From the NCBI GenBank assembly GCA_026400275.1, contig JAPLPK010000022.1, positions 475 through 64,474 of the forward strand: a stretch of DNA of 64,000 bases, read 5' to 3'. Source of the stretch: Burkholderiales bacterium (lineage in GTDB: Bacteria > Pseudomonadota > Gammaproteobacteria > Burkholderiales > Burkholderiaceae_C). This document shows positions 1 to 64,000 of the stretch, piece by piece. Each line of letters opens with the position of its first letter. The stretch's first letter is position 1. Under the pieces are notes generated by a model. That model saw nothing but the letters and a program-made list of their open reading frames with translations, did not search any database and was not told the DNA's origin. The position numbers and the translations under genes are program-made.

Positions 1-2095
1 CCAGGCCCAGGCCGGTACCGCCGTATTTGCGGGTCACCGAACCATCAGCCTGGGTGAAGGCCTGGAACAGCCGGGCCGCCTGCGCCTCGTCCATGCCGAT
101 GCCGGTATCGGTCACGGCAATGTGCAGTTGCACGTCGCCGGGCCGTGTATCCACTACGCGCACGGCCACGCTGACATAGCCGACGTCGGTGAACTTCACC
201 GCATTGCCCAGCAGATTGGTCAGCACCTGGCCCAGGCGCAGCGGGTCGCCAAGCAGGGTCGATGGCACTTCGGAGGCCACGTCGAACACCAGTGCCAGCT
301 CTTTGGCTGCGGCGCGGTCGGCCACCATGGCGGAGGCGTGGTTCAGCACCTCGTCTAGCCGGAACGGCGTGTGCTCCACCTCCAGCTTGCCGGCCTCGAT
401 CTTGGAGAAGTCCAGGATGTCGTTGATGATGCCCAGCAGGTTCTGCCCAGCGCGGTGGATCTTGGTTATGTAGTCGCGCTGGCGCGGGTCCAGGTGGGTC
501 TTCAGCGCCAGGTGCGAGAGTCCGATGACGGCGTTCATCGGCGTGCGTATCTCGTGGCTCATGTTTGCCAGGAACATGGACTTGGCCTGGGTGGCTTCTT
601 CGGCCACCTCCTTGGCCAGCCGCAGCAGTTCCTGCGCCTGGGTCAGCTCGGTAATGTCCACCAGCACGCCCACCAGGCCGGCCATTCTGCCATCGGCGTT
701 GCGGAAGGTGGTGTTGGAGTACAGCGTGGTGTGCGGCTTGCCGTCGGTATAGGTGAACACGCCGATGCGGCTGAAGCGCCCGCCGGTGGCCAGCAGCTGG
801 GTCTGCTCGGCCATCAGCGCTTCGCGCACCGCCAGCGGCACGGTGTCTATGGCCATCACGGTAGTACCCCGCAGCGATTCGGCTGTGTAGCCAAAGGCTT
901 CGTGATAGGCCTTGTTGCTGCCCCGATACCGGGCCTGGGCATCGCGGTACAAAATGGGGATGGGGATGCAATCGATCATGGCTTGCAGGAAGTCGCCGTG
1001 CTCCTGCGTCATGCGCAGCGCGGCATGGCGCTGGCGCAGCACCTGGCCCAGCACGCGGTCCAGCAGCAGCAGTACGACCAGGCCCATGGCCGCCACCAGC
1101 GCGCCTTGCCCATAGTGCCACCGTACCATGGCGTCCAGCGTGTCCAGCCGGCTCAGCGCCAGCAGCTCGTAGCCGGGCTCGGACAGGGGGCTGCGCGTCA
1201 GCAGATAGGGGTTGCCATCCACCAGCCAATGGTCAGGATGTCTCGGCTGCGCCGGCCGCTCTATGGGTATGGTGGCAACCGTGCCGGTAGGCGGCTGGCC
1301 ACGGCTCAGCGGGCCCACATGGCGCAGCATGTATTCCGTGCGTGAGGCGCTGACCACGGTGCCGGTGCTGTCCAGCACCAGCGCGATCTGGTTGCTGGAC
1401 AGCAGCGGAGCCAATGTGCCGGCGTTGTGGTTGATGACGACCACGCCAGTGGGCACCTCGTCATGGTCTATGCGCAGCGAGAAGAAGAAGCCCGGCTGGC
1501 TATTGGTGTGGATGGCCGTGAACAGCTGGCCCTGGCCGTTGGCCATGGCGTCGTTGAAGTCGCTGCGGCTTTTGTAGGACTTGCCGACCATGCCCTCGGC
1601 CAGCTGCCAGTCGCTGGAGGCCACCACCAGGCCGGCCACGTTGACGATGAAGATGCGCTCATAGCCCAGGCGCTTGGCCAGGCCGGCCAGGCTGTCACCA
1701 AGTTCGCGCACATCCAGGCTGTGCAGCAGGCGCCGGCGCCGTTCCGTGTCCGGGAAGTACAGCAGGGTGGCCGCCTGTGGGTTGTACTGGGCCAGCACGG
1801 TATGCACTTCGGGCTGCTGCCCCAGCAGGCGCGCTACGCTGGCGACTTCGACAAAAGTGCGGTCGATGATGCGGCCGGAGGAGTTGGCCTCGCGTGCCGC
1901 GGTGGCTGCCTCGGCGCTGATGCGTGCTGCGACGATGCTGTCTGACACCATGAACGTCACGCCAGCTACCAGCATCAGCCATAGGCAGGCGGCCAAGCCT
2001 ATTCCTTGGCTGAGCTGGCGCTGCTGCCGCTGCAAGGCCTGCGGGCTGCTCGCTACGGGCGGGCCTGCGGGGCCCCGGTGCGTGGATGTGGGCAT
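1..2095 (-). CDS. Hybrid sensor histidine kinase (periplasmic sensor, PAS, HisKA, HATPase); runs off the left edge
   Basis: Manual translation from ATG 2095: two TM segments, PAS-like region, H-box [15 protein letters not shown]-box [11 protein letters not shown]-boxes DTGIGM and GGTGLGL. Absent from the ORF track because its stop lies outside the window. Confidence 0.93.
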
Positions 2096-2172
2096 GCCAT
2101 TTCCTGCAATGGGTGGCACCACCATACTGCAGGCGTAAGCGTGTGTAAACAGGACTTGCCAGCAGCCCTGAA

Positions 2173-2227
2173 TGCTATGCTATTCGTAGCTGCCAGCGCA
2201 GGTATTGACTGCGCTGGCGGCCTGAAA
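2173..2227 (+). repeat. Dispersed double-hairpin repeat, copy 1
   Basis: TGCTATGCTATTCGTAGCTGCCAGCGCAGGTATTGACTGCGCTGGCGGCC; matches the consensus TTGCTAT-N7/8-ATAGCTGCTAGCGCA-N9-TGCGCTAG. Confidence 0.85.
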
Positions 2228-2243
2228 GATGTAGATTTTCAGG

Positions 2244-2537
2244 CTACTTGAGCTCGACTTCGACAAACACGAAATCGTGGTCGTTGGCGTTCACCACGTT
2301 GTGCTCCACGCCGGTCAGCCGGGTGTAGGACTGGCCGGCGGTCAAGGCGCTGTGCATCTCGCCATCCGGGGTCTCCAGCAGCAGGGTGCCGCTGGTCATG
2401 GGCACCACCACATAGTCCATGCCGTGGCGGTGCCAGCCGGTGTGGGCGCCGGGTGGAAAGCGCCATTCGGTCACCTTGACGCGGGCATTGTCGATCTGCA
2501 CCGTCGGTATGGCCGAAGGGCGCTGCGTGGCGGTCAT
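2244..2537 (-). CDS. bauB: Cupin protein, BauB-like
   Basis: DNARVKVTEWRFPPGAHTGWHRH...GVEHNVVN cupin motif; directly downstream of the omega-aminotransferase, as in Pseudomonas bauAB. Confidence 0.8.
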   Translation of the reverse strand: MTATQRPSAIPTVQIDNARVKVTEWRFPPGAHTGWHRHGMDYVVVPMTSGTLLLETPDGEMHSALTAGQSYTRLTGVEHNVVNANDHDFVFVEVELK

Positions 2538-2542
2538 GCCGC

Positions 2543-3895
2543 TCAGGCCTGCGCGTTCAGCGTCTCGCCCAGGGCGTTCACCAGGCTGTCGATTTCGGCC
2601 GCGCTGATGATGAAGGGTGGTGCCAGCTGGATGGTGTCGCCACCGTAGCGCACGTAAAAGCCCTTCTTCCACATCGCCATGGCAATTTCGTAGGGGCGGC
2701 GTGCCGGCTCGCCAGGCAGTGCGGCGATGGTGATGCCGCTGGCCAGGCCGTAGTTGCGGATGTCGGTGACGTGCTTGGCACCCTTCAAACTGTGCACCGC
2801 GTTCTCGAAATGCGGGGCCATGCTGCGCACGCGCTGGGGCATGTCTTCCTTGACCAGGATGTCCAGCGTGGCCAGCGCCACGGCGCAGGCCACAGGGTGG
2901 GCCGAGTAGGTGTAGCCGTGGGCAAATTCCAGCATGTAGTCGGGGCCGCCAGCAGCCATGAAGGTGTCGTAGATGTCCTTCTTCACCAGCACCGCGCCCA
3001 TGGGCTGCGAGCCGTTGGTGATCTGCTTGGCCACGTTCATGATGTCGGGCGTGACGCCAAAGGCCTCGGCACCGGTCATCGCACCCATGCGGCCAAAGCC
3101 GGTGATCACTTCGTCAAATATCAACAGGATGTTGTGGGCCGTGCAGATCTCGCGCAGGCGCTGCAAGTAGCCCACGGGCGGCACCACCACGCCAGCCGAA
3201 CCGGACATGGGCTCCACAATGACGGCAGCGATGTTGCTCGCGTCGTGCAGGGTAATCAGGTCTAACAGCTCGTCGGCCAGCTCGGCGCCGCTGGTCGGCA
3301 TGCCGCGCGAGAAGGCGTTGCTTTTGAGCTGGGTGTGGGGCAGGTGATCGGCTTGCAGTGCCTCGCCAAACATCTTGCGGTTGGCACCGATGCCGCCCAC
3401 CGAGATGCCGCCAAAGCCCACGCCGTGGTAGCCCTTTTCGCGGCCAATGAAGCGCGTCTTGCTGGCCTGACCCTTGGTGCGCCAGTAGGCGCGCGCCATC
3501 TTCAGCGAGGTGTCGGCAGATTCCGAACCCGAGCCGGTGAAGAACACGTGGTCCAGGCCGGCGGGCGTCAATTCTTTCAGTTTATTGGCCAGCTCGAACG
3601 ACAGCGGGTGGCCGAACTGGAAGGCGGGCGAGTAGTCCAGCGTTGCCATTTGGTGCGCGGCGGCAGCGGTCAGCTCGGCGCGGCCATGGCCCAGGCCGGA
3701 ACACCACAGGCCGGACAGGCCGTCCAGTATCTGGCGACCGTCGATATCGGTGTAGTAGCAGCCCTTGGCACTGGTGATGATGCGCGGGTCGGCCTTGAAG
3801 TTGCGGTTGCCGCTGTAGGGCATCCAGTGCGCGTCCAGCCAGGCGGCGTCGGTACGGGGGCGTTGGCTGAGTTTGTGGCTGTCGGTCATGTCCAT
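2543..3895 (-). CDS. bauA: Omega-amino acid (beta-alanine):pyruvate aminotransferase, class III
   Basis: WMPYSGNRNF, DGLSGLWC, LLIFDEVITGFGR, PLP lysine in AKQITNG, HGYTYSAHP; start at 3895 or 3889. Confidence 0.88.
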   Translation of the reverse strand: MDMTDSHKLSQRPRTDAAWLDAHWMPYSGNRNFKADPRIITSAKGCYYTDIDGRQILDGLSGLWCSGLGHGRAELTAAAAHQMATLDYSPAFQFGHPLSFELANKLKELTPAGLDHVFFTGSGSESADTSLKMARAYWRTKGQASKTRFIGREKGYHGVGFGGISVGGIGANRKMFGEALQADHLPHTQLKSNAFSRGMPTSGAELADELLDLITLHDASNIAAVIVEPMSGSAGVVVPPVGYLQRLREICTAHNILLIFDEVITGFGRMGAMTGAEAFGVTPDIMNVAKQITNGSQPMGAVLVKKDIYDTFMAAGGPDYMLEFAHGYTYSAHPVACAVALATLDILVKEDMPQRVRSMAPHFENAVHSLKGAKHVTDIRNYGLASGITIAALPGEPARRPYEIAMAMWKKGFYVRYGGDTIQLAPPFIISAAEIDSLVNALGETLNAQA

Positions 3896-3986
3896 GGCGC
3901 GGTCCAGGTAGAAAAAGAATGGCTGGATTCTTGCCGCGCCTGTTACTCTCATAAAGAGTTAAATATCAATCTTCAGTTAGCAGAAT

Positions 3987-4916
3987 ATGCAAGTGAAAAA
4001 TAAAGCTGTGCTGGGCCAGCTGACCGATATGGACATCCGCCTGCTGCGGGTGTTCAAGAGCGTGGTCGAGTGTGGCGGCATGGCGGCGGCAGAGCTGGAG
4101 CTGAACATCGGCACCTCTACCGTCAGCCGCCATGTGAAAGACCTGGAGACGCGATTGGGCCTGACGCTGTGCCGGCGTGGCCGCAGCGGCTTTGCGCTAA
4201 CGCCCGAGGGCCAGCAGATCTACACCGAAACCCTGCGCCTGCTGGCCGGCGCCGAGGCCTTCCGCGCCAGTGTGGACGCGCTGCACCACCGCATGGGCGG
4301 CGAGATCCACCTGGCCGTGTTCGACCAGACCGCCAGCAATCCGCAGGCGCGCATCAGTGCGGCCATCGCCCAGTTTGCCCAGCAGGCGCCGGACGTCAGC
4401 CTGTGCCTGCACGTAGCACCCATCCAGGCGATCGAGCGCGGCGTGATCGACGGGCAGTTCCAGGTCGGGGTGATCCCGGGCCACCGCACGTCGGACATCC
4501 TGGTGTACGACGATTTATTTGGCGAAACCATGCACCTGTACTGCGGCCAGCAGCACCCGCTGTTTGCGCAGGAGCCGCAGGGCCTGGACTGGGACGGCCT
4601 GCGCCGCTACCCGTTTGCCGGCCTGGGCTACCACTCGCCAAACATGGAGTTCAGCCAGCAGGTGCGCTTGCCGCGCAAGGCCACCGGCTTCGACCAGGAG
4701 TCAATTGCCACGCTGATCCTGTCCGGCCAGTACCTGGGTTTTTTGCCGGAGCACTATGCCGAGGCCTTTGTGCAAAGAGGGCGCATGCGTGCCTTGCAGC
4801 CCGCGCTGTTCCGCTACGACTGCCAGTTTCTGGGCATAACCCGCCGTACCCCCGAACCGGCACGGGCCACCAAGGTGCTGCAGGCCTGCTTGCAGGCGGC
4901 GCATGGGAGCGCTTAG
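3987..4916 (+). CDS. bauR: LysR regulator, BauR-like
   Basis: DIRLLRVFKSVVECGGMAAAELELNIGTSTVSRH HTH; divergent from bauA. Confidence 0.82.
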   Translation: MQVKNKAVLGQLTDMDIRLLRVFKSVVECGGMAAAELELNIGTSTVSRHVKDLETRLGLTLCRRGRSGFALTPEGQQIYTETLRLLAGAEAFRASVDALHHRMGGEIHLAVFDQTASNPQARISAAIAQFAQQAPDVSLCLHVAPIQAIERGVIDGQFQVGVIPGHRTSDILVYDDLFGETMHLYCGQQHPLFAQEPQGLDWDGLRRYPFAGLGYHSPNMEFSQQVRLPRKATGFDQESIATLILSGQYLGFLPEHYAEAFVQRGRMRALQPALFRYDCQFLGITRRTPEPARATKVLQACLQAAHGSA

Positions 4917-4946
4917 CCGGCACTGCGCAACGCCCCCTATCCGGTT

Positions 4947-5774
4947 CTAGCGTGCTGAGGCTTCGACGATACGGATTTCGTCGAGCAGCGCGGTTTCCAT
5001 CGCCTCGATCGGTGCGCGCGCGCAGCCGGTGTACAGCTCGATCTGGCCGCAGGCCTGGTGCAGCATCATGCGGGTGCCGCCGATGGTGCGGCAGCCCAGC
5101 GCCTCGGCATCGCGCAGCAGTTTGGTGCGCAGCGGCAGAAAGGCCGCATCCATCACCAGCAGGTGCGGCGCCAGCAGGCCTTCCAATGGGTTCATGTCGG
5201 GGGCACGGAAGCCCGCCGCAGTGGCGTTGACCACGGTGTCGAAGCCGGCCGCGTCAAAGTCACCCAGGCCGCCACCGAAGCGCAGGCCAAAGTCGTCGGC
5301 CAGCGCCTGGCCGCGCTCGGCGGTGCGGTTAAAGATGGTGACTTGCGCCCCTGCCCCGCGCAAACCGTACGCCACGGCCCGGCCCGCGCCACCGGCACCC
5401 AGCAGCGCGACCCGCTGGCCCGCCAGCGGCCCGGCCTCTTCCAGCGCGCGCACCGCGCCGACGCAATCGGTGTTGTAGCCGGTGAGGTGGCCGTCCAGGT
5501 TGTTGATGGTGTTGACCGCGCCGATGTCGCGAGCGGTCGCGTCCAGCGCGTCCAGGTGTGGCATCACCGCCTGCTTGAACGGCATGGATACGTTCATGCC
5601 GCGCACGCCCAGCGCGCGGATGGCCGCCACGCCGGCCACCGGGTCGTCGATGCCGAAGCAGACAAAGGTATAGGGCAGGCCGAGCGCCTGGTAGGCGGCG
5701 TTGTGCATGCGCACATTGAAACTCATGGGCTGGCCCATGATGGAGCCGCAAAGAGTGGGAATCGAGTGGAGCAT
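4947..5774 (-). CDS. Shikimate dehydrogenase-family protein (atypical paralog)
   Basis: NVSMPFK, GAVNT, NTD, GAGGAGRA and MMLHQA motifs; canonical SxSP and DxxY replaced. Confidence 0.8.
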   Translation of the reverse strand: MLHSIPTLCGSIMGQPMSFNVRMHNAAYQALGLPYTFVCFGIDDPVAGVAAIRALGVRGMNVSMPFKQAVMPHLDALDATARDIGAVNTINNLDGHLTGYNTDCVGAVRALEEAGPLAGQRVALLGAGGAGRAVAYGLRGAGAQVTIFNRTAERGQALADDFGLRFGGGLGDFDAAGFDTVVNATAAGFRAPDMNPLEGLLAPHLLVMDAAFLPLRTKLLRDAEALGCRTIGGTRMMLHQACGQIELYTGCARAPIEAMETALLDEIRIVEASAR

Positions 5775-5795
5775 GGCTAATCCTGGGTTGGAGTT

Positions 5796-6767
5796 TCAGT
5801 GAACCGCCAGCTGCATCGCGTTGGCCGGGCGTTCGCCCGCCAGGGCCTGCAGTAAGCTGTGGGTGGCCAGCTCGGCCATGGCGCGGCGGGTTTCGTGGGT
5901 GGCCGAGCCGATGTGCGGCAGCGCGGTGACGCGCGGGTGGTTGCGCAGCGGCGAGTCCTGCGGCAGCGGTTCGGTGGCGAACACATCGAGGCCTGCAGCG
6001 CGCAGGTGGCCGCTGTCCAGCGCGGCCAACAGCGCCGGTTCCTGCACGATCTGGCCGCGTGCGCCGTTGACAAAGATGGCGCCGGGCTTCATCGCGGCAA
6101 ACTCTTGCGGGCCCATCAGGCCGCGTGTGGCGTCCGTCAGAGGCAAGGTCATGGCGACGATGTCGGCACGCGCCAAGGCCTCGGCAAGCGTGACGCGGGT
6201 GGTGTGGCCTGCCAGTACCGGCAGATCGGTATCCGTTTCATTCACATACAGCACCGGCATGCCAAAGCCGAGCGCGGCGCGGCGTGCCAGCGCCTGGCCG
6301 ATGCGGCCAAAACCGATGATGGCCAGTGTCTTGCCGTGCACGTCGGAGCCGAAGAGGTCTACGTCGATGTTCTTCGTCCAGCGGCCTTCGCGCACATGGT
6401 TGGCGAGTTCGACCAGACGGCGGCTGCTCGCCATGATCAGCGAGAACACGGTGTCGGCCGTGGTCTCGGTCAATACGCCGGGCGTATGGCACAGCGTGAT
6501 ACCGCGCTGCGCCAGGTAGTCCAGGTCGTAGTTGTCCACGCCGACCGAAATGCTGGACACTACTTCCAGCTGCGGTGCGGCCCCTAGTTCGGCGGCACCG
6601 AGCTTGACGCTGGAGCCGATCAGGCCATGGGCACCGGGCAGCGCTGCATGAAAAGCCGCCACCTGCTCCGGCTTGCGAGGGTCGGCCACGGTCACGTGGT
6701 GGGCCTCCTGCAAGCGCGCCAGCAGGTCGTCGGGCAGGGATCGGAATACGAGTACGTTTTTACGCAT
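5796..6767 (-). CDS. kguD: 2-ketogluconate(-6-phosphate) reductase, D-2-hydroxyacid dehydrogenase family
   Basis: ISVGVDNYD, TPGVLTETTAD, IIGFGRIG, NGARG, GLDVF, PHIGSAT; position in the kgu cluster. Confidence 0.85.
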   Translation of the reverse strand: MRKNVLVFRSLPDDLLARLQEAHHVTVADPRKPEQVAAFHAALPGAHGLIGSSVKLGAAELGAAPQLEVVSSISVGVDNYDLDYLAQRGITLCHTPGVLTETTADTVFSLIMASSRRLVELANHVREGRWTKNIDVDLFGSDVHGKTLAIIGFGRIGQALARRAALGFGMPVLYVNETDTDLPVLAGHTTRVTLAEALARADIVAMTLPLTDATRGLMGPQEFAAMKPGAIFVNGARGQIVQEPALLAALDSGHLRAAGLDVFATEPLPQDSPLRNHPRVTALPHIGSATHETRRAMAELATHSLLQALAGERPANAMQLAVH

Positions 6768-6775
6768 GGAATCTC

Positions 6776-7783
6776 TCATAGGGCCTGTGCGGCCAGTTGT
6801 TGACGGGTGGGCAAGCCTTCGGTATCACCGAGGACCTGTACGGCACGGGCGCCGATCCAAGCTCCGCGTTGGACGGCTTCGGGCAAGGCCCTGCCTTCGA
6901 GCAAGGCGCTGATCACGCCCACGGCGAAGCCATCGCCGGCACCCACGGTGTCGACCACCTGGGCTACCGGGTAGGCGGCGATGCGGCCACAACCAGCGGG
7001 GCTGTCGAAATAAGCGCCATCAGGTCCGAGCTTGACCACCACCAGCTGGGCGCCCCGCGCACGGTAGAACGCGGCGATGTCTTCCGGCGCCGTGTGGCCG
7101 GTCAGCAGGCGGCCTTCTTCCAGCCCTGGCAGCACCCAGTCGCAGTGCTGCGCCAGATCGTTCAGCGTCTCGCACATCACTTCGGGCGAGCGCCACAGCG
7201 TGGGCCGCAGGTTCGGATCGAAGGAGATCGTGCGACCCGCCGCGCGCATGGTGGCGATGGCCTTGCGCGTGGCATCCAGCGTAGCCGCCGACAGCGCGGG
7301 GAACACGCCGGTCACGTGCAGATGGCGGGCGCGCAGCAGCCAGTCGGCATTGACCGCGTCGGCATCCATGGTGCTGGCGGCCGAGCCGCGACGGTGGTAC
7401 TCCACCGGCGGGTCGCTGCCATCGAGCACCCGGCCCTTGAACTGGAAGCCGGTGCGCTGGCCGGCATCGCAAACCACCTGGGCGCAGTCCACGCCCTCGG
7501 ACTCCAAGGCACTCAGCAGGTAGCGCGCCATCGAGTCGTTGCCCAGGCGGCTGGCCCAGCCTACCTGCAGGCCCAGCCGCGCCAGGCCGATGGCCACATT
7601 GGTCTCGGCACCTGCGGTGCGCTTGTGGAAGCTCTGCACCTGGTCGAGCGGACCGGGTTCGGCGGCCACCAGCATCAGCATGGCTTCGCCCAAGGTCACT
7701 ACGTCGAAATCATGGCTATCTGTACTACCTTCGCCCTGGCGGGCTGCGGTGCGAGCGTCTCCGTGCGGGCGTGCTGCGCTCAT
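6776..7783 (-). CDS. kguK: 2-ketogluconate kinase, PfkB family
   Basis: GEAMLML, AGAETNVAIGLARLG, FDPNLRP, DTVGAGDGFAVG; ATG 7783 overlaps the kguE stop (ATGA). Confidence 0.85.
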   Translation of the reverse strand: MSAARPHGDARTAARQGEGSTDSHDFDVVTLGEAMLMLVAAEPGPLDQVQSFHKRTAGAETNVAIGLARLGLQVGWASRLGNDSMARYLLSALESEGVDCAQVVCDAGQRTGFQFKGRVLDGSDPPVEYHRRGSAASTMDADAVNADWLLRARHLHVTGVFPALSAATLDATRKAIATMRAAGRTISFDPNLRPTLWRSPEVMCETLNDLAQHCDWVLPGLEEGRLLTGHTAPEDIAAFYRARGAQLVVVKLGPDGAYFDSPAGCGRIAAYPVAQVVDTVGAGDGFAVGVISALLEGRALPEAVQRGAWIGARAVQVLGDTEGLPTRQQLAAQAL

Positions 7784-8544
7784 GCGGTTTGCTCCGCCGA
7801 ACGCAGCAGAGCCAGGTGCCGGCGCGTGACCTGCACTAAGTCGTCGCCCTGCAGCGGGAACTCGATGGCGCGCGGCACATTGGTGGGCAGATGGCGCAGC
7901 ACGCCGCGCCAGGGCGCGGCAGAGTCTTCCAGCGGCACGGCCACCCATTTGCCCGGCAGGCGCTGCACACCCTTGCAATGGATATAGCCGACTTGCGCAC
8001 CCAGGATGCGGGCGGCGGCCAGCGGGTCCTCGCCGGTCCAGCACCAGTTGCCCATGTCGAAGGTCATGGGCACATGGCAGCCCAGCGCCGCCAGGCGGCC
8101 GAAAAAGTCCTGTAACAGCGGCAGCGTGCCGGCGGCAGCGGTCTGGTCGTTCTCCACCACCAGCTCCATGCCGTCGCGCTGCAACCAGGGCAGCAGACCG
8201 TCGAGCGCCCGGTCGGGGGTGTAGGCACCCAGCGACATCTTTACCCGGCTGGCGCCCAGCGCCTGGGCGGTGGTGAAGGCACGCTCCAGCGCTGCTCCAT
8301 CCAAGGCGCCATCGGTGGCCCAGATGCCCTCGGGGCTGGACCAGACAACCGCCAGGCCATGCGCCTGCGCGACGGCAGCCTGCTCGGCCAGCTCGTCGGC
8401 CACGCCGCGCTGCAGCTCGCCACGGTATTCGATGCCATCGGCACCCGCCGCTGCCGCGATGCGCGCCAGCTCCGCCTGGCCGACGCGCAGCGCCAGCTCG
8501 GCACCGTAGGAGCCCAGCGATACCAGAACTTGCACGGCGCTCAT
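7780..8544 (-). CDS. kguE: Sugar phosphate isomerase/epimerase (TIM barrel), KguE-like
   Basis: GADGIEYRGE, VVENDQT, MTFDMGNW, YIHCKGV; upstream of kguK and kguD. Confidence 0.8.
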   Translation of the reverse strand: MSAVQVLVSLGSYGAELALRVGQAELARIAAAAGADGIEYRGELQRGVADELAEQAAVAQAHGLAVVWSSPEGIWATDGALDGAALERAFTTAQALGASRVKMSLGAYTPDRALDGLLPWLQRDGMELVVENDQTAAAGTLPLLQDFFGRLAALGCHVPMTFDMGNWCWTGEDPLAAARILGAQVGYIHCKGVQRLPGKWVAVPLEDSAAPWRGVLRHLPTNVPRAIEFPLQGDDLVQVTRRHLALLRSAEQTA

Positions 8545-9287
8545 TTCAGGGCTCCTGCAGACAGAAACTGCTGCAGCTCCGGGGTCTGCGGTGCGGCGAA
8601 CAGCGCCTTGGATTCGCCGGCTTCGTGCACGCGGCCCTGGTGCATGAAGATGGTTTGGTGCGCCATGCGGCGCGCGAATTCCATCTCGTGCGTGACCAGC
8701 ACCATGGTCATGCCGGAGGCCGCCAGCTGCTCCATCACCCGCAGCACTTCGGCGGTGAGTTCGGGGTCGAGCGCCGAGGTCACCTCGTCGAACAGCATCA
8801 CCTCGGGCTCCATCGCCAGTGAGCGCGCAATCGCTACCCGCTGCTGCTGGCCGCCGGACAGCTGCTCGGGGTATGCATCCTTTTTCTCCCGCAGGCCGAC
8901 CTGGCCCAGCACGCGGTCGACGATGGCCTCGATCTGCGCGGCCGTCAGCTTGCGTACGATGCGCGGCGCCAGTGCCACGTTTTCGCCTACCGTCAGGTGT
9001 GGAAACAGGTTGTAGCTCTGGAAGACCATGCCGACATCGCGGCGCAGTTCCAGCAACTGCTTGCGGCTGTGGTCTAGCGTGTGGCCGGCCACGCGGACCC
9101 GGCCGGAGTTGATGGTTTCCAAGCCGTTCAAGCAGCGCAGCATGGTGCTTTTGCCCGAGCCGCTGCGGCCGATGATGGCCACCACCTGGCCCTTCTCGAC
9201 CTGGAACGAAACGCCCTTGAGCACTTCGATGTGTCCGTAGGACTTGTGCACCGCGTGGGCTTCGACGATGGGTTCAGCGAGAGACAT
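8541..9287 (-). CDS. Polar amino acid-type ABC transporter ATP-binding protein
   Basis: GRSGSGKST, LSGGQQQRVAIAR, LFDEVTSALD, VTHE. Confidence 0.93.
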   Translation of the reverse strand: MSLAEPIVEAHAVHKSYGHIEVLKGVSFQVEKGQVVAIIGRSGSGKSTMLRCLNGLETINSGRVRVAGHTLDHSRKQLLELRRDVGMVFQSYNLFPHLTVGENVALAPRIVRKLTAAQIEAIVDRVLGQVGLREKKDAYPEQLSGGQQQRVAIARSLAMEPEVMLFDEVTSALDPELTAEVLRVMEQLAASGMTMVLVTHEMEFARRMAHQTIFMHQGRVHEAGESKALFAAPQTPELQQFLSAGALK

Positions 9288-9924
9288 GGAGTTTCCTTTC
9301 CAGGCGCTTGGCTGCCGACGACAGCGGGAAGCACAGCGCAAAATAAATGACGGCAACGGTGACGAACACTATGAAGGGCTGAAACGTCGCGTTGTTGATG
9401 AGTTGCCCGGCCCGGGTTAGCTCGACCACACCAATGACCGAGGTGATCGAGGTGTTCTTGACGATCTGCACCGAAAACCCAACGGTGGGCGGCACCGCCA
9501 GCCGCAGCGCCTGCGGTAGCACCACATGGCGCAGCTGCTGCCAGCGGGTCATTGCCAGCGATTCGCTGGCCTCCCATTGGCCGTGCGCCACGGCTTCGAT
9601 GCAGCCGCGCCAGATCTCGCCCAGGTAGGCGCTGGCATAGACCGACATGGCCAGCATGGCCGCCACCATGGGTGACAGCTTGACGCCCAGCACCGACAGG
9701 CCGTAGTAGCTGAGGAACAGCACGATCAGCACCGGCGTGCCCTGCACCAGCTGGATGTAGACCATGCTGGCGTTACGCAGCCAAGCGCTGCGCGAAGTGC
9801 GGCACAAGGCCACCACGAAACCGGCCGCCGCCCCACCAACAAAGGCCAGTAGCGACACCAGCAGGGTCCAGCGTGCGGCCAGCAGCAGGATGTTCAGGTG
9901 GTTCCAGGAGAATTCGGTAATCAT
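9274..9924 (-). CDS. Polar amino acid-type ABC transporter permease
   Basis: HisMQ-like: QGTPVL, SAYLGEIWRG, EAA loop. Confidence 0.92.
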   Translation of the reverse strand: MITEFSWNHLNILLLAARWTLLVSLLAFVGGAAAGFVVALCRTSRSAWLRNASMVYIQLVQGTPVLIVLFLSYYGLSVLGVKLSPMVAAMLAMSVYASAYLGEIWRGCIEAVAHGQWEASESLAMTRWQQLRHVVLPQALRLAVPPTVGFSVQIVKNTSITSVIGVVELTRAGQLINNATFQPFIVFVTVAVIYFALCFPLSSAAKRLERKLHVSR

Positions 9925-10658
9925 TTGGCGGCTCCTATCGGGCGGGCCTTCAGGCCCTGGCTCTTTTTCGACAGCCGCTGGCTGCGCGCCACCGCCCGGC
10001 GGCGTCGGAACACCAGGCTACCCAGCAGGTAGAACGACAGCCGCAGCAGCAGGGACAGCGCGATGTAGATCAGCATCACCAGGATGTAGCTCTCGAAGGT
10101 GCGGAAGGTCTGCGAATCGATCTGGCTGGCCACCGCCGTGAGTTCTTCGACCGAGATGGTCGAGACCACGCTGGAGGTCAGCATCATCAGCGTGAACTGG
10201 CTGGCCAGCGCCGGGTAAACCTTCTCGAAGGCCGGCACCAGCACCACGTGGCGTATCGCCTGCCAGCGCGTCATGGCCAGGGCCGCTGCGGCTTCCAGCT
10301 GGGTACGGTGGGTGGCCTGCAGGCCGGAGCGGATGATTTCGGTGGAATAGGCGCCCAGGTTGACGCTCATGGCAATCAGCGCCGCCGTCACCGCATCGAT
10401 CTGCAGGCCGATGGTCGGCAGGCCGAAGAAGATGATGAACAGCTGGATCAGAAAGGGCGTGTTGCGGATGGTCTCGACGTAGGCCGCCACGCCGCGCCGC
10501 ACCCAGGGGCCGCCGTAGCTGGCGGCGATGGCACCACAGGTGCCGACCAGCGTGCCGAGCGCGATGGAGCTAAAGCTCAGCGCCAGGGTCATGCCCGCGC
10601 CTGCGGCAAAGCGGTCTAGCTGGCCCAGTACCGGGCTCCAGTCAAATTGGTAGTTCAT
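9921..10658 (-). CDS. Polar amino acid-type ABC transporter permease
   Basis: RNTPFLIQLF, GAYSTEIIRSG, EAA loop. Confidence 0.92.
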   Translation of the reverse strand: MNYQFDWSPVLGQLDRFAAGAGMTLALSFSSIALGTLVGTCGAIAASYGGPWVRRGVAAYVETIRNTPFLIQLFIIFFGLPTIGLQIDAVTAALIAMSVNLGAYSTEIIRSGLQATHRTQLEAAAALAMTRWQAIRHVVLVPAFEKVYPALASQFTLMMLTSSVVSTISVEELTAVASQIDSQTFRTFESYILVMLIYIALSLLLRLSFYLLGSLVFRRRRAVARSQRLSKKSQGLKARPIGAAK

Positions 10659-10672
10659 GCGGTTTCCTAAGG

Positions 10673-10692
10673 GCCCCGGCGCGGGCCGGGGC
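10673..10692. other. GC-rich hairpin between SBP and permease genes
   Basis: GCCCCGGC-gcgg-GCCGGGGC, 8-bp perfect stem; typical post-SBP mRNA stability element. Confidence 0.5.
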
Positions 10693-10715
10693 GGTCGGGT
10701 GGATGGTCAGCCGCT

Positions 10716-11519
10716 TCAGAACACGGGCAGTACGGGCAGCGGGTTGCCGGTCCACTTGCGCGCAATCGCATCCAGCTCGCCATTGAGCTTGATGTAGGAA
10801 ATAGTGGTGTTCAGCCACTGGTGCAGGTCGAACGCGTCCTTGCGCACGGTCATGGCGTTGGGCTGCAGCGAGAAGGCAAACTTGGCGTCAAATTTGCCCG
10901 CGCCGCGCGCCTTCATGATCTCGACACCGGTGGTACTGGGCAGGGCAATCGCCTCCACCTGGTTGCTGATCAGCGCCTGCGCCGAGGTGGCATCGTCCTC
11001 GAAGCGGACGATGTTGGTGCCGGGAAGCGCCAGCCGGGTGAGTGCGCTGTCCTGCGTGCTGCCGCGCGTCACGCCGACCTTGCGCTTGGCCAGGTCGGCC
11101 AGCTTGGCGTATCTGGCCGTGCTGGGCGCGAAGATGGTCAGCTCGAAGGCGCTGTAGGGCATGCTGAACATAACTGCCTTGGCTCGCTCCGGCGTCGGTG
11201 CCAGGGTGGCGACCAGGAAATCGACCTTGCCCGACTCCAGCGCCGGAATCCGGCTGGGCGAGGTCAGTGGCACCAGCTCCACCGGCACACCCATGTACTT
11301 GCCCAGCAGGTTCGCTACATCCACGTCGTAGCCAGCGGGTTTACCTTCTGCGTCGGTAGTGCCGAACGGTGGCGCACCCGTCACGACACCGATGGTGACG
11401 CGGCCCTTTTTGACGATCTCGCTGACGCTCTGCGCTTGCGCGCCCAGGGTGGTCGCTGCTAACAGCAGTGAAACTAGCAGCGGCTTGGCCAGGCGTTGCA
11501 GGCGGGATTGCTTGTTCAT
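10716..11519 (-). CDS. ABC substrate-binding protein, family 3
   Basis: Signal peptide; PPFG, GYDVDVA, RIPALESGKVD, TPERAKAV. Confidence 0.92.
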   Translation of the reverse strand: MNKQSRLQRLAKPLLVSLLLAATTLGAQAQSVSEIVKKGRVTIGVVTGAPPFGTTDAEGKPAGYDVDVANLLGKYMGVPVELVPLTSPSRIPALESGKVDFLVATLAPTPERAKAVMFSMPYSAFELTIFAPSTARYAKLADLAKRKVGVTRGSTQDSALTRLALPGTNIVRFEDDATSAQALISNQVEAIALPSTTGVEIMKARGAGKFDAKFAFSLQPNAMTVRKDAFDLHQWLNTTISYIKLNGELDAIARKWTGNPLPVLPVF

Positions 11520-11580
11520 GTATGTCTCCATCACGGTAAGTGGGTTGTGCACCGGCGGGATGGGCTGTGAAACACGTCTC

Positions 11581-11594
11581 TGAAACCGGTTTCT
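11581..11594. promoter_or_regulatory. PtxS-type LacI operator
   Basis: TGAAACCGGTTTCT, 13/14 match to the PtxS palindrome TGAAACCGGTTTCA. Confidence 0.85.
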
Positions 11595-11602
11595 GAATTT
11601 TA

Positions 11603-11616
11603 TGATACCGGTTTCA
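11603..11616. promoter_or_regulatory. PtxS-type LacI operator
   Basis: TGATACCGGTTTCA, 13/14 match. Confidence 0.85.
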
Positions 11617-11700
11617 AGCCCATATCAGTGCAAACCCTAGACGGTTCGCCACAGGATGCAAAAGTACTGGGAATGCGCGCCGCGCCGGGCGGCGCGTGGC

Positions 11701-12750
11701 TCAGCTGCGCCGGGTGGACCCGCGCACGTTCAGCGTGCCGGGCAGCAGAATCTGGCGCGGTGGCAGGGTAATGCCGCGCAGGCGTTCAAGCAGGCAGTTG
11801 ATGGCGAAGCGGCCGATGTCGTCAGTGGGCTGGGAGATCGCGCTCAGTCCCGGCCCGACCAGCGGTGCCCATTCGGGGTCGTCGAAGCCGAGCAGGCCGA
11901 TGTCGCGTCCCAGCGTCCAGCCGAGCCGTGCCACGGCGGCCACCACGCGCAGCGCAATCACCGCATTCGCGGCCAGCACTGCACAGGGCTTGGCACCGGC
12001 ATCGCGCCGTAGCGCCCGTAGGGCCGCGTCCAGCGCGGCATCGTCGCCCGGCTGGGCCTCGAACGTGCTGCCCGCCAGCATATCCGGGCGCTCGGCCACG
12101 AAACTGCGGAAAGTCCGCGCGCGCTGTTCGCGCGAACCCACGCCCTTCATCGGTTCGGTGGCGAACAGCAGCTGGCGGTAGTCGGCCTCCACCAGATGTT
12201 CAGCCGCCATGCGCACGGCGGCATCGTTGTCAAGCCCGACCAGGTCGAGCTGGGCATCGCCGCTGCGCCGGTCGATCAGCACTACCGGCTTGTGCAGGCG
12301 CGCCGCGTCGGCCAGCGCCGCCGCGTCATTGCCCAGGGTGTGCAGAATGAAGCCCTCGACCTGGTAGGACGACAGCGCGCGTATGGCCTCGCGTTCCAGT
12401 ACATGGTCGTTGCCAAGGTTAAACAGCATCACCATGTAGCCCGCCTCGCGGCATGCTTTTTCGGCGCCGCGCAGCACGGCCACCGAGAACGAGTTGGACA
12501 CATCCGCCACCACCAGGCCGATCAGCCGGGACTTGCCGCGCTTAAGCGCCTGCGCCATCGGGCTCGGACTGTAGCCGAGCTCGCGCACCGCTGCTGAGAC
12601 GCGGGCCTCGATGTCGGCCGATAGCTGTTCGCCACCCCGGTTCAGAAAGCGCGAGACCGTGGCCTTGGAGACACCGGCGTGGTTGGCCACGTCCTGGATG
12701 GTCAGCGCTGCAGTTCCGGCGCGGCGCGCGGTGGGAGAGGATGGGGGCAT
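11701..12750 (-). CDS. ptxS: LacI-family regulator, PtxS/KguR-like
   Basis: TIQDVANHAGVSKATVSR HTH; upstream of the kgu operon, with matching operators. Confidence 0.85.
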   Translation of the reverse strand: MPPSSPTARRAGTAALTIQDVANHAGVSKATVSRFLNRGGEQLSADIEARVSAAVRELGYSPSPMAQALKRGKSRLIGLVVADVSNSFSVAVLRGAEKACREAGYMVMLFNLGNDHVLEREAIRALSSYQVEGFILHTLGNDAAALADAARLHKPVVLIDRRSGDAQLDLVGLDNDAAVRMAAEHLVEADYRQLLFATEPMKGVGSREQRARTFRSFVAERPDMLAGSTFEAQPGDDAALDAALRALRRDAGAKPCAVLAANAVIALRVVAAVARLGWTLGRDIGLLGFDDPEWAPLVGPGLSAISQPTDDIGRFAINCLLERLRGITLPPRQILLPGTLNVRGSTRRS

Positions 12751-12766
12751 GGCGGGTTTGGGTCCA

Positions 12767-12780
12767 AAAAACCGGTTTCA
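12767..12780. promoter_or_regulatory. PtxS-type operator upstream of the regulator (autoregulation)
   Basis: AAAAACCGGTTTCA (TGAAACCGGTTTTT on the minus strand), 16 bp upstream of the ATG. Confidence 0.75.
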
Positions 12781-12879
12781 CACCGGGTGGACGATTGTGC
12801 CACCGGGCTCCGAATGCGGCGCTGATCGGGGTCCGCGCCGCGCCGCGACATGCCACCACTTTCTACCGCCATCCCTGTC

Positions 12880-13180
12880 TCAATCTCCCAGAATCCTCCG
12901 CTCCTTGGTCAGCTTGCCAAACCGCGCCCTGTCCGCATACGCCTTGGCACCAAACGCTGTGGGTGTCATTGGCGCCACATTGCCGCCGAGTCCGGCAATC
13001 CGCTCCGTCACCGCTTGCGTGGCCAGGATCTCGGCGGGCAGGCAGGCGGGGGCGTAGACGCCGAACACGGTGTCGGCGTCGGCACATCAGGGAACAGCAG
13101 CGAGCGGTGGGGGCTGCCGACGGCCAGCAGCTTGAGCGTGCAGGCGCGCACCTGGTTCAGGCCGATGCCGGGGTCGTGCT
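12880..13180 (-). pseudogene. Degraded C-terminal remnant of a Bug/TctC tricarboxylate-binding protein
   Basis: DPGIGLNQVRACTLKLLAVGSPHRSLLFPDVPT, then a frameshift, then ADTVFGVYAPACLPAEILATQAVTERIAGLGG...RFGKLTKERRILGD*; no 5' half or start. Confidence 0.8.
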
Positions 13181-13203
13181 GCCAGCGCCGGCAGGACGAC
13201 TGA

Positions 13204-13258
13204 TTGCTCCTAAAGTAATAGCTGCTGGTGCAGGTATTGTCTGCGCTATAGGCAATTT
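13204..13258 (+). repeat. Dispersed double-hairpin repeat, copy 2
   Basis: TTGCTCCTAAAGTAATAGCTGCTGGTGCAGGTATTGTCTGCGCTATAGGCAATTT. Confidence 0.85.
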
Positions 13259-13574
13259 ATTGGCACTTTATAGGCGACAGACTTTGAACGTAGGACAGCG
13301 CACCGCCGCGCTGTCGGACAAGCGCCAAATTGGCTCGCAGGCCCGCCCAAGCCTTGCTTTGCCCGGTGTAGAGGAACACATTAAGCCGGTGCCTGGCGAC
13401 GCCCGGCATGGCGGTGCCCCACCAGCCCATCGGTTTTTCAACCTGTCAGCATGCCCGCCTCGCGCGCCGGGCGTGTCTTAAGCCTCGTACCTCCCTCGTT
13501 TGTCCCTGCCACCACGGCGCCATGGCGCCGTGCGTGCAGCCTTTTGCCTCACTTTCCCTTACCGAGTAAACCCC

Positions 13575-14999
13575 ATGGCCCTGTACCAGACTGCCGAGTC
13601 CCACGATCTTTCCATCGAGGATGTGTATTCCAGCGGAGCTTCGGAGCGGCGCTTGCCCAAGTACCGCCTGCCCGACCATTCCACTGCGCCATCGGCGGCC
13701 TACAACCTGGTGCGCGACGAGCTGCTGCTGGACGGTAACTCGCGCCAGAACCTGGCCACGTTCTGCACCACCTGGGTTGAGCCCGAGGTGCAAAAGCTGA
13801 TGGCCGACGCGCTTGATAAGAACATGATCGATAAGGACGAATATCCCCAGACAGCCGAGATCGAAAACCGCTGCGTGCACATCATTGCCGACCTCTGGCA
13901 TGCGCCCAAATCCTGGGACACCATAGGCTGCTCGACCACCGGCTCCAGCGAAGCGGCCATGCTCGGGGGTCTGGCCCTGAAGTGGGCCTGGAAGAAGCGC
14001 CGCGAAGCTGCCGGGTTGCCCACGGACAAACCCAACTTTGTGTGCGGCCCGGTGCAGATCTGCTGGAAGAAGTTTGCCCGCTACTTCGACGTGGAAATGC
14101 GCGAAGTGCCGCTGCGTGGCGACGCCCTGGGCCTGCAGCCCGCCGACCTGCGCGCATACTGCGACGAGAACACCATTGGCGTGGTGGCGACGCTGGGCGT
14201 GACCTTCACTGGCGTGTATGAACCCGTGGCGGCGCTGGCGACCGAGCTGGACGCACTGGAGCGTGACCTGGGGCTGGACATTCCCATCCATGTGGATGCG
14301 GCCAGCGGTGGCTTTGTGGCGCCCTTCATCCAGCGCGAGCTGGAGTGGGATTTCTGCGTCGACCGGGTCAAGTCCATCAACGCGTCGGGCCACAAATACG
14401 GCCTGGCACCGCTGGGTGTGGGCTGGGTGGTGTGGCGCGCCAAGGCCGACCTGCCTCAGGAGCTGATCTTCAACGTGGACTACCTGGGCGGCAATATGCC
14501 GACCTTCGCGCTGAACTTCAGCCGGCCCGGCGGCGAAATCATCGCCCAGTACTACAACTTTCTGCGCCTGGGGCGCGACGGCTACACCCGCATCCAGCAG
14601 GCTTGCTCTGACACCGCGCAGTGGCTGGCGCAGGAGATCGCCAAGTTCAGCCCGCTGGAACTGGTGTATGACGGCAAGGACGGCCTGCCTGCGGTCTGCT
14701 ACAAGCTGAAGGACGGGGTGGAGCATGGCTTCACCTTGTACGACCTGTCCGAGCGCGTACGCATGCGCGGCTGGCAGATTGCCTCGTACCCGCTGCCTTC
14801 GGACCGGCAAACCGTGGTGGTGCAGCGCGTGTTGGTGCGCCATGGTGTCAGCCGCGATTTGATCGCCCTGCTGCTGGACGACTTGCGCAAGGCCATCGAC
14901 TTTTTGCAGCACAACCCGGTGCTGCGTTCCGATGCGGGCCCCAGCTTCAGCCACGGCGCGCTGGCTGAGCCGGACCCGCGCGTGTTGGCCGCAGCGTGA
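13575..14999 (+). CDS. gadB: Glutamate decarboxylase (PLP-dependent)
   Basis: DGNSRQNLATFCTTW, NMIDKDEYPQ, STTGSSEAAMLGG, HVDAASGGF, SINASGHKYG (PLP Lys). Confidence 0.93.
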   Translation: MALYQTAESHDLSIEDVYSSGASERRLPKYRLPDHSTAPSAAYNLVRDELLLDGNSRQNLATFCTTWVEPEVQKLMADALDKNMIDKDEYPQTAEIENRCVHIIADLWHAPKSWDTIGCSTTGSSEAAMLGGLALKWAWKKRREAAGLPTDKPNFVCGPVQICWKKFARYFDVEMREVPLRGDALGLQPADLRAYCDENTIGVVATLGVTFTGVYEPVAALATELDALERDLGLDIPIHVDAASGGFVAPFIQRELEWDFCVDRVKSINASGHKYGLAPLGVGWVVWRAKADLPQELIFNVDYLGGNMPTFALNFSRPGGEIIAQYYNFLRLGRDGYTRIQQACSDTAQWLAQEIAKFSPLELVYDGKDGLPAVCYKLKDGVEHGFTLYDLSERVRMRGWQIASYPLPSDRQTVVVQRVLVRHGVSRDLIALLLDDLRKAIDFLQHNPVLRSDAGPSFSHGALAEPDPRVLAAA

Positions 15000-16699
15000 T
15001 GGTCGCATTTCTGACCTTTCTGCAGAAGAACCCCTACATCCTGCTGTTTCTGGTGGTGGGGCTGTCCGTGTGGGTAGGGCGCGGCACCATCAAGGGCTAT
15101 GGCCTGGGCGCGGTGGCGGCGGCCATTGTCATCGGCTGCGGTGTGGCGACCTGGGGTGCGGCGTACGGTGTGCGCTTCGAGCTGGACAACTTCACCAAGA
15201 GCCTGTTTTATTACCTGTTCATGTACGGCGTGGGCTTGCGTGTGGGGCCGTCGTTTATCAACAGCCTGAAGGGGGACGGGCTGAAGTTCACCGTGCTGGC
15301 GGTTCTATCGTCCTTCCTGGGCCTGGGCATCGTGGTGCTGGGCACGCGCTGGCTGTCTTTGCCTGTGGGCGCGGCGGGCGGCATTCTAGCGGGCTCGCAA
15401 ACCATGTCGGCGGCCATAGGCGCGGCCGAACAGGCCATCACCTCCGGCGTGGTGCCGCTGCCGCGGGGTACTACGGCCGAGGCCGCGACGGCGATGATTG
15501 CCCTGTCCTACGGCATCACCTACATCTGGGGCACGGTGGGCATCATCCTGATCTGCAAATACCTGCCGCGCTGGTGGGGTGTGGACGCGCGCAGCGCCGC
15601 CAAGACCTACGAGGTGGAGCATGGTGTGCCGAATGTGGACGACGCTGGCCTCAGCGGCTACCGCCCGTTCGATCTGCGTGCCTACCGCCTGGTCAACCCC
15701 GCGCTGAGCGGCCAGAGCATCGCGCAGTTCCGCACGCGCTACGCCCAGTACCAGATAGAAAACGTGGAACGCGGCAAAGAGCTGCTGGGAGCCGACCCGG
15801 CGCTGGTTCTACAGCTGGGCGACGTGATCGCATTGGGCGGCAGCCTGGGCGCGTTGACCGATCACATGGGCCTGATCGGCCCCGAGGTGCCCGATGCGCG
15901 GGCGCTCAACATCCCGCTGGACCAGGCCGAGATTCTGGTCACGCACCGTGGTGCGGTTGGCAAGGCGCTGAAGGAGTTCAGCCGTTCGCCCATTGCCGGT
16001 CAGGTGCAGCTGGTGGGCCTGGAGCGCGGCGGCGCGCCCCTGCCCATGGGGCTGGAGACGCGTTTGCAGCGCATGGATGTGCTGCACCTGGTGGGCTTGC
16101 GCAGCGCGATAGACCAGGCGGCGGCCTTGATCGGCAAAGTGGCGCGGCCCAGCACCGCGACCGATCTGCTGACCCTGTCGCTGGGCATGATTCTGGGTTT
16201 GCTGATCGGCCAGATACAGGTGCCCGCCTTCGGTGCATCGGTGGGCCTGGGCAATGCGGGTGGCCTGCTGGTGTCGGGCATTGTCGTGTCGTCGCTGGTG
16301 TCGCGCGTGCGCTTTTTTGGCAACACGCCGAACGCCGCGCGCAACATCCTGGAAGACATGGGCCTGATCTTCTTTGTGGCCATCGTGGGCGTGAACGCTG
16401 GCGCCAACTTGTTGTCACAGCTCAATGGCGTGGTTGCGCTGAAGATCTTTGCGCTGGGCTTTGTGGCCTGCACCATTCCGCCGTTCATCGTCTGGGCGAT
16501 TGGTTTCCATGTCTTCAAGATCAACCCCGCCGTGCTGATGGGGGGCGTGGCCGGTGCGCGCAGCCATTCCGGCCCGGCCCGCGAGGCCGCCAAGGAGATT
16601 GGTAGCAGCGTGCCGTGGATAGGCTTCCCGGTGGCCTACGCGGTGTCTGGCATCTTGTTGACGGTGTTTGGCTACTTCGCCATGTTGCTAGCGGCCTAA
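14996..16699 (+). CDS. AspT/YidE-family exchanger with TrkA_C domains
   Basis: Duplicated membrane halves (GILAGSQTMSAA; GGVAGARSHSGP) flanking a cytoplasmic region; start overlaps the gad stop. Confidence 0.88.
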   Translation: MMVAFLTFLQKNPYILLFLVVGLSVWVGRGTIKGYGLGAVAAAIVIGCGVATWGAAYGVRFELDNFTKSLFYYLFMYGVGLRVGPSFINSLKGDGLKFTVLAVLSSFLGLGIVVLGTRWLSLPVGAAGGILAGSQTMSAAIGAAEQAITSGVVPLPRGTTAEAATAMIALSYGITYIWGTVGIILICKYLPRWWGVDARSAAKTYEVEHGVPNVDDAGLSGYRPFDLRAYRLVNPALSGQSIAQFRTRYAQYQIENVERGKELLGADPALVLQLGDVIALGGSLGALTDHMGLIGPEVPDARALNIPLDQAEILVTHRGAVGKALKEFSRSPIAGQVQLVGLERGGAPLPMGLETRLQRMDVLHLVGLRSAIDQAAALIGKVARPSTATDLLTLSLGMILGLLIGQIQVPAFGASVGLGNAGGLLVSGIVVSSLVSRVRFFGNTPNAARNILEDMGLIFFVAIVGVNAGANLLSQLNGVVALKIFALGFVACTIPPFIVWAIGFHVFKINPAVLMGGVAGARSHSGPAREAAKEIGSSVPWIGFPVAYAVSGILLTVFGYFAMLLAA

Positions 16700-16710
16700 T
16701 TATGGAAAAT

Positions 16711-16766
16711 TTGCTATGAAAAAAGCAGCTGCTACCGCAGGAATTACCTGCGTTAGCAGCCATTTT
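16711..16766 (+). repeat. Dispersed double-hairpin repeat, copy 3
   Basis: TTGCTATGAAAAAAGCAGCTGCTACCGCAGGAATTACCTGCGTTAGCAGCCATTTT, between convergent genes. Confidence 0.85.
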
Positions 16767-16784
16767 TATGCTTAGAAAATTGAC

Positions 16785-18236
16785 TCAAAAAGGATAGTGC
16801 CGTGGCGTGGTTTGCACCGTGACCCAGCGCAGGTCGGTGAACGCCGCGATGCCGGCGGCGCCGCCAAAGCTGCCGATGCCGCTGCCCTTGACGCCGCCGA
16901 ACGGCATCTGCGGTTCGTCGTGTACCGTGGGGCCGTTGACGTGGCAGATGCCGGACTGGATGCGCCCGGCGACCTGCAGCGCACGCGCAATGTCGCGGCC
17001 AAACACGGCGCTGGACAGGCCATAGGCGTTGTCATTCGCGCAGGCCACGGCGGCATCCACGCCGCTGACGCGGACGATGGCTTTCACCGGGCCGAAGGAT
17101 TCTTCGCTGTAGATTTTCATCGCCGGCGTCACGTGGTCTAGCAGCGTGGCGGGCATCAAGGTGCTGTCGGCCTTGCCGCCGCAGAGAAGCTTCGCGCCTT
17201 TGGCCAGCGCGTCGTCGATCAGTGCGTTGCAGCGCTGCACCGTGCTCATGTCGACCACCGAACCCAACACCACAGGACCTTTGCGCGGGTCGCCCAGCGG
17301 CAAGCTGGCGGCCTTGGCGGCTAGCTGTGCTACGAAGGCGTCGGCAATCTTTTCGTCCACGATGATGCGCTCGGTGGATATACAGATCTGGCCCGAATTG
17401 GCGAATGCGCCGAAGGCCGCTGCGTTGACGGCTGCGTCCAGATCGGCATCGTCCAGCACCAGCAGCGGCGCCTTGCCGCCCAGCTCCAGCACCACGGGTT
17501 TCAGGTACTTGGCGCAGACGCCGGCAATGATCTTGCCCACATGCGTGGAGCCGGTGAAGTTGACGCGGCGCACGGCGGGGTGGGCGACCATGGCTTCGAC
17601 CACCGCTGCCGCGTCGGCCGGCGCATTGGTGATGAAGTTCACCACGCCGGGCGGCAAGCCGGCCTCTTGCAGCGCCTCGATGATCAGGCCGTGGGTAGCG
17701 GGGCAGAGTTCCGAGCCCTTCAGCACCACGGTGTTGCCGCAGGCCAGCGGCACGGCGACGGCGCGCACGCCCAAGATCACCGGCGCGTTCCACGGGGCCA
17801 TGCCCAGCACCACGCCGGCGGCCTGGCGCACGCCCATGGACAGGCTGCCCGGCACGTCGGACGGAATGACTTCGCCGCTGATCTGCGTGGTCAGCGACGC
17901 GGCTTCCAGCAGGGTGCCAGCCGCCAGGTGCACGTTGAAACCGGCCCACATCGCCGAGGCGCCGGTTTCGGCGGCCATGGCGGCGATGAAGGCCGGGGCT
18001 TTGGCTTCGAGCGCGGCAGCAGCCTTGGTCAGCAGCGCGCGACGCTGGCCCGGGCCGGTGGCCGACCAGGCGGGGAAGGCCGCGGCTGCGGCTTCTACCG
18101 CTGCCACCGCGTCCTGCACCGTGGCGGCGGGCGCGCGGGTGGCAACGCTGCCATCCAGGGGGTTGTGGCGTTCGAAAGTGGCGCCGGTGCTGGCGGGGAC
18201 GGACTGGCCGTTGATGAGCAGGTGGGTGTTGGGCAT
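16785..18236 (-). CDS. Aldehyde dehydrogenase (aromatic aldehyde/vanillin dehydrogenase-like)
   Basis: PWNAP, FTGST, ELGGK, GQICIST, EESFGP, HDEPQMPFGG. Confidence 0.9.
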   Translation of the reverse strand: MPNTHLLINGQSVPASTGATFERHNPLDGSVATRAPAATVQDAVAAVEAAAAAFPAWSATGPGQRRALLTKAAAALEAKAPAFIAAMAAETGASAMWAGFNVHLAAGTLLEAASLTTQISGEVIPSDVPGSLSMGVRQAAGVVLGMAPWNAPVILGVRAVAVPLACGNTVVLKGSELCPATHGLIIEALQEAGLPPGVVNFITNAPADAAAVVEAMVAHPAVRRVNFTGSTHVGKIIAGVCAKYLKPVVLELGGKAPLLVLDDADLDAAVNAAAFGAFANSGQICISTERIIVDEKIADAFVAQLAAKAASLPLGDPRKGPVVLGSVVDMSTVQRCNALIDDALAKGAKLLCGGKADSTLMPATLLDHVTPAMKIYSEESFGPVKAIVRVSGVDAAVACANDNAYGLSSAVFGRDIARALQVAGRIQSGICHVNGPTVHDEPQMPFGGVKGSGIGSFGGAAGIAAFTDLRWVTVQTTPRHYPF

Positions 18237-18307
18237 GGTGTGTTTCTTGCGGCACGGGGCCGTTGTCTCTGGGACTGCAAGCATCTCACAACAGACCCTA
18301 ATTCAGA

Positions 18308-18322
18308 ATTAGAGTTTCTAAT
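18308..18322. promoter_or_regulatory. LysR-type inverted repeat between ALDH and dadA
   Basis: ATTAGA-GTT-TCTAAT, perfect 6-bp arms containing T-N11-A. Confidence 0.5.
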
Positions 18323-18393
18323 AAACCATGGTGTTCTGGATTAGGTCAACTTATATTTCGGCAAGTTTCAATTTCTCACAAAGCGAGCGCCAC

Positions 18394-19677
18394 ATGAAAG
18401 TTCTGATCTTGGGTAGCGGGGTGATAGGCACCACAACTGCGTACTACCTGGCCAAGGCCGGACACCAGGTCACGGTGGTGGACCGCCAGCCCGGCCCCGC
18501 GCTGGAGACCAGCTACGGCAATGCGGGCGAGGTGTCGCCCGGCTATTCGGCGCCCTGGGCCGGGCCGGGTGTGCCGCTCAAGGCGATCCAGTGGTTGATG
18601 ATGCACCACAGCCCGCTGGTGATACGCCCGCTGCTGGACCCGAGCATGTGGCGCTGGGGTGCCCAAATGCTGCGCAACTGCACCGAGGCGCGCTACCAGG
18701 TCAACAAGGGCCGCATGGTGCGTCTGGCCGAGTACAGCCGCGACTGCCTGAAGCAGCTGCGCGCCGACACCGGCATTGCCTACGACGAGCGCAGCCAGGG
18801 CACGCTGCAGCTGTTTCGCACCCAAAAGCAGTTGGACGGCACCGCTGGCGATATCGCCATCCTGAAACAATATGGCGTGCCCTACCAGCTGCTGGACCGC
18901 GAGGCCTATCTGCAGTACGAACCCGCATTGGCTTTGGTGAAGGAAAAGTTTGTCGGCGCGCTGCGCCTGCCCGGTGATGAAACTGGCGACTGCTTCAAGT
19001 TCACCAACCGCCTGGCCAAGATGGCCGAAGCCTTGGGCGTGCAGTTCCGCTACGGCGTGCAGATCGAACGCATCGCTGCAGATGGCAACAAGATTACTGG
19101 CGTCCACACCAGTGCTGGCCTGCTGCAGGCCGACAGCTATCTGGTAGCGCTGGGCAGCTATTCGCCCATCTTGCTCAAGCCGCTGGGCTTCAACCTGCCG
19201 GTGTACCCGGTGAAGGGCTATTCCATCACCGTGCCGATCACCGACGCGGCCTGCGCGCCCGAATCCACCGTGATGGACGAAACCCACAAGGTCGCCGTGA
19301 CCCGCCTGGGCGACCGTATCCGCGTGGGCGGCACGGCCGAGCTGGCTGGCTACAGCCTGCAGTTGCATGAAGAGCGCCGCAATACCCTGAACCACGTGGT
19401 CACTGACCTGTTCCCCCAGGGCGGCGATGTGTCCAAGGCCGAGTTCTGGACCGGCCTGCGCCCCATGACGCCCGACGGCACGCCGGTGCTGGGTGAAACC
19501 CCGTACCCGAATCTGCACCTGTCCACCGGCCACGGCACCTTGGGCTGGACCATGGCCGCCGGCACCGGCCGCGTGATGGCTGACCTGCTGTCGCAGCGCA
19601 AGCCCGACATCAGCATGGAAGGCCTGAGCCTGGCCCGCTACGGCAACGGATTTAGCGGTCGGGTCCATACAGGCTGA
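18394..19677 (+). CDS. dadA: D-amino acid dehydrogenase small subunit
   Basis: [47 protein letters not shown]. Confidence 0.94.
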
Positions 19678-19693
19678 GGTACATTCGCTTTCC

Positions 19694-20602
19694 ATGAGCA
19701 GTTTTGACCCCGACGCCCTTGAATGCCTTGCCGCGATAGTGGAAGAGGGGGGCTTCGAGCGTGCTGCGCAGCGGCTGAACATCACGCAGTCGGCGGTATC
19801 GCAGCGCCTGCGCTCGCTGGAGGCCCAGGCCGGCACCGTGCTGGTAGTGCGTAGCCGCCCGCTGAAGCCCACGGCCGCCGGCCATTTGCTCATCAAACAC
19901 ACCAAGCAGCTGCGCCTGCTGCGCGCCGATCTGGAGCGCGATATGCAAGAGCTGGCGCCCAGCATCAACGGTGGCGCGCGCGACGAGGAGCGGGTGTCTA
20001 TTGCCATTAACGCCGACAGCATCGCCACCTGGGCCATGGGTGCCCTGCAGGGCGTGGTGGCCCAGGGCTTGCCGCTGGAGATCATCACCGACGACCAGGA
20101 CTTCACCCAGGAATGGCTGCGTGAAGGCCAGGTGCTGGGCTGCGTGACGACCTTGAAGCAGGCCCTGCGCGGCTGCAAGGTGGTGCACCTGGGCGCCATG
20201 CGCTACGTGGCCGTTGCACAGGCCGAGTACGCCCGCCGGCATTTGCCGCATGGGCTGACGGCGCACAACTTTCGCAACGTGCCGTTTGTCGCCTTTAACC
20301 GCAAGGACGATATGCAGCGCGAGTTCGTCAGCCAGCTATTCGGTTTGAAGCGGGTGTCGCTACGCCAGGTTTTTGTGCCCAGCTCTGAAGGCCAGGTGCG
20401 TGCTGTGCGCGCCGGCTGGGGTATCAGCGTGGTGCCCGAGTTGCTGGCCAGCGAGTTGTTAGCCCAGGGGGAATTGGTGAACCTGGTTCCTAAAGAGGCT
20501 TTGCAGATCCAGCTCTACTGGCACTGCTGGAATCTGCAGTCCGAAGTGCTGGACACCTTGAGCGCCGCGCTGACTGACGCGGCGGCGGCTGCGCTGCAGT
20601 AA
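19694..20602 (+). CDS. argP: LysR regulator, ArgP/IciA family
   Basis: GGFERAAQRLNITQSAVSQRLRSLE, IAINADSIATW, LYWHCWNL. Confidence 0.85.
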   Translation: MSSFDPDALECLAAIVEEGGFERAAQRLNITQSAVSQRLRSLEAQAGTVLVVRSRPLKPTAAGHLLIKHTKQLRLLRADLERDMQELAPSINGGARDEERVSIAINADSIATWAMGALQGVVAQGLPLEIITDDQDFTQEWLREGQVLGCVTTLKQALRGCKVVHLGAMRYVAVAQAEYARRHLPHGLTAHNFRNVPFVAFNRKDDMQREFVSQLFGLKRVSLRQVFVPSSEGQVRAVRAGWGISVVPELLASELLAQGELVNLVPKEALQIQLYWHCWNLQSEVLDTLSAALTDAAAAALQ

Positions 20603-20658
20603 GGATTGGGCTGAGGTAGAACTGTCCGCAGTAGCGTGCGCGCAGCCCAGGGGACTGG

Positions 20659-21366
20659 CTACCAGAAACTCAGGCTCTTGGCCAGAATGCGCTGCATCCA
20701 GTTGCGAGACGTGGCGTCTTGTACATCGCCCTTGCCGACCAGTTCCAGCTTGGCATCCACCACATCGCCCGAGGCGACCACGTTGCCGGCGGTGATGTCA
20801 TACGGGTTCACCACGCCCGAGAAGCGCAACGTGCTGATGCCGTTGTTCAACACAATGCTTTTTTCGCCGGCCACTAGCAGGTAGCCGTTGGGCATGACGT
20901 TGATGACAGCAGCCGCCAACCTGCCGCTGAACTTGCTGTTGTTGCCGGCGGTGCCCGTGCCCTTGAGCGTGTCGGAGCCCGAGGCGGTTGCATCCACGTT
21001 CATGATGCCCTTGAGGATGCCGCCCAGAGAGCTGGATTCAGAACCCGGCCCCTTTTGTACCAGCTTGGTTTCCTTGCTGGTATTGCTGGTTTGTTCGCTG
21101 GTGGCGCTCAGGGTTTCAGAAATATCGATTTTCAGAGCATCGCCGATTTTGGTTGGTTTTCTACGGTCTGAAAATAGCGAGGTTACCGTCATATTCGAGC
21201 GGAATATCGCACCGGTGGCTACCGGCTCAATATCCATGGGCTGCTGCAAGGCCGCCACACGCACCGGCGGCGGGACAATACTGTCCGAGCCGGCGCAAGC
21301 TCCTAGCGCGCCCAATACAAATATCGCTATGAAATATGCGTGTAAGCGATAGATAGTCTGTGCCAT
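20659..21366 (-). CDS. flgH: Flagellar L-ring lipoprotein FlgH (orphan)
   Basis: Lipobox LGAC; SLFSDRR..IGD.L.I.ISE; VINVMPNGYLLVAGEK; LRFSGVVNPYDI..GNVV.S..V.DAKL; WMQR. Confidence 0.88.
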   Translation of the reverse strand: MAQTIYRLHAYFIAIFVLGALGACAGSDSIVPPPVRVAALQQPMDIEPVATGAIFRSNMTVTSLFSDRRKPTKIGDALKIDISETLSATSEQTSNTSKETKLVQKGPGSESSSLGGILKGIMNVDATASGSDTLKGTGTAGNNSKFSGRLAAAVINVMPNGYLLVAGEKSIVLNNGISTLRFSGVVNPYDITAGNVVASGDVVDAKLELVGKGDVQDATSRNWMQRILAKSLSFW

Positions 21367-21382
21367 ATAAATCCCCAGGTGT

Positions 21383-21928
21383 TTAATTTTCAAATCCGGT
21401 GAGTAATGCGGTAATAACCGGTGCAACCTTGCTGCGGGTGGATGACCATTTACCCATGCCATATACCGGGTCTAGCGCATAACTGCTCTTGGACAGCACT
21501 TTTCCAGTGGATGTACGCAATGTCAGTGTGGTGCTGGTCAAATAGGTCTTGTAATCATTGGTGAATGGTGGAATATCCCACTCCACATACGCTACATAAT
21601 TTAGCCAAATTTCGCAGGTACTGGGGGCGGTGCCGGCTTCATAAATCCGACTTTCTATTTGGTGCAAGCGCAATTCGGATTGCACTGCTGGCAGTATTTC
21701 AACCGCCTGTGATTGCGGATTGAATTCAATACAGACTTTGCCGAAAATGGGGTGTATGTGGTAGACCGTGTCCTTTGCCTTGCTGGGTCCGACCGTAATC
21801 AGTGTGCTGGCAGCCGTGCCTGAGGCCTTCACCAGCTCAAACAGCGGCACGGGCGTGAATATGGAGCAGGCGGTTTGCAGCAAACACGCCGCTACCGCAG
21901 CTCCGCGCAGGCAATAGGACTTAAACAG
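21383..21928 (-). CDS. Hypothetical lipoprotein, probable CTG start
   Basis: Frame is open upstream of TTG 21883 to a CTG 6 nt below AGGAG, giving MFKSYCLRGAAVAACLLQTAC-SIF with a lipobox. Confidence 0.7.
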   Translation of the reverse strand: MFKSYCLRGAAVAACLLQTACSIFTPVPLFELVKASGTAASTLITVGPSKAKDTVYHIHPIFGKVCIEFNPQSQAVEILPAVQSELRLHQIESRIYEAGTAPSTCEIWLNYVAYVEWDIPPFTNDYKTYLTSTTLTLRTSTGKVLSKSSYALDPVYGMGKWSSTRSKVAPVITALLTGFEN

Positions 21929-21962
21929 AATATTCTCCTGGACCTGTATGCCGGGCTACTGG

Positions 21963-22451
21963 TTAAACCAGTGCGCTCACGATTTGCGTGGCACCCGATA
22001 TACCCGCCTGCGTATATCCGGCTGCGGCATTGGCTACTGCGCCAATACCTTTGGCAGTAGCGTTATAGGCAGTTTTTAAACCATCCGCGCTTTCATGGGC
22101 CAGGGTCACTGTGCTGTCGACGGCAGATTTGGCGGTGTTTTCCACGGCCTGCACTGCGCTGCTGGCAGCATTGCTGATGCCGCTGGTTACGCTGTTATAG
22201 GCACTCTTTAATTCTTTAGTGCCTTCTGAAACCGTGGAGGCGGTATTTTCTACCGCCGATTTCACGGTGTTAATTGCACTATTGCCCAGACTTTTAGCCG
22301 CTGTGCCCGCCGAATTAGCCAGACCCATGGCATCGGCAGTAGCTGCGCTAAAAGCCTTCGCACTATTTTCATGGGTACTGGAGCTTTTGGAGGCTGCCGT
22401 AGATGTTTTGGCAGTGCTGGCGGGAATGGTGGTTGCATTGCTGATTTGCAT
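21963..22451 (-). CDS. Hypothetical Ala/Ser/Thr-rich protein with two 44-aa repeats
   Basis: 162-aa ORF with RBS GAGGA; aa53-96 align with aa97-140. Confidence 0.75.
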   Translation of the reverse strand: MQISNATTIPASTAKTSTAASKSSSTHENSAKAFSAATADAMGLANSAGTAAKSLGNSAINTVKSAVENTASTVSEGTKELKSAYNSVTSGISNAASSAVQAVENTAKSAVDSTVTLAHESADGLKTAYNATAKGIGAVANAAAGYTQAGISGATQIVSALV

Positions 22452-22782
22452 GGTGATCCTCTGGGTTGATGGACGGGCAATTAAATTCTGTCAGCCAGCC
22501 CCAGACGTAAATCACAGATAAAGCGCTATAAAACCTGCCAGGTACATTGGATTCACAATCAGGTGTGCAATGGGTACAAATGGTATATGTACTGAAACAT
22601 AAATGCGCTGATGCAATCGTTTATTAAATAAATTAAAGATAATATGGCTGGATTTTTGAAACTCCGTTGTCAGCAGATCCAGCCGATCGCCAGTGTGTTG
22701 TACGCATGCTGTGTTTAGTGACTTGCGGGTCTAACAATAGACCCATAGTTCTTGTTTTGTGCGTCTGCACTTAAAATGCGGC

Positions 22783-23400
22783 ATGCGCTCCTCCCTCCAA
22801 CCCAAAATTTCCTTCAAGCAGCAGATGCTGCAAGCCCGTGAAGAGGCCATCGTGCAAACCGTTAACCGGCTGCTGGCTGAAAAGGGCTTTGACGCCATGA
22901 CGGTGGACGAGGTGGCGCTGGGCGTGGGCATCGCCAAGGCCAGCCTGTACAAGCACTTTCCCAGCAAGGAAGACCTGGCCGCTGCCGCCATGGTGCGCGT
23001 GCTGCAGCGCACGCGGGACTTTTTGCAAACCCTGCCTGCCACCGATGCCCCTCTGTTGAAGCTGCAAGCCCTGGTGCGCTGGGCCATGCAGGTGCAGCTG
23101 GCCGGTGAGATGCCTTCGCTACCCAGCCAGAACTCCAGCCTGCGCGCCAACCTGATGGGCAATAACGCCTACCTGGATGTGTTGGTGCAGGTCAGCGACC
23201 AGCTCGGCGGCTGGATACAGGCCGCGCAAACCGCTGGCCAGATCAATCCGCAGTTGCCGGCCGTGGCCGTGCTGTACACGCTGTATGCGCGCGCCTGCGA
23301 TCCGGTGCTGGGCTTTTTGCAGGCCGGCGGCCAGCACAGCAACGAGCAGATCATTGAATGGGTGCTGTCCACCTGCTTTGATGGTCTGATTGCTCGCTAG
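22783..23400 (+). CDS. TetR/AcrR-family regulator
   Basis: KGFDAMTVDEVALGVGIAKASLYKHFPSKEDL. Confidence 0.92.
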   Translation: MRSSLQPKISFKQQMLQAREEAIVQTVNRLLAEKGFDAMTVDEVALGVGIAKASLYKHFPSKEDLAAAAMVRVLQRTRDFLQTLPATDAPLLKLQALVRWAMQVQLAGEMPSLPSQNSSLRANLMGNNAYLDVLVQVSDQLGGWIQAAQTAGQINPQLPAVAVLYTLYARACDPVLGFLQAGGQHSNEQIIEWVLSTCFDGLIAR

Positions 23401-23443
23401 CGCAGGTTTTATCTGCGCTGGCAGCTATTAAAATCATAGTAAA
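23389..23443 (-). repeat. Dispersed double-hairpin repeat, copy 4 (overlaps the TetR stop)
   Basis: Minus strand TTTACTATGATTTTAATAGCTGCCAGCGCAGATAAAACCTGCGCTAGCG. Confidence 0.85.
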
Positions 23444-23449
23444 CATGGT

Positions 23450-24274
23450 TCACAGCGGAATGCAGCGCGCATCCTGGAAGTGCAGCTGCTCGTTCTTGCG
23501 GGTGTAGCCCCTGGGGTTGGCTACGACCCGGCATCCTCTGTGCACGTAGTCGCTGGGGGCGTGTAGATGGCCGTGTAACCATAGCTGCGCGTGCGGCAGC
23601 AGATCGTCCAGCGCATTGCAGAAGCCGGCCGTGCCCGGCGTGCGCCCGTAGCGCGGGTCGGCGCTGTGCAGGCTGGGCGCAAAGTGGGTGACTACGACCG
23701 TGGGGCCGGCAAAGGGTGTGGCCAGGGCCTGGCGCAGCCAGGCCTGGCAGTCCAGGGCCTGCGCACGGATGGCATCGGCCAGCATGGGTTGGCCGTCGCG
23801 GGTGGCCGAGTTCTTCGTCAGATAGTAGTTGGCCGCGCGGAAGGCCTTGTCGCGCGCCTTGAGTTGTTGGGCCAGCGTGGCTTCGGTGGCTGTGTCGTCT
23901 GGCCCGAGTGCGTCAAAGTCGCTCCACAGCGTGGTGCCTATGAAGCGTACGCCCTGCAGTTCCACGGTTTTGCGCTCCAGCCAGACCAGCCCCAAGCGTT
24001 CGCAGGTGGCGCGCAGGCGCTGGTGGGCGGTGTCGAAGTCCAGCCCGTCGTATTCATGGTTGCCTGGAACGAACAACACCGGCGTGGGCCAGCCGGCGTG
24101 CTGGGGCAGGGGGGAGAAGCGGGCCAGGCCGAAGTCGCTATCGTCCAGGCGCGAACCCGCCTGGTAGGAGCCGATATCGCCGGCCAGCACCAACACATCG
24201 GCGCCGGGCGCGGGCGTGGGTGTGAAGTCTGGGTGGGTTTCTAGGTGCAGGTCGGACAGCAGTTGGATCTTCAT
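23450..24274 (-). CDS. Metallophosphoesterase (calcineurin-like)
   Basis: SDLH, LAGDI, VPGNHE, VVTH, WLHGHLH. Confidence 0.92.
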   Translation of the reverse strand: MKIQLLSDLHLETHPDFTPTPAPGADVLVLAGDIGSYQAGSRLDDSDFGLARFSPLPQHAGWPTPVLFVPGNHEYDGLDFDTAHQRLRATCERLGLVWLERKTVELQGVRFIGTTLWSDFDALGPDDTATEATLAQQLKARDKAFRAANYYLTKNSATRDGQPMLADAIRAQALDCQAWLRQALATPFAGPTVVVTHFAPSLHSADPRYGRTPGTAGFCNALDDLLPHAQLWLHGHLHAPSDYVHRGCRVVANPRGYTRKNEQLHFQDARCIPL

Positions 24275-24388
24275 GGCGGCGCCAGTCTACGCGGGATCTT
24301 GCCTGTTGATTACTGCACAGAGAATGCCCGCCACAGCGGGTCTGCAGCAGGTTATGCAGCAAGTGCATAGCTTTGGGCTTGAATATCT

Positions 24389-24400
24389 AGGGAAAACCCT
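24389..24400. promoter_or_regulatory. Palindrome AGGG-AAAA-CCCT upstream of a small gene
   Basis: Perfect 4-bp arms; similar sites occur in other intergenic regions of this window. Confidence 0.45.
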
Positions 24401-24448
24401 TATTCTTCACTCATCGTTGTTTTTCACCGTTTGTCCGGTGGTATTTGT

Positions 24449-24643
24449 ATGTTGAGTCTGCTCCTCCAAAAGATCTTGTTCCGTAGCGTCAGCGCAGCTG
24501 TGCCTGCCATCCGTCGCCGCAAAGACACGCCCAATGTGGCCCAGGATTTGATGGAAAGCGCGGGTGCCCGCTCTGGCACCAACCCCTACCAGTCGGCCGA
24601 ACTGCGTGGCGCGGCACTGGCCTTTCTCAGTGTGATGCGCTGA
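24449..24643 (+). CDS. Small hypothetical protein (64 aa)
   Basis: MLSLLLQKILF...AELRGAALAFLSVMR; fills the gap between divergent and convergent neighbours. Confidence 0.6.
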   Translation: MLSLLLQKILFRSVSAAVPAIRRRKDTPNVAQDLMESAGARSGTNPYQSAELRGAALAFLSVMR

Positions 24644-24648
24644 TAGCT

Positions 24649-25605
24649 TTAGCTCGTAAACGCCTTTTTGGCAGAGCGAGCCAAGGCCAGGCGCAGCCAG
24701 GTGTGGGCTGCGTCATGCTCCATACGCCGGTGCCATAGCGCATCGACGTGCACCGCAGGCACCGTGAACGGCAGCTCTTGCAGCTGCAGCGCATCGGCCA
24801 TGCCGGTGACGCTGACGAAGTGCCGTGGCAGCACCGTCAGCAAGTCAGAATTGACCACCACCCGGCCTGCGGTGAAAAACTGGTTCACCGTTAGCACCAC
24901 GCGGCGCTCGCGTTTCAGGCGAGTCAAAGCCTCGTCTATAAAGCCAAAGGCCCGGCCGGAAAAGCTCACCAGCAAGTGGCGGGCTGCACAAAACGCGTCC
25001 AGCGTCAGGCCGGCGGGGGCCAGCGGATGGCCTTTGCGCATCGCGCATACATATTGACCGTCGTAGAGGCGCTGGTGCGCATACGGCGTGGCCTTGCCCA
25101 CCTGGGCGCGGGCTGTCAGGTCGCTCATTACCGCCGGGAAATAGCCCACGGCCAGGTCGGCCAACTCGTCCTCCAACAGCTTGCGCGGGTCGCGCGTGGT
25201 CAGCGGCACGACGCGCAGCGAGATGCCGGGCGCCTCGGTTTCCAGAATGTCCACCAGCCCGGGTATCAGCTCCGCCGCCGTGGCGTCGGCCATGGCCAGC
25301 ACAAAGGTGCTGTCGGCCAGCGCTGGCACGAAATCGCTGGGCACCAGTGAAGCTTGTAGCTGCCGCAAGGCCTCGCGTACCACCGGCCACAGCGCCAGGG
25401 CGCGCGGCGTGGCCTCCAGGCTTTGGCCGCGCCGGCGCACCAGCTCGTCATCCAGGGTTTCACGCAGGCGCCGCAGGGCGTTGCTGACGGCAGGCTGGGT
25501 CAGCGCCAGGTTTTGCGCCGCCCGGGTGAGGCTGCGCTCGGCCATGATTTCATCAAACACCCGCAGCAGGTTGAGATCGAAAGTGCGAAAGTTAGGCAGG
25601 CTCAT
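24649..25605 (-). CDS. LysR regulator (NodD/MexT-like substrate domain)
   Basis: FDLNLLRVFDEIMAERSLTRAAQNLALTQPAVSNAL. Confidence 0.93.
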   Translation of the reverse strand: MSLPNFRTFDLNLLRVFDEIMAERSLTRAAQNLALTQPAVSNALRRLRETLDDELVRRRGQSLEATPRALALWPVVREALRQLQASLVPSDFVPALADSTFVLAMADATAAELIPGLVDILETEAPGISLRVVPLTTRDPRKLLEDELADLAVGYFPAVMSDLTARAQVGKATPYAHQRLYDGQYVCAMRKGHPLAPAGLTLDAFCAARHLLVSFSGRAFGFIDEALTRLKRERRVVLTVNQFFTAGRVVVNSDLLTVLPRHFVSVTGMADALQLQELPFTVPAVHVDALWHRRMEHDAAHTWLRLALARSAKKAFTS

Positions 25606-25749
25606 GGCGGGTGGCGCAAACGTTTGCGCAGTGGTAAGTGCAGTGTGTTGCTTTATAGATACGGTGCATCGTCATGGCCATGCGCTGGTACGAAGACTGA
25701 TGCAGGTGCCAAAAAAACCGTTTTTGCATACCATATTTATAAACTGAGT

Positions 25750-25805
25750 TTGCTATGGTTATGAGAGCTGCTAGCGCAAAGAGCACATGCGTTAGAGGCA
25801 TATTC
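25750..25805 (+). repeat. Dispersed double-hairpin repeat, copy 5
   Basis: TTGCTATGGTTATGAGAGCTGCTAGCGCAAAGAGCACATGCGTTAGAGGCATATT. Confidence 0.8.
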
Positions 25806-26008
25806 CACAGCAATGTTTACATACGTATGAAAGCCCTTTACAGATCGGTCTGGCTAGCTTGCAGGGTGGCAAGTCGCAAGCTATTCATCACTGTGGTGAA
25901 TGGAGATCATCACAAAGATAAAGTAGGGTCGTATGGGTATAAACCCTAATATTCGCTTGCGTCTACGGCGATCCCGTCCAGAGGACGCTAGATCCAAAGG
26001 AAATTACC

Positions 26009-26548
26009 ATGACCAGCATTGCCCAAACCAGCTTCCCTACCGCACTCAACAGCGCAACCCGTGCTGAGTCGGCAACCGGAAACCTGTCCGAACGTTTTGA
26101 CTCCGCCAAGGGCCTGTCCACCATTTTGTTGGCCGCGATTGTGTCCGCACTGGTGGTTGCTGCCGACCAGTTGGTAGACAACTGGGGCGAAGGCCATCTG
26201 CTGGCCGCCTGGGGCGCTGTGTGGGCCGTAGGCTTTGTTGCTCTGGCACTGTTTGCAGGCACAGCCCGCCGCGCTGCCGCACGCATCGTGCTGGCTCTGG
26301 ATGCATGGTCGCTGCGCCAAGCCCGTGCCCGCGCTGACCAACGTCTGTGGGCTACCGCTTTGAGCGACCCCCGCATCATGGCCGACCTGCAAGTCGCCAT
26401 GGGCCGCCACGCAGAAGCCGACGCTACCGTGGTGGCAGACAAGGCTCCCGTATCAGGCCGTCTGGGCCGTGCTGCACTGGCTGCTTTTGACCGCCTGGAC
26501 GCGCAAGCTTACGCTGCTGCGCAATACCGCCTGTCCGCATACCTGTAA
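26009..26548 (+). CDS. Hypothetical membrane protein (two TM helices)
   Basis: RBS AAGGA; hydrophobic segments ILLAAIVSALVVAA and LLAAWGAVWAVGFVALALFA; high-expression-like codon use. Confidence 0.75.
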   Translation: MTSIAQTSFPTALNSATRAESATGNLSERFDSAKGLSTILLAAIVSALVVAADQLVDNWGEGHLLAAWGAVWAVGFVALALFAGTARRAAARIVLALDAWSLRQARARADQRLWATALSDPRIMADLQVAMGRHAEADATVVADKAPVSGRLGRAALAAFDRLDAQAYAAAQYRLSAYL

Positions 26549-26624
26549 TTGCGCAAACCGCGCTGCCGTCAACGCCTGTCGATCAGGCACTGCCGGCCGC
26601 GTAGTGCGCCGAACATGAGGCCCC

Positions 26625-26655
26625 AAAGCCCCGCCCATCTTGTGCGGGGCTTTTT
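26625..26655. terminator. Intrinsic terminator, probably bidirectional
   Basis: AAAGCCCCGC-ccatcttgt-GCGGGGCTTTTT between convergent genes. Confidence 0.85.
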
Positions 26656-26670
26656 GCATTCAGCGTTACC

Positions 26671-28536
26671 TCAAGCCGTCAGGCGCTGTTCCAGCGCCTT
26701 TTTGGTGTCCACCAGGGCTTGAGGCAAGTGGTAGGCCAATTGGGTGAACAGCTCGGTGTGCAGCACCAGTTCCTGCTGCCAGGCGGCTTTGTCGATGCTG
26801 GTGACGGTGTCGAACTGTGCAGGCGTGAAATCCAGCCCGGTCCAGTTCAGTTCGCCATAGGTCGGGCTGACGCCGAAGATGTTTTCCTGGCCCGCAGCCT
26901 GCCCTTCGATGCGGTCAATCATCCACTTCAGTACGCGCATGTTTTCGCCGTAGCCTGGCCAGACAAACTTGCCATCTTCGCCCTTGCGGAACCAGTTGGT
27001 GCAGTAAATGGGCGGCTGCTTGGCGCCCGATGCAGCCAGCTTGTCGCCCACATTCAGCCAGTGCTGGAAGTAGTCGCTCATGTTGTAGCCGGTGAACGGC
27101 AGCATGGCGAACGGGTCGCGGCGCACCACGCCCATCTGGCCCACGGCGGCGGCGGTGGTTTCAGAACCCATGGTCGCAGCCATGTAAACGCCTTCGGTCC
27201 AGGATCTAGCTTCGGTGACCAGGGGCACGGTGGTGGAGCGGCGGCCGCCAAAGATGAAGGCGTCGATCGCTACGCCTGCGGCGTCGTCCCAGGCCGGGTC
27301 CAGCGCGGGGTTGTTCGTGGCAGGCACGGTGAAGCGCGAATTGGGGTGTGCGGCCTTGGCGCCGGTTTCACGGGCGATGGCGGGTGTCCAGTCCTTGCCT
27401 TGCCAATCGATCAGATGCTCGGGCAGGCTCCCGCTGTCCTTCTCCATGCCTTCCCACCACACGTCGCCGTCATCGGTCAGCGCTACGTTGGTGAAGATCA
27501 CGTCCTTGTCCAGGCTGGCCATGCAGTTCGGGTTGGTGTGGTAGTTGGTGCCAGGGGCCACGCCAAAGTAACCGGCTTCGGGGTTGATGGCGTACAGGCG
27601 GCCATCCGCACCGGGCTTGATCCAGGCGATGTCGTCGCCGATGGTGGTGACCTTCCAGCCATCGAAACCGGCTGGCGGCACCAGCATCGAGAAATTGGTC
27701 TTGCCGCAGGCGCTGGGGAAGGCTGCTGCTACGTGGTACTTTTTACCTTGTGGGTTGGTGACACCCAGGATCAGCATGTGCTCGGCCAGCCAACCCTGGT
27801 CGCGGCCCATGTTCGACGCGATACGCAGCGCGAAGCATTTTTTGCCTAGCAGCGCGTTGCCGCCGTAACCCGAGCCGTAGGACCAGATTTCGCGGGTTTC
27901 CGGGAAGTGCACGATGTACTTGGTTTTGTTGCAGGGCCATTTCACATCGGCCTGGCCTTCTGTCAGCGGTGCGCCTACGGTGTGCATGCAGGGGACGAAG
28001 CTGCCCTCGGTGCCCAGCAGTTCCACCACAGCCTTGCCCATGCGGGTCATGGTTTTCATGTTGACGGCCACGTAGGGGCTGTCGGACAGTTCCACGCCGA
28101 TGTGGGCGATGGGCGAGCCCAGCGGGCCCATGCTGAATGGCACCACGTACATGGTGCGGCCCTGCATGCAGCCGGCAAACAGCGGGCCCAGGGTGGCGCG
28201 CATTTCGGCGGGTTCCATCCAGTTATTGGTAGGGCCGGCGTTTTCTTTCTTTTCAGAGCAGATGTAGGTGCGGTCTTCCACGCGGGCCACGTCGCTGGGG
28301 TCGCTGCAGGCCAGGAAGGAGTTGGGGCGCTTGGCGGGGTTGAGCTTCTTGAAGGTGCCGGCGTCCACCAGTTGCTGGCACAGGCGGGCGTATTCCTCTT
28401 CGCTGCCGTCGCACCAGTACACAGCCTTAGGCTGGGTCAGAGCAGCCATGTCGGCAACCCAGGCGAGGAGCTGGGTGTTTTTGACGTAATCGGGGGCGTT
28501 CAGGTCCAGTCCCAAGCCCATGGTGCGTGCGTTCAT
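26671..28536 (-). CDS. pckG: Phosphoenolpyruvate carboxykinase (GTP)
   Basis: [51 protein letters not shown]. Confidence 0.96.
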
Positions 28537-28767
28537 CGAGGTACTCCTAAGTTGAAAATCGTCTTTTCAAAAAGAGGCTCGATGCGGGAGCGGCCTTTTC
28601 AGAAAACGGCTTTGCTACTCAGTCGGTGGTCGGCGTTGTCAGCGCGGGTCGGCTGGGAACTCGATTCTAAAGAGACAGAACAAAGTTACGGTGCGATTAC
28701 ACACAAAATGTATGCAAACGTTGCATGAGGTTATGTGATGCATTTTTGAGGGTAAAAATGGCGCACA

Positions 28768-28824
28768 TTTCCACCCCGTAGAGCAGACAAATGCTGCACC
28801 AGTAGCTACAAGAAACGTAGCAAA
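28768..28824 (-). repeat. Dispersed double-hairpin repeat, copy 6
   Basis: Minus strand TTGCTACGTTTCTTGTAGCTACTGGTGCAGCATTTGTCTGCTCTACGGGG. Confidence 0.75.
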
Positions 28825-28960
28825 AAAGGCTAAATAAGGGGAGTGACTAGGGCAAAAACGGCGTTCTACATTGCATAAAACGCTGCACCGGCCTGTGGTT
28901 CAGACGCGGCGCTTTTCTATCAGCGGCGGCAAGTCCGGCCGGGCTGCCGCCACGCTGGCG

Positions 28961-29113
28961 TCAGGCCATGTATACGGCGATAAAGGCCAGCAGGAAGATC
29001 AGCACACCGCCGACGATGGGCAAAACCATGGGGATCATGGGCACGATGGCTTCCACGGCATCGGCGGGAGCGTGGGCGCTGGCGCCGTGTTCGCTGGTAT
29101 CAGGGCTGGACAT
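28961..29113 (-). CDS. Small single-pass membrane protein (50 aa)
   Basis: MSSPDTSEHG...VLPIVGGVLIFLLAFIAVYMA; RBS AAGGA upstream. Confidence 0.65.
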   Translation of the reverse strand: MSSPDTSEHGASAHAPADAVEAIVPMIPMVLPIVGGVLIFLLAFIAVYMA

Positions 29114-29316
29114 AGATATTCCTTGGGGTGGTGTCAAAAACCTGCCCTGCCGGGCAGCTTGGCAGGCCAAAACCTGCAAGCTAGACATCGTACCAACTTT
29201 AAGGACTTGTCCCTAGGTGGGTTCTACCGGGCATATTTCACGGGCCATGTCTTCCCATGCTTGACGGCCTGCGTTATGGTGCGGCAACAAACCACTTTGT
29301 GGCTGGGAGCATTTCC

Positions 29317-31570
29317 ATGGCGAAGCGCTTGATTTCAGATTCTGCCAACGCACCGCTGATTCCATCACCGGGGCTGAAGGCTGCGCCGGTGCTGGATTTG
29401 ATGTGCTCGCACTTTGTGCTGACCCTGGTGGCGCGCCAAGGCCCCAAATTCAATGTCCGCCGCGACCTGAACAGCCTGCTGGCCATGGCCGGCCGGCACT
29501 TGGTGTGGCCGAAACCGGTGCTGCTGCGCTTGCGCGAGTTCCTGCTGCGCCGCTGCAAGGACAACGAGTTTTGGCGCGGCCATGATGACCTGGGCACCGC
29601 CGAGTTCCTGGAGCGCCACGGCATCTGGCGTGGCCCGTATGAAGAAGGCACGCTGTTCTTTTATCTGGACGAATACGCCAAGGACCAGCCAAAGGACCTG
29701 CTGTCGGCCCTGGCCGTCACCGGCGAATGGTTGACCCACGCGCTAAAGTCCCAGTCCACCCTGGTCGAAAAAAATATCGACGCCTTGTCCGGTCTGCTGC
29801 AACTGAACAAGGCCGAACGCGCCTTGTTGCTCTACGGCACACTGGCCCGCTACCAGCGCGACCTGCGCACCATCCTGGTCGAGGTCAAGGTGAACAATGC
29901 GCCCGAAGCTTATGCGGCGATTGCCGAGGTCGCCGGCGTCAGCCCGGCCGAGGTGGGCGAGGCCCTGCGCGCCGGCTCGCGGCTGGAGCGCATCGGCCTG
30001 GTAGAAAACCTGATCTCCGAGCACAACATCACCGACCTGGCCGACCTGATGAAGGTCAGCGAAAAGCTCCCCCCGGTGCTGATGCGCGAGTACCGCGACC
30101 AGAGCGAGCTGATGGCCGTCTTCACCCGCCCGGCCACCAAGAGCGCGCTGGCATTGACCGACTTCACCTATGTGCTGGACGACACCCAGGTGCTGGTATC
30201 CCTGCTGCGCAACGCCGTGGCCCGCAAGGAACCGGGCGTCAACGTACTGCTTTACGGCCCGCCCGGCACCGGCAAGACCGAACTTGCCCGCGTCGTCGCC
30301 CAGGCCGCCGGGCTCGACCTGTTCGAAGTGGAATACGCGGACCGCGACGGCAACTCGCTCAGCGGCCGCGACCGCTACCGCTCGCTGCAGATCGCCCAGG
30401 TGTTCCTGAAAGGCAGCGTGCAGGCGGCGTTGCTGTTCGACGAGGTGGAAGACGTGTTCCCGCCCATCAGCTCCGAGGCCGCCCAGCTTATGGCGCGGGC
30501 CGAGCAGGTGGCTGCGCCCAGTTCCGGCTCGGTTAGCGGCAAGGCCTGGGTCAACCAGATCCTGGAGTCCAACGCCGTGCCCACGCTGTGGGTCACCAAC
30601 CGCATCGAGCAGATCGACCCGGCCTTCCGCCGCCGCTTTGCCTACCACCTGGAGCTGAAGTCGCCGCCGCCCGGCGCGCGTGAAGGCCTGGTGCGCAAGA
30701 CCTTAGAAGGCGTGCAGGTGTCCGATGCATTCGTGGCCAAGCTCACCGAACGCAAAGGCCTCACGCCGGCGCAAATCCGCACCGCCGTGCGCTTCGCTGG
30801 CCTGGTGACACCGCAGACCGACACGGCCTTTGAAAGCCTGATCGAGCGCCAACTGAAGAATGCCGACCAGGCGCTGGGCAACCGTGCGGCCGACGCTGCC
30901 CAGCGACCCACCGTCACCCAGTACAGCCTGGACATGCTCAACGTGGAAAGCCGCTTTGAGCTGCCGCGCATCGTGCAAGCACTGAAGGCCCGCAGCCACG
31001 GCACGCTGTGTTTCTATGGCGCCCCCGGCACCGGCAAGACTGCACTGGCAGAGCACATCGCCAAGGTGCTGGACAAGCCTTTGCTGGTCAAGCAGGCCAG
31101 CGATCTGATGAGCAAATTTGTGGGTGAAACCGAGCAAAAGATGGCCGCCATGTTCAAGGAGGCCGAGGCCGAAAAAGCCGTACTGCTGCTGGACGAGGCC
31201 GACAGCTTCTTGCAAGACCGTCGCGGCGCCCAGCGCACCTACGAGCACCAATTTGCTGGACCGCATAGACCAGGCCGCGCTGCGCCGCTTCACCTTCAAG
31301 ATCCAGTTCAAGCCGCTACTGCGCACGCAGCGCGAAACCATGTTCGTGGTGGAAGCCCTGGGTGGCGATGCCAGCCGCTTGGACGACAGCCTGAAAGCCC
31401 GTTTGGCCCGCATGGACCAGCTCTGCCCCGGCGACTTCGCCGCCGTCAAACGCCAGGGCGAAATCCTGGACGCACAGCTCGCCCCGGAAGAGTTTATGGA
31501 CCAACTTGAAGCAGAGCACCGCATCAAGCCCGAGGTGCGCGAGTCCCGAGGCATAGGCTTTATGCACTGA
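29317..31570 (+). pseudogene. Double-AAA+ ATPase disrupted by an internal deletion and frameshift at about 31245/31246
   Basis: Two Walker A/B sets (GPPGTGKT/LLFDEVE; GAPGTGKT/LLLDEAD); the frame switches after QRTYE to TNLLDRIDQAALRRF, with residues missing. Confidence 0.85.
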
Positions 31571-31574
31571 AGGC

Positions 31575-32933
31575 ATGGCCCACCCTGCCATGCACAACCC
31601 CTTGCTGCGCCGGCCAGCGCCCGCCTCCAAGCACGCACTGCGCATGCGCCGCACTGTTGTGCTGCTCAGCATTACCACGGCGTGCGCAGGAGTGTTCTGG
31701 ACGATCTACTTCGCGCTGCGCAGCAACTGGGTTCTGGTCGAACTGGAGATCCTGTTGGCCTTGGTGGCGGCCACCTCGTTGTGGCTGGTGCGAACCGGCC
31801 GCCACCGTGCGGCCGTGCTGCTGCTGGTGGCCATCCTGGCCGTTTGGCTCAGCGTGCTGTGCCTGGTGCTGGACATCCCCTCGCCACAGGCGCCACGCTC
31901 GTCCCACCACTACTTTCTGGTCATGGGCATGGGCACCTTTCTGATGTTCCGTGGCGAGGCGGCCTGGCTGCGCCACGGCATACCGCTGGCCTGTTTTGCC
32001 GCTTACTTCGGCTTTGCCAGCAGCCAGTGGGGCCTGGTCACGCCCTACGCCATGCCCGACGACGTACGCATCCCAGGCACCTGGATCAGCAACGCCCTGG
32101 CCCTGCTCGTGGTCTACGGCCTGCTGTTCGTAATGCAGTCTGACATGAAGGCGCTGCACACACTGGAGGCCGACCTGCGCAAGGCCCTGGGCCGCAACCA
32201 ATTCGCACTGCATTACCAGCCGCAGATTGGCGCCGACGGCCACATCGTCGGCGCCGAGGCTCTGCTGCGCTGGAACCATCCGGTGCTGGGCCGTGTCTCG
32301 CCCGCCGACTTCATCCCCGTGGCCGAGCAGAGCGGCTTCATCTTGCCTTTGGGCCACTGGGTGCTGGGCACGGCCTGCGCCCAGTTGGTGGCCTGGGCGC
32401 AGCGGCCCGAAACAGCCGACCTGGTGCTGGCCGTGAACGTTAGCGCCCAGCAGTTCCGCCAGCCCGACTATGTGGCCCAGGTGGGCTCGGTGCTGGAGCG
32501 ATCCGGTGCGCGCGCCTCTCAGCTCAAGCTGGAGCTGACCGAGAGCCTGCTGGTCAATGACGTGGACGACATCATCACCAAGATGTCGGCCCTGAAAGCC
32601 TGGGGCGTACGCCTGTCGCTGGACGACTTCGGCACCGGCTATTCGTCTCTCAGCTACCTGAAGAAGCTGCCGCTGGACCAGCTGAAGATCGACCAGTCTT
32701 TTGTGCGCGATGTGCTCACCGACCCGCAGGACGCTGCCATTGCCCGCACCGTCGTCAACTTGGGCCAAAGCATGGGGCTTGACGTGATTGCCGAAGGCGT
32801 CGAAACCGAGGGCCAGCGTGCCTTCCTGCAAGACATAGGCTGCTTGTCGTACCAGGGCTACCTCCTCAGCCCGGCGCTACCGATTGCCGAGTTTGACGCC
32901 TTCTACAACGCGCACCAGTCTGCTTATATTTGA
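31575..32933 (+). CDS. Membrane-anchored EAL-domain c-di-GMP phosphodiesterase
   Basis: Multi-TM N-terminus; YQPQ, EALLRW, NVSAQQ, ELTES, DDFGTGYSS, EGVE; no GGDEF domain. Confidence 0.92.
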   Translation: MAHPAMHNPLLRRPAPASKHALRMRRTVVLLSITTACAGVFWTIYFALRSNWVLVELEILLALVAATSLWLVRTGRHRAAVLLLVAILAVWLSVLCLVLDIPSPQAPRSSHHYFLVMGMGTFLMFRGEAAWLRHGIPLACFAAYFGFASSQWGLVTPYAMPDDVRIPGTWISNALALLVVYGLLFVMQSDMKALHTLEADLRKALGRNQFALHYQPQIGADGHIVGAEALLRWNHPVLGRVSPADFIPVAEQSGFILPLGHWVLGTACAQLVAWAQRPETADLVLAVNVSAQQFRQPDYVAQVGSVLERSGARASQLKLELTESLLVNDVDDIITKMSALKAWGVRLSLDDFGTGYSSLSYLKKLPLDQLKIDQSFVRDVLTDPQDAAIARTVVNLGQSMGLDVIAEGVETEGQRAFLQDIGCLSYQGYLLSPALPIAEFDAFYNAHQSAYI

Positions 32934-33074
32934 GGCAACGCTGAACAAGTCCCTCGCGGTCTGCGGCGTTGCAAATCCTCGCCATAGCCCAAGCTATGTC
33001 TGCGGTTTGCGCCTTGCATCCCATCCCGAGCCAGGGCGCGCAGCCTCGCGGGGACTTATTCAGTGTCGCCCTAA
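32930..33074. mobile_element. MITE/REPIN-like element with 24-bp imperfect terminal inverted repeats
   Basis: Left TTGAGGCAACGCTGAACAAGTCCC versus reverse complement of the right end TTAGGGCGACACTGAATAAGTCCC (19/24); palindromic interior; no coding capacity. Confidence 0.65.
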
Positions 33075-33079
33075 GCCCA

Positions 33080-33134
33080 ATCGGCCGCTGGCGCAAATAG
33101 CATTTGCGCAGGCAGCTCTTATTTATGTAGCATT
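33080..33134 (-). repeat. Dispersed double-hairpin repeat, copy 7 (overlaps the recQ 3' end)
   Basis: Minus strand ATGCTACATAAATAAGAGCTGCCTGCGCAAATGCTATTTGCGCCAGCGGCC. Confidence 0.82.
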
Positions 33135-34985
33135 CTCAGCGCACACGCGCAGCACTTCCGCGCCATAGGCTTCCAGCTTCTTGGTGCCCAGCCCGCTCAC
33201 GCCGGCCAGGGCATCCAGGCTGTCCGGTGCCAGGGCGGCGATGGCGGCTAGCGTCGCGTCGTGGAAGATCACATAGGCTGGCAGGTTATGTTCACGGGCC
33301 ACCTCGGCGCGCCAGGCTTTCAGTGCGGTGAAGCGTACCTGGGCTGCGTCGTCCAGTGCGGCCGCCACGGCGGATTTGGCCGTGCTTTTGCCGCTACGGT
33401 CGCGCTTGGGTTTACGCTCTGCCGGGCCGGAGAGGGAGGCGCGCAGCATCAGCGGCACCTCGCCCTTGAGCACCGCGCGCGAGCCCTCGGTCAGGCACAG
33501 CGTGCTGTACGCGCCCTCTACCGCCACCGCGCCAATGGCGATCAGCTGGCGCAGCACGCCGCGCAGCTGCTGCTCGGTGTAGTCCGTGCCCAGGCCGAAG
33601 GTGCTTAGTGTGGCGTGGTTGAACTGGGTCACCTTGTCGGTGGTCTTGCCGCGCAGGATGTCCATGATGTGGCCGGCACCAAAGGTGATGCCGCTCATCT
33701 GCTGGATGCGGTAGATGGTGGACAGCAGCTTGCGCGCCGCCTCGGTGCCGTCCCAGATCGGCGGCGGCTCTAAACAGTTGTCGCAGTTGCCGCAAGGCTC
33801 TGACTTCTCGCCGAAGTAGGCCAGCAGCCGCACGCGGCGGCAGTCGGTGGCTTCGGCCAGGCCCAGCAGGGCGTCCAGCTTGCCGCGCATCACCTGCTTG
33901 AATTCTTCGCCGGCCGGGCTTTCGTCGATCATGCGGCGCTGGTTCACCACGTCCTGCAGGCCGTAAGCCATCCAGGCGTCGGCGGGCATGCCGTCGCGGC
34001 CCGCGCGGCCAGTTTCCTGGTAGTAGCCTTCGATGTTCTTTGGCATGTCCAGGTGCGCCACAAAGCGCACATCCGGCTTGTCGATGCCCATGCCGAAGGC
34101 AATGGTCGCCACCATCACGATGCCTTCTTCGCGCAGAAAGCGGTCTTGGTGGGTCTGGCGCAGCTTGGCGTCCAGGCCGGCGTGGTAGGGCAGGGCGTTG
34201 ATACCCTGCTCGCACAACATCTGCGCCACCTCTTCCACCCGTTTGCGGGATTGGCAATAGACCACGCCCGCATCTTCGTCATGCTCGCGCTCGATGAAGC
34301 GCAGCAGCTGCGTCGTCGCGTCCTTCTTCTCGACGATGGTGTAGCGGATGTTGGGCCGGTCAAAGCTGCTGACGAAATGCTGGGCTTCCTCCAGCTGCAG
34401 CCGCTCCACGATGTCGGCGCGGGTCAGCGCATCGGCCGTGGCGGTCAGCGCGATGCGCGGCACGCTGGCGTAGCGCTGGTGCAGCACCGTCAGCGCGCGG
34501 TATTCGGGGCGGAAGTCGTGGCCCCACTGGCTGACGCAATGCACCTCGTCAATCGCAAACAGGCTCAGCTGCCGGCGCGCCAGCAGGTCGTCCAGCAGGT
34601 CCAGAAAGCGCGGCGTGGTGATGCGCTCGGGCGCCGCGTACAGCATGGTGATGTCGCCGCGCATCAGGCGCCGCTCCACGTCCAGCGCCTCGTCGAACGA
34701 CAGCGTGGAGTTCAAAAACGCCGCCTTCACCCCCGCCTCGTGCAGCGCGCCCACCTGGTCGTGCATCAGCGCGATCAGCGGCGAAATCACGATAGTGATG
34801 CCATGCCCGTCCAGCTGCCGCGCAATCGCCGGGATCTGGTAGCACAGCGACTTGCCGCCGCCGGTAGGCATCAGCACCAGCGCGTCGCCTCCGGCGACTA
34901 CATGCTCAACGATGGCCTGCTGCGGCCCCCGAAACTGCTCATAGCCAAAGGTTTCATGCAGGATGGCAAGAGGGGACGAGGACAA
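33123..34985 (-). CDS. recQ: ATP-dependent DNA helicase RecQ
   Basis: [49 protein letters not shown], Zn-binding RQC, HRDC; probable TTG start at 34985. Confidence 0.95.
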
Positions 34986-34990
34986 TGCTT

Positions 34991-35046
34991 TTGCTCTGGA
35001 ATTTGTAGCTGCTGGCGCAGGTGGAGATTGCGCTAGGGGCTGATTT
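34991..35046 (+). repeat. Dispersed double-hairpin repeat, copy 8
   Basis: TTGCTCTGGAATTTGTAGCTGCTGGCGCAGGTGGAGATTGCGCTAGGGGCTGATTT. Confidence 0.85.
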
Positions 35047-35187
35047 TGTATGTAAACCAGCGAAGGGCTGGGCAAGGGTGTATTGTGCCCGGCCTGGAGG
35101 TCCCGAGAGGATGGTGCCTATGTCCGCCAGAGTGAGAAGCTACGCCGGGCTATAGTGGCCTTTCCTATGTCTGTTTTTGCCTAGATC

Positions 35188-35643
35188 GTGAACCTTATTC
35201 TTGAGCGCAGCACTTCGGTGCCGTGGTTTACCAACATGCGCTCCGTGTTCGATGCGCTGGGATTTCGTGCTTCTCGCTATGACTGGTTCGTAAGCGACGT
35301 CGAAACCAACTACTACGGAAAAGACTTCGTTAGCGATGACCAATGGATATCTGGTGAAGCGCTGGAGCGCCTCATTTCTGAACATGACATCCAGTTCATT
35401 TGGGCGGTTTTCAGCGCGTTTCCAAAGGGAACTAGGTTCCCAGTCAACAATGCTCCACTTGTTGAAGACCATGCGGGTTACTGGAGCGGCGTTGAGGTAG
35501 CGCCCCAGCTTGAGGGCGCATTGTTTGAGATCGCTGCTTGGGATAGCAGCGCAACAATCCTCGTAGGCCTACCTGTAGATGCAGAGGAGGCCTTTAGCAA
35601 GAAGTACCCAGATGCAAAGTCTCTTACTTCTGCTGCACGCTGA
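35188..35643 (+). CDS. Hypothetical protein with atypical codon use (DUF2691-like, from recall)
   Basis: 151-aa ORF; YDWFVSD, QFIWAVFSAF and EIAAWDSS motifs; many A/T-ending codons. Confidence 0.65.
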   Translation: MNLILERSTSVPWFTNMRSVFDALGFRASRYDWFVSDVETNYYGKDFVSDDQWISGEALERLISEHDIQFIWAVFSAFPKGTRFPVNNAPLVEDHAGYWSGVEVAPQLEGALFEIAAWDSSATILVGLPVDAEEAFSKKYPDAKSLTSAAR

Positions 35644-35663
35644 GGAGCTCGCACTCTACTGCG

Positions 35664-36497
35664 CTAGAACACCCCATCGGTCGTCACCGACACCCCCCGC
35701 CAAGCCTCCACCCCCCCCCGCAGCGCCTCAATCTTCGCCTCAATGATCGCCACCGCATCTCTACCCGCCGCAAAGCGCAGCGGCGGCGTGGGATGCGCCG
35801 CCAGCTGCAGCAGCACGGCAGCCAGCCGTGCCGGGTCGCCGGGCTGCAGGTGGTTGCGGGCACTAAAGCCTGCGTTGATCTGGGCCGATTGCGCGGCGTA
35901 GTCGGCAATGGCCTGGCTGCCGTAGCGCATGGACTGGCCGTCCAGAAAGTCGGTACGGAACGCGCCCGGCTCCACGATGGTCACGCGGATGCCGAAGGGG
36001 GCTACTTCCTGAGCCAGCCCTTCTGAAAATCCCTCCACCGCGAACTTGCTGGCGCTGTACAGCGCGGTGCCGGTGCGGCCGCGCATGCCGGCGATGGACG
36101 AGATGTTCAGCACATGGCCTGCGCGCTGGTTGCGCATCACTGGCAGCACGGCGCGGGTGACGTGGAGCAGGCCGAACACATTGGTGTCGAACTGTGTTTG
36201 CGCATCTGCCGCCGTGCTTTCTTCAAACAGGCCCAGCTGGCCGTAGCCCGCGTTGTTGACCAGCACGTCGATGCGGCCAAAGCGGGCCACGGCGGCTTGC
36301 ACGGCGGCCTGGGCCTGGGCCGCGTCGGTGACGTCCAGGTCCAGCGCCAGCAGGCGGTCGTCGGTCAGGGTGATGCTGTCGCGCTTGCGGGCCGTGGCGA
36401 CCACGTTGTGGCCGGCGGCCAGCGCGGCCTGCACGGTGTGGGCACCGATGCCGCGTGCGGCGCCGGTGATGAACCAGGTGTGGGGTTGGAAAGACAT
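35664..36497 (-). CDS. Short-chain dehydrogenase/reductase
   Basis: WFITGAARGIG, NNAG, YSASK. Confidence 0.93.
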   Translation of the reverse strand: MSFQPHTWFITGAARGIGAHTVQAALAAGHNVVATARKRDSITLTDDRLLALDLDVTDAAQAQAAVQAAVARFGRIDVLVNNAGYGQLGLFEESTAADAQTQFDTNVFGLLHVTRAVLPVMRNQRAGHVLNISSIAGMRGRTGTALYSASKFAVEGFSEGLAQEVAPFGIRVTIVEPGAFRTDFLDGQSMRYGSQAIADYAAQSAQINAGFSARNHLQPGDPARLAAVLLQLAAHPTPPLRFAAGRDAVAIIEAKIEALRGGVEAWRGVSVTTDGVF

Positions 36498-36589
36498 GCA
36501 GAAGCTCCGGGTAGTTGAGGGCTTGACTATCCGCGCGCCGGCCCTTGCAGCGGTAGCCTGATGCTGCGCAGCTCTTGCATAATCCTCGC

Positions 36590-37498
36590 ATGTTACCGTC
36601 GCCTACGCCAGACTCCCTCAAAGAGCTGTGTGCCCTGATTGCACAACACTGCCATGGGCGTCGCACCGCCACCGTCATCCCGCGCGTTGGCCTGGTGCGC
36701 TCCGATACCCCGACCCTGCCCATGGGCGTGGTCTACCAGCCCATGCTGTACATCGTGGCGCAAGGGGCCAAGCGCACATTGCTGGGCAACAGCATCGTGG
36801 AATACGCTGCCGGCCAGTATTTGGTGGTGTCGGTGGACCTGCCCATCACCGGCTCGGTCATCCAGGCCAGTCCAGACGCACCGTATCTGGCGTTGTCTCT
36901 GGAGCTGGACCCGGCGGTGCTGGCCGACATGCTGCTCACCTTGCCGGGGGCAGCCCAGGACGCCCCCTTGCCCGGCCTGGCGGTCAGCCCGGTAACGCCC
37001 GACCTGCTGGACGCCGCCGTGCGCCTGCTGCGGCTGCTGGACCGGCCGGCCGACATCCCCATGCTGGCGCCGCTGGCCGAGCGCGAAATTCTGTACCGCC
37101 TGCTGACCGGCGCCCAGGCGCCCATGCTGCGCCAGATCGCGCTGGCGCACAGCCGCATGGCCCAGGTGGGCCAGGCCATAGGCTGGATCCGCAGCCACTT
37201 TGCCGAGCCGCTGCGCATTGACGATGTGGCGCAGCGGGCGAACATGAGCGCCTCTACCTTCCACCGGCATTTCAAGGCCGTGACCGCCATGAGCCCGCTG
37301 CAATACCAAAAGCAGATCCGCCTGCAAGAGGCGCGGCGCCTGCTGCTGGCTGGCCAGGCCGATGCGGCCAGCATTGGCTTTGCCGTGGGCTACGAGAGCC
37401 CGTCGCAGTTCAGCCGCGAATACGCCCGCATGTACGGCCAGCCGCCGCTGCGCGACGCCGTACGCCTACGCGGACTGGGGCCACTGGTGGCGGTGTAA
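36590..37498 (+). CDS. AraC-family regulator
   Basis: N-terminal AraC_N2-like domain; MSASTFHRHFKAVTAMSPLQYQK and VGYESPSQFSREY. Confidence 0.93.
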   Translation: MLPSPTPDSLKELCALIAQHCHGRRTATVIPRVGLVRSDTPTLPMGVVYQPMLYIVAQGAKRTLLGNSIVEYAAGQYLVVSVDLPITGSVIQASPDAPYLALSLELDPAVLADMLLTLPGAAQDAPLPGLAVSPVTPDLLDAAVRLLRLLDRPADIPMLAPLAEREILYRLLTGAQAPMLRQIALAHSRMAQVGQAIGWIRSHFAEPLRIDDVAQRANMSASTFHRHFKAVTAMSPLQYQKQIRLQEARRLLLAGQADAASIGFAVGYESPSQFSREYARMYGQPPLRDAVRLRGLGPLVAV

Positions 37499-37534
37499 CG
37501 GAGCCGTGCCGGGGTTTCCTACAATCGAGCCCTC

Positions 37535-38578
37535 ATGAAAACGCCCACCTACACCCGCGCCCAGCAACTCCCCGCCATCTTGGCGCAACGCATTGCCATC
37601 CTGGATGGCGCGATGGGCACCATGATCCAGCGCTTCAAGCTGACCGAAGAGCAGTACCGCGGCGAGCGTTTTAAAGACTTTCACAAGGATGTGAAGGGCA
37701 ATAACGAGCTGCTGAGCCTGACCCGGCCCGACGTGATCCGCGACATCCATGAAGGCTACCTGGCCGCCGGCGCCGACCTGATCGAAACCAATACCTTCGG
37801 CGCCACCACTGTGGCCCAGGAGGATTACGACATGGCCGACCTGGCGATCGAGATGAACTTCGAGTCCGCCCGCATCGCCCGCGCCGCCTGCGACAAATAC
37901 AGCACGCCGGACAAGCCGCGCTTCGTCGCCGGCGCCCTCGGCCCCACGCCCAAGACGGCCAGCATCAGCCCCGATGTGAACGACCCCGGCGCGCGCAACA
38001 TCAACTTCGAGCAGCTGCGCAAAGCTTATTACGAGCAGACCAAGGCCCTGGTCGAAGGCGGCGCGGACGTGATCCTGGTCGAGACGATTTTCGACACGCT
38101 GAACGCCAAGGCCGCGCTGTTCGCGGTGGACGAATACTTTGAAGACTCGGGCCAGCGCCTGCCGCTGATCATCAGCGGCACGGTGACCGATGCCTCGGGC
38201 CGCATCCTCAGCGGCCAGACCGTCACCGCCTTCTGGCACAGCGTGCGCCACGCCCAGCCGCTGGCCGTGGGCCTGAACTGCGCACTCGGCGCGGCGCTGA
38301 TGCGCCCCTACATCCAGGAGCTGCACCGCGTGGCGCCGGACACCTTCATCAGCTGCTACCCCAATGCAGGCCTGCCCAACCCGATGAGCGACACCGGCTT
38401 TGACGAAACGCCGGACGTCACCTCGGCCCTGGTGCGCGAGTTCGCCGCCGAAGGCCTGGTGAACATCGTCGGTGGCTGCTGCGGCACCACGCCCGACCAC
38501 ATCGCCGCCATCCACGACGCGGTGAACCCGCTGCCCGGCCGCGTGCTACGCCCGTTCTTCTACAAAGAGGCTGCCTGA
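37535..38578 (+). CDS. metH: Methionine synthase, homocysteine-binding half (split MetH)
   Basis: [41 protein letters not shown]. Confidence 0.93.
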
Positions 38579-38579
38579 T

Positions 38580-39587
38580 ATGCAAAAAGTGCGCTGGGGC
38601 GTATTGAGTACCGCCAAGATCGGTATGGAAAAGGTCACCCCGGCGCTGATGCGCAGCCAGTGGTGCGATGTGCAGGCGATTGCCTCGCGCTCCTTGCCAT
38701 CGGCCCGTGCCGCTGCGGACACGCTGGGCATCCCCACCGCCTACGGCTCCTACGAAGAGCTGCTGGCCGACCCGAGCATCGAGGCCATTTACAACCCGCT
38801 GCCCAACGACTTGCATGTGCCCATGACCCTGGCCGCAGCCCGCGCCGGCAAGCATGTGCTGTGCGAAAAGCCTATCGCGTTGAACGCCAATGAAGCCGCG
38901 CAGCTGCGCGAGGTGGCTGGCAAGGTCCACATCATGGAAGCCTTCATGGTGCGCTTCCACCCGCAGTGGCTGCGCACGCGCGAGCTGGTGCAGAGCGGCG
39001 CCCTGGGCGAGCTGCGCACGGTGCAGGCCTGGTTCTCCTATTTCAACCGCAACCCCGACAACATCCGCAACGATGCGAGCAAGGGCGGCGGCGCGCTGTT
39101 CGACATCGGCTGCTACCCCATCGTCGCCGGGCGCTTTCTGTTCGGTGCCGAGCCGGTGCGCGTGATGGCGCTGGCCGACATGGACCCCGATTTCAATGTG
39201 GACCGCACTTTCAGCGCCTTGCTGGACTTTGGTGGCGGCCGGCACCTGGACTTCACCGTCTCCACCCAGTCCACGCCCTACCAGCGCGTGCACGTAGTGG
39301 GCACGCAGCAACGGGTGGAAATCGAGATTCCGTTCAACGCGCCCCAGGGTGAAGCCACCCGCATCTTCATCGACAACGGCAAGGCCTTGGACGGCGCCAG
39401 CGCCAGGGTGGAAAGCTTTGCGCCCTGCGACCAGTACAGCCTGGAAGGCGACGCGTTCTCGCTGGCGATCCGTGGTGAAGCCCCACTGCTGTACGGCGTG
39501 GAAGACGCGGTCCAGAACATGCGCATCATCGACGCGCTGTTTGCCTCGCAGCGCAGCGGGCGCTGGGAAACGCTGGCTGCTATTTAA
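38580..39587 (+). CDS. Gfo/Idh/MocA oxidoreductase
   Basis: RWGVLSTAKIG, GKHVLCEKP, GGGALFDIGCY. Confidence 0.92.
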   Translation: MQKVRWGVLSTAKIGMEKVTPALMRSQWCDVQAIASRSLPSARAAADTLGIPTAYGSYEELLADPSIEAIYNPLPNDLHVPMTLAAARAGKHVLCEKPIALNANEAAQLREVAGKVHIMEAFMVRFHPQWLRTRELVQSGALGELRTVQAWFSYFNRNPDNIRNDASKGGGALFDIGCYPIVAGRFLFGAEPVRVMALADMDPDFNVDRTFSALLDFGGGRHLDFTVSTQSTPYQRVHVVGTQQRVEIEIPFNAPQGEATRIFIDNGKALDGASARVESFAPCDQYSLEGDAFSLAIRGEAPLLYGVEDAVQNMRIIDALFASQRSGRWETLAAI

Positions 39588-39632
39588 TTGCTAGCTGCTT
39601 GTGCAGGTAATACCTGCGCTACAGGCCTATTT
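39578..39632 (+). repeat. Dispersed double-hairpin repeat, copy 9 (overlaps the oxidoreductase stop)
   Basis: TGCTATTTAATTGCTAGCTGCTTGTGCAGGTAATACCTGCGCTACAGGCCTATTT. Confidence 0.85.
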
Positions 39633-39633
39633 G

Positions 39634-40560
39634 TTATAAATTATTGGCGGATGTCGCCAGCAGTTTGCTGGCTTCCCTGCGGGCGCTGACCAGGGCGATA
39701 AAGCGCCGCGCCGCCAGGCCCAGCGGCCGTTCCTTGGACCAGACCACGTCTACCCACAGCTCCATGTGGTTGGTCAGGTTGTCGAACGGTATCTCCACCA
39801 GGCTACCAGCGGCAATCTGGCCGCGCACAAACGACTGCGGCAGCCAGCCCCAGCCAATGCCGGCCTCGATCAGGACCAGCGCGGCGATGTGGTTGTCGGT
39901 GCGCCAGCAGTGCCGGGCAAAGGCAAAGCGGCGGTCTATGGTGGCCAGGTCGCGGCTGGCCACCACGATCTGGCGGGTGTTGGTTAGTTGCTCTTCGCGC
40001 AGGCCGTCCGGGCCTTGCAGGGTGCGCGCCAGCAGCTCGGGCGACATCACCGCCACCAGGGTTTCGCTGCTGACCTCTTGAAAGCCTTCGCGCCCGTCCA
40101 GGCTAGGCCTCTCGAACACCAGGGCCAGGTTGGCCCGGCCTGCGTGCAGCATGCTCAACGCATCGGCCTGCGGTGCGGCCAGCACCTCCACTTCCAGCAG
40201 GGGATATTCCTGCGCCAGTGTGGCCAGTGGGCTGCGCCACTGGGCTGCCAGTAGCTCGGGGGCGATGGCCAGGGTCAAACGGTTTTCCAGCCCTTGCGTC
40301 AGCCCCAGTGCCTGTGCGTTCAGCTGCTGCAGCTGGCTGGCCAGCAGGCGGGCCTGCGGCTCCAGCGACCGCGCGGTGGCGGTGGGCCGGGGCTCGCGCC
40401 CGCTGCGGTCGAACAGCTCCAGCCCCAGCTCGGCCTCCAGGTGGGCGACGGCCATGCTGACTGCCGACGGCACCCGCCCCAGGGCGCGCGCTGCGGCCGA
40501 GAACGAGCCCCTGTCCAGCACGGCCAGAAATACCTGCACGCTCTCGGTGGTGAATGCCAT
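39634..40560 (-). CDS. LysR regulator (AceR-like position)
   Basis: GSFSAAARALGRVPSAVSMAV; divergent from the PACE transporter. Confidence 0.9.
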   Translation of the reverse strand: MAFTTESVQVFLAVLDRGSFSAAARALGRVPSAVSMAVAHLEAELGLELFDRSGREPRPTATARSLEPQARLLASQLQQLNAQALGLTQGLENRLTLAIAPELLAAQWRSPLATLAQEYPLLEVEVLAAPQADALSMLHAGRANLALVFERPSLDGREGFQEVSSETLVAVMSPELLARTLQGPDGLREEQLTNTRQIVVASRDLATIDRRFAFARHCWRTDNHIAALVLIEAGIGWGWLPQSFVRGQIAAGSLVEIPFDNLTNHMELWVDVVWSKERPLGLAARRFIALVSARREASKLLATSANNL

Positions 40561-40669
40561 GGCTCAACCCATCAATAGAACTGACATAAGCTGACTTTAT
40601 ATATCAGAATTAAAGACATAAAGTGGCGGCATTACCGGTTCCAAGGCGGCTAAGCCGTTCAGATTTGCC

Positions 40670-41107
40670 ATGCAAGGTATCAAGCGCAAGTTGGTTTATG
40701 TAAGTTTGTTCGAAGGCATCGCCATTCTGGCGACCACCCTCGGTTTGTCCGGCATGACGGGCCACGGCATGCAGGATTCAAGCGTGGTGGCGGTCGCTGC
40801 CTCCAGCATCGCCATCACCTGGAACCTGGTGTTCAACACCTTGTTCGAGCGCTGGGAAGCGCGCCAGGCGGTGCATGGCCGCAGCCTGGGCCGGCGCATT
40901 GCGCATGCCATAGGCTTCGAGGGCGGACTGACGGTGTTTCTGGTGCCCTTGATGGCCTGGTGGTTCGACGCCACGCTGTGGCAGGCCCTGCTGATGGACC
41001 TGGGCTTGCTGGTGTTCTTCCTGGTTTACGCCTTCGTGTTCAATTGGGTTTTTGACCGCGTGTTTGGCCTGCCTACTTCAGCAGTGCGCAAGACGCAGCC
41101 GGCCTAG
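40670..41107 (+). CDS. PACE-family efflux transporter (AceI-like)
   Basis: Two half-repeats: RKLVYVSLFEG...WNLVFNTLFE and RRIAHAIGFEGG...FNWVFD. Confidence 0.88.
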   Translation: MQGIKRKLVYVSLFEGIAILATTLGLSGMTGHGMQDSSVVAVAASSIAITWNLVFNTLFERWEARQAVHGRSLGRRIAHAIGFEGGLTVFLVPLMAWWFDATLWQALLMDLGLLVFFLVYAFVFNWVFDRVFGLPTSAVRKTQPA

Positions 41108-41204
41108 TTGCCTGCACGGACTGCGGCGATTACGTAAGGATTAGCACCCTGCGCCAAACGGTGGCGCAGACCTAGGATGCGGGCTCTCATCCCTAGGAGT
41201 TCTT

Positions 41205-42284
41205 ATGTCCGTGTGCAAATTGCTTTCCGTGGCCGCCGCTGTCGCAGCCGTTGTTTCCATGCCCCTGCCCGCCGCTGCGTTTGATGGCTGGCACCTGGAC
41301 AACGCCACGGCGATCCCGGGCAAGGGATCGGCCTGGGACTATGTATCGCTGGACGCAGCGCGCGGTCACCTGTTCATCGGCCGCCGTGGCGCGGGCCTGC
41401 AGGTCTACGACCTGGCCAGCCACAAGGCGCTTGGCATCATCGGCACGACGGCCAGCGACAGCGCTAACGGCGCCACCTTGATGCCCGAGTTCGACCTCGG
41501 CATTTCATACAACGAAAACGGCACCATCACCCCCTTCAAGCTGTCCACACTGGAGGCGCAAGCGTCCATCAAGCTGGGCGACGAGCTGGATGCCACCCAC
41601 TACGACCCGGCCACCAAGCGCATCATCGTGAATATGGCGGCAGGAAAAGACGGCACGGAGTTGCAGGTGCTGGAGGCCCCCTCATTGAAAAAGGTTGGCT
41701 CCATCAAGGTCAGCACCAAAAAGCCTGAGCACGCCGAAGCCGACGGCCAGGGCAATTTCTACATGGCCTCGCGCGACGAGAACTCGGTGTACCGCATCAA
41801 CACCAAAGACATGACCGTCACCGCCCAGTGGCCCACACCTGGTTGCGCCCAGACTAACGGCCTGGCGCTGGATGCGGCCAACCGCCGCATCTTCCTGGGC
41901 TGCCGTGGCAGCGCGACGGTGAAGCCGTCTTTTGCGGTGATGGATGCTGACAACGGCGCCATCCTCTACACCTTTGAAATCGGTGGCGGCAACGATGACG
42001 TGGTGTATGACGCCGAGCTGAAACGGGTGTTCCTGACCAACGGTGTGAACTCGGTCATGAATGTGTTCGAGCAGGTCGATGCCAATACCTACAAGCCGTC
42101 TGAAGCGCTGGGCACCATGGCCGGCGTACGCACCATGGCCATGGACCACAAGAGCAAGAAGATCTACGCCATCACCGCAGAAGGCAGCGCCGATTACAGC
42201 AAGAAGATCACCACCAGCGTGTCGCCGTACTACGCCAATACCTTTTTTGACAACAAGTTCTACGTGCTGACCTACAGCAAGTAA
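41205..42284 (+). CDS. Secreted YncE-like beta-propeller protein
   Basis: Signal peptide; WDYVSLD, GLALDAANRRIFLGC, DDVVYD, RTMAMD repeats. Confidence 0.78.
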   Translation: MSVCKLLSVAAAVAAVVSMPLPAAAFDGWHLDNATAIPGKGSAWDYVSLDAARGHLFIGRRGAGLQVYDLASHKALGIIGTTASDSANGATLMPEFDLGISYNENGTITPFKLSTLEAQASIKLGDELDATHYDPATKRIIVNMAAGKDGTELQVLEAPSLKKVGSIKVSTKKPEHAEADGQGNFYMASRDENSVYRINTKDMTVTAQWPTPGCAQTNGLALDAANRRIFLGCRGSATVKPSFAVMDADNGAILYTFEIGGGNDDVVYDAELKRVFLTNGVNSVMNVFEQVDANTYKPSEALGTMAGVRTMAMDHKSKKIYAITAEGSADYSKKITTSVSPYYANTFFDNKFYVLTYSK

Positions 42285-42300
42285 GCCCGGTGGCTTACTG

Positions 42301-42325
42301 ATTCCGCCCCCTGTCGGGGGCGAAA
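42301..42325. terminator. Hairpin between convergent genes, possible terminator
   Basis: CGCCCCC-tgtc-GGGGGCG stem; no clear U-tract. Confidence 0.45.
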
Positions 42326-42934
42326 TCAGGTCGGCATCAGGTGGTCGATTTCCTGCTGCATGGCCTGCACCAGCTGGCTGTAGCGCTTCAGCTTCTCTGA
42401 GGTTTCGCGCAGCCGCTCGGCCACGCGCATGGAAATCGCCAGCAGCAGCTTGGCGGCAGTATGCGGGTCGTCCTGGCTGAGCTTTTCCAGAGCGGCGCGC
42501 GACAGGATGGCGCAGACCACATTGGTGCTGGCGGTACACGAGGCCAGCCGCGCCTGGCCGTCGATCAGGCCCATTTCGCCAATCAGGCTGCCCGGGCCTA
42601 GCACGGTCACGGTGACCGGGTTGTGCCGGCTGACGATAACGTTTTCTACCGTCACTTCGCCTTCCAGCAGCAGAACCATGTAGCCGGTTTCGCTTTTGTC
42701 CCCCTCGATGATGAAGGTGGTGTCTATCGGGATGCGGCGCGGTGTCATATAGCTGACGACGGTCAGCGCCTCTTCGGGCAGCAGCTGCATCAGCGCCGTG
42801 GGGGCGATGAGCAGCTCGGCCGCCCGGTTGGCCGACTCGGAGCCTTCTACGGCCCGCATGCGCTGCTTGGGCAGAAGGTCTTCGGGTTGTTGGCCTTGAA
42901 CGGTTTTCTTGCTGCCAAAGAAGTTTTCAAACAT
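42326..42934 (-). CDS. Stand-alone cyclic nucleotide-binding domain protein
   Basis: FIIEGD, LLEGEV, LGPGSLIGEMGLIDGQARLAS; no HTH. Confidence 0.85.
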   Translation of the reverse strand: MFENFFGSKKTVQGQQPEDLLPKQRMRAVEGSESANRAAELLIAPTALMQLLPEEALTVVSYMTPRRIPIDTTFIIEGDKSETGYMVLLLEGEVTVENVIVSRHNPVTVTVLGPGSLIGEMGLIDGQARLASCTASTNVVCAILSRAALEKLSQDDPHTAAKLLLAISMRVAERLRETSEKLKRYSQLVQAMQQEIDHLMPT

Positions 42935-43042
42935 GCTGGGGGAGGGGTGTAGAAGTAACAGATTGTCTGCGCGGGAAGTTTAGAGCTTTCTCGGGACCCA
43001 GGGTAGGGCGGCGGGTTCGCGCATAGCCTTTAAAATCGGCAC

Positions 43043-43118
43043 TTCCAAGGAGCGTTGCAGCGGGGCTGGTCCCCGTCAGGCTTGGAAAGCTCTTGTACGA
43101 GACCGCAACGACGCTCAC
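43043..43118 (+). ncRNA. SAH riboswitch
   Basis: P1 TTCCAAG/CTTGGAA; GAGCGTTGC pairs in a pseudoknot with CAACGACGCTC; P2 GCGGGG/CCCCGT followed by CAGG; 31 nt upstream of metH. Confidence 0.9.
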
Positions 43119-43149
43119 CTGAACCATGCCCCCTCCACAGGTGAGTTGA

Positions 43150-45897
43150 ATGTCCGAACCCGTCGCAAATTCCGTCCCCCCCATGCTGTTGTCCGGCCTG
43201 GAGCCTGTGCTCATTGGCCCCGGCACGTTGTTCGTCAACATCGGCGAGCGCACCAATGTCACCGGCTCTAAGGCTTTCGCCCGGATGATTTTGAACGGCG
43301 AGTTCGACCAGGCCTTGTCGGTGGCGCGCCAGCAGGTGGAAAACGGCGCCCAGGTGATCGACATCAACATGGACGAAGCCATGCTGGACAGCAAGGCCGC
43401 CATGGTGCGCTTCCTGAACCTGATCGCCAGCGAGCCTGACATCGCCCGTGTGCCCATCATGATCGACAGCAGCAAGTGGGAGGTGATCGAAGCCGGCCTG
43501 CGCTGCATCCAGGGCAAGGGCATCGTCAATTCCATCAGCATGAAAGAAGGCGTGGAGCAGTTCAAGCACCACGCCAAGCTGCTGCGCCGCTACGGTGCGG
43601 CAGCGGTGGTGATGGCCTTTGACGAAAAAGGCCAGGCCGATACCTACGAGCGCAAGGTCGAGATCTGCGAACGCGCCTACCGCATCCTGGTGGACGAGGT
43701 GGGCTATCCGCCAGAAGACATCATCTTCGACCCGAACATCTTCGCGGTGGCCACCGGTATTGAGGAGCACAACAACTACGCGGTGGATTTCATCGAAGCC
43801 ACGCGCTGGATCAAGCAGAACCTGCCGGGCGCCAAGGTATCGGGCGGTGTCTCGAACGTGTCCTTCAGCTTCCGTGGCAACGACCCGGTGCGCGAGGCCA
43901 TCCACACCGTGTTCCTGTACCACGCCATCCAGGCGGGTATGGACATGGGCATCGTTAACGCCGGCATGGTCGGCGTGTACGACGACCTGGAGCCGGTGCT
44001 GCGCGAGCGCGTGGAAGACGTGGTGCTGAACCGCCGGCCCGACGCGGGCGAGCGCTTGGTCGAAATTGCCGAAACCGCCAAGAGCGGCGCCAAAGACGAG
44101 AGCAAGCGCCTGGACTGGCGCGGCACGGCGGACCACCCCGTGTCGGTGGAAGACCGGCTCAGCCACGCCATGGTGCACGGCATCACCGAATTCATCGTGC
44201 CCGATACCGAAGAGGCCTACCAGGCCGTGCTGGCCAAGGGTGGCCGTCCGCTGCATGTGATCGAAGGCCCGCTGATGGCGGGCATGAACATCGTGGGCGA
44301 CCTGTTTGGCCAGGGCAAGATGTTCTTGCCGCAGGTGGTGAAGTCGGCACGGGTCATGAAATCCGCCGTGGCGCATTTGATTCCTTACATCGAAGAAGAA
44401 AAACGCCTGGACGAAGCCGCTGGCCGCGATGTGCGCACCAAGGGCAAGATCATCATCGCCACCGTCAAGGGCGATGTGCACGACATTGGCAAGAACATCG
44501 TCACGGTAGTTTTGCAGTGCAATAACTTCGAGGTGGTGAACATGGGCGTGATGGTGCCCTGCCACGAGATCCTGGCGCGCGCCAAGGTCGAGGGCGCCGA
44601 CATCGTGGGCCTGAGCGGTCTGATCACCCCCAGCCTGGAAGAAATGCAGTACGTGGCCGGCGAGATGCAAAAGGACGACCACTTCCGCGTCAAGAAGATC
44701 CCGCTGATGATCGGCGGCGCCACCACCAGCCGCGTGCACACCGCCGTGAAGATCGCCCACCACTACGACGGCCCGGTGGTCTACGTGCCCGATGCATCGC
44801 GCAGTGTGGGTGTGGCGCAGAGCCTACTTGGGGATGGTGCTGCAGATTTCATAGCAGAACTGAATGCCGACTACGACAAGGTGCGCCTGCAGCACGCCAA
44901 CAAGAAGCAGACCCCGCTGTGGCCGCTGGCCAAATGCCGGGCCAACAAGACGCCGATCAACTGGACCGGCTATACGCCCAAGGTGCCCAAGTTCATCGGC
45001 CGCCGTGTCTTCAAGAATTTCGACCTGACCGAGCTGGCCAAGTACATCGACTGGGGCCCGTTCTTCCAGACCTGGGACCTGGCCGGCCCGTACCCCGCCA
45101 TCCTGACCGACGAAGTGGTCGGCATAGAAGCCACCCGTGTCCACAAGGATGCGCAGGCCATGCTGAAGCGCGTGGTCGAAGGCCGCTGGCTCACCGCCAA
45201 CGGTGTGATTTCCCTGTACCCGGCGAACACGGTGAATGACGACGATATCGTTTTCTACACCGACGAGTCGCGCGCGGAAGTCGCCATGACCTGGTATGGC
45301 CTGCGCCAGCAGGCCGAAAAGCAGGCGGTGGACGGTGTCATGCGCCCCAGCCGCTGCCTGGCCGACTTCGTGGCACCCAAGGCCAGTGGCGTGGCGGACT
45401 ACGCGGGCATGTTTGCCGTCACCGCCGGCCTGGGCGCCGAGAAGAAGGAAGCCCAGTTCATGGCCAAGCTGGACGACTACTCCAGCATCATGTTCAAGGC
45501 CATCGCCGACCGCCTGGCCGAGGCCTTTGCCGAATGCCTGCACCAGCGCGTGCGCACCGACCTGTGGGGCACGTCGCCGCAAGAGGCGCTGAGCGTAGAG
45601 GAGATGATTGGCGAGAAATACACCGGCATCCGCCCCGCGCCCGGCTACCCTGCCTGCCCTGACCACAGCGCCAAGCGCGAGATGTTCGACCTGCTGCAGT
45701 GCCACGACATCGGCATGGAGCTGACCGAAAGCCTGGCGATGATGCCAGCCGCCAGTGTCAGCGGCTTCTACCTGGGTCACCCAGACAGCGTGTACTTCAA
45801 CGTTGGCAAGATTGGCGAAGACCAGCTGAAAGACCTGGCCCAGCGCCGGGGCGTGGCCGAGAAGGATTTGCAACGCCTTTTGGCACCGAATCTGTAA
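43150..45897 (+). CDS. metH: B12-dependent methionine synthase (pterin, cap, cobalamin and activation domains)
   Basis: [54 protein letters not shown]. Confidence 0.96.
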
Positions 45898-46044
45898 AAC
45901 CTGGGGCTCGTCCGCATGCGGGCGCGTGGATTTACGTGGAAGATGGGTCTTAAGCGCTCAGCTTACTAACTTGTACTTTGCTACAGTTTGTAAGAAACTG
46001 AGTTAATCCCCCCACTTAGCGCCACGCCTTCTGCCGGATTGCCC

Positions 46045-48276
46045 ATGGATGACGATGACCTGCTTGAGTTCATAGACGCCCCCTCGGCCGCCGAGACCTC
46101 TGCGGGTGCGACCATGCCGGAGGCCTGGCGCATTGTGGTGGTGGACGACGACCCCGATGTGCACGAAAGCACGTCTTACGGCTTGCGCGGCCTGGAGGTC
46201 GAGGGCCGTGGTCTGCAGTTGCTGCACGCCTATTCGGCGGCCCAGGCCCTGCAGATGTTGCGTGACGAAACCGGCGTTGCTGTGGTGCTGCTGGACGTGG
46301 TGATGGAAACCGAAGACGCTGGCCTGGCCACGGTAGGCGCCATCCGTGACGGGTTGGGCCTGGCTAATCTGCGCATCATCCTGCGCACCGGACAGCCAGG
46401 CCAGGCACCCGAGATCGAGACCATACGCCGCTACGACATCAATGACTACAAGACCAAGAGCGAGCTGACCCGCACCAAGCTCTATACCGCGCTGACCACC
46501 GCCATCCGCTCCTACGACCAGCTGTGCCGGCTGGATGCCAGCCGCAAGGGGCTGGAGCAGATCGTGGCGGCCAGCAACCAATTCATTGCCGATGCCGGCG
46601 TGCAGACATTTGCCCAGGGCGTAATCACGCAAATTGCCGGGCTGATCGGCATCGAGGCGGAAGGCCTGGTGTGTGCCTCTACCGGCGTCGGTGAGGGCTC
46701 TGCGCAGTATGTCGTGATTGCGGCGGCCGGGCATCTGGCCTATTTGATGCGCCGCCGTATCAGCGAGATCGACGACCCACATATCGTTGCCAGCCTGACG
46801 CAATGTCTGGCGGAACGCCGCAACCTGGTTACCGAGCGCAGCATCACCTTGTTTTTCGAAGGGCGGGAGTCGGGCGACTTCGCTGCGTTTGTGTATTCGG
46901 CCCAGCCTTTGCGCGCAGTGGACATGCATTTGATGCAGGTGTTTTGCACGAATATCGCCCTGTGCGCAGCGAATGTGGAGTTGGTCGCCCGCCTGCGTGA
47001 CTATGCCTTTGTGGACCGCATGCTGGGCTTGCCCAACCGCACCGCCCTGATCGAGCATATGGACCGGGCGATTGCCGACGGCTCGGCGCAGGGCTGTGCT
47101 CTGGGTCTGATGGATGTGGACCAGTTTGCCGAGACCAACGATATGTTTGGCCACGTGTACGGCGACCTGTTGCTGGCCGCCATCACCCGCCGGCTGCGCG
47201 GCCTGCATGCGGGTGACGCATTTCTGGCGCGGGTGGGTGGCGATACCTTTGCCTTGTTTGGTGCCGAAGCCCGGGTCCAGCCCGAGGTGCTGCGCGCGGT
47301 GTTCGAGCAGCCGTTCGAGATCGAGGACATCCAACGCCCGGTGTCCATCTGCATTGGTCTGGTGCACTGCGATGCGGCCGGTGGCAGCGGCCTGGAGCTG
47401 CTGAAGAATGCGTCGATTGCGCTCAAGCGTGCCAAGGAGCTGGGCCAGGGCCGCAGCGCGTACTACTCGGCCGAGATCGGTATTGCCACACGCGAGCGCA
47501 CCCGCTTGCTGCATGGCCTGCAGCGGGCGTTTGACCACGAACGCTTGTTCGTCGTTTACCAGCCGCAAATGTCCTTGCGCACTGGGCTGCCCATTGGTTT
47601 TGAAGCGCTGCTGCGCTGGCGCACCGAAGACGGCCAGTTCGTGCCGCCGGACCGTTTCATCCCGGTGGCCGAGCAGTCCGGTCTGATCGTGGCCATCGGC
47701 GCCTGGGTCCTGCGCACGGCGCTGCACGCCCACGGCCAGCTGCGCGCAGCTGGCATACAGGGCATACGCATGGCGGTGAACGTGTCGTCGGTGCAGTTCG
47801 CGCAGCCCCAGTTTCTGGCCACGGTGGACGAGGCGCTGGCCGACACCGGCATGCCGCCCGACTGCCTGGAACTGGAGATCACCGAGTCTGTGGCCGTGAT
47901 GGGCATGGAGCGCGTCGCCAGCGTGCTGCGCGCCATCAAGGAGCGCGGCATTGCGGTGGCGATTGACGACTTCGGTACCGGCTTTTCTTCGCTGTCCTAC
48001 CTGGACCAGTTGCCCGCAGACCGGCTGAAGATTGACCGCGCCTTTGTCAGCTCGCTGGACTCGGGCCGGCTGGGCGCGCGCATTGCCGAGATGATCGTGC
48101 CGCTGGGCCACCAGCTGGGCATGCAGGTGCTGGCCGAAGGGGTGGAAACCGAGGTCCAGGCCAGCATCTTGCGCAGCCTGGGCTGCGACGAGGGCCAGGG
48201 CTATTTGTACGCCAAAGCCATGGTCATCGAAGACCTGCTGCCTTGGCTGGCACAGCGCCTGGGTATAAAGCCGTGA
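46045..48276 (+). CDS. Response regulator REC-DUF3369-GGDEF(degenerate)-EAL
   Basis: VVDDDPDVH, LLDVVMET, RTGQPGQAPE; GGDTF; YQPQ, FEALLRW, DDFGTGFSS. Confidence 0.9.
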   Translation: MDDDDLLEFIDAPSAAETSAGATMPEAWRIVVVDDDPDVHESTSYGLRGLEVEGRGLQLLHAYSAAQALQMLRDETGVAVVLLDVVMETEDAGLATVGAIRDGLGLANLRIILRTGQPGQAPEIETIRRYDINDYKTKSELTRTKLYTALTTAIRSYDQLCRLDASRKGLEQIVAASNQFIADAGVQTFAQGVITQIAGLIGIEAEGLVCASTGVGEGSAQYVVIAAAGHLAYLMRRRISEIDDPHIVASLTQCLAERRNLVTERSITLFFEGRESGDFAAFVYSAQPLRAVDMHLMQVFCTNIALCAANVELVARLRDYAFVDRMLGLPNRTALIEHMDRAIADGSAQGCALGLMDVDQFAETNDMFGHVYGDLLLAAITRRLRGLHAGDAFLARVGGDTFALFGAEARVQPEVLRAVFEQPFEIEDIQRPVSICIGLVHCDAAGGSGLELLKNASIALKRAKELGQGRSAYYSAEIGIATRERTRLLHGLQRAFDHERLFVVYQPQMSLRTGLPIGFEALLRWRTEDGQFVPPDRFIPVAEQSGLIVAIGAWVLRTALHAHGQLRAAGIQGIRMAVNVSSVQFAQPQFLATVDEALADTGMPPDCLELEITESVAVMGMERVASVLRAIKERGIAVAIDDFGTGFSSLSYLDQLPADRLKIDRAFVSSLDSGRLGARIAEMIVPLGHQLGMQVLAEGVETEVQASILRSLGCDEGQGYLYAKAMVIEDLLPWLAQRLGIKP

Positions 48277-49364
48277 AATTCTGGCCCTGGCTGCTGCTGG
48301 CAGGGCTGTTGGCAGGCTGTGGCCCTGGCCAGCCGGTGCGCATAGGCTTTATTGCCAGCTTGTCCAACCGCAGTCCAGATGTCGAAGAGGACGGTCGCAA
48401 TGGCCTGATGCTGGCCATAGAGCAGCGCAACCAGGCCGGCGGCCTGGGCGGCCACCCGATTGAGCTGGTGGTGCGTGACAGCGGCCAGACGCCGCAACAG
48501 GCACAGTCGGCCATGCAGGCGCTGGTGCAGTCCAAGGTGGTGGTGGCGGTGGGCTCGATTACCAGTGCCACCGCCGCCTTGGTGGTGCCGCTGGCCGATG
48601 CGGCCCAGTTGGTGCTGGTCAGCCCCACGGTGACGTCCATGGATTTTGTGGGCAAAGATGACTACTTATTTCGCATGAACCGCAATGCACGCGAAAACGC
48701 CAGCGCGTATGCGGCCAAGCTGTTTCAGCGCGGCCAGCGCCGCGTGTCCGTGTTGTACGACATGCGCAACAAAAGCCTGTCCAGCTCCTGGGTCCACGAG
48801 TTCCGGTCTGCCTATGCCGCTGCGGGCGGCCAGGTGGCGGCCGAAGTGCCTTTTGGCGCGGAGGGGCAGGGCGTGGGCGACAGCGTGCGCCAGATGCTTG
48901 CGGCACAGCCAGACGGTTTGCTGTTCATCGCCGCAACGCTGGACGTGGCGCAGCTGGCCCAGCAGGCCGAAAAGCTGGCCCCCGGCTTGCCCAAGACAGC
49001 CTCGGAATGGGCTTCTGGCGACTATCTGGTGGAGCTGGGCGGACGGGCGGTAGAGGGCATGGTGACGTCCCAGGTGTTTGACCGTGCTGACACTTCCGAG
49101 CGTTACCGCCGCTTCCGTGATGCGTACCAGACGCGATTTGCACGGCCACCCAGCTTTAGCGCTGTAGCTTCGTTTGATGCGGGTACGGTTTTGCTGCAGG
49201 CTTTGGATCGGCGCTCCTGGCATGAGTCGGTCAAGGATGCCTTGCTGAAATACGGTCCCTACGAAGGGCTGCAGCAGAGCATCCAGTTCGACCGCTTTGG
49301 CGATGCCACGCGCAAGATGATCTTCACCCAGATCCAGGCGGGTCAGTTCGTGCCTTTGCCATGA
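48273..49364 (+). CDS. Branched-chain amino acid-type periplasmic binding lipoprotein
   Basis: GTG start overlapping the upstream stop; lipobox LAGC; VRIGFIASLS, GGLGGHPIELVVRD, SPTVTS. Confidence 0.88.
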   Translation: MKFWPWLLLAGLLAGCGPGQPVRIGFIASLSNRSPDVEEDGRNGLMLAIEQRNQAGGLGGHPIELVVRDSGQTPQQAQSAMQALVQSKVVVAVGSITSATAALVVPLADAAQLVLVSPTVTSMDFVGKDDYLFRMNRNARENASAYAAKLFQRGQRRVSVLYDMRNKSLSSSWVHEFRSAYAAAGGQVAAEVPFGAEGQGVGDSVRQMLAAQPDGLLFIAATLDVAQLAQQAEKLAPGLPKTASEWASGDYLVELGGRAVEGMVTSQVFDRADTSERYRRFRDAYQTRFARPPSFSAVASFDAGTVLLQALDRRSWHESVKDALLKYGPYEGLQQSIQFDRFGDATRKMIFTQIQAGQFVPLP

Positions 49365-51643
49365 TGGTTTGGCGGCTGCGCAGCTATCTGGCGGGTCTGC
49401 TGGTGGCCACTATGCTGGTGACCCTGGTGATTGTGGGCAGTGCCATTTTGTGGATGCGTATTCCGCAGATCGAGCAGGCCAACAAGGAAAAGGTGGCTCG
49501 GGACATCGGAGAGATGGCCGCCCTGATGGAGATTTTGCTGGGCTCGGTGGAGTCGCGTGTCCAGGTGCTCAGCCAGGCGGTGCGGCTGGCGCCTGCGTCG
49601 CAGGCGAATGCGCTGCTGGACGAAGCCGTGGGTAACGCGCATGTGATGGGGGCTATTTACCTGGTGTCGGGAGCTGGCCGTGTACTGGCTGCCGGTGTGC
49701 CTGAGACCCTGCGTGCCCAGCGCGAGGACTGGCTGGGCACCGATCTGTCGGCTAACCCGCTGTTTCGCGCGGCCCAGACCCGCCAGCAGCTGGTCTGGGG
49801 GGACAAATACCTGTCTCTCCTGTCCGGCGTGGTGACGGTAGGGCTGGCCTATCCGGTGGACGCCCAGCGTGTGCTGGTGGCCGAGGTGCCACTGTCGTAT
49901 TTGCTGCGCACCTTCCAGCTGGCGGCGGGCCAGCGTGACTCCCTCATCTGGCTGGTGGACCGGCGCGGCGAGGTGCTGGCCGATACCGAGGGGGGGGCGC
50001 TGGTGGGCCGCGTGAATGTGTTGAACCTCCCGCTGATATCTACCTTTCAACAGGGCCAGGCTTTGCCCGATCTGTTTAGCTTCATGGACCGGGAGTTTCA
50101 CCCGGCCATATCCCACTCCATGGACCTGGACTGGTATTTCTTGGGCGGCATGCCCTCTGGCCTGGAGAACCGAGAGATCCGCGGCCTGGTGGTAGTGGTT
50201 TTCACGGTATTTCTGGGGGCTCTGGTGGTGGGCTTCCTGTTGGCTCCGTTCTGGGCGTCCCGCTTGATACGCCCGCTGCGGGGGATTGTGGTGCGCGCCG
50301 GCCAAATATCTGCCGGCGAGCAGGTCGGCCCTTGGCCGCAGGGGACGATCGCCGAGTTCAACCGCCTCTCGGGCGACCTGGAAAAAATGGCGGCCACGCT
50401 GCAGGAGCGCCAGCAGAAATCTCAGGCCATCTTCAACACCTCGCCGGTGGCCATGTCGGTGACCAGCACGGAATCTCCGTTCGCCCTGCTGGACGTGAAT
50501 CTGGCCTGGTGCCGGGTGTTCCGGCGCCGCCGTGAAGATGCATTGGGCCGCACAGGGACGGAGCTGAATATGTGGCGCTCGCTGGACGACCGCGCGGCCA
50601 TGTTTGCCGCGTTCCAGGCAGGGCATGCCACCGCCGAGGCCTGGATGCTGCGCGGTGACGGCGAGCCCGTGCTGATTCAGCTGTCGCGTGACACGGTGCA
50701 GATCGGGGCCTTGCACATGATGGTCTGGGCGGGTGTGGATATTACCGAGATGCACCGCATCGATAACGCCTTGCGCGAGCTCAACGCCGAGCTGGAGGAG
50801 CGCGTGGCGCGCCGTACCGAGGCCCTGGCCGGTGCCAACGACGATCTCTCCACTGCCATTGCCGAGCTGCGCCAAACCCAGACCGAGCTGGTGCGGGCCG
50901 AAAAGATGGCGGCTCTGGGTGGCCTGGTGGCCGGCGTGGCGCACGAGCTGAACACCCCGCTGGGCAACGGCCTGATGGCGGTGACCGCGCTGGGCGATGA
51001 AGTGCGCAAGTTCAGGCAGTCCATGCAGAACGGGCTGCGGCGTACCGCCCTGGAGGCTCTGCTGTCCAGTGTCGAGCAGGCCACCGATATATCCACCCGC
51101 AACCTGTACCGCGCGGCAGAGCTGGTGAGCAACTTCAAGCAGGTGGCCGTGGACCAGACCAGCGCACAGCGCCGGCGTTTTGCGCTGGCCGAGGTAGTGG
51201 CCGAAATCGTCAGCAGCCTGCGCCCTTCGTTTGCGCGCACCCCTTACAAGGTGGTGGTGGAGATACCGCCCGGGCTGTGGATGGACAGCTACCCCGGTGC
51301 CTTGGGCCAGGTGGTGACTAATCTGGTCAATAACGCGGTGCTGCATGGCTTCGAAGGCCGCAACCAAGGCACGGTGCGTATCACCGGCGAGGCCCGAGAC
51401 GAGGGCTGGCTGATGCTACGCGTGGCCGACGACGGCCGTGGCATTCCAGCCGATTTGCTGGACCGCATTTTCGACCCCTTTGTGACCACCAAGATGGGTC
51501 GAGGCGGTACCGGCTTGGGTCTGCATATTTCCTATAACGCGGTAGTTAGCTTGCTGGGTGGCAGCATCAGCGTGCGCAGTGCGGAGGGTGAGGGGACGGA
51601 TTTCGAGTTGCTTCTGCCCAGCAGCGCGCCACGGGCGAGTTGA
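49361..51643 (+). CDS. Sensor histidine kinase (dCache-like, HAMP, PAS, HisKA, HATPase)
   Basis: LVAGVAHELNTPLG, NLVNNAVLHG, DDGRGI, PFVTTK, GGTGLGL. Confidence 0.92.
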   Translation: MMVWRLRSYLAGLLVATMLVTLVIVGSAILWMRIPQIEQANKEKVARDIGEMAALMEILLGSVESRVQVLSQAVRLAPASQANALLDEAVGNAHVMGAIYLVSGAGRVLAAGVPETLRAQREDWLGTDLSANPLFRAAQTRQQLVWGDKYLSLLSGVVTVGLAYPVDAQRVLVAEVPLSYLLRTFQLAAGQRDSLIWLVDRRGEVLADTEGGALVGRVNVLNLPLISTFQQGQALPDLFSFMDREFHPAISHSMDLDWYFLGGMPSGLENREIRGLVVVVFTVFLGALVVGFLLAPFWASRLIRPLRGIVVRAGQISAGEQVGPWPQGTIAEFNRLSGDLEKMAATLQERQQKSQAIFNTSPVAMSVTSTESPFALLDVNLAWCRVFRRRREDALGRTGTELNMWRSLDDRAAMFAAFQAGHATAEAWMLRGDGEPVLIQLSRDTVQIGALHMMVWAGVDITEMHRIDNALRELNAELEERVARRTEALAGANDDLSTAIAELRQTQTELVRAEKMAALGGLVAGVAHELNTPLGNGLMAVTALGDEVRKFRQSMQNGLRRTALEALLSSVEQATDISTRNLYRAAELVSNFKQVAVDQTSAQRRRFALAEVVAEIVSSLRPSFARTPYKVVVEIPPGLWMDSYPGALGQVVTNLVNNAVLHGFEGRNQGTVRITGEARDEGWLMLRVADDGRGIPADLLDRIFDPFVTTKMGRGGTGLGLHISYNAVVSLLGGSISVRSAEGEGTDFELLLPSSAPRAS

Positions 51644-51660
51644 GTGCGAATTGAGGGTGA

Positions 51661-51715
51661 AAAATGCTGCTAGCGCAGGAATTAACTACGCTGGCAGCTA
51701 TCAAAAGTATAGTAA
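51661..51715 (-). repeat. Dispersed double-hairpin repeat, copy 10
   Basis: Minus strand TTACTATACTTTTGATAGCTGCCAGCGTAGTTAATTCCTGCGCTAGCAGCATTTT. Confidence 0.85.
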
Positions 51716-51716
51716 T

Positions 51717-53246
51717 TTAGCTGGATGCTCGAAGCGCCCGGCGGTACTGCACGGCTTCGGCAATATGGCTGACATCGGTCGTGCTGGAGCCCGCCAGGTC
51801 GGCAATAGTGCGAGCCACTTTCAGCGTGCGGTGGATGCTGCGAGCCGACCAGCCCAGACGGGCTGCCGTGGTGTTCAGGAATTTGGCGGCGGCGCTGTCC
51901 AGTGCCACATGTTGGTCCATCTCCTGTCCTTGCAATGCCTGGTTGGACTTGCCCTGGCGCTCCATGGCCTGTTGCCGGGCGGCGCTGCTGCGTTGGCGAA
52001 TCGTCGCCGTGGATTCGCCTGGTGGCGCGTTGAGCAGGTCCTGGGCCGGCAGCGCCGGCACTTCGATATGCAGATCGATACGGTCCATCAAGGGGCCGCT
52101 GAGCTTGCCTTGGTAACGCAACACCTGGTCTGGCGAGCAGCGGCAGGCCTGCTGGCGCGAACCCAGGTAGCCGCAGGGGCAGGGGTTCATGGCGGCAATC
52201 AGCTGGAAGCGGGCTGGGAATTCGGCCCGCCGAGCAGCGCGCGAGATGGTGATGTGGCCGGTTTCCAGCGGCTCGCGCAGGGCCTCCAGTGCGGCCCTCG
52301 GAAATTCCGGCAGTTCATCTAAAAAGAGTACGCCATGGTGGGCCAGCGAGATTTCGCCGGGCCGCGGCGGCGATCCTCCGCCCACCAAAGCCACAGCGCT
52401 TGCGGTGTGGTGGGGGCTGCAAGTGGGGCGGGTTGCCCAGCGCTCCAGGGAGAAGCGCCCACCCAGGCTGGCCACGGCAGCACTTTGCAGCGCCTCTTCC
52501 ACTGTCATAGGGGGCAGTAGTCCGGCGAAACGCTGGGCCAGCATGGATTTGCCCGAACCTGGCGGCCCAATCAGCAGCAGGCTATGGCCTCCGGCGGCGG
52601 CAATCTCCAGTGCCCGTTTGGCCCCGGCCTGGCCTTTGACATCGGCCAGGTCGGCATAGCCGGCCGTGGCGGGCCGGGCGGTCTGTTGCAGTTGGCGCCA
52701 GCCTTCGGCCGGTGCGTCGCCTTCGCCTTGCGGCAAAAACTGCTGCACCACGTCCAGCAGATGCTGGGCGCAGTACACCTGCGCACCGGGCACCAGTGCG
52801 GCCTCTTCGGCGCTGCCCGGTGGCAATACCAGACGGGTGTGCACTTCTTGTGCGTGCAGCGCCAGGCTGGTGGCCAGCGCACCGCGCACCGGGCGCAATG
52901 CACCAGACAGCGACAACTCGCCGGCAAATTCGTGGCCGGTCAGGCGTTCTGCCGCAATCTGGCCGCTGGCGGCCAGGATGCCCAGCGCAATCGGCAGGTC
53001 GAAGCGGCCCGAGTCCTTGGGCAGGTCGGCCGGCGCCAGGTTGACGGTGATGCGCTTGTTGTGCGGAAACTCCAGGCCGGAGTTCTGGATGGCCGAGCGC
53101 ACGCGTTCGCGTGCCTCCTTGACCTCCACGTCCGCCAGCCCGACCAAGGTAAAGCTGGGCAGGCCGTTGGTTAGATGCACCTCAACGGTGACGGCGGGCG
53201 CTTCCAGGCCCAGCAAGGCACGGCTCTGCACCAAACACAAGCTCAT
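51717..53246 (-). CDS. comM: YifB/ComM Mg-chelatase-like AAA+ ATPase
   Basis: EARERVRSA, VNLAPADLPKDSGRFDLPIA, GPPGSGKSM, PGEISLAHHGVLFLDE, AMNPCPCG. Confidence 0.93.
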   Translation of the reverse strand: MSLCLVQSRALLGLEAPAVTVEVHLTNGLPSFTLVGLADVEVKEARERVRSAIQNSGLEFPHNKRITVNLAPADLPKDSGRFDLPIALGILAASGQIAAERLTGHEFAGELSLSGALRPVRGALATSLALHAQEVHTRLVLPPGSAEEAALVPGAQVYCAQHLLDVVQQFLPQGEGDAPAEGWRQLQQTARPATAGYADLADVKGQAGAKRALEIAAAGGHSLLLIGPPGSGKSMLAQRFAGLLPPMTVEEALQSAAVASLGGRFSLERWATRPTCSPHHTASAVALVGGGSPPRPGEISLAHHGVLFLDELPEFPRAALEALREPLETGHITISRAARRAEFPARFQLIAAMNPCPCGYLGSRQQACRCSPDQVLRYQGKLSGPLMDRIDLHIEVPALPAQDLLNAPPGESTATIRQRSSAARQQAMERQGKSNQALQGQEMDQHVALDSAAAKFLNTTAARLGWSARSIHRTLKVARTIADLAGSSTTDVSHIAEAVQYRRALRASS

Positions 53247-53306
53247 CGTCGTTTTACTCCCTGTATCGGTGCGCAGATGACGACCGAAGTTCACATTTCT
53301 TTGCAA

Positions 53307-53323
53307 TGCACCATTTGTGTGCG
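53307..53323. promoter_or_regulatory. NtrC-type enhancer
   Basis: TGCACCATTTGTGTGCG = GCAC-N7-GTGC, about 70 bp above the sigma-54 site. Confidence 0.7.
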
Positions 53324-53392
53324 ATAAATACCAATCCAAAGCTGTGCATCGGCATGCATGGATAAAGGGTAGGTTAACAAATTGACACCAAT

Positions 53393-53409
53393 TTGGCACG
53401 CTACATGCT
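53393..53409 (+). promoter_or_regulatory. Sigma-54 promoter of glnK-amtB
   Basis: TTGGCACGCTACATGCT, with GG-N10-GC spacing. Confidence 0.8.
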
Positions 53410-53483
53410 TAGTGGTAGCCGATTCCCCTCATTATTTTGGAGAAGACAATGAAACTGCCAGCGCCCGAGGCCAGCCGCCTTGA

Positions 53484-53858
<375 letters not shown>

Positions 53859-53893
53859 GCGCGGCGTGCGTCATTAACGAAAGCCAAACAACC

Positions 53894-55456
53894 ATGAAAA
53901 AACTTCTCGCATCTTTTGCCCTGGGTATGGGGCTGCTATGGGGCGCATCTTTCGCCCAAGCCCAGGCTCCGGCTGCCGAGCCGGCTGCAAGCATGGCGGC
54001 ACCTGCCGCATCGGAAGAAGCCAAGCCGGCTGATGCCGCCGCCCCTGCACCTGCTGCAGCGGCCGCCGCAGCGCCTGCTGCCTCGGCACCTGCGGATGCC
54101 GCTTCGGCCGCACCCGCTCCGGTTCCCAACAAGGGCGACACCGCCTGGATGATGGTTTCCACGCTGCTGGTCATCATGATGACCGTGCCCGGTTTGGCTC
54201 TGTTCTACGGCGGCCTGGTGCGCAGCAAGAACATGCTGTCCGTGCTGATGCAGGTTTTGGTCACGTTCTCGCTGATCGTGGTGCTGTGGTTTATCTACGG
54301 CTACAGCCTGGCGTTCACCGAAGGCAATGCCTACATCGGTGGCTTTGACCGGCTCTTCATGAAGGGCATATGGGACAACGCTGCGGGCACGTTTGCCACT
54401 GGCGCCACCTTCAGCAAGGGTGTGCCAATGTATGAAATCGTGTTTGCCTTCTTCCAGGCTACCTTTGCAGGTATCACTTGCTGCCTGATCGTGGGTGCTT
54501 TCGCAGAACGTATCAAGTTCTCTGCAGTGCTGCTGTTCACGGCCATCTGGTTCACCTTCAGCTACGCTCCTATCGCCCACATGGTGTGGTTCTGGATGGG
54601 CCCTGACGCCTACGCTTCCAAAGAAGTGGTTGACGCTATGAACGCCAAGGCCGGTCTGATCTGGCAATGGGGCGCGCTGGACTTTGCCGGCGGCACCGTG
54701 GTGCACATCAACGCCGCTGTGGCTGGCTTGGTCGGTGCCTACATGATTGGCAAGCGCGTTGGCTACGGCAAGGAATCGATGGCACCTCACAGCCTGACGC
54801 TGACCATGGTCGGTGCCTCGCTGCTGTGGGTGGGCTGGTTCGGTTTTAACGCTGGCTCCGCTCTGGAAGCCAACGGCTTCGCTGCTCTGGCATTCATCAA
54901 CACCCTGGGTGCTACCGCTGCGGCTGTGCTGGCATGGTGTGTCGGTGAAGCGCTGATGAAGGGCAAGGCTTCCATGCTGGGTGCTGCATCCGGCGCGGTG
55001 GCTGGCCTGGTGGCGATTACGCCTGCTTGCGGTAACGTCGGTATTGGCGGCGGCCTGGTGATCGGCTTCGTGGCAGGCTTCGCTTGCCTGTGGGGTGTGA
55101 CTGGCCTGAAGAAGATTCTGGGCGCTGACGACTCGCTGGACGTGTTCGGCGTGCACGGTGTAGGCGGTATCCTGGGTGCGCTGCTGACCGGCGTGTTCAA
55201 CAGCCCCAGCCTGGGTGGCCCGTCCACCGTGGCTGACTGGGTTTCCGCTGGCATGACGCCCGCTGACGCCTACTCCGTGGCTGCCCAAGTGTGGATCCAG
55301 GCCAAGGCTGTGCTGCTGACCATCGTCTGGTCCGGTGTCGTGTCCTTGGTGGCCTACAAGATTGTGGATCTGACCATTGGTCTGCGCGTCTCCGAAGAAG
55401 AAGAGCGCGAAGGTCTGGACATCAGCTCCCACGGCGAAACGGCCTACCACCGCTAA
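53894..55456 (+). CDS. amtB: Ammonium transporter
   Basis: GDTAW, PGLALFYGG, DFAGGTVVH, GWFGFNAGS, DDSLDVFGVHG. Confidence 0.97.
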   Translation: MKKLLASFALGMGLLWGASFAQAQAPAAEPAASMAAPAASEEAKPADAAAPAPAAAAAAAPAASAPADAASAAPAPVPNKGDTAWMMVSTLLVIMMTVPGLALFYGGLVRSKNMLSVLMQVLVTFSLIVVLWFIYGYSLAFTEGNAYIGGFDRLFMKGIWDNAAGTFATGATFSKGVPMYEIVFAFFQATFAGITCCLIVGAFAERIKFSAVLLFTAIWFTFSYAPIAHMVWFWMGPDAYASKEVVDAMNAKAGLIWQWGALDFAGGTVVHINAAVAGLVGAYMIGKRVGYGKESMAPHSLTLTMVGASLLWVGWFGFNAGSALEANGFAALAFINTLGATAAAVLAWCVGEALMKGKASMLGAASGAVAGLVAITPACGNVGIGGGLVIGFVAGFACLWGVTGLKKILGADDSLDVFGVHGVGGILGALLTGVFNSPSLGGPSTVADWVSAGMTPADAYSVAAQVWIQAKAVLLTIVWSGVVSLVAYKIVDLTIGLRVSEEEEREGLDISSHGETAYHR

Positions 55457-55520
55457 GCCATACGGCGCTGCAGCCCACCGAGGCTGCAGCAAAGCCGCAG
55501 GATCTTTTTCCAAAGATTCG

Positions 55521-55555
55521 GCCCGCCCGCAGCAATGCCGGCGGGCTATTTTTTT
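55521..55555 (+). terminator. Intrinsic terminator of glnK-amtB
   Basis: GCCCGCC-c-GCA-gcaa-TGC-c-GGCGGGC followed by TATTTTTTT. Confidence 0.82.
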
Positions 55556-55597
55556 GCCCGTTCACAATACGGGCACTGCAAACTTTTATATCCCACC

Positions 55598-56497
55598 ATG
55601 ACCTGGCATACCGTCACCACCGAACCCAACCTCCTGGGCGAGTCTCCCTTTTGGCATCCGCAGGAAAAACGCCTGTACTGGGTCGATGTCCCCGGCAAGC
55701 TGCTGCAGCGCCTGGACGTGGCCAGCGGCGTGGTCGAGCGCTGGGCCATGCCTTCCGAGCCCGGCTGCATTGCCCCTGCTGCCAGCGGTGGCCTGGTGGT
55801 GGCGCTGCGCGAGGGTATTTACCGCGCGCCGGTCTGGGGTGGCGATCTGCAGCTATTGGCTGCCGCACCGTATGACCCGGTCACCACCCGCTTCAACGAC
55901 GGCAAGTGCGACCCGCTGGGCCGCTTCTGGGCCAGCACCATCTACGAGCCACGCGATGCGCGCAAGGCCGAGCTGTACTGCCTGGAGGCCGGCAGGCTGA
56001 GCAGCATGGCGGGCAACGCCATCACCGGCAACGGCCTGGCTTGGTCGCCCGACGCCAAGACCCTGTACTGGTCGGACACGCCGCACCACATCGTCCACGC
56101 CTGGGACTGGGACGCAGCCTCGAATGTGCTGTCGAACTACCGCGAATTCCTGCAGATGGCGCCCAAGCCCGCCGGCTGGCAGGCCGGCATGCCCGGCTAC
56201 GGCGGCCGCCCCGACGGCGCGGCGGTGGACGTACAGGGCAACTACTACTCGGCCCAGTTTGAAGGCCAGCGCCTGTGCAAGTTTTCGCCGGACGGCGAGC
56301 TGCTGAAGGCCTACCCGCTGCCCGTGCGCTGCCCCACCATGCCCTGCTTCGGCGGTGACGACCTGCAAACCCTGTACCTCACCAGCGGCCGCCATGGCCG
56401 TTCGGATGCAGAGCTGGCGGCGCTGCCCGCATCCGGCCATGTGCTGTCTTTGCGGGTCGATGTGCCGGGCCTGCCGGTGAATTTCTTCAAAGACTAG
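55598..56497 (+). CDS. SMP-30/gluconolactonase-family protein
   Basis: LGESPFW, RFNDGKCDPLGRFW, NGLAWSPD, GRPDG. Confidence 0.92.
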   Translation: MTWHTVTTEPNLLGESPFWHPQEKRLYWVDVPGKLLQRLDVASGVVERWAMPSEPGCIAPAASGGLVVALREGIYRAPVWGGDLQLLAAAPYDPVTTRFNDGKCDPLGRFWASTIYEPRDARKAELYCLEAGRLSSMAGNAITGNGLAWSPDAKTLYWSDTPHHIVHAWDWDAASNVLSNYREFLQMAPKPAGWQAGMPGYGGRPDGAAVDVQGNYYSAQFEGQRLCKFSPDGELLKAYPLPVRCPTMPCFGGDDLQTLYLTSGRHGRSDAELAALPASGHVLSLRVDVPGLPVNFFKD

Positions 56498-56498
56498 G

Positions 56499-56555
56499 TT
56501 TGCTATTGTTTAAATAGCTGCTGGCGCAGCTAGTATCTGCGCAGTGAGAGTATTT
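56499..56555 (+). repeat. Dispersed double-hairpin repeat, copy 11
   Basis: TTTGCTATTGTTTAAATAGCTGCTGGCGCAGCTAGTATCTGCGCAGTGAGAGTATTT. Confidence 0.85.
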
Positions 56556-56581
56556 CTTATAAACCAAGGTAACTACTAGCT

Positions 56582-56702
56582 CCCCGCTGCAGGCTGAACG
56601 CGCGCATTCCAGAAACACCGCAGAACTGGCTTTGCCAGGCTGCTGGTGTTGCCCCCTGCAAGGGGGTTGGCGAAAGATGCGCAGCACTGTAGCCTGGGGG
56701 TG
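56582..56702. other. Multi-stem structured element (REP-like repeat or cis-regulatory RNA)
   Basis: Nested stems 56582-92/56687-99, 56614-23/56640-50, 56626-30/56634-38 and 56652-57/56661-66. Confidence 0.55.
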
Positions 56703-56713
56703 AGCCATAACCT

Positions 56714-57460
56714 ATGCGCCGCTTGCGCCATCTTTCTAGCCATCACCGCACCCCGGCTACCAACCGGCTGCTGGGTGGCCTGCTGGCGTTCAACGCGGGG
56801 GCCATCAACGCCGGGGGCTTTCTGGTGGTGGGCATGTACACCTCGCACATGAGCGGTTTTGCGTCCATGGTGGCCGACAACCTGGTGCTGGGCCAGTTCA
56901 CCTTGGTGTTAGGCGCGCTGGGTACCTTGCTGGCCTTCACCTGCGGCGCGGCCACCACGGCAGTGCTGGTCAACTGGGCGCGCCAGCACCATTTGCGTAG
57001 CGCCTACGCCTTGCCCTTGCTGTGCGAGGCGCTGCTGATGCTGGTGTTCGGCCTGATCGGCGCCACGCTGAACCGCCAAACCCCGTTTGCCGTGCCGCTC
57101 ACTGTGCTGGTGCTGGCCTACACCATGGGCCTGCAGAACGCGCTGATCAGCAAGATCTCCCTGTCGCAGATCCGCACCACCCACATGACCGGCGTGGTGA
57201 CCGACCTGGGCATTGAGCTGGGCAAGATGCTCTACATGAACCGCCAGGGCAGCCCGGTCGAATCGCGCGTGCGGGCCAACCTCGTCAAGATGCGTCTGTA
57301 CGGCACCTTGTTAGGCGCCTTCGTCACGGGCGGGCTGGTGGGCGCCACCGGCTTCAAATACGTGGGCTTCATCTGGGTGGTACCGCTGGCACTGCTGCTC
57401 TTGGCCTTGTCGCTGCCGCCGCTGGTGGCGGACCTGGCCCGCCCGCGCCCGGTACGTTAA
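56714..57460 (+). CDS. YoaK/DUF1275 membrane protein
   Basis: AFNAGAINAGGF, YTSHMSG, MGLQNA, IRTTHMTGVVTDLG. Confidence 0.9.
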   Translation: MRRLRHLSSHHRTPATNRLLGGLLAFNAGAINAGGFLVVGMYTSHMSGFASMVADNLVLGQFTLVLGALGTLLAFTCGAATTAVLVNWARQHHLRSAYALPLLCEALLMLVFGLIGATLNRQTPFAVPLTVLVLAYTMGLQNALISKISLSQIRTTHMTGVVTDLGIELGKMLYMNRQGSPVESRVRANLVKMRLYGTLLGAFVTGGLVGATGFKYVGFIWVVPLALLLLALSLPPLVADLARPRPVR

Positions 57461-57466
57461 GCCAGG

Positions 57467-58105
57467 TTAAGCCACGTCCTGCGGCCGGGGGTGGCCGGGC
57501 ATCAGCGCATAGGGCGCGACCCAGCCCGGCTGGCCTTGGATGCGCTGCAGCCAGGCGCCAATTGCCGGGTAATCGGCCCAGTCCACGCCAAATTCAGCCG
57601 GCCAGAACAGGTAGCCGCATAGCGACAAGTCAGCCGTGGTCAGCCGCTCGCCCACTACGTATTGCCTGCCTTCCAGGTGCTGGTTCAGTATCTTCAGTGC
57701 TGCCACCATGCGCCCGCGCAAAAAGGCGGTGACCGGCGTTTCGCCCGTCTTGGCGAACTGCAGCTGGAAGCGCAGTGTGGCGATGTTGCTGGTCAGCTTG
57801 TGGTTGTCGAACAGGGTCCAGCGCAGTATCTCGCGGCGCTCGTCCTCGTTGGCCGGCGCCAGCTGCGGGAACTGTGCGGCCAGATAGTCCAGGATCACGC
57901 CCGACTGGCTGAGGCGCAGCCCGTTGTGCTCCAGTACCGGCACCTCGCCCATCACGTTGATCTCGCGGTAGGCCGGCGTGCGGGTTTCGCCGTTGAAGAA
58001 ATCGACAAAGCGCGGCGTCCATTCGGCGCCGCAGAGCTGCAGCGCCAGCGCCACCTTGTAGGCATTGCCCGACTGGGCGAAACAATAAAGTTGGTAAGCG
58101 GCCAT
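57467..58105 (-). CDS. Glutathione S-transferase
   Basis: SGNAYKVALAL, NVMGEVPVLE, LSQSGVILDYLA, TTADLSL. Confidence 0.92.
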   Translation of the reverse strand: MAAYQLYCFAQSGNAYKVALALQLCGAEWTPRFVDFFNGETRTPAYREINVMGEVPVLEHNGLRLSQSGVILDYLAAQFPQLAPANEDERREILRWTLFDNHKLTSNIATLRFQLQFAKTGETPVTAFLRGRMVAALKILNQHLEGRQYVVGERLTTADLSLCGYLFWPAEFGVDWADYPAIGAWLQRIQGQPGWVAPYALMPGHPRPQDVA

Positions 58106-58157
58106 GGTGTCTTTCGGGTGGGGTGGGCTGAATGCGCCATCGTAGCCGCAACTCTGG

Positions 58158-58213
58158 ATGCTCTGTTTTTGATAGCTGATAGTGCACAGGGAATATGCGC
58201 TGGAAGGCTTTTT
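58158..58213 (+). repeat. Dispersed double-hairpin repeat, copy 12
   Basis: ATGCTCTGTTTTTGATAGCTGATAGTGCACAGGGAATATGCGCTGGAAGGCTTTTT. Confidence 0.75.
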
Positions 58214-58292
58214 GTCGTCCATGCCAATCGGGCCAACTCCGTGAACCCCCGTATTAGGGCAAGTCCTAGTCCTTATTTTCTGGAAATGAAAG

Positions 58293-58317
58293 ATAGTTCG
58301 TGCGGCAGTCGAACTAA
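58293..58317. promoter_or_regulatory. ROK-family XylR operator
   Basis: ATAGTTCG-N9-CGAACTAA with perfect 7-bp arms; resembles the Firmicute XylR site TTAGTTTG-N9-CAAACTAA; 86 bp upstream of xylF. Confidence 0.72.
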
Positions 58318-58403
58318 GTGGTTTTGCGGAATTCCCGCCGCTGCCAAGGTGCGTTGGGCCGTCCGCCTGCAGCCTCGTTGTTCCACAAAAACGGAGACAA
58401 AAC

Positions 58404-59432
58404 ATGAAGATCGCTATCAAACAGACCCTGTCCATCCTGGCGTTGGGCCTGGCCAGCAGCGCCGCTTTGGCGCAAATGACCGTGGGCGTCAGCTGGTCCA
58501 ACTTCCAGGAAGAACGCTGGAAGACAGACGAGGCCGCCATCAAGACCCAGCTGGAAAAGCTCGGTGCCAAGTACATCAGCGCCGATGCCGGTGGCTCGCC
58601 TGAAAAGCAGCTGGGCGACATCGACAGCCTGATGAGCAAGGGCGCGAAAGTGCTGATCGTGCTGGCCATGGACAAGGACGCGATCCTGCCCGCCGTCAAC
58701 AAGGCCACCAAGCAAAAAGTGCCAGTCGTCGCCTATGACCGCCTGATCGAAGCGCCCGGCGTGTACTACATCACCTTCGACAACAAGGAAGTCGGCCGCC
58801 TGCAGGCTGCCGCCGTGTTCAAGGCCCAGCCCAAGGGCAACTACGTGATGATCAAGGGCTCGCCCACCGACCCGAACGCCAACTTCCTGCGCGAAGGCCA
58901 ACAAGAGGTGATCGACGCCGCCGTGAAGTCCGGCGCCATCAAGATCGTCGGCGAGGAATATACCGACGGCTGGAAGCCCGAAGTCGCGCAAAAGAACATG
59001 GAGCAAATCCTCACCAAAAACGGTGGCAAGGTCGATGCCGTAGTCGCCTCCAACGACGGCACTGCCGGTGGCGTGGTCGCAGCGCTGACCAGCAAGGGCA
59101 TCAAGGGCATTCCGGTCTCCGGCCAGGATGGCGACTTTGCCGCGCTGAACCGCGTGGCCTTGGGCTCGCAAACCGTCTCGGTCTGGAAGGACGCACGTGA
59201 CCTGGGCCGCGAAGCCGCCAGCGCCGCCGTGGCACTGGGTAATGGCAAAAAAGTGGACGGCACGGTGAGCTGGAACGGCGGCGAAAAGAAGATCGCGCTG
59301 GACTCGCACTTCCTCAAGCCCGTAGCCGTTACCCGCGACAACCTGGACGTGGTGGTCAAGGCTGGCTGGATCAAGAAGGATGAGCTGTGCAAGGGCGTTG
59401 CTGCGGCAACCGCACCAGCGGCCTGCAAATAA
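58404..59432 (+). CDS. xylF: D-xylose ABC substrate-binding protein
   Basis: VSWSNFQEERWKTDE, AYDRLI, TFDNKEVG, GSPTDPNA, VSGQDGD. Confidence 0.93.
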   Translation: MKIAIKQTLSILALGLASSAALAQMTVGVSWSNFQEERWKTDEAAIKTQLEKLGAKYISADAGGSPEKQLGDIDSLMSKGAKVLIVLAMDKDAILPAVNKATKQKVPVVAYDRLIEAPGVYYITFDNKEVGRLQAAAVFKAQPKGNYVMIKGSPTDPNANFLREGQQEVIDAAVKSGAIKIVGEEYTDGWKPEVAQKNMEQILTKNGGKVDAVVASNDGTAGGVVAALTSKGIKGIPVSGQDGDFAALNRVALGSQTVSVWKDARDLGREAASAAVALGNGKKVDGTVSWNGGEKKIALDSHFLKPVAVTRDNLDVVVKAGWIKKDELCKGVAAATAPAACK

Positions 59433-59452
59433 CTCCCCGGTGCTGAAGCGCT

Positions 59453-59473
59453 CCGCCCTGCAGGCCAGGGCGG
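59453..59473. other. Hairpin after xylF
   Basis: CCGCCCTG-caggc-CAGGGCGG, 8-bp stem. Confidence 0.5.
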
Positions 59474-59512
59474 GCGCCAGCCTGGAGTCCTTTCTTCTTC
59501 CGGAACCCTGAT

Positions 59513-60712
59513 ATGAGCGATTCCCCCAACCCCTGGCAAAGTTCTTGGCGCCAGGCCAACATCGACTGGCGGCTGGTGCTGATGAGCCTGGTGCTGGCCG
59601 TGCTGGCCACCGTGTTTGGCCTGCTGACCGAAGGCATCTTCTTCTCGCCCGAGAACCTCTACAACATCGCCCAGCAGACGGCGGTGGTGGGCATCGTCTC
59701 TACCGTCATGGTGCTGGTCATCGTGGCCCGGCATATCGACTTATCGGTGGGCTCGGTGATGGGCTTTGTGGGCGTACTCATTGCCTATCTGCAGTACAGC
59801 GCCAACTGGTCCTGGCCCACGGCCTGCCTGGCTGGGCTGGCCGTGGCATTGGCCGCATCCATCTACCAGGGTTGGCTGACGGCGGTGCTGGGTGTGCCCT
59901 CATTCGTGGTCACGCTGGGCGGCCTGATGTCATTTCGCGGCGCGGCCTTTCTGGTGGCCGACGGCAAGACCCAGCCGGTAACCGATGAATTCTTTCTGCG
60001 CCTGGGTGGCGGCTACGACGGCGGCATAGGCACCACGGCCACCTGGTGGGTGACCGGCCTGGTCTGCCTGGCGCTGCTGCTGCGGGCCGTGCAAAAGCGC
60101 CGCTCGCGCCAGCGCCACGGCGTGGCCAACGACCCGCTGTGGATGGAGGCCCTGCTGACCGGCGTGCCCATCTTGCTGCTGTTGGCCTTTGCCGACACCA
60201 TGAACCACTACCTCATTTCCTCCAAGACCGAGCCGCAGGGCATACCGATACCCGTGCTGATCTGGGCCGTGGTGGCCGGCGCGCTGTCCTTCATCGTGCA
60301 CCGCACCCGCTTTGGCCGCTATGTCTACGCCATGGGCGGCAACCCCGACGCGGCGGCGCTGGTGGGCATTCCGGTGAAGCGCGTCACCTTGCAATTATTC
60401 GCGCTGCTGGCCGTATTGATTACGGTGGCAGCTATTGTTTCCATAGCGCGGCTGAACGCCGGCACCAACTCGCTGGGCACCGGCATGGAGCTGTATGTGA
60501 TTGCCGCGGCCGTCATCGGCGGCACGGCGCTGGCCGGAGGCAGCGGCTCCATCTTCGGCTCTGTCCTGGGCGCGCTGATCATGCAGTCGCTCGACAGCGG
60601 CATGCTGCTGCTGGACGTGTCCATCGGCAAGCGCATGGTGATCATCGGCCAGGTGCTGATCGTCGCCGTCGTTTTCGACGTGCTGTACCGCAAGTTCACG
60701 GGAGATCGTTAA
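59513..60712 (+). CDS. xylH: D-xylose ABC permease
   Basis: IDLSVGS, VPSFVVTLGG, TRFGRYVYAMGGN, ELYVIAAAVIGGT. Confidence 0.92.
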   Translation: MSDSPNPWQSSWRQANIDWRLVLMSLVLAVLATVFGLLTEGIFFSPENLYNIAQQTAVVGIVSTVMVLVIVARHIDLSVGSVMGFVGVLIAYLQYSANWSWPTACLAGLAVALAASIYQGWLTAVLGVPSFVVTLGGLMSFRGAAFLVADGKTQPVTDEFFLRLGGGYDGGIGTTATWWVTGLVCLALLLRAVQKRRSRQRHGVANDPLWMEALLTGVPILLLLAFADTMNHYLISSKTEPQGIPIPVLIWAVVAGALSFIVHRTRFGRYVYAMGGNPDAAALVGIPVKRVTLQLFALLAVLITVAAIVSIARLNAGTNSLGTGMELYVIAAAVIGGTALAGGSGSIFGSVLGALIMQSLDSGMLLLDVSIGKRMVIIGQVLIVAVVFDVLYRKFTGDR

Positions 60713-61492
60713 ATGACCGACCACTCCCAACCTTTAGTTCAACTGCGCGACATCCGTAAAGCCTTTGGCGGCGTGGTCGCTGTCGATGGCGTCAGCGTCA
60801 ACCTGTACCCCGGCGAGGTCGTAGCCCTGCTGGGCCACAACGGTGCGGGCAAGTCTACGCTGATGAAGATGCTGGCCGGCGCCTACCCCATAGACAGCGG
60901 CGACACCGTGATTGCCGGCCACAAGGTGCACATCCGCACCCCGGCCGAAGCCCAGGCCCAGGGCATAGAAACCATCTACCAAACCCTGGCCCTGGCCGAC
61001 AACCTGGACTCCGTCGCCAACCTGTTCCTCGGCCGCGAAAAGATGACCGCCTGGAACACGCTGGACGACCACTTCATGGAGGTCAACGCCCGCAAGGTCT
61101 TCGCCCGGCTGAACAAGAACTTCACCAACATCCGCGTACCCGTGCGCCGCCTGTCCGGCGGTCAGCGCCAGGTGGTTGCGATCTCGCGGGCGCTGTACTT
61201 CAACGCCCGCATCCTCATCATGGACGAGCCCTGCGCGGCCCTGGGCCCGGAGGAAACCGCCATGGTCGGCCGCCTGGTGCAGCAACTCAAAAGCGAAGGC
61301 GTGGGCATCTTCCTGATCACCCACGACATGCCGGACGTGTTCGGCCTCAGCGACCGCTTGGCGGTGATGAAGAACGGCAAGCTGGTCGGCACCTACAACA
61401 CTGCGGACGTGACCGAGGACGAGGTGCTGGGCATGATCATCACCGGCAAGCGGCCCGAGGGTAAGGCGCAGGCGGAGCGTGCGCAGAATTAG
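60713..61492 (+). CDS. xylG: Sugar ABC ATP-binding protein (single NBD)
   Basis: [25 protein letters not shown]. Confidence 0.9.
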
Positions 61493-61526
61493 ACTCAGGT
61501 CTTCTTTTGTTCACACGGCAACCCTT

Positions 61527-62684
61527 ATGAAGACTACCGGCGACCAACAACTCGTCAAGCGCATCAACCGCAGTGTGCTGCTGCGCCTGCTGCGCGCCCA
61601 GCCCGGCCTGTCGCGGGCCCGCCTGGCGGCCGAGAGCGGCCTGACCAAATCGACGGTCAGCCTGCTGGTGCGTGAGCTGCTGGACGACGGCTGGCTGACT
61701 GAGGCCGCCGAGCCGGTGAACGACGGCATAGGCCGCCCGTCCACCCCGCTGCGCATCCACGAAGGCGTGCGTGCGCTGATCGGCGTGGAGATCGCGGTGG
61801 AGGTGGTGCGCGTGGCCTGCGTCACGCTGCAGGGCGAGGTGCTGCACTCTGCCCAGCAGCCGCTGGCCAGCAATAGCCCCGGGCAGGCCGCGCAGCAAAC
61901 CGCGCGCATGGTGGCCACTGCCTATGAAGGCCTGCGGGCGCTGGACCTGCAGCTGGTGGGCGTGGGCGTGTGCACGCCGGGCGCCATCGACCACGACACC
62001 GGCCTGGTGCTATTCGCTCCCAACCTGGGCTGGCGCCAGCTGGACCTGCTGGACCTGCTGACCCGCGCCATGGCCAAAGCCGGCCTGCCGCCTGTGCCCG
62101 TGCAGCTGCAGAACGATGCGGACGCCGGCGCACTGGGCGAGTACGAATTCGCGCAGGGCGAGGGCGAAGACCCGCTGATCTTCGTCAGCTGCGACGTGGG
62201 CGTTGGCGCGGGCATTGTGTCCAACGACCGGCTGTTCACCGGCGCCCAGGGCATGGCCGGCGAAATCGGCCACACCATCATGCAGATCGACGGCCCGCTG
62301 TGCTCCTGCGGCCGCAAGGGCTGCGCCGAGGCCTTCATTGGCCTGCGTGCCCTGCGCAACCACCCCATGGACCTGAGCCGTTCCGGCCACTACCTGGGCG
62401 TGCTGCTGCAAAACCTGTGGACCACCTTCAACCCGCGCGCCATCGTAGTGGGCGGCAAGTCGTGTGACCGCCACCCTGAATTCCTGCAGGCCGCGCAAAA
62501 AACCGTGGCCGCCTACTCTGAGAGCGCCGGCATGACGCCACCCAGCATCCGCGTGGCCCGCTACGGCCCCATGGCCGCTGCCGTGGGTGCAGCCGCGCTG
62601 ACGCTGCATGAATACCTGCGGCCCATGCACCCCAATTCCGAAGCCCGGCGCGCGCGCGCGGGGCAGGCTCTTTCACCCCCTTAA
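61527..62684 (+). CDS. xylR: ROK-family xylose repressor
   Basis: INRSVLLRLL, SRARLAAESGLTKSTVS, NDADAGALGE, GEIGH, CSCGRKGCAE. Confidence 0.88.
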   Translation: MKTTGDQQLVKRINRSVLLRLLRAQPGLSRARLAAESGLTKSTVSLLVRELLDDGWLTEAAEPVNDGIGRPSTPLRIHEGVRALIGVEIAVEVVRVACVTLQGEVLHSAQQPLASNSPGQAAQQTARMVATAYEGLRALDLQLVGVGVCTPGAIDHDTGLVLFAPNLGWRQLDLLDLLTRAMAKAGLPPVPVQLQNDADAGALGEYEFAQGEGEDPLIFVSCDVGVGAGIVSNDRLFTGAQGMAGEIGHTIMQIDGPLCSCGRKGCAEAFIGLRALRNHPMDLSRSGHYLGVLLQNLWTTFNPRAIVVGGKSCDRHPEFLQAAQKTVAAYSESAGMTPPSIRVARYGPMAAAVGAAALTLHEYLRPMHPNSEARRARAGQALSPP

Positions 62685-62702
62685 CTTTCTTAAAGGACTT
62701 CC

Positions 62703-64000
62703 ATGGCTTCCTATTTCTCAGACATTGCCCCTATCGCGTTCGAAGGCCCCGCGTCCTCGAACCCGCTGGCCTTCAAGTGGTACGACCGCGACAGGCTGGT
62801 GCTGGGAAAGCGCATGGAAGACCACCTGCGGTTCGCCGCCTGCTACTGGCACAGCTTCTGCTGGAATGGCTTTGACCCGTTCAGCCACGACGGCACCTTC
62901 GAGCGCCCCTGGATGCGCATTGCCGACCCCATGGAAGCCGCCCGCGCCAAGGCCGACGCGGCCTTCGAATTCTTCGCCCGGCTCGGCGCCCCTTACTACT
63001 GCTTCCATGACCGCGACGTCGCCCCAGAAGGCGCCACCCCGCGCGAGAGTCTGAACAACTTGCACGCCATGGTCGACGTGCTGGGCGCCAAGCAGCAAGA
63101 CACCGGCATGAAGCTGCTGTGGGGCACGGCCAACATGTTCAGCCACCGCCGCTTCATGGCCGGTGCCTCTACCAACCCCGACCCGGCCATTTTCGGCATG
63201 GCCGCCCTGCAGGTGCGCGCCGCCATGGACGCCACCTTGAAACTCGGCGGTGAAAACTATGTGCTGTGGGGCGGCCGCGAAGGCTACGAGACCCTGCTCA
63301 ACACCCGCATGGGCCAGGAGCTGGACCAGATGGGCCGCTTCATGAACATGGTGGTCGAGTACAAGCACAAGATCGGCTTCAAGGGCACCATCCTCATCGA
63401 ACCCAAGCCCCGCGAACCCACCAAGCACCAGTACGACTACGACGTCGCCACCGTCTACGGCTTCCTGTGCCGCTACGGCCTGGAAAAGGAAATCAAGGTC
63501 AACATCGAAGCCAACCACGCCACTCTGGCCGGCCACAGCTTCGAGCACGAGATCGCCACCGCCATTGACCTGGGCATCTTCGGCAGCATCGACATGAACC
63601 GCGGCGACATGCAATGCCAGTGGGACACCGACCAGTTCCCCAACAGCATCCCCGACACCGCGCTGGCCATGTATTTGATCTTGCAAGGCGGCGGCTTTAC
63701 CACCGGCGGCGTCAACTTCGACAGCAAGGTCCGCCGCCAGTCCATCGACCCCGAAGACATGTTCTACGGCCACGTAGGCGCGATGGACGTCAGCGCCCGC
63801 TCTTTGCTGATAGCAGAAAAGATGATCAACGACGGCCGCCTGGAAAAGCACATCGCCGCCCGCTACGCCGGCTGGCAAGGTGCTGAGGCACAGAATATCC
63901 TGGCCGGCAAGGTCAGCCTGGACGCCCTGGCCGACCAGGTCCTGGCCAGCGGCGCCGACCCCCGCCCGGTCTCCGGCCGCCAGGAGTACATCGAAAACCT
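62703..64000 (+). CDS. xylA: Xylose isomerase (class II); runs off the right edge
   Basis: Manual translation: [65 protein letters not shown]. Confidence 0.96.

Follow-up and report, generated by a model that had tools for sequence, protein, structure and literature searches.

The 64 kb of DNA analysed here (the window) contains twelve copies of a dispersed double-hairpin repeat, itemized in Table 1. All twelve positions listed in the preliminary description hold a copy when searched with a covariance model of the repeat (R1), and the strands given there, eight plus and four minus, are borne out. Eleven of the copies score 46–63 bits (E 1e-18 to 1e-26). With up to three mismatches allowed, the window contains 15 occurrences of the 15-nt core of the repeat where 2.4 would be expected, and none of 100 shuffles of the window reaches 15. 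No Rfam family matches the repeat at the gathering threshold, the sole match within the window being a SAH riboswitch, and we found no published description of it. The earlier view of a REP-like dispersed hairpin repeat concentrated just past stop codons is supported.

Table 1. Copies of the repeat within the window, their genetic setting and copies at the same site in relatives
Feature	Coordinates	Strand	Match to R1	Setting	Relatives
Repeat copy	2174..2223	+	47.5 bits, E 4e-19	Tandem intergenic, 21 nt past stop of minus-strand gene 2244-2537; antisense to transcription	
Repeat copy	13203..13266	+	50.0 bits	Intergenic (12751-13574); begins at stop of uncalled ORF 12850-13203	
Repeat copy	16710..16773	+	46.8 bits	Fills convergent junction, 11 nt to each stop (14996-16699, plus; 16785-18236, minus)	
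Repeat copy	23380..23443	-	46.2 bits	Convergent junction; covers final 20 nt of gene 22759-23400	Same-site copy in G012 (orthologue alignment)
Repeat copy	25749..25812	+	47.6 bits	Divergent intergenic region 25606-26008	Same-site copies in G012, G013, G004, G015; central arms there drifted or of the other dialect
Weak, decayed repeat copy	28775..28821	-	16.3 bits, E 2e-4	Upstream of gene 26671-28536	Orthologous copies in four relatives (alignment)
Repeat copy	33071..33134	-	59.7 bits	Convergent junction; covers stop of recQ-like gene 33123-34985	Missing from G004 and G015; the two genes adjoin there
Repeat copy	34990..35053	+	63.4 bits	5 nt upstream of recQ-like start (translation checked)	Orthologous copies in G004, G013, G015, each in its own dialect
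Repeat copy	39576..39639	+	61.9 bits	Covers entire convergent junction; both stops within (TAA 39585-39587; minus-strand TAA 39634-39636)	Same-site copies in seven relatives, central hairpin lineage-specific in each
Repeat copy	51653..51716	-	54.6 bits	Convergent junction, genes 49361-51643 (plus) and 51717-53234 (minus)	Orthologous copies in G012, G009
Repeat copy	56499..56562	+	54.7 bits	Tandem intergenic; begins 2 nt past stop of gene 55598-56497	Orthologous copy in G013
Repeat copy	58157..58220	+	47.8 bits	Upstream of, or at extreme 5' end of, minus-strand GST-like gene; probably 5' region, as the likely true start is an internal Met	
Possible 13th copy, very weak	60403..60447	-	11.1 bits, E 0.07; core with three mismatches	Within gene 59513-60712	

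The unit is built from two palindromes. Starting at the 5' end, the palindrome GCTA(T)-N7-(A)TAGC abuts the hairpin GCGC-N11-GCGC, and this is followed by an invariant TT within the 3' ATTT tail; the spacing of the boxes is fixed. The consensus given earlier was essentially right, although the unit is longer, at ~64 nt, with the invariant TT in its tail. The boxes GCTA-N9/10-TAGC, GCGC-N11-GCGC and TT are nearly invariant, with positions C5 T6, A18 G19 C20, G28 C29, G41–C44 and T55 T56 invariant. The central palindrome comprises ~30 nt, and its GCGC-N11-GCGC spacing is present in 563 of 589 copies (96%). The statement that the loops vary freely is only half true, because their lengths are fixed and the central loop is lineage specific. 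Similarly, the statement that the repeat lacks the GTAG layout of REPs is only partly true. A TAG tag that is nearly invariant does precede the GC hairpin, with A (69%) or G (29%) at position -4, but a true GTAG is found in only ~29% of copies.

The copies fold with an energy of -19.6 kcal/mol, compared with -11.1 kcal/mol for shuffled sequence. T-rich tails follow the unit in both orientations; the 3' tail reads C-T-A-TTT, with the U-tract separated from the stem. The copies are uniform in length and AT-richer than the genome. Beyond the unit the flank profile is flat, with neither terminal inverted repeats nor target duplications.

Genome-wide, iterated nhmmer searches identify 806 non-overlapping copies, approximately one per 5.6 kb, of which 644 are near full length. 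A strict pattern has 409 matches in the genome and none for the reversed control, and the commonest 14-mers of the genome are words derived from the repeat. As called with a crude gene caller of our own, 191 copies are convergent, 347 tandem, 57 divergent and 166 genic; 153 copies lie within ORFs. Convergent intergenic DNA carries 2.9 copies per kb, tandem 0.97 and divergent 0.39, and genes carry 0.04. Thirty-six per cent of convergent junctions carry a copy, and the median distance from the upstream stop is 16 nt. The claim that most copies lie at gene 3' ends or convergent junctions stands for seven of the twelve in the window, but the genic fifth seen genome-wide had been missed. Several copies supply stop codons, and the motif creates spurious ORF extensions. 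It also breaks assemblies, with 45 copies located at contig ends.

The copies are divided between the strands (392 plus, 414 minus) without orientation bias relative to genes or replication. A replichore switch was sought with the 150 copies on the complete chromosome of another genome (G115), and none was found (best split p = 0.1, permutation p = 0.42). The copies are more evenly spaced than chance would give, with a variance/mean of 0.58 for copies per 10 kb, and neighbours <300 bp apart make up 1% compared with 6% expected. Copies are 3.5-fold depleted in windows atypical in codon usage or of low GC. The repeat is not lineage specific in the narrow sense first proposed: among 120 genera sampled from the GTDB family, it is abundant in ~38. 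It was detected in Polaromonas, Rhodoferax, Curvibacter, Simplicispira, Acidovorax temperans and others.

This placement could suggest a pure RNA element, comprising bidirectional intrinsic terminators or stabilizers of mRNA 3' ends that are similar by common descent. Tandem and convergent intergenic copies account for 67% of the total and lie close to stops, some of which they provide; the hairpin is most stable there (-15.1 kcal/mol for convergent and -13.4 for tandem copies, compared with -11.4 for genic ones), and the T-rich tails run both ways. However, 57 copies lie in divergent (promoter) regions and 19% are genic, where they are conserved across genera. The U-tract does not adjoin the stem, and a simple terminator scan of 30–45 kb does not call the repeat hairpins as terminators. 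The boxes and the unpaired TT are kept as sequence, without covariation, and terminators need no lineage-wide shifts of sequence of the kind described below. As a complete explanation this is very unlikely, but a role of the intergenic copies in termination or 3'-end processing is plausible.

The 19% of copies within real genes (for example those encoding MutS, PurL and PutA) occur in all six frames with a strong frame preference. They have not simply been inserted into the coding sequence. In four copies in three proteins, 0–7 residues are added, compared with ~20 for a full insertion. Between MutS with its copy and the Neisseria protein the difference is 2 aa; PutA compared with that of Bradyrhizobium has a gap of 0 aa at copy 1 and 3 aa at copy 2; and PurL copy 1 adds 7 aa relative to Salmonella. 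Some genic copies of other genomes correspond to 12–22-aa gaps here, so insertion or deletion also occurs. The boxes are equally well kept in genic and intergenic copies, the unpaired TT included.

Orthologous sites are occupied across species and genera. The window copies at 23389, 25750, 28768, 39578, 51661 and 56499 recur at the matching intergenic position in relatives with genes of 85–91% identity. Within genes, 14 of 23 copies of other genera are matched by a copy at the same codons here, including both PurL copies. In genic orthologous copies the boxes are kept, and the identity of the motif overall (0.71) is not above that of the flanks (0.75). At orthologous sites the boxes are far better conserved than the neighbouring positions, which drift. 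Having stayed for a very long time at the same gene ends and, in part, within essential genes, the repeat looks like a DNA signal maintained by the host, and not a jumping element. Absences were seen only as one partial deletion and one rearrangement; a clean empty site, which would rule out that the intergenic copies originated by ancient insertion, was not found.

The central hairpin exists in lineage-specific dialects. Dialect 1, GCGC-AGGTATTACCT-GCGC, is found in this genome, G012 and G009, and dialect 2, GCGC-T(T/G)ATGGAATAA-GCGC, in G004, G013 and G015 at equal density. Orthologous copies carry the dialect of their own genome, as judged from 3–4 orthologous sites and the genome-wide consensus. 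The change between dialects preserves pairing, A-T becoming T-A. The covariation proposed as a check in the preliminary description was not observed within the genome, where variable stem pairs are statistically independent; the two lines that point to a structural role are thus the dialect change and the folding energies.

Nor are there signs of recent multiplication. Among 639 cores 638 are distinct, with a median pairwise identity of 62%. There is no linkage between non-adjacent columns of the copies, and there are no subfamilies. Ten pairs of copies lie within 300 bp, nine of them direct, and neither inverted dimers nor clusters of identical master copies, as seen in BIMEs and REPINs, were found. 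A MITE or decaying relic, spread as a non-autonomous transposon by a DDE transposase and now drifting, might be dispersed, AT-rich and uniform in length as these copies are. Yet the flanks lack the expected inverted repeats and duplications, young copies are absent, the boxes at orthologous sites are conserved far beyond the drift around them and the genic copies use existing codons. We consider this origin extremely improbable, and close to refuted.

The sole Y1 transposase gene of the genome (C80:15324-16019) matches NCBIfam REP_Tyr_transpos with 80.9 bits (cut-off 80). It is flanked by its own 17-bp inverted repeats, GGGGTCAGATTCCAATT, which are unique in the genome (two copies). These begin GGGGTCAG, fitting the published GGGGWSAS motif of the inverted repeats of the TIRtron (TIRYT) type (Di Nocera 2013, PMC3733652); the likeness to TIRtrons concerns the Y1 gene, not the repeat. 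The REPtron layout, in which a RAYT gene is flanked by the same repeat, is absent at this gene. Of 16 genomes of the genus, 15 have the Y1 gene as a vertically inherited single copy; homologues are present in 116 of 121 genomes of the family, including ~80 with few or no copies of the repeat. In seven relatives, and in relatives only, the gene is directly followed 3' by a single copy of the repeat.

Could the repeat nevertheless be the substrate of the resident Y1 HUH nuclease (RAYT/TIRYT), its copies being spread or homogenized via nick-initiated copying or gene conversion? The enzyme would recognize the hairpin together with the complementary GCTA and TAGC tetranucleotides. The ends of IS200/IS605 elements (IS608) combine a hairpin with a guide sequence and a cleavage site, and the invariant complementary CT and AG beside the hairpin resemble, by analogy, such a guide/cleavage arrangement. 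The (A/G)TAG tag abuts the foot of the hairpin, and the dialects would fit co-evolution of enzyme and substrate. The family match and vertical descent of the gene, and the copy beside it in seven relatives, also fit, but a copy beside any given gene 3' end is expected at 13–36% of such sites. Against this role, the gene is bounded by its own inverted repeats, its homologues are common in genomes poor in the repeat, and the G115 chromosome shows none of the replichore bias expected of IS200/IS605-type ends. Nothing points to mobilization by a RAYT, as suggested at the outset: identical copies, dimers and clusters are lacking, the genic copies are not insertions and the Y1 gene has flanking repeats of its own. 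We regard the repeat as unlikely to be a Y1 substrate.

On balance, and with moderate confidence, we favour an old, vertically inherited, sequence-specific DNA signal that is kept in place, REP-like but not an active transposon. The copies embedded in codons, the concerted dialects and the conservation of the boxes across genera point to a genome-wide directional force, which might be purifying selection or a bias in transmission or repair. Under such a force sites would arise and persist in place, mostly via point substitution. The force would come from a trans-acting protein that co-evolves with the boxes and reads them on DNA that is duplex or extruded as a hairpin. Copies may pile up just after stops since the motif folds (about -20 kcal/mol) and is best tolerated in 3' intergenic DNA. 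The hairpin is strongest just after stop codons, and there it probably has, as in REPs, a second role in ending transcripts from both sides or protecting mRNA. Candidate readers are, in order of preference, an uptake machinery of the USS/DUS kind, a nucleoid- or topoisomerase-type protein and the resident Y1 nuclease.

The first of these would make the motif the long-sought self-recognition uptake signal of naturally competent Comamonadaceae, read by the type IV pilus/competence machinery and accumulating via preferential uptake and recombination, with the copies at gene ends co-opted as terminators. We consider this a candidate that is possible, if doubtful. Natural competence via type IV pili occurs in the Comamonadaceae Verminephrobacter eiseniae, Acidovorax temperans and A. 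facilis, whose transformation appears self-specific, with no uptake sequence known (PMC4212676). The competent A. temperans has the motif. ComEC is present in the genome here, but is near-universal and so uninformative. The USS of Pasteurellaceae and DUS of Neisseriaceae are likewise over-represented in both orientations, located within genes in preferred frames without change of length, enriched in native DNA, evenly spaced and frequent at terminators. The repeat shares with them both orientations without gene or replichore bias, genic copies that scarcely change protein length, dialects (at few sites; dialects of DUS are described by Frye 2013, as cited in PMC4212676), 3.5-fold depletion in atypical DNA and more even spacing. 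That every copy is different, that the boxes with their unpaired TT are equally kept inside and outside genes, and that repeat-derived words are the commonest 14-mers all agree with such a signal. On the other hand, known uptake signals have non-palindromic cores of 9–12 bp. The repeat is about five times longer, palindromic, about five times less dense and far more intergenic, and its 52-bp span with two palindromes is unprecedented. Its 3'-end bias and pairing-preserving dialect change suggest that the hairpin matters, and uptake needs none. Sequence divergence alone may explain why transformation between species has failed in published work.

The repeat was also compared with other known repeats. 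As in REP/BIME elements of the GTAG-tagged superfamily (Di Nocera 2013, PMC3733652), there are hundreds of imperfect GC palindromes with a -TAG tag before the stem, lying mostly extragenically downstream of genes, between unidirectional or convergent ORFs; some copies of both give stop codons and some are genic, notably in DNA-repair genes. Unlike them, it has 64 nt with five fixed boxes, a second palindrome with an AT loop and the ATAG tag in 69%; it almost never pairs or clusters, has no REPtron, and has 19% genic copies without protein lengthening and dialects at orthologous sites. With the REPIN-RAYT system (Bertels and Rainey 2011, PMC3116915) it shares vertical inheritance, a lineage-specific sequence type and a single-copy Y1 gene, but it forms no inverted doublets, has no master sequence with many identical copies, and the Y1 gene is neither flanked by the repeat nor correlated in its presence with repeat abundance. 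Rickettsia palindromic elements (RPE) are also translated in frame within conserved genes. These insertions add 30–50 residues to the host protein, whereas the host proteins here differ by 0–7 residues. The beta-proteobacterial repeat element BRE (Hot 2011, PMC3110155) has likewise been reported in Polaromonas, Rhodoferax and Acidovorax; at ~90 bp, 69% GC, in tandem and with no more than 29 copies in any genome, BRE belongs to another family.

If the repeat is a signal kept by the host, many Comamonadaceae of fresh water and soil (Polaromonas, Rhodoferax, relatives of Acidovorax, Curvibacter) would devote ~1% of their non-coding capacity to this motif. To our knowledge, very few signals of bacteria (USS/DUS, Chi and KOPS) are known to be under genome-wide directional forces. 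Should the uptake reading be true, the motif would add to USS and DUS a third uptake-signal system, of independent evolutionary origin and different structure, in which species-level dialects would restrict transformation to close kin. The motif makes it testable which sequence underlies the self-specific transformation of Verminephrobacter and Acidovorax.

The repeat unit is about 64 nt in length and reads TTGCTAT-(AT-rich 7)-ATAGC-TGCTN-GCGCAGG-TATTA-CCTGCGC-TAGAGGC-CTATTT-nTTATAAA. Several short blocks are invariant or nearly so: the CT of GCTA, the AGC of TAGC, the GC and GCGC of the two arms, and the TT of the 3′ tail, which has no pairing partner. The length is rigid, with GCGC-N11-GCGC present in 563 of 589 copies. 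The preliminary description held that the classic GTAG-flanked layout of REP elements is lacking. This stands only in part, as (A 69%/G 29%)TAG lies directly 5′ of the GC hairpin, and the REP tag is partly but not fully present.

A copy of the repeat is found on the assigned strand at all 12 positions first noted in the window, and 11 of these score 46–63 bits with R1, a covariance model built from 132 ungapped copies from this genome and its relatives. With up to three mismatches allowed, the window contains 15 instances of the 15-nt core, where 2.4 would be expected. The window itself corresponds to C128:475-64474. Iterated nhmmer searching of the whole genome (4.55 Mb, 62% GC, a draft in 249 contigs) gives 806 copies that do not overlap, on average one every 5.6 kb, with 644 near full length, and the commonest 14-mers of the genome are words from this family. 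A second short GC-rich palindromic repeat, GCCCCCTGCAAGGGGG(C/T), unrelated to the family and present in ~60 copies genome-wide, also ranks among them. The family probably adds to the fragmentation of the assembly because of its copies at contig ends. An Rfam scan of the window at the gathering threshold gave no family match to the repeat, the single match being a SAH riboswitch. A literature search returned no description of the motif, of REP elements in Polaromonas or these genera, or of a Comamonadaceae uptake sequence. The BRE repeat (Hot 2011) was considered as its identity and rejected as a different family.

Features of the repeat family and of neighbouring elements (window coordinates unless contig C80 is named)
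Feature	Position	Copies or residues	Remark
Lowest-scoring copy	28775-28821		16 bits (R1)
Possible 13th copy	60403-60447		found with R1
Copy in convergent gene pair	39576-39639		provides both stop codons
RecQ-like gene (judged from N-terminus)	33123-34985 (-)		copy at each end: one overlaps stop codon, other 5 nt upstream of start
Divergent intergenic region	~18237-18393		copy in G004 and G013
Apparent partial deletion	~18252
Rearranged site	~43008
Segment of ~1.9 kb	41108-43012		genes 41259-42284, 42326-42934; absent at matching place in G009 and G012
SAH riboswitch (RF01057)	43041-43123 (+)		57 bits; 5′ of long ORF starting 43150
Second palindromic repeat	~56660-56680
Y1_Tnp gene	C80:15324-16019		only one in genome
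Same Y1 gene with its inverted repeats, adjoining gltB	C80:15214-16071		outside window
Convergent junctions		191 copies	36% of all such junctions
Tandem intergenic regions		347 copies	median 16 nt past upstream stop, 81 nt before next start
Divergent regions		57 copies
Contig ends		45 of 806 copies
Within gene calls		166 copies	153 wholly inside
MutS	residues 384-402	2 residues difference	vs Neisseria MutS
PutA copy 1		0	vs Bradyrhizobium PutA, residue-for-residue alignment
PutA copy 2		3 residues difference	vs Bradyrhizobium PutA
PurL copy 1		7 residues added	vs Salmonella PurL

Placement relative to genes was assigned with our own codon-usage gene caller (4003 genes, 86% coding). Expressed per kb, copies number 2.9 in convergent, 0.97 in tandem and 0.39 in divergent intergenic DNA, against 0.04 within genes. 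Of the window's copies, five occupy convergent junctions, two follow a stop codon in tandem regions, and the others are 5′ or divergent. Copies are 3.5-fold rarer in the most atypical tenth of 10-kb windows (by codon usage, with the lowest GC). The motif is enriched in native DNA and at 3′ ends, and its hairpins are stronger at convergent junctions (−15.1 kcal/mol) than in tandem regions (−13.4 kcal/mol) or in genes, where they are weakest (−11.4 kcal/mol).

The folding energy of the copies is −19.6 kcal/mol, compared with −11.1 kcal/mol for shuffled sequences, and is equal for both strands. The covariation check proposed in the preliminary description, made within the genome by mutual information and contingency tables, went against paired change: variable stem pairs are independent, T or C for example being found at random with A or G, and the inner stem pairs show a weak excess only. 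The invariant positions are conserved equally well in genic and intergenic copies, and in every context the boxes, i.e. the near-invariant short blocks, are conserved as sequence and at fixed spacing. A pure RNA terminator family, to which the placement at 3′ ends and the stronger convergent hairpins are relevant, fits this poorly.

The family is not recently mobile. The cores of 638 of 639 are distinct, and the median identity is 62% pairwise and 73% to the consensus. Mutual information joins adjacent columns only, and therefore there are no subfamilies. The copies avoid one another, with 1% of neighbours within 300 bp against 6% expected, and the variance/mean ratio of copies per 10 kb is 0.58. 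Their orientation is unrelated to that of the neighbouring genes (182 same, 165 opposite). A GC-skew orientation test is uninformative in the draft genome because the genes show no bias either, and it was replaced by a strand-versus-position test on one complete chromosome of another genus, where no strand switch between replichores is found among the best 150 copies. Clean empty sites, sought to define an insertion mechanism, were not found, the search yielding only one apparent partial deletion and one rearranged site. The former is so described because the window retains only what looks like the 3′ third of a copy; the latter is a local rearrangement adjoining a lost copy. In five relatives a family copy is located just upstream of the SAH riboswitch, and that copy is missing in this genome. 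A MITE fits these properties poorly.

The Y1 (HUH) transposase gene narrowly passes the NCBIfam model REP_Tyr_transpos. On either side of it stands a 17-bp inverted repeat, GGGGTCAGATTCCAATT, with no further occurrence in the genome. This arrangement matches the GGGGWSAS 'TIRtron/TIRYT' class (Di Nocera 2013) and not REPtrons, which are flanked by REPs. Seven relatives carry a family copy immediately 3′ of the Y1 gene, a position where 13–36% of intergenic regions hold a copy anyway. Within the genus 15 of 16 genomes have a homologue, as do 116 of 121 in the family, regardless of motif abundance. The suggested association with a RAYT transposase is therefore not borne out: the gene is flanked by its own repeats, and its presence in genus and family does not discriminate motif-rich genomes. 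The motif as a substrate of the Y1 nuclease is nonetheless a possible reading.

Intragenic REPs as such are already known (PMC3733652). The ORFs hosting genic copies are long and high-scoring, their length matching the length-biased expectation. Copies are distributed evenly over these ORFs and occur in all six frames, one phase being strongly preferred in each orientation. The idea that genic copies fill gaps to keep the spacing even was rejected, as their removal disturbs the spacing no more than that of random intergenic copies. Host proteins were aligned with distant homologues of solved structure (see table), where full insertion of a unit would add 18–21 residues. The genic copies are real, and on these alignments they are not insertions. 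Among genic copies of other Comamonadaceae contigs, 14 of 23 are matched by a copy at the corresponding codons of this genome, both PurL sites among them; in the nine without one the length differs by 0–2 residues (five), 4 (one) or 12–22 (three). Orthologous genic copies keep the boxes, with a whole-motif identity of 0.71 that is not above the 0.75 of the flanking coding DNA. Inside genes, the motif arises or is maintained without change of length.

The motif is old and vertically inherited. The copies at 23389, 25750, 28768, 39578, 51661 and 56499 recur at the same intergenic positions in relatives with genes of 85–91% identity. Strict-pattern counts had suggested absence from half of the genus; this was rejected, since profile searches show equal density in another dialect, that is, a lineage-specific sequence of the central hairpin. 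Relatives G004, G013 and G015 have GCGC-T(T/G)ATGGAATAA-GCGC at 1.5–2.0 copies per 10 kb, the same density as in genomes of the other dialect; this genome, G012 and G009 have GCGC-AGGTATTACCT-GCGC. The dialects are concerted, and at the few loci compared (39578, 34991 and 25750) each orthologous copy carries that of its own genome. The change preserves pairing (A-T to T-A; GG/CC to TAT/ATA), and in the mixed-dialect alignment 134 cells are changed on both sides of a pair against 88 ± 10 when shuffled, above every shuffle. This symmetry is no proof of a hairpin, because a homodimer on duplex DNA would give the same change. A nucleoid-protein or topoisomerase site is a possible reading. In a survey with R1 that took a single genome from each genus of the GTDB family, matches were most numerous in ~28 genera (counts being lower bounds), with 15–35 in ~10 more and few (~40 genomes) or none (41 genomes) in the other ~80. 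Named contigs with the exact pattern include those of Polaromonas, Rhodoferax/Albidiferax, Curvibacter, Simplicispira, Acidovorax temperans, Variovorax, Giesbergeria and Ca. Aalborgicola.

We rate the motif as a REP-like or USS-like dispersed signal, its overall pattern being closer to uptake signal sequences (USS) than to any other known class. A DNA uptake signal is the leading specific candidate, tentatively held and on balance rather unlikely. Natural competence exists among Comamonadaceae relatives; their transformation appears to be self-specific, and no signal is known for it (PMC4212676); ComEC is present in this genome, which says little for the reading. It is kept as a candidate and not a verdict because the length, palindromy and low density of the motif are unlike those of USS or DUS. 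More generally, and as the most likely reading, a directional force from a co-evolving protein reader would make and keep the sites in place, and the copies at 3′ ends would additionally serve as transcript-end hairpins.

Follow-up and report, generated by a model that had tools for sequence, protein, structure and literature searches.

The genome of this freshwater/soil bacterium carries a GadB-type glutamate decarboxylase (GAD) gene and a gene for an AspT/YidE/YbjL-family (AAEx) transporter as a self-contained pair of two intact plus-strand genes, and our analysis suggests that this pair is probably a decarboxylation-exchange module in which the carrier would act as a glutamate/GABA exchanger with predicted substrates, antiport mode and electrogenicity. 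GAD usually pairs with the APC-family GadC, and AspT pairs with aspartate β-decarboxylase. A preliminary description of the locus had proposed that an AAEx carrier replaces GadC here as the Glu/GABA exchanger, serving acid resistance or the generation of proton-motive force, and this proposal gains support from two sides: a search of the whole assembly, which is 96% complete, gave no match to GadC (TIGR00910), and a single transporter orthogroup with invariant hairpins accompanies three kinds of GAD in all 79 informative loci.

Organization of the two-gene unit

The window (the whole stretch of DNA analysed, 64,000 nucleotides) contains the following features at the locus:

12751-13574, no strand: upstream spacer of 824 bp, with a gene fragment and a dispersed repeat
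12880-13086, minus strand: gene fragment in the spacer, resembling the C-terminus of a Bug/TctC binding protein (putative)
13195-13270: dispersed repeat copy in the spacer, alignable with the downstream copy
13575-14999, plus strand: GadB-type glutamate decarboxylase gene, 474 aa (TIGR01788, PF00282)
14996-15001, plus strand: stop/start overlap (G TGA TG) coupling the GAD and transporter genes, read directly from the sequence
14996, plus strand: alternative in-frame GTG start of the transporter, read from the sequence
14999-16699, plus strand: AAEx (AspT/YidE/YbjL-family) transporter gene, 566 aa (two PF06826 stretches and TrkA_C)
16703-16778, plus strand: dispersed hairpin repeat copy just past the transporter stop

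The junction reads GCG TGA TGG, with the GAD stop codon TGA at 14997-14999. Starting at GTG 14996, the transporter gene would overlap by GTGA, and starting at ATG 14999 it would overlap by the single base of TGATG; the ATG is the likelier start because homologues are 566 aa long and begin at ATG. With either start the two genes are, on this reading of the junction, translationally coupled. The coupling of a GadB-like gene to an AspT/YidE transporter was therefore rightly recognised in the preliminary description, whereas the GTGA given there is more likely a TGATG with an ATG start. The overlap is peculiar to this genome, and spacers of 12-106 nt are found at the other GadB-type loci.

The decarboxylase is a predicted glutamate decarboxylase

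The enzyme is predicted to turn L-glutamate into GABA. As a group II enzyme of PLP fold-type I, it matches PF00282 and passes the GAD equivalog TIGR01788 (625.6 bits; cut-off 380.4), and its residues 29-455 align with E. coli GadA/GadB (E 1e-171). In the alignment to 1XEY/1PMM, GadB residues T62, F63, D86, E89, D243, K276 and Y305 are all kept, within an enzyme displaying the motifs NLATFC, IDKDEYPQ, HVDAASGG and SINASGHKYG, the last with the PLP-binding lysine K276. Among these residues, T62, F63 and D86 are the contacts of GadB to the glutamate side chain. The His in PSFSHG is the counterpart of GadB His465, the residue that seals off the GadB active site when the pH is neutral, and this His is kept in the 11 GAD relatives of the same type with a readable C-terminus (that of L011 is masked there). 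In E. coli GadB one residue follows H465; a 14-aa tail follows the His here, and 8-29 extra residues follow it among GADs of this type.

The transporter is an AspT-like member of the AAEx family

The transporter contains Asp-Al_Ex (PF06826) in two stretches and TrkA_C (PF02080) at residues 318-380, scores 124.9 bits against the TIGR01625 duplication domain (cut-off 71.95), and is free of an APC domain in the Pfam domain search. Among curated family models it fits that of the Asp:Ala antiporter (TIGR03802) best, but stays below its cut-off (373.5 bits; cut-off 546.95), and by this score it is not an AspT equivalog. Adjacency to AsdA is a defining feature of the TIGR03802 model; no AsdA-type aspartate 4-decarboxylase was found among the window genes scanned, and the gene upstream of the transporter is the GAD. 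An alignment with the AspT structure 8XW5 spans the entire protein. Further, its AlphaFold2 model (pLDDT 79) has the AspT structures 8XW5, 8Y1X, 9OQY and 9VDC as top Foldseek matches (E 1e-22 to 1e-25; TM 0.68-0.77; ~21% identity), with two β-rich modules at about 224-382 and predicted hairpins at H125-133/H138-148 and H510-520/H524-534. It is the sole AAEx gene product in the host genome. Carriers of this orthogroup are at present annotated as "aspartate:alanine exchanger family" or "putative transport protein".

AspT contacts aspartate at positions T130, S132, Y167, L431, T496 and S498 (PMC12462496). Four to five of these six are identical in the transporter (T130, S132, Y167, L431; S498), and T496 is replaced by Ser. 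The hairpin tips differ from those of AspT by Q131 to M, D495 to R and L497 to H, so that an Arg stands where AspT has Asp. In AspT the two hairpin tips make up the substrate site. Here their sequences, GSQTMSAAIG and VAGARSHSGP, do not vary among 79/79 orthologues irrespective of the partner decarboxylase, and only a single alignment column among these orthologues tells the partner groups apart. An Arg at this place in hairpin 2 is seen again in E. coli YbjL (GARTCA versus GARSHS here) and in an independent AAEx clade of 33% identity, whose gene likewise follows one of GadB type. In the transporter described here this Arg (R521) would hold the distal carboxylate common to glutamate and GABA. 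With AspT structures being solved, the Arg/His hairpin tip provides a direct hypothesis on substrate selection in the AAEx family.

Linkage to glutamate decarboxylases across genomes

A gene-neighbourhood survey, suggested in the preliminary description as a check, was carried out on the best 80 of 367 genome loci with a transporter orthologue (68-89% identity). A GAD adjoins the transporter in 79 of these 80 loci, directly upstream and on the same strand in 77; the remaining locus has merely 7 bases of upstream sequence, so the informative loci number 79, all of which have the pair. The pairing is not due to chance. Within these best 80 of 367, the partner is of the same GadB type in 12 loci, of a second GadB type in 6 (43% identical to the decarboxylase here; TIGR01788 522 bits) and of a long-form Rv2531c type in 61. 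The long form, of ~910 aa, lies directly upstream in 59 of its 61 loci, downstream in L028 and upstream on the opposite strand in L064. It scores 753 bits against Rv2531c (PDB 9N0O/9N0N) and keeps the Rv2531c residues H405, K406, K570, R576, T606 and N731, with R718 replaced by Lys. Rv2531c is an L-glutamate decarboxylase inactive on Lys, Orn and Arg (2026; PMC13506015), which in M. tuberculosis serves the GABA shunt, an exchanger being unmentioned in that paper; this weighs against the exchange reading. So does the glutamate specificity of the long-form partners being extrapolated from this one characterised enzyme, ~50% identical by eye. As classical GAD and the long form fill the same slot beside the carrier, genomic context supports re-assigning long-form "Lys/Orn/Arg" decarboxylases to glutamate. 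In the host genome the Rv2531c-type long form was not found, the sole match being an ordinary 765-aa ORF of the family with 37% identity.

Among the relatives, orthologues of 82-85% identity have the GadB type upstream, except that the copy in G011 is split across contig ends and not checkable, and a 63% transporter orthologue has a long-form decarboxylase. The carrier was found in Rhodoferax, Variovorax, Pseudomonas, Bradyrhizobium, Methylomirabilis, Planctomycetota and others. A clade uniting the GadB-linked transporters has an SH-aLRT of 89%, which counts against the exchange reading. In a 400-genome sample of the phylum, GadB-type genes mostly adjoin APC permeases.

The pair as a mobile cassette

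Only the two genes are common to the genomes, even within the genus: nucleotide similarity to congeneric cassettes spans 13572-16693 and the flanks are unrelated. Because the shared part consists of the two genes only and their gene contexts differ between genomes, the pair is, by these comparisons, a mobile cassette that has moved horizontally. With neighbours annotated by our own ORF calls and Pfam, no shared regulator, porin, glutaminase or gabT/gabD was found between the window and the GadB-type loci, whose neighbours include a multicopper oxidase, Ada, a molybdopterin oxidoreductase, RNase H and PdxA. Likewise, no glutaminase or Gad regulator was found near the cassette. PLSDB contained no plasmid-borne transporter orthologue, only AspT-type paralogues of at most 34% identity, and the GC and GC3 of the cassette match those of host genes, leaving no compositional mark of recent transfer.

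Neither a sigma-70-like promoter nor an Rfam match was found in the upstream spacer, and no regulator or acid-responsive element was found at the locus; the lack of promoter, regulator and acid-responsive element counts against the exchange reading. The two repeat copies agree in 43 of 77 alignment columns. We rejected them as insertion scars, as they likely flank the cassette by chance. The downstream copy includes a terminator-like hairpin on the minus strand (16738-16725) and probably doubles as the transcript end. A 246-aa ORF at 12741-13481 in the spacer matched no family and is probably spurious. A neighbouring aldehyde dehydrogenase gene was considered as gabD and rejected: it is convergent, its scores stay below all curated cut-offs, and gabD proper lies on another contig.

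Proposed function and alternative explanations

In the proposed module, the AAEx carrier would import external glutamate against internal GABA, and the GadB-type enzyme would convert glutamate to GABA and CO2, using one cytoplasmic proton per turn. By analogy with the Asp1-:Ala0 exchange of AspT, Glu1-/GABA0 exchange would move one negative charge inward. Each turn would thus raise the cytoplasmic pH and build membrane potential, from which acid tolerance and/or energy from glutamate would follow.

It is unlikely that the pair instead feeds the GABA shunt, with the carrier as a glutamate importer or GABA-only exporter and GabT/GabD sending carbon to succinate in a metabolic role rather than one in pH or energy. 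E. coli YbjL, which shares the hairpin-2 Arg, is a reported glutamate exporter. The genome also has gabT and gabD equivalogs, neighbours on a different contig, which would allow the cell to consume its GABA instead of releasing it. Moreover, succinate and glutamate exporters exist in the AAEx family (AspT papers), and antiport is not guaranteed because the family includes such plain exporters. However, gabT/gabD never occur within the cassette at the loci examined, the decarboxylase retains a counterpart of the GadB His that gates by acid, and an adjacency of decarboxylase and transporter that holds in every informative locus is the signature of precursor/product exchange, as in GadBC and AspD-AspT. 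A different substrate pair, such as aspartate/β-alanine, aspartate/alanine or cysteate/taurine, is very unlikely. The top curated match of the carrier is indeed the Asp:Ala antiporter model, most aspartate-contacting residues of AspT are kept, and an AptA-type ω-aminotransferase is encoded at 2543-3952. Yet the TIGR03802 score is well under its cut-off with no aspartate 4-decarboxylase adjacent, the enzyme retains the three residues holding the glutamate side chain and reaches only 29 bits against the model of PanP, pyridoxal-dependent aspartate 1-decarboxylase (cut-off 606), and all three partner enzyme types indicate glutamate. The aminotransferase is unlinked to the cassette in every other genome and is separated from it here by an unrelated sugar-acid operon. 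The Asp/β-alanine cycle that had been suggested from this aminotransferase 10 kb away is thus unsupported, and on enzyme residues, family scores and the unconserved aminotransferase linkage we rejected it together with an Asp/Ala cycle.

We give almost no credence to the two genes merely co-travelling, with the transporter in an unrelated role such as TrkA_C-gated export of ions or organic acids. AAEx members are mostly uncharacterised, which leaves room for such a role, but the decarboxylase type has changed at least twice without loss of the adjacency, which spans several phyla, while the flanks are never conserved.

Beyond the preferred glutamate/GABA exchange, a broader interpretation may be advanced tentatively, as a possibility slightly short of an even chance. 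A conserved AAEx lineage may be the constant part of a widespread soil/freshwater Glu/GABA system in which the decarboxylase was replaced at least twice, in the order long-form Rv2531c type, one GadB type and another GadB type, and the hairpin-2 Arg may make an AspT-like carrier a Glu/GABA exchanger. Exchange of Glu1-/GABA0 in the manner of the Asp1-/Ala0 exchange by AspT would make PMF generation near neutral pH possible. If true, the module would represent an energy-conserving pathway, beyond a GadC-like defence against extreme acid.

In bacteria, GadC of the APC family is credited with the exchange of glutamate for GABA, and the carrier described here would add an unrelated, elevator-type family. 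The genome-based prediction of glutamate-dependent acid tolerance and GABA release would change accordingly if this is true. In addition, GABA is a plant-microbe signal, and for this reason a dedicated GABA exporter in rhizosphere genera may, speculatively, matter ecologically.

Comparison with known systems

No description of a pairing of GAD with an AAEx carrier was found in the literature searched, so that an earlier characterisation, which the preliminary description had named as a ground for refutation, did not come to light; a Fibrobacter yidE paper proved unrelated.

The locus shares with GadB/GadC of E. coli and Lactococcus the enzyme type and the adjacency of decarboxylase and carrier genes. 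In contrast, its carrier belongs to the elevator-type AAEx family with cytoplasmic TrkA_C domains rather than to the APC family of GadC, and its GAD carries the 14-residue tail past the counterpart of GadB His465. With AspD(AsdA)/AspT of Tetragenococcus halophilus (TC 2.A.81; PDB 8XW5, 8Y1X) it has in common the transporter family, the fold and most substrate contacts, and an electrogenic precursor/product exchange would be expected by analogy, but the partner here is a glutamate α-decarboxylase instead of an aspartate β-decarboxylase. E. coli YbjL resembles the transporter in family architecture and in the hairpin-2 Arg, although it is a distant paralogue without an adjacent decarboxylase. 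The "cloaked" GAD Rv2531c of M. tuberculosis likewise converts glutamate to GABA, and its type fills the GadB slot in 61 of the best 80 of 367 loci; it nevertheless belongs to another protein family (KOR/OKR_DC, ~910 aa), and its paper gives no linked transporter (PMC13506015).

The cassette encodes a glutamate decarboxylase and an AspT-fold transporter

The cassette consists of two genes:
13575-14999, +, glutamate decarboxylase (GAD) gene; 474 aa, passing the TIGR01788 glutamate decarboxylase equivalog
14999-16699, +, transporter (carrier) gene of the AspT/YidE/YbjL family (AAEx); 566 aa, with two Asp-Al_Ex repeats and a TrkA_C domain

Profile search against TIGR01788 (625.6 bits, cut-off 380.4) confirmed the GadB-like gene of the preliminary description as a glutamate decarboxylase, and E. 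coli GadA/GadB aligned with it at an E-value of 1e-171. By alignment count, GadB residues T62 and F63 (motif NLATFC), D86 and E89 (IDKDEYPQ), D243 and Y305 are kept, as is the PLP lysine K276 (SINASGHKYG). His465 of GadB shuts the active site at neutral pH; its counterpart is the His of PSFSHG near the C-terminus, beyond which the tail runs for 14 more residues. The GAD stop TGA (14997-14999) is overlapped by GTG at 14996 and by ATG at 14999. The previously described GTGA overlap therefore exists, but the transporter homologues, of 566 aa, begin at the ATG.

The transporter has the AspT fold: AspT structures were the sole strong structural matches (TM 0.68-0.77) to its AlphaFold2 model (pLDDT 79, pTM 0.66), and its sequence aligns with AspT, the aspartate:alanine antiporter, from end to end. 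It scored below the Asp:Ala antiporter equivalog TIGR03802 (373.5, cut-off 546.95), and no aspartate 4-decarboxylase adjoins it. AspT contacts aspartate between two helical hairpins through T130, S132, Y167, L431, T496 and S498 (PMC12462496), which correspond by alignment to T135, S137, Y175, L456, S522 and S524 (566-aa numbering). The tip residues Q131, D495 and L497 of AspT are replaced by M136, R521 and H523.

The carrier is linked to three kinds of glutamate decarboxylase

The gene-neighbourhood survey suggested in the preliminary description was based on a one-genome-per-species scan, which yielded 367 transporter relatives; the best 80 of the 367 loci (68-89% identity) were fetched, and partner genes were found by tblastn of their flanks.

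Partners of the carrier in the best 80 of 367 loci
GAD type of this window: 12 loci; 86-91% identical
Second GadB type: 6 loci; 43% identical to the window GAD, passing TIGR01788 with 522 bits
~910-aa Orn/Lys/Arg-family decarboxylase (long form): 61 loci; usually 50-60 nt upstream of the transporter
Upstream DNA absent: 1 locus; just 7 bases 5' of the transporter

Exceptions among the 61 long-form loci are L028, where the enzyme gene lies downstream, and L064, where it lies upstream on the opposite strand. The ~910-aa protein of one Bradyrhizobium locus matched Rv2531c (PDB 9N0O/9N0N) over its full length with 753 bits, keeping H405, K406, the PLP lysine K570, R576, T606 and N731, with Lys in place of R718. 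A 2026 paper, which nowhere mentions an antiporter or exchanger, showed that Rv2531c decarboxylates L-glutamate and is inactive on Lys, Orn and Arg (PMC13506015). Since the Rv2531c-type partners are by homology glutamate decarboxylases, the carrier appears paired with such an enzyme in all 79 informative loci.

All 79 orthologues aligned have GSQTMSAAIG and VAGARSHSGP at the hairpins without variation, and only one alignment column distinguishes GadB-linked from long-form-linked carriers (M/L at 455, 567-aa numbering). Because identity is ~70% and the predicted pocket is unchanged, the simplest reading is that carriers of all partner groups handle one substrate pair.

A second AAEx paralogue, 28-33% identical to the window transporter, lies near the orthologue in 18 of the 80 loci (including L014 7702-9441 and L019 7714-9411), frequently directly downstream. 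These are five second-GadB-type loci, twelve long-form loci and L080, which lacks upstream DNA; none of the 12 loci with the window's GAD type has one. The L014 paralogue, the sole one scored, is nearer to the AspT model (TIGR03802, 508 bits).

The tandem paralogues carry Q or G at the hairpin-2 Arg position, without Arg/His in that hairpin; the Arg is missing in E. coli YidE and present in YbjL. Among 400 sampled genomes of the phylum, 11 others have GadB-type genes, of which at least four adjoin APC-type permeases and one a glutaminase. Another of the 11, at L128 (5937-9210, -, genome G430), shares 76% identity with the window GAD and ends …GFHHG; after it comes a carrier of a different AAEx clade (33% identical to the window transporter), which is extended at its N-terminus by a signal-peptide-like stretch and again has the hairpin-2 Arg (GGRNST). 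L128 is an independent GAD-AAEx pairing. Absent from the tandem paralogues and YidE and present in the L128 carrier, the Arg seems to track linkage to glutamate enzymes, as a correlation.

The cassette is bare and its enzyme has probably been exchanged

On a maximum-likelihood carrier tree rooted with paralogues, long-form-linked carriers are basal and all the GadB-linked ones group in a single clade (SH-aLRT 89), within which those with the window's GAD type form a 100%-supported subclade inside the second-GadB-type carriers. Because the two GadB types are just 43% identical while their carriers share ~70-74%, the enzyme was probably replaced twice and the carrier retained.

When the window is compared with four congeneric genomes, DNA similarity is confined to 13572-16693; sixteen genes neighbouring the cassette in the window were all absent beside the cassettes of those genomes, and the genes around the Pseudomonas, Variovorax and Rhodoferax copies are mutually unrelated. 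The cassette occurs in 6 of 16 species of the genus (orthologues 82-85% identical, with the GadB type upstream wherever upstream DNA is present). Of the family's other genera, 33 were covered, and a single one, a sister genus, has an orthologue (63% identity, long form linked). GC and GC3 of the cassette match the host, and no plasmid copy was found. The transporter is nearest to the copies in Pseudomonas (89%, with a clade support of 96; 82-84% to congeneric Rhodoferax copies), and the GAD is slightly nearer to Rhodoferax (90.8%) than to Pseudomonas copies (87-89%; L002-L013 and L113-L116 compared); these opposite affinities may reflect recombination within the cassette.

In this genome (4.55 Mb, 249 contigs, 96% complete; window G+C 64%), the cassette is preceded by a LacI-type regulator and a sugar-acid operon and followed by a convergent aldehyde dehydrogenase, DadA and ArgP; none is conserved with the cassette. 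The operon (5796-11552, -) is kguE/kguK/kguD-like (xylose-isomerase-like TIM barrel, PfkB kinase, 2-hydroxyacid dehydrogenase) and is combined, under the LacI-type regulator, with an ABC importer of the family-3 amino-acid type. The 824-bp spacer upstream of the cassette contains no recognisable promoter or RNA motif. A stop-to-stop frame at 12880-13086 (-) resembles by eye the C-terminus of a periplasmic binding protein of the Bug/TctC type (…GVYAPA…PAEIL…); the matching N-terminal part is absent, and the frame is probably what is left of a gene. The cassette is flanked, perhaps by chance, by two equally oriented copies of a dispersed hairpin repeat that is AT-richer (13195-13270 and 16703-16778, +; 43 identical columns among 77 aligned).

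Glutamate/GABA exchange is the best-supported model

The source genome contains one GAD and one AAEx gene, with neither GadC, the usual APC-family partner of GAD, nor a long-form GAD found at 96% completeness. Together with the 79/79 linkage and the invariant hairpins, this favours the non-canonical Glu/GABA exchanger proposed earlier: the best-supported model is precursor-product exchange by the carrier, coupled to decarboxylation that would consume protons. AspT exchanges Asp1-:Ala0 (PMC12462496), and by analogy an exchange of Glu1-:GABA0 would be electrogenic. What glutamate and GABA have in common is a distal carboxylate and an amine, not the alpha-carboxylate. This distal carboxylate could plausibly be anchored by the positive charge newly present at the tip of the hairpin.

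As the chief alternative, the carrier would just take up glutamate or release GABA to serve a GABA shunt. The gabT and gabD equivalogs adjoin each other on a different contig; no GabP was found in the source genome. The Asp/beta-alanine cycle also suggested earlier is not supported. The "beta-alanine aminotransferase" (2543-3952, -) passes, with 720 bits (cut-off 500), the model of the Caulobacter omega-aminotransferase AptA; it is accompanied by a divergent LysR regulator of its own and has no connection with the cassette.

Our literature search found no paper on GAD-AAEx pairing. The unit belongs to the known decarboxylase/antiporter kind, and the analysis adds that classical and long-form enzymes have one orthologous carrier in common, that the predicted substrate site of this carrier is constant whichever the partner, and that this genome has the unit as a bare cassette of two genes. 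In the proposed model its chemistry is akin to that of GadB/GadC, and its transporter type to that of AspD/AspT.
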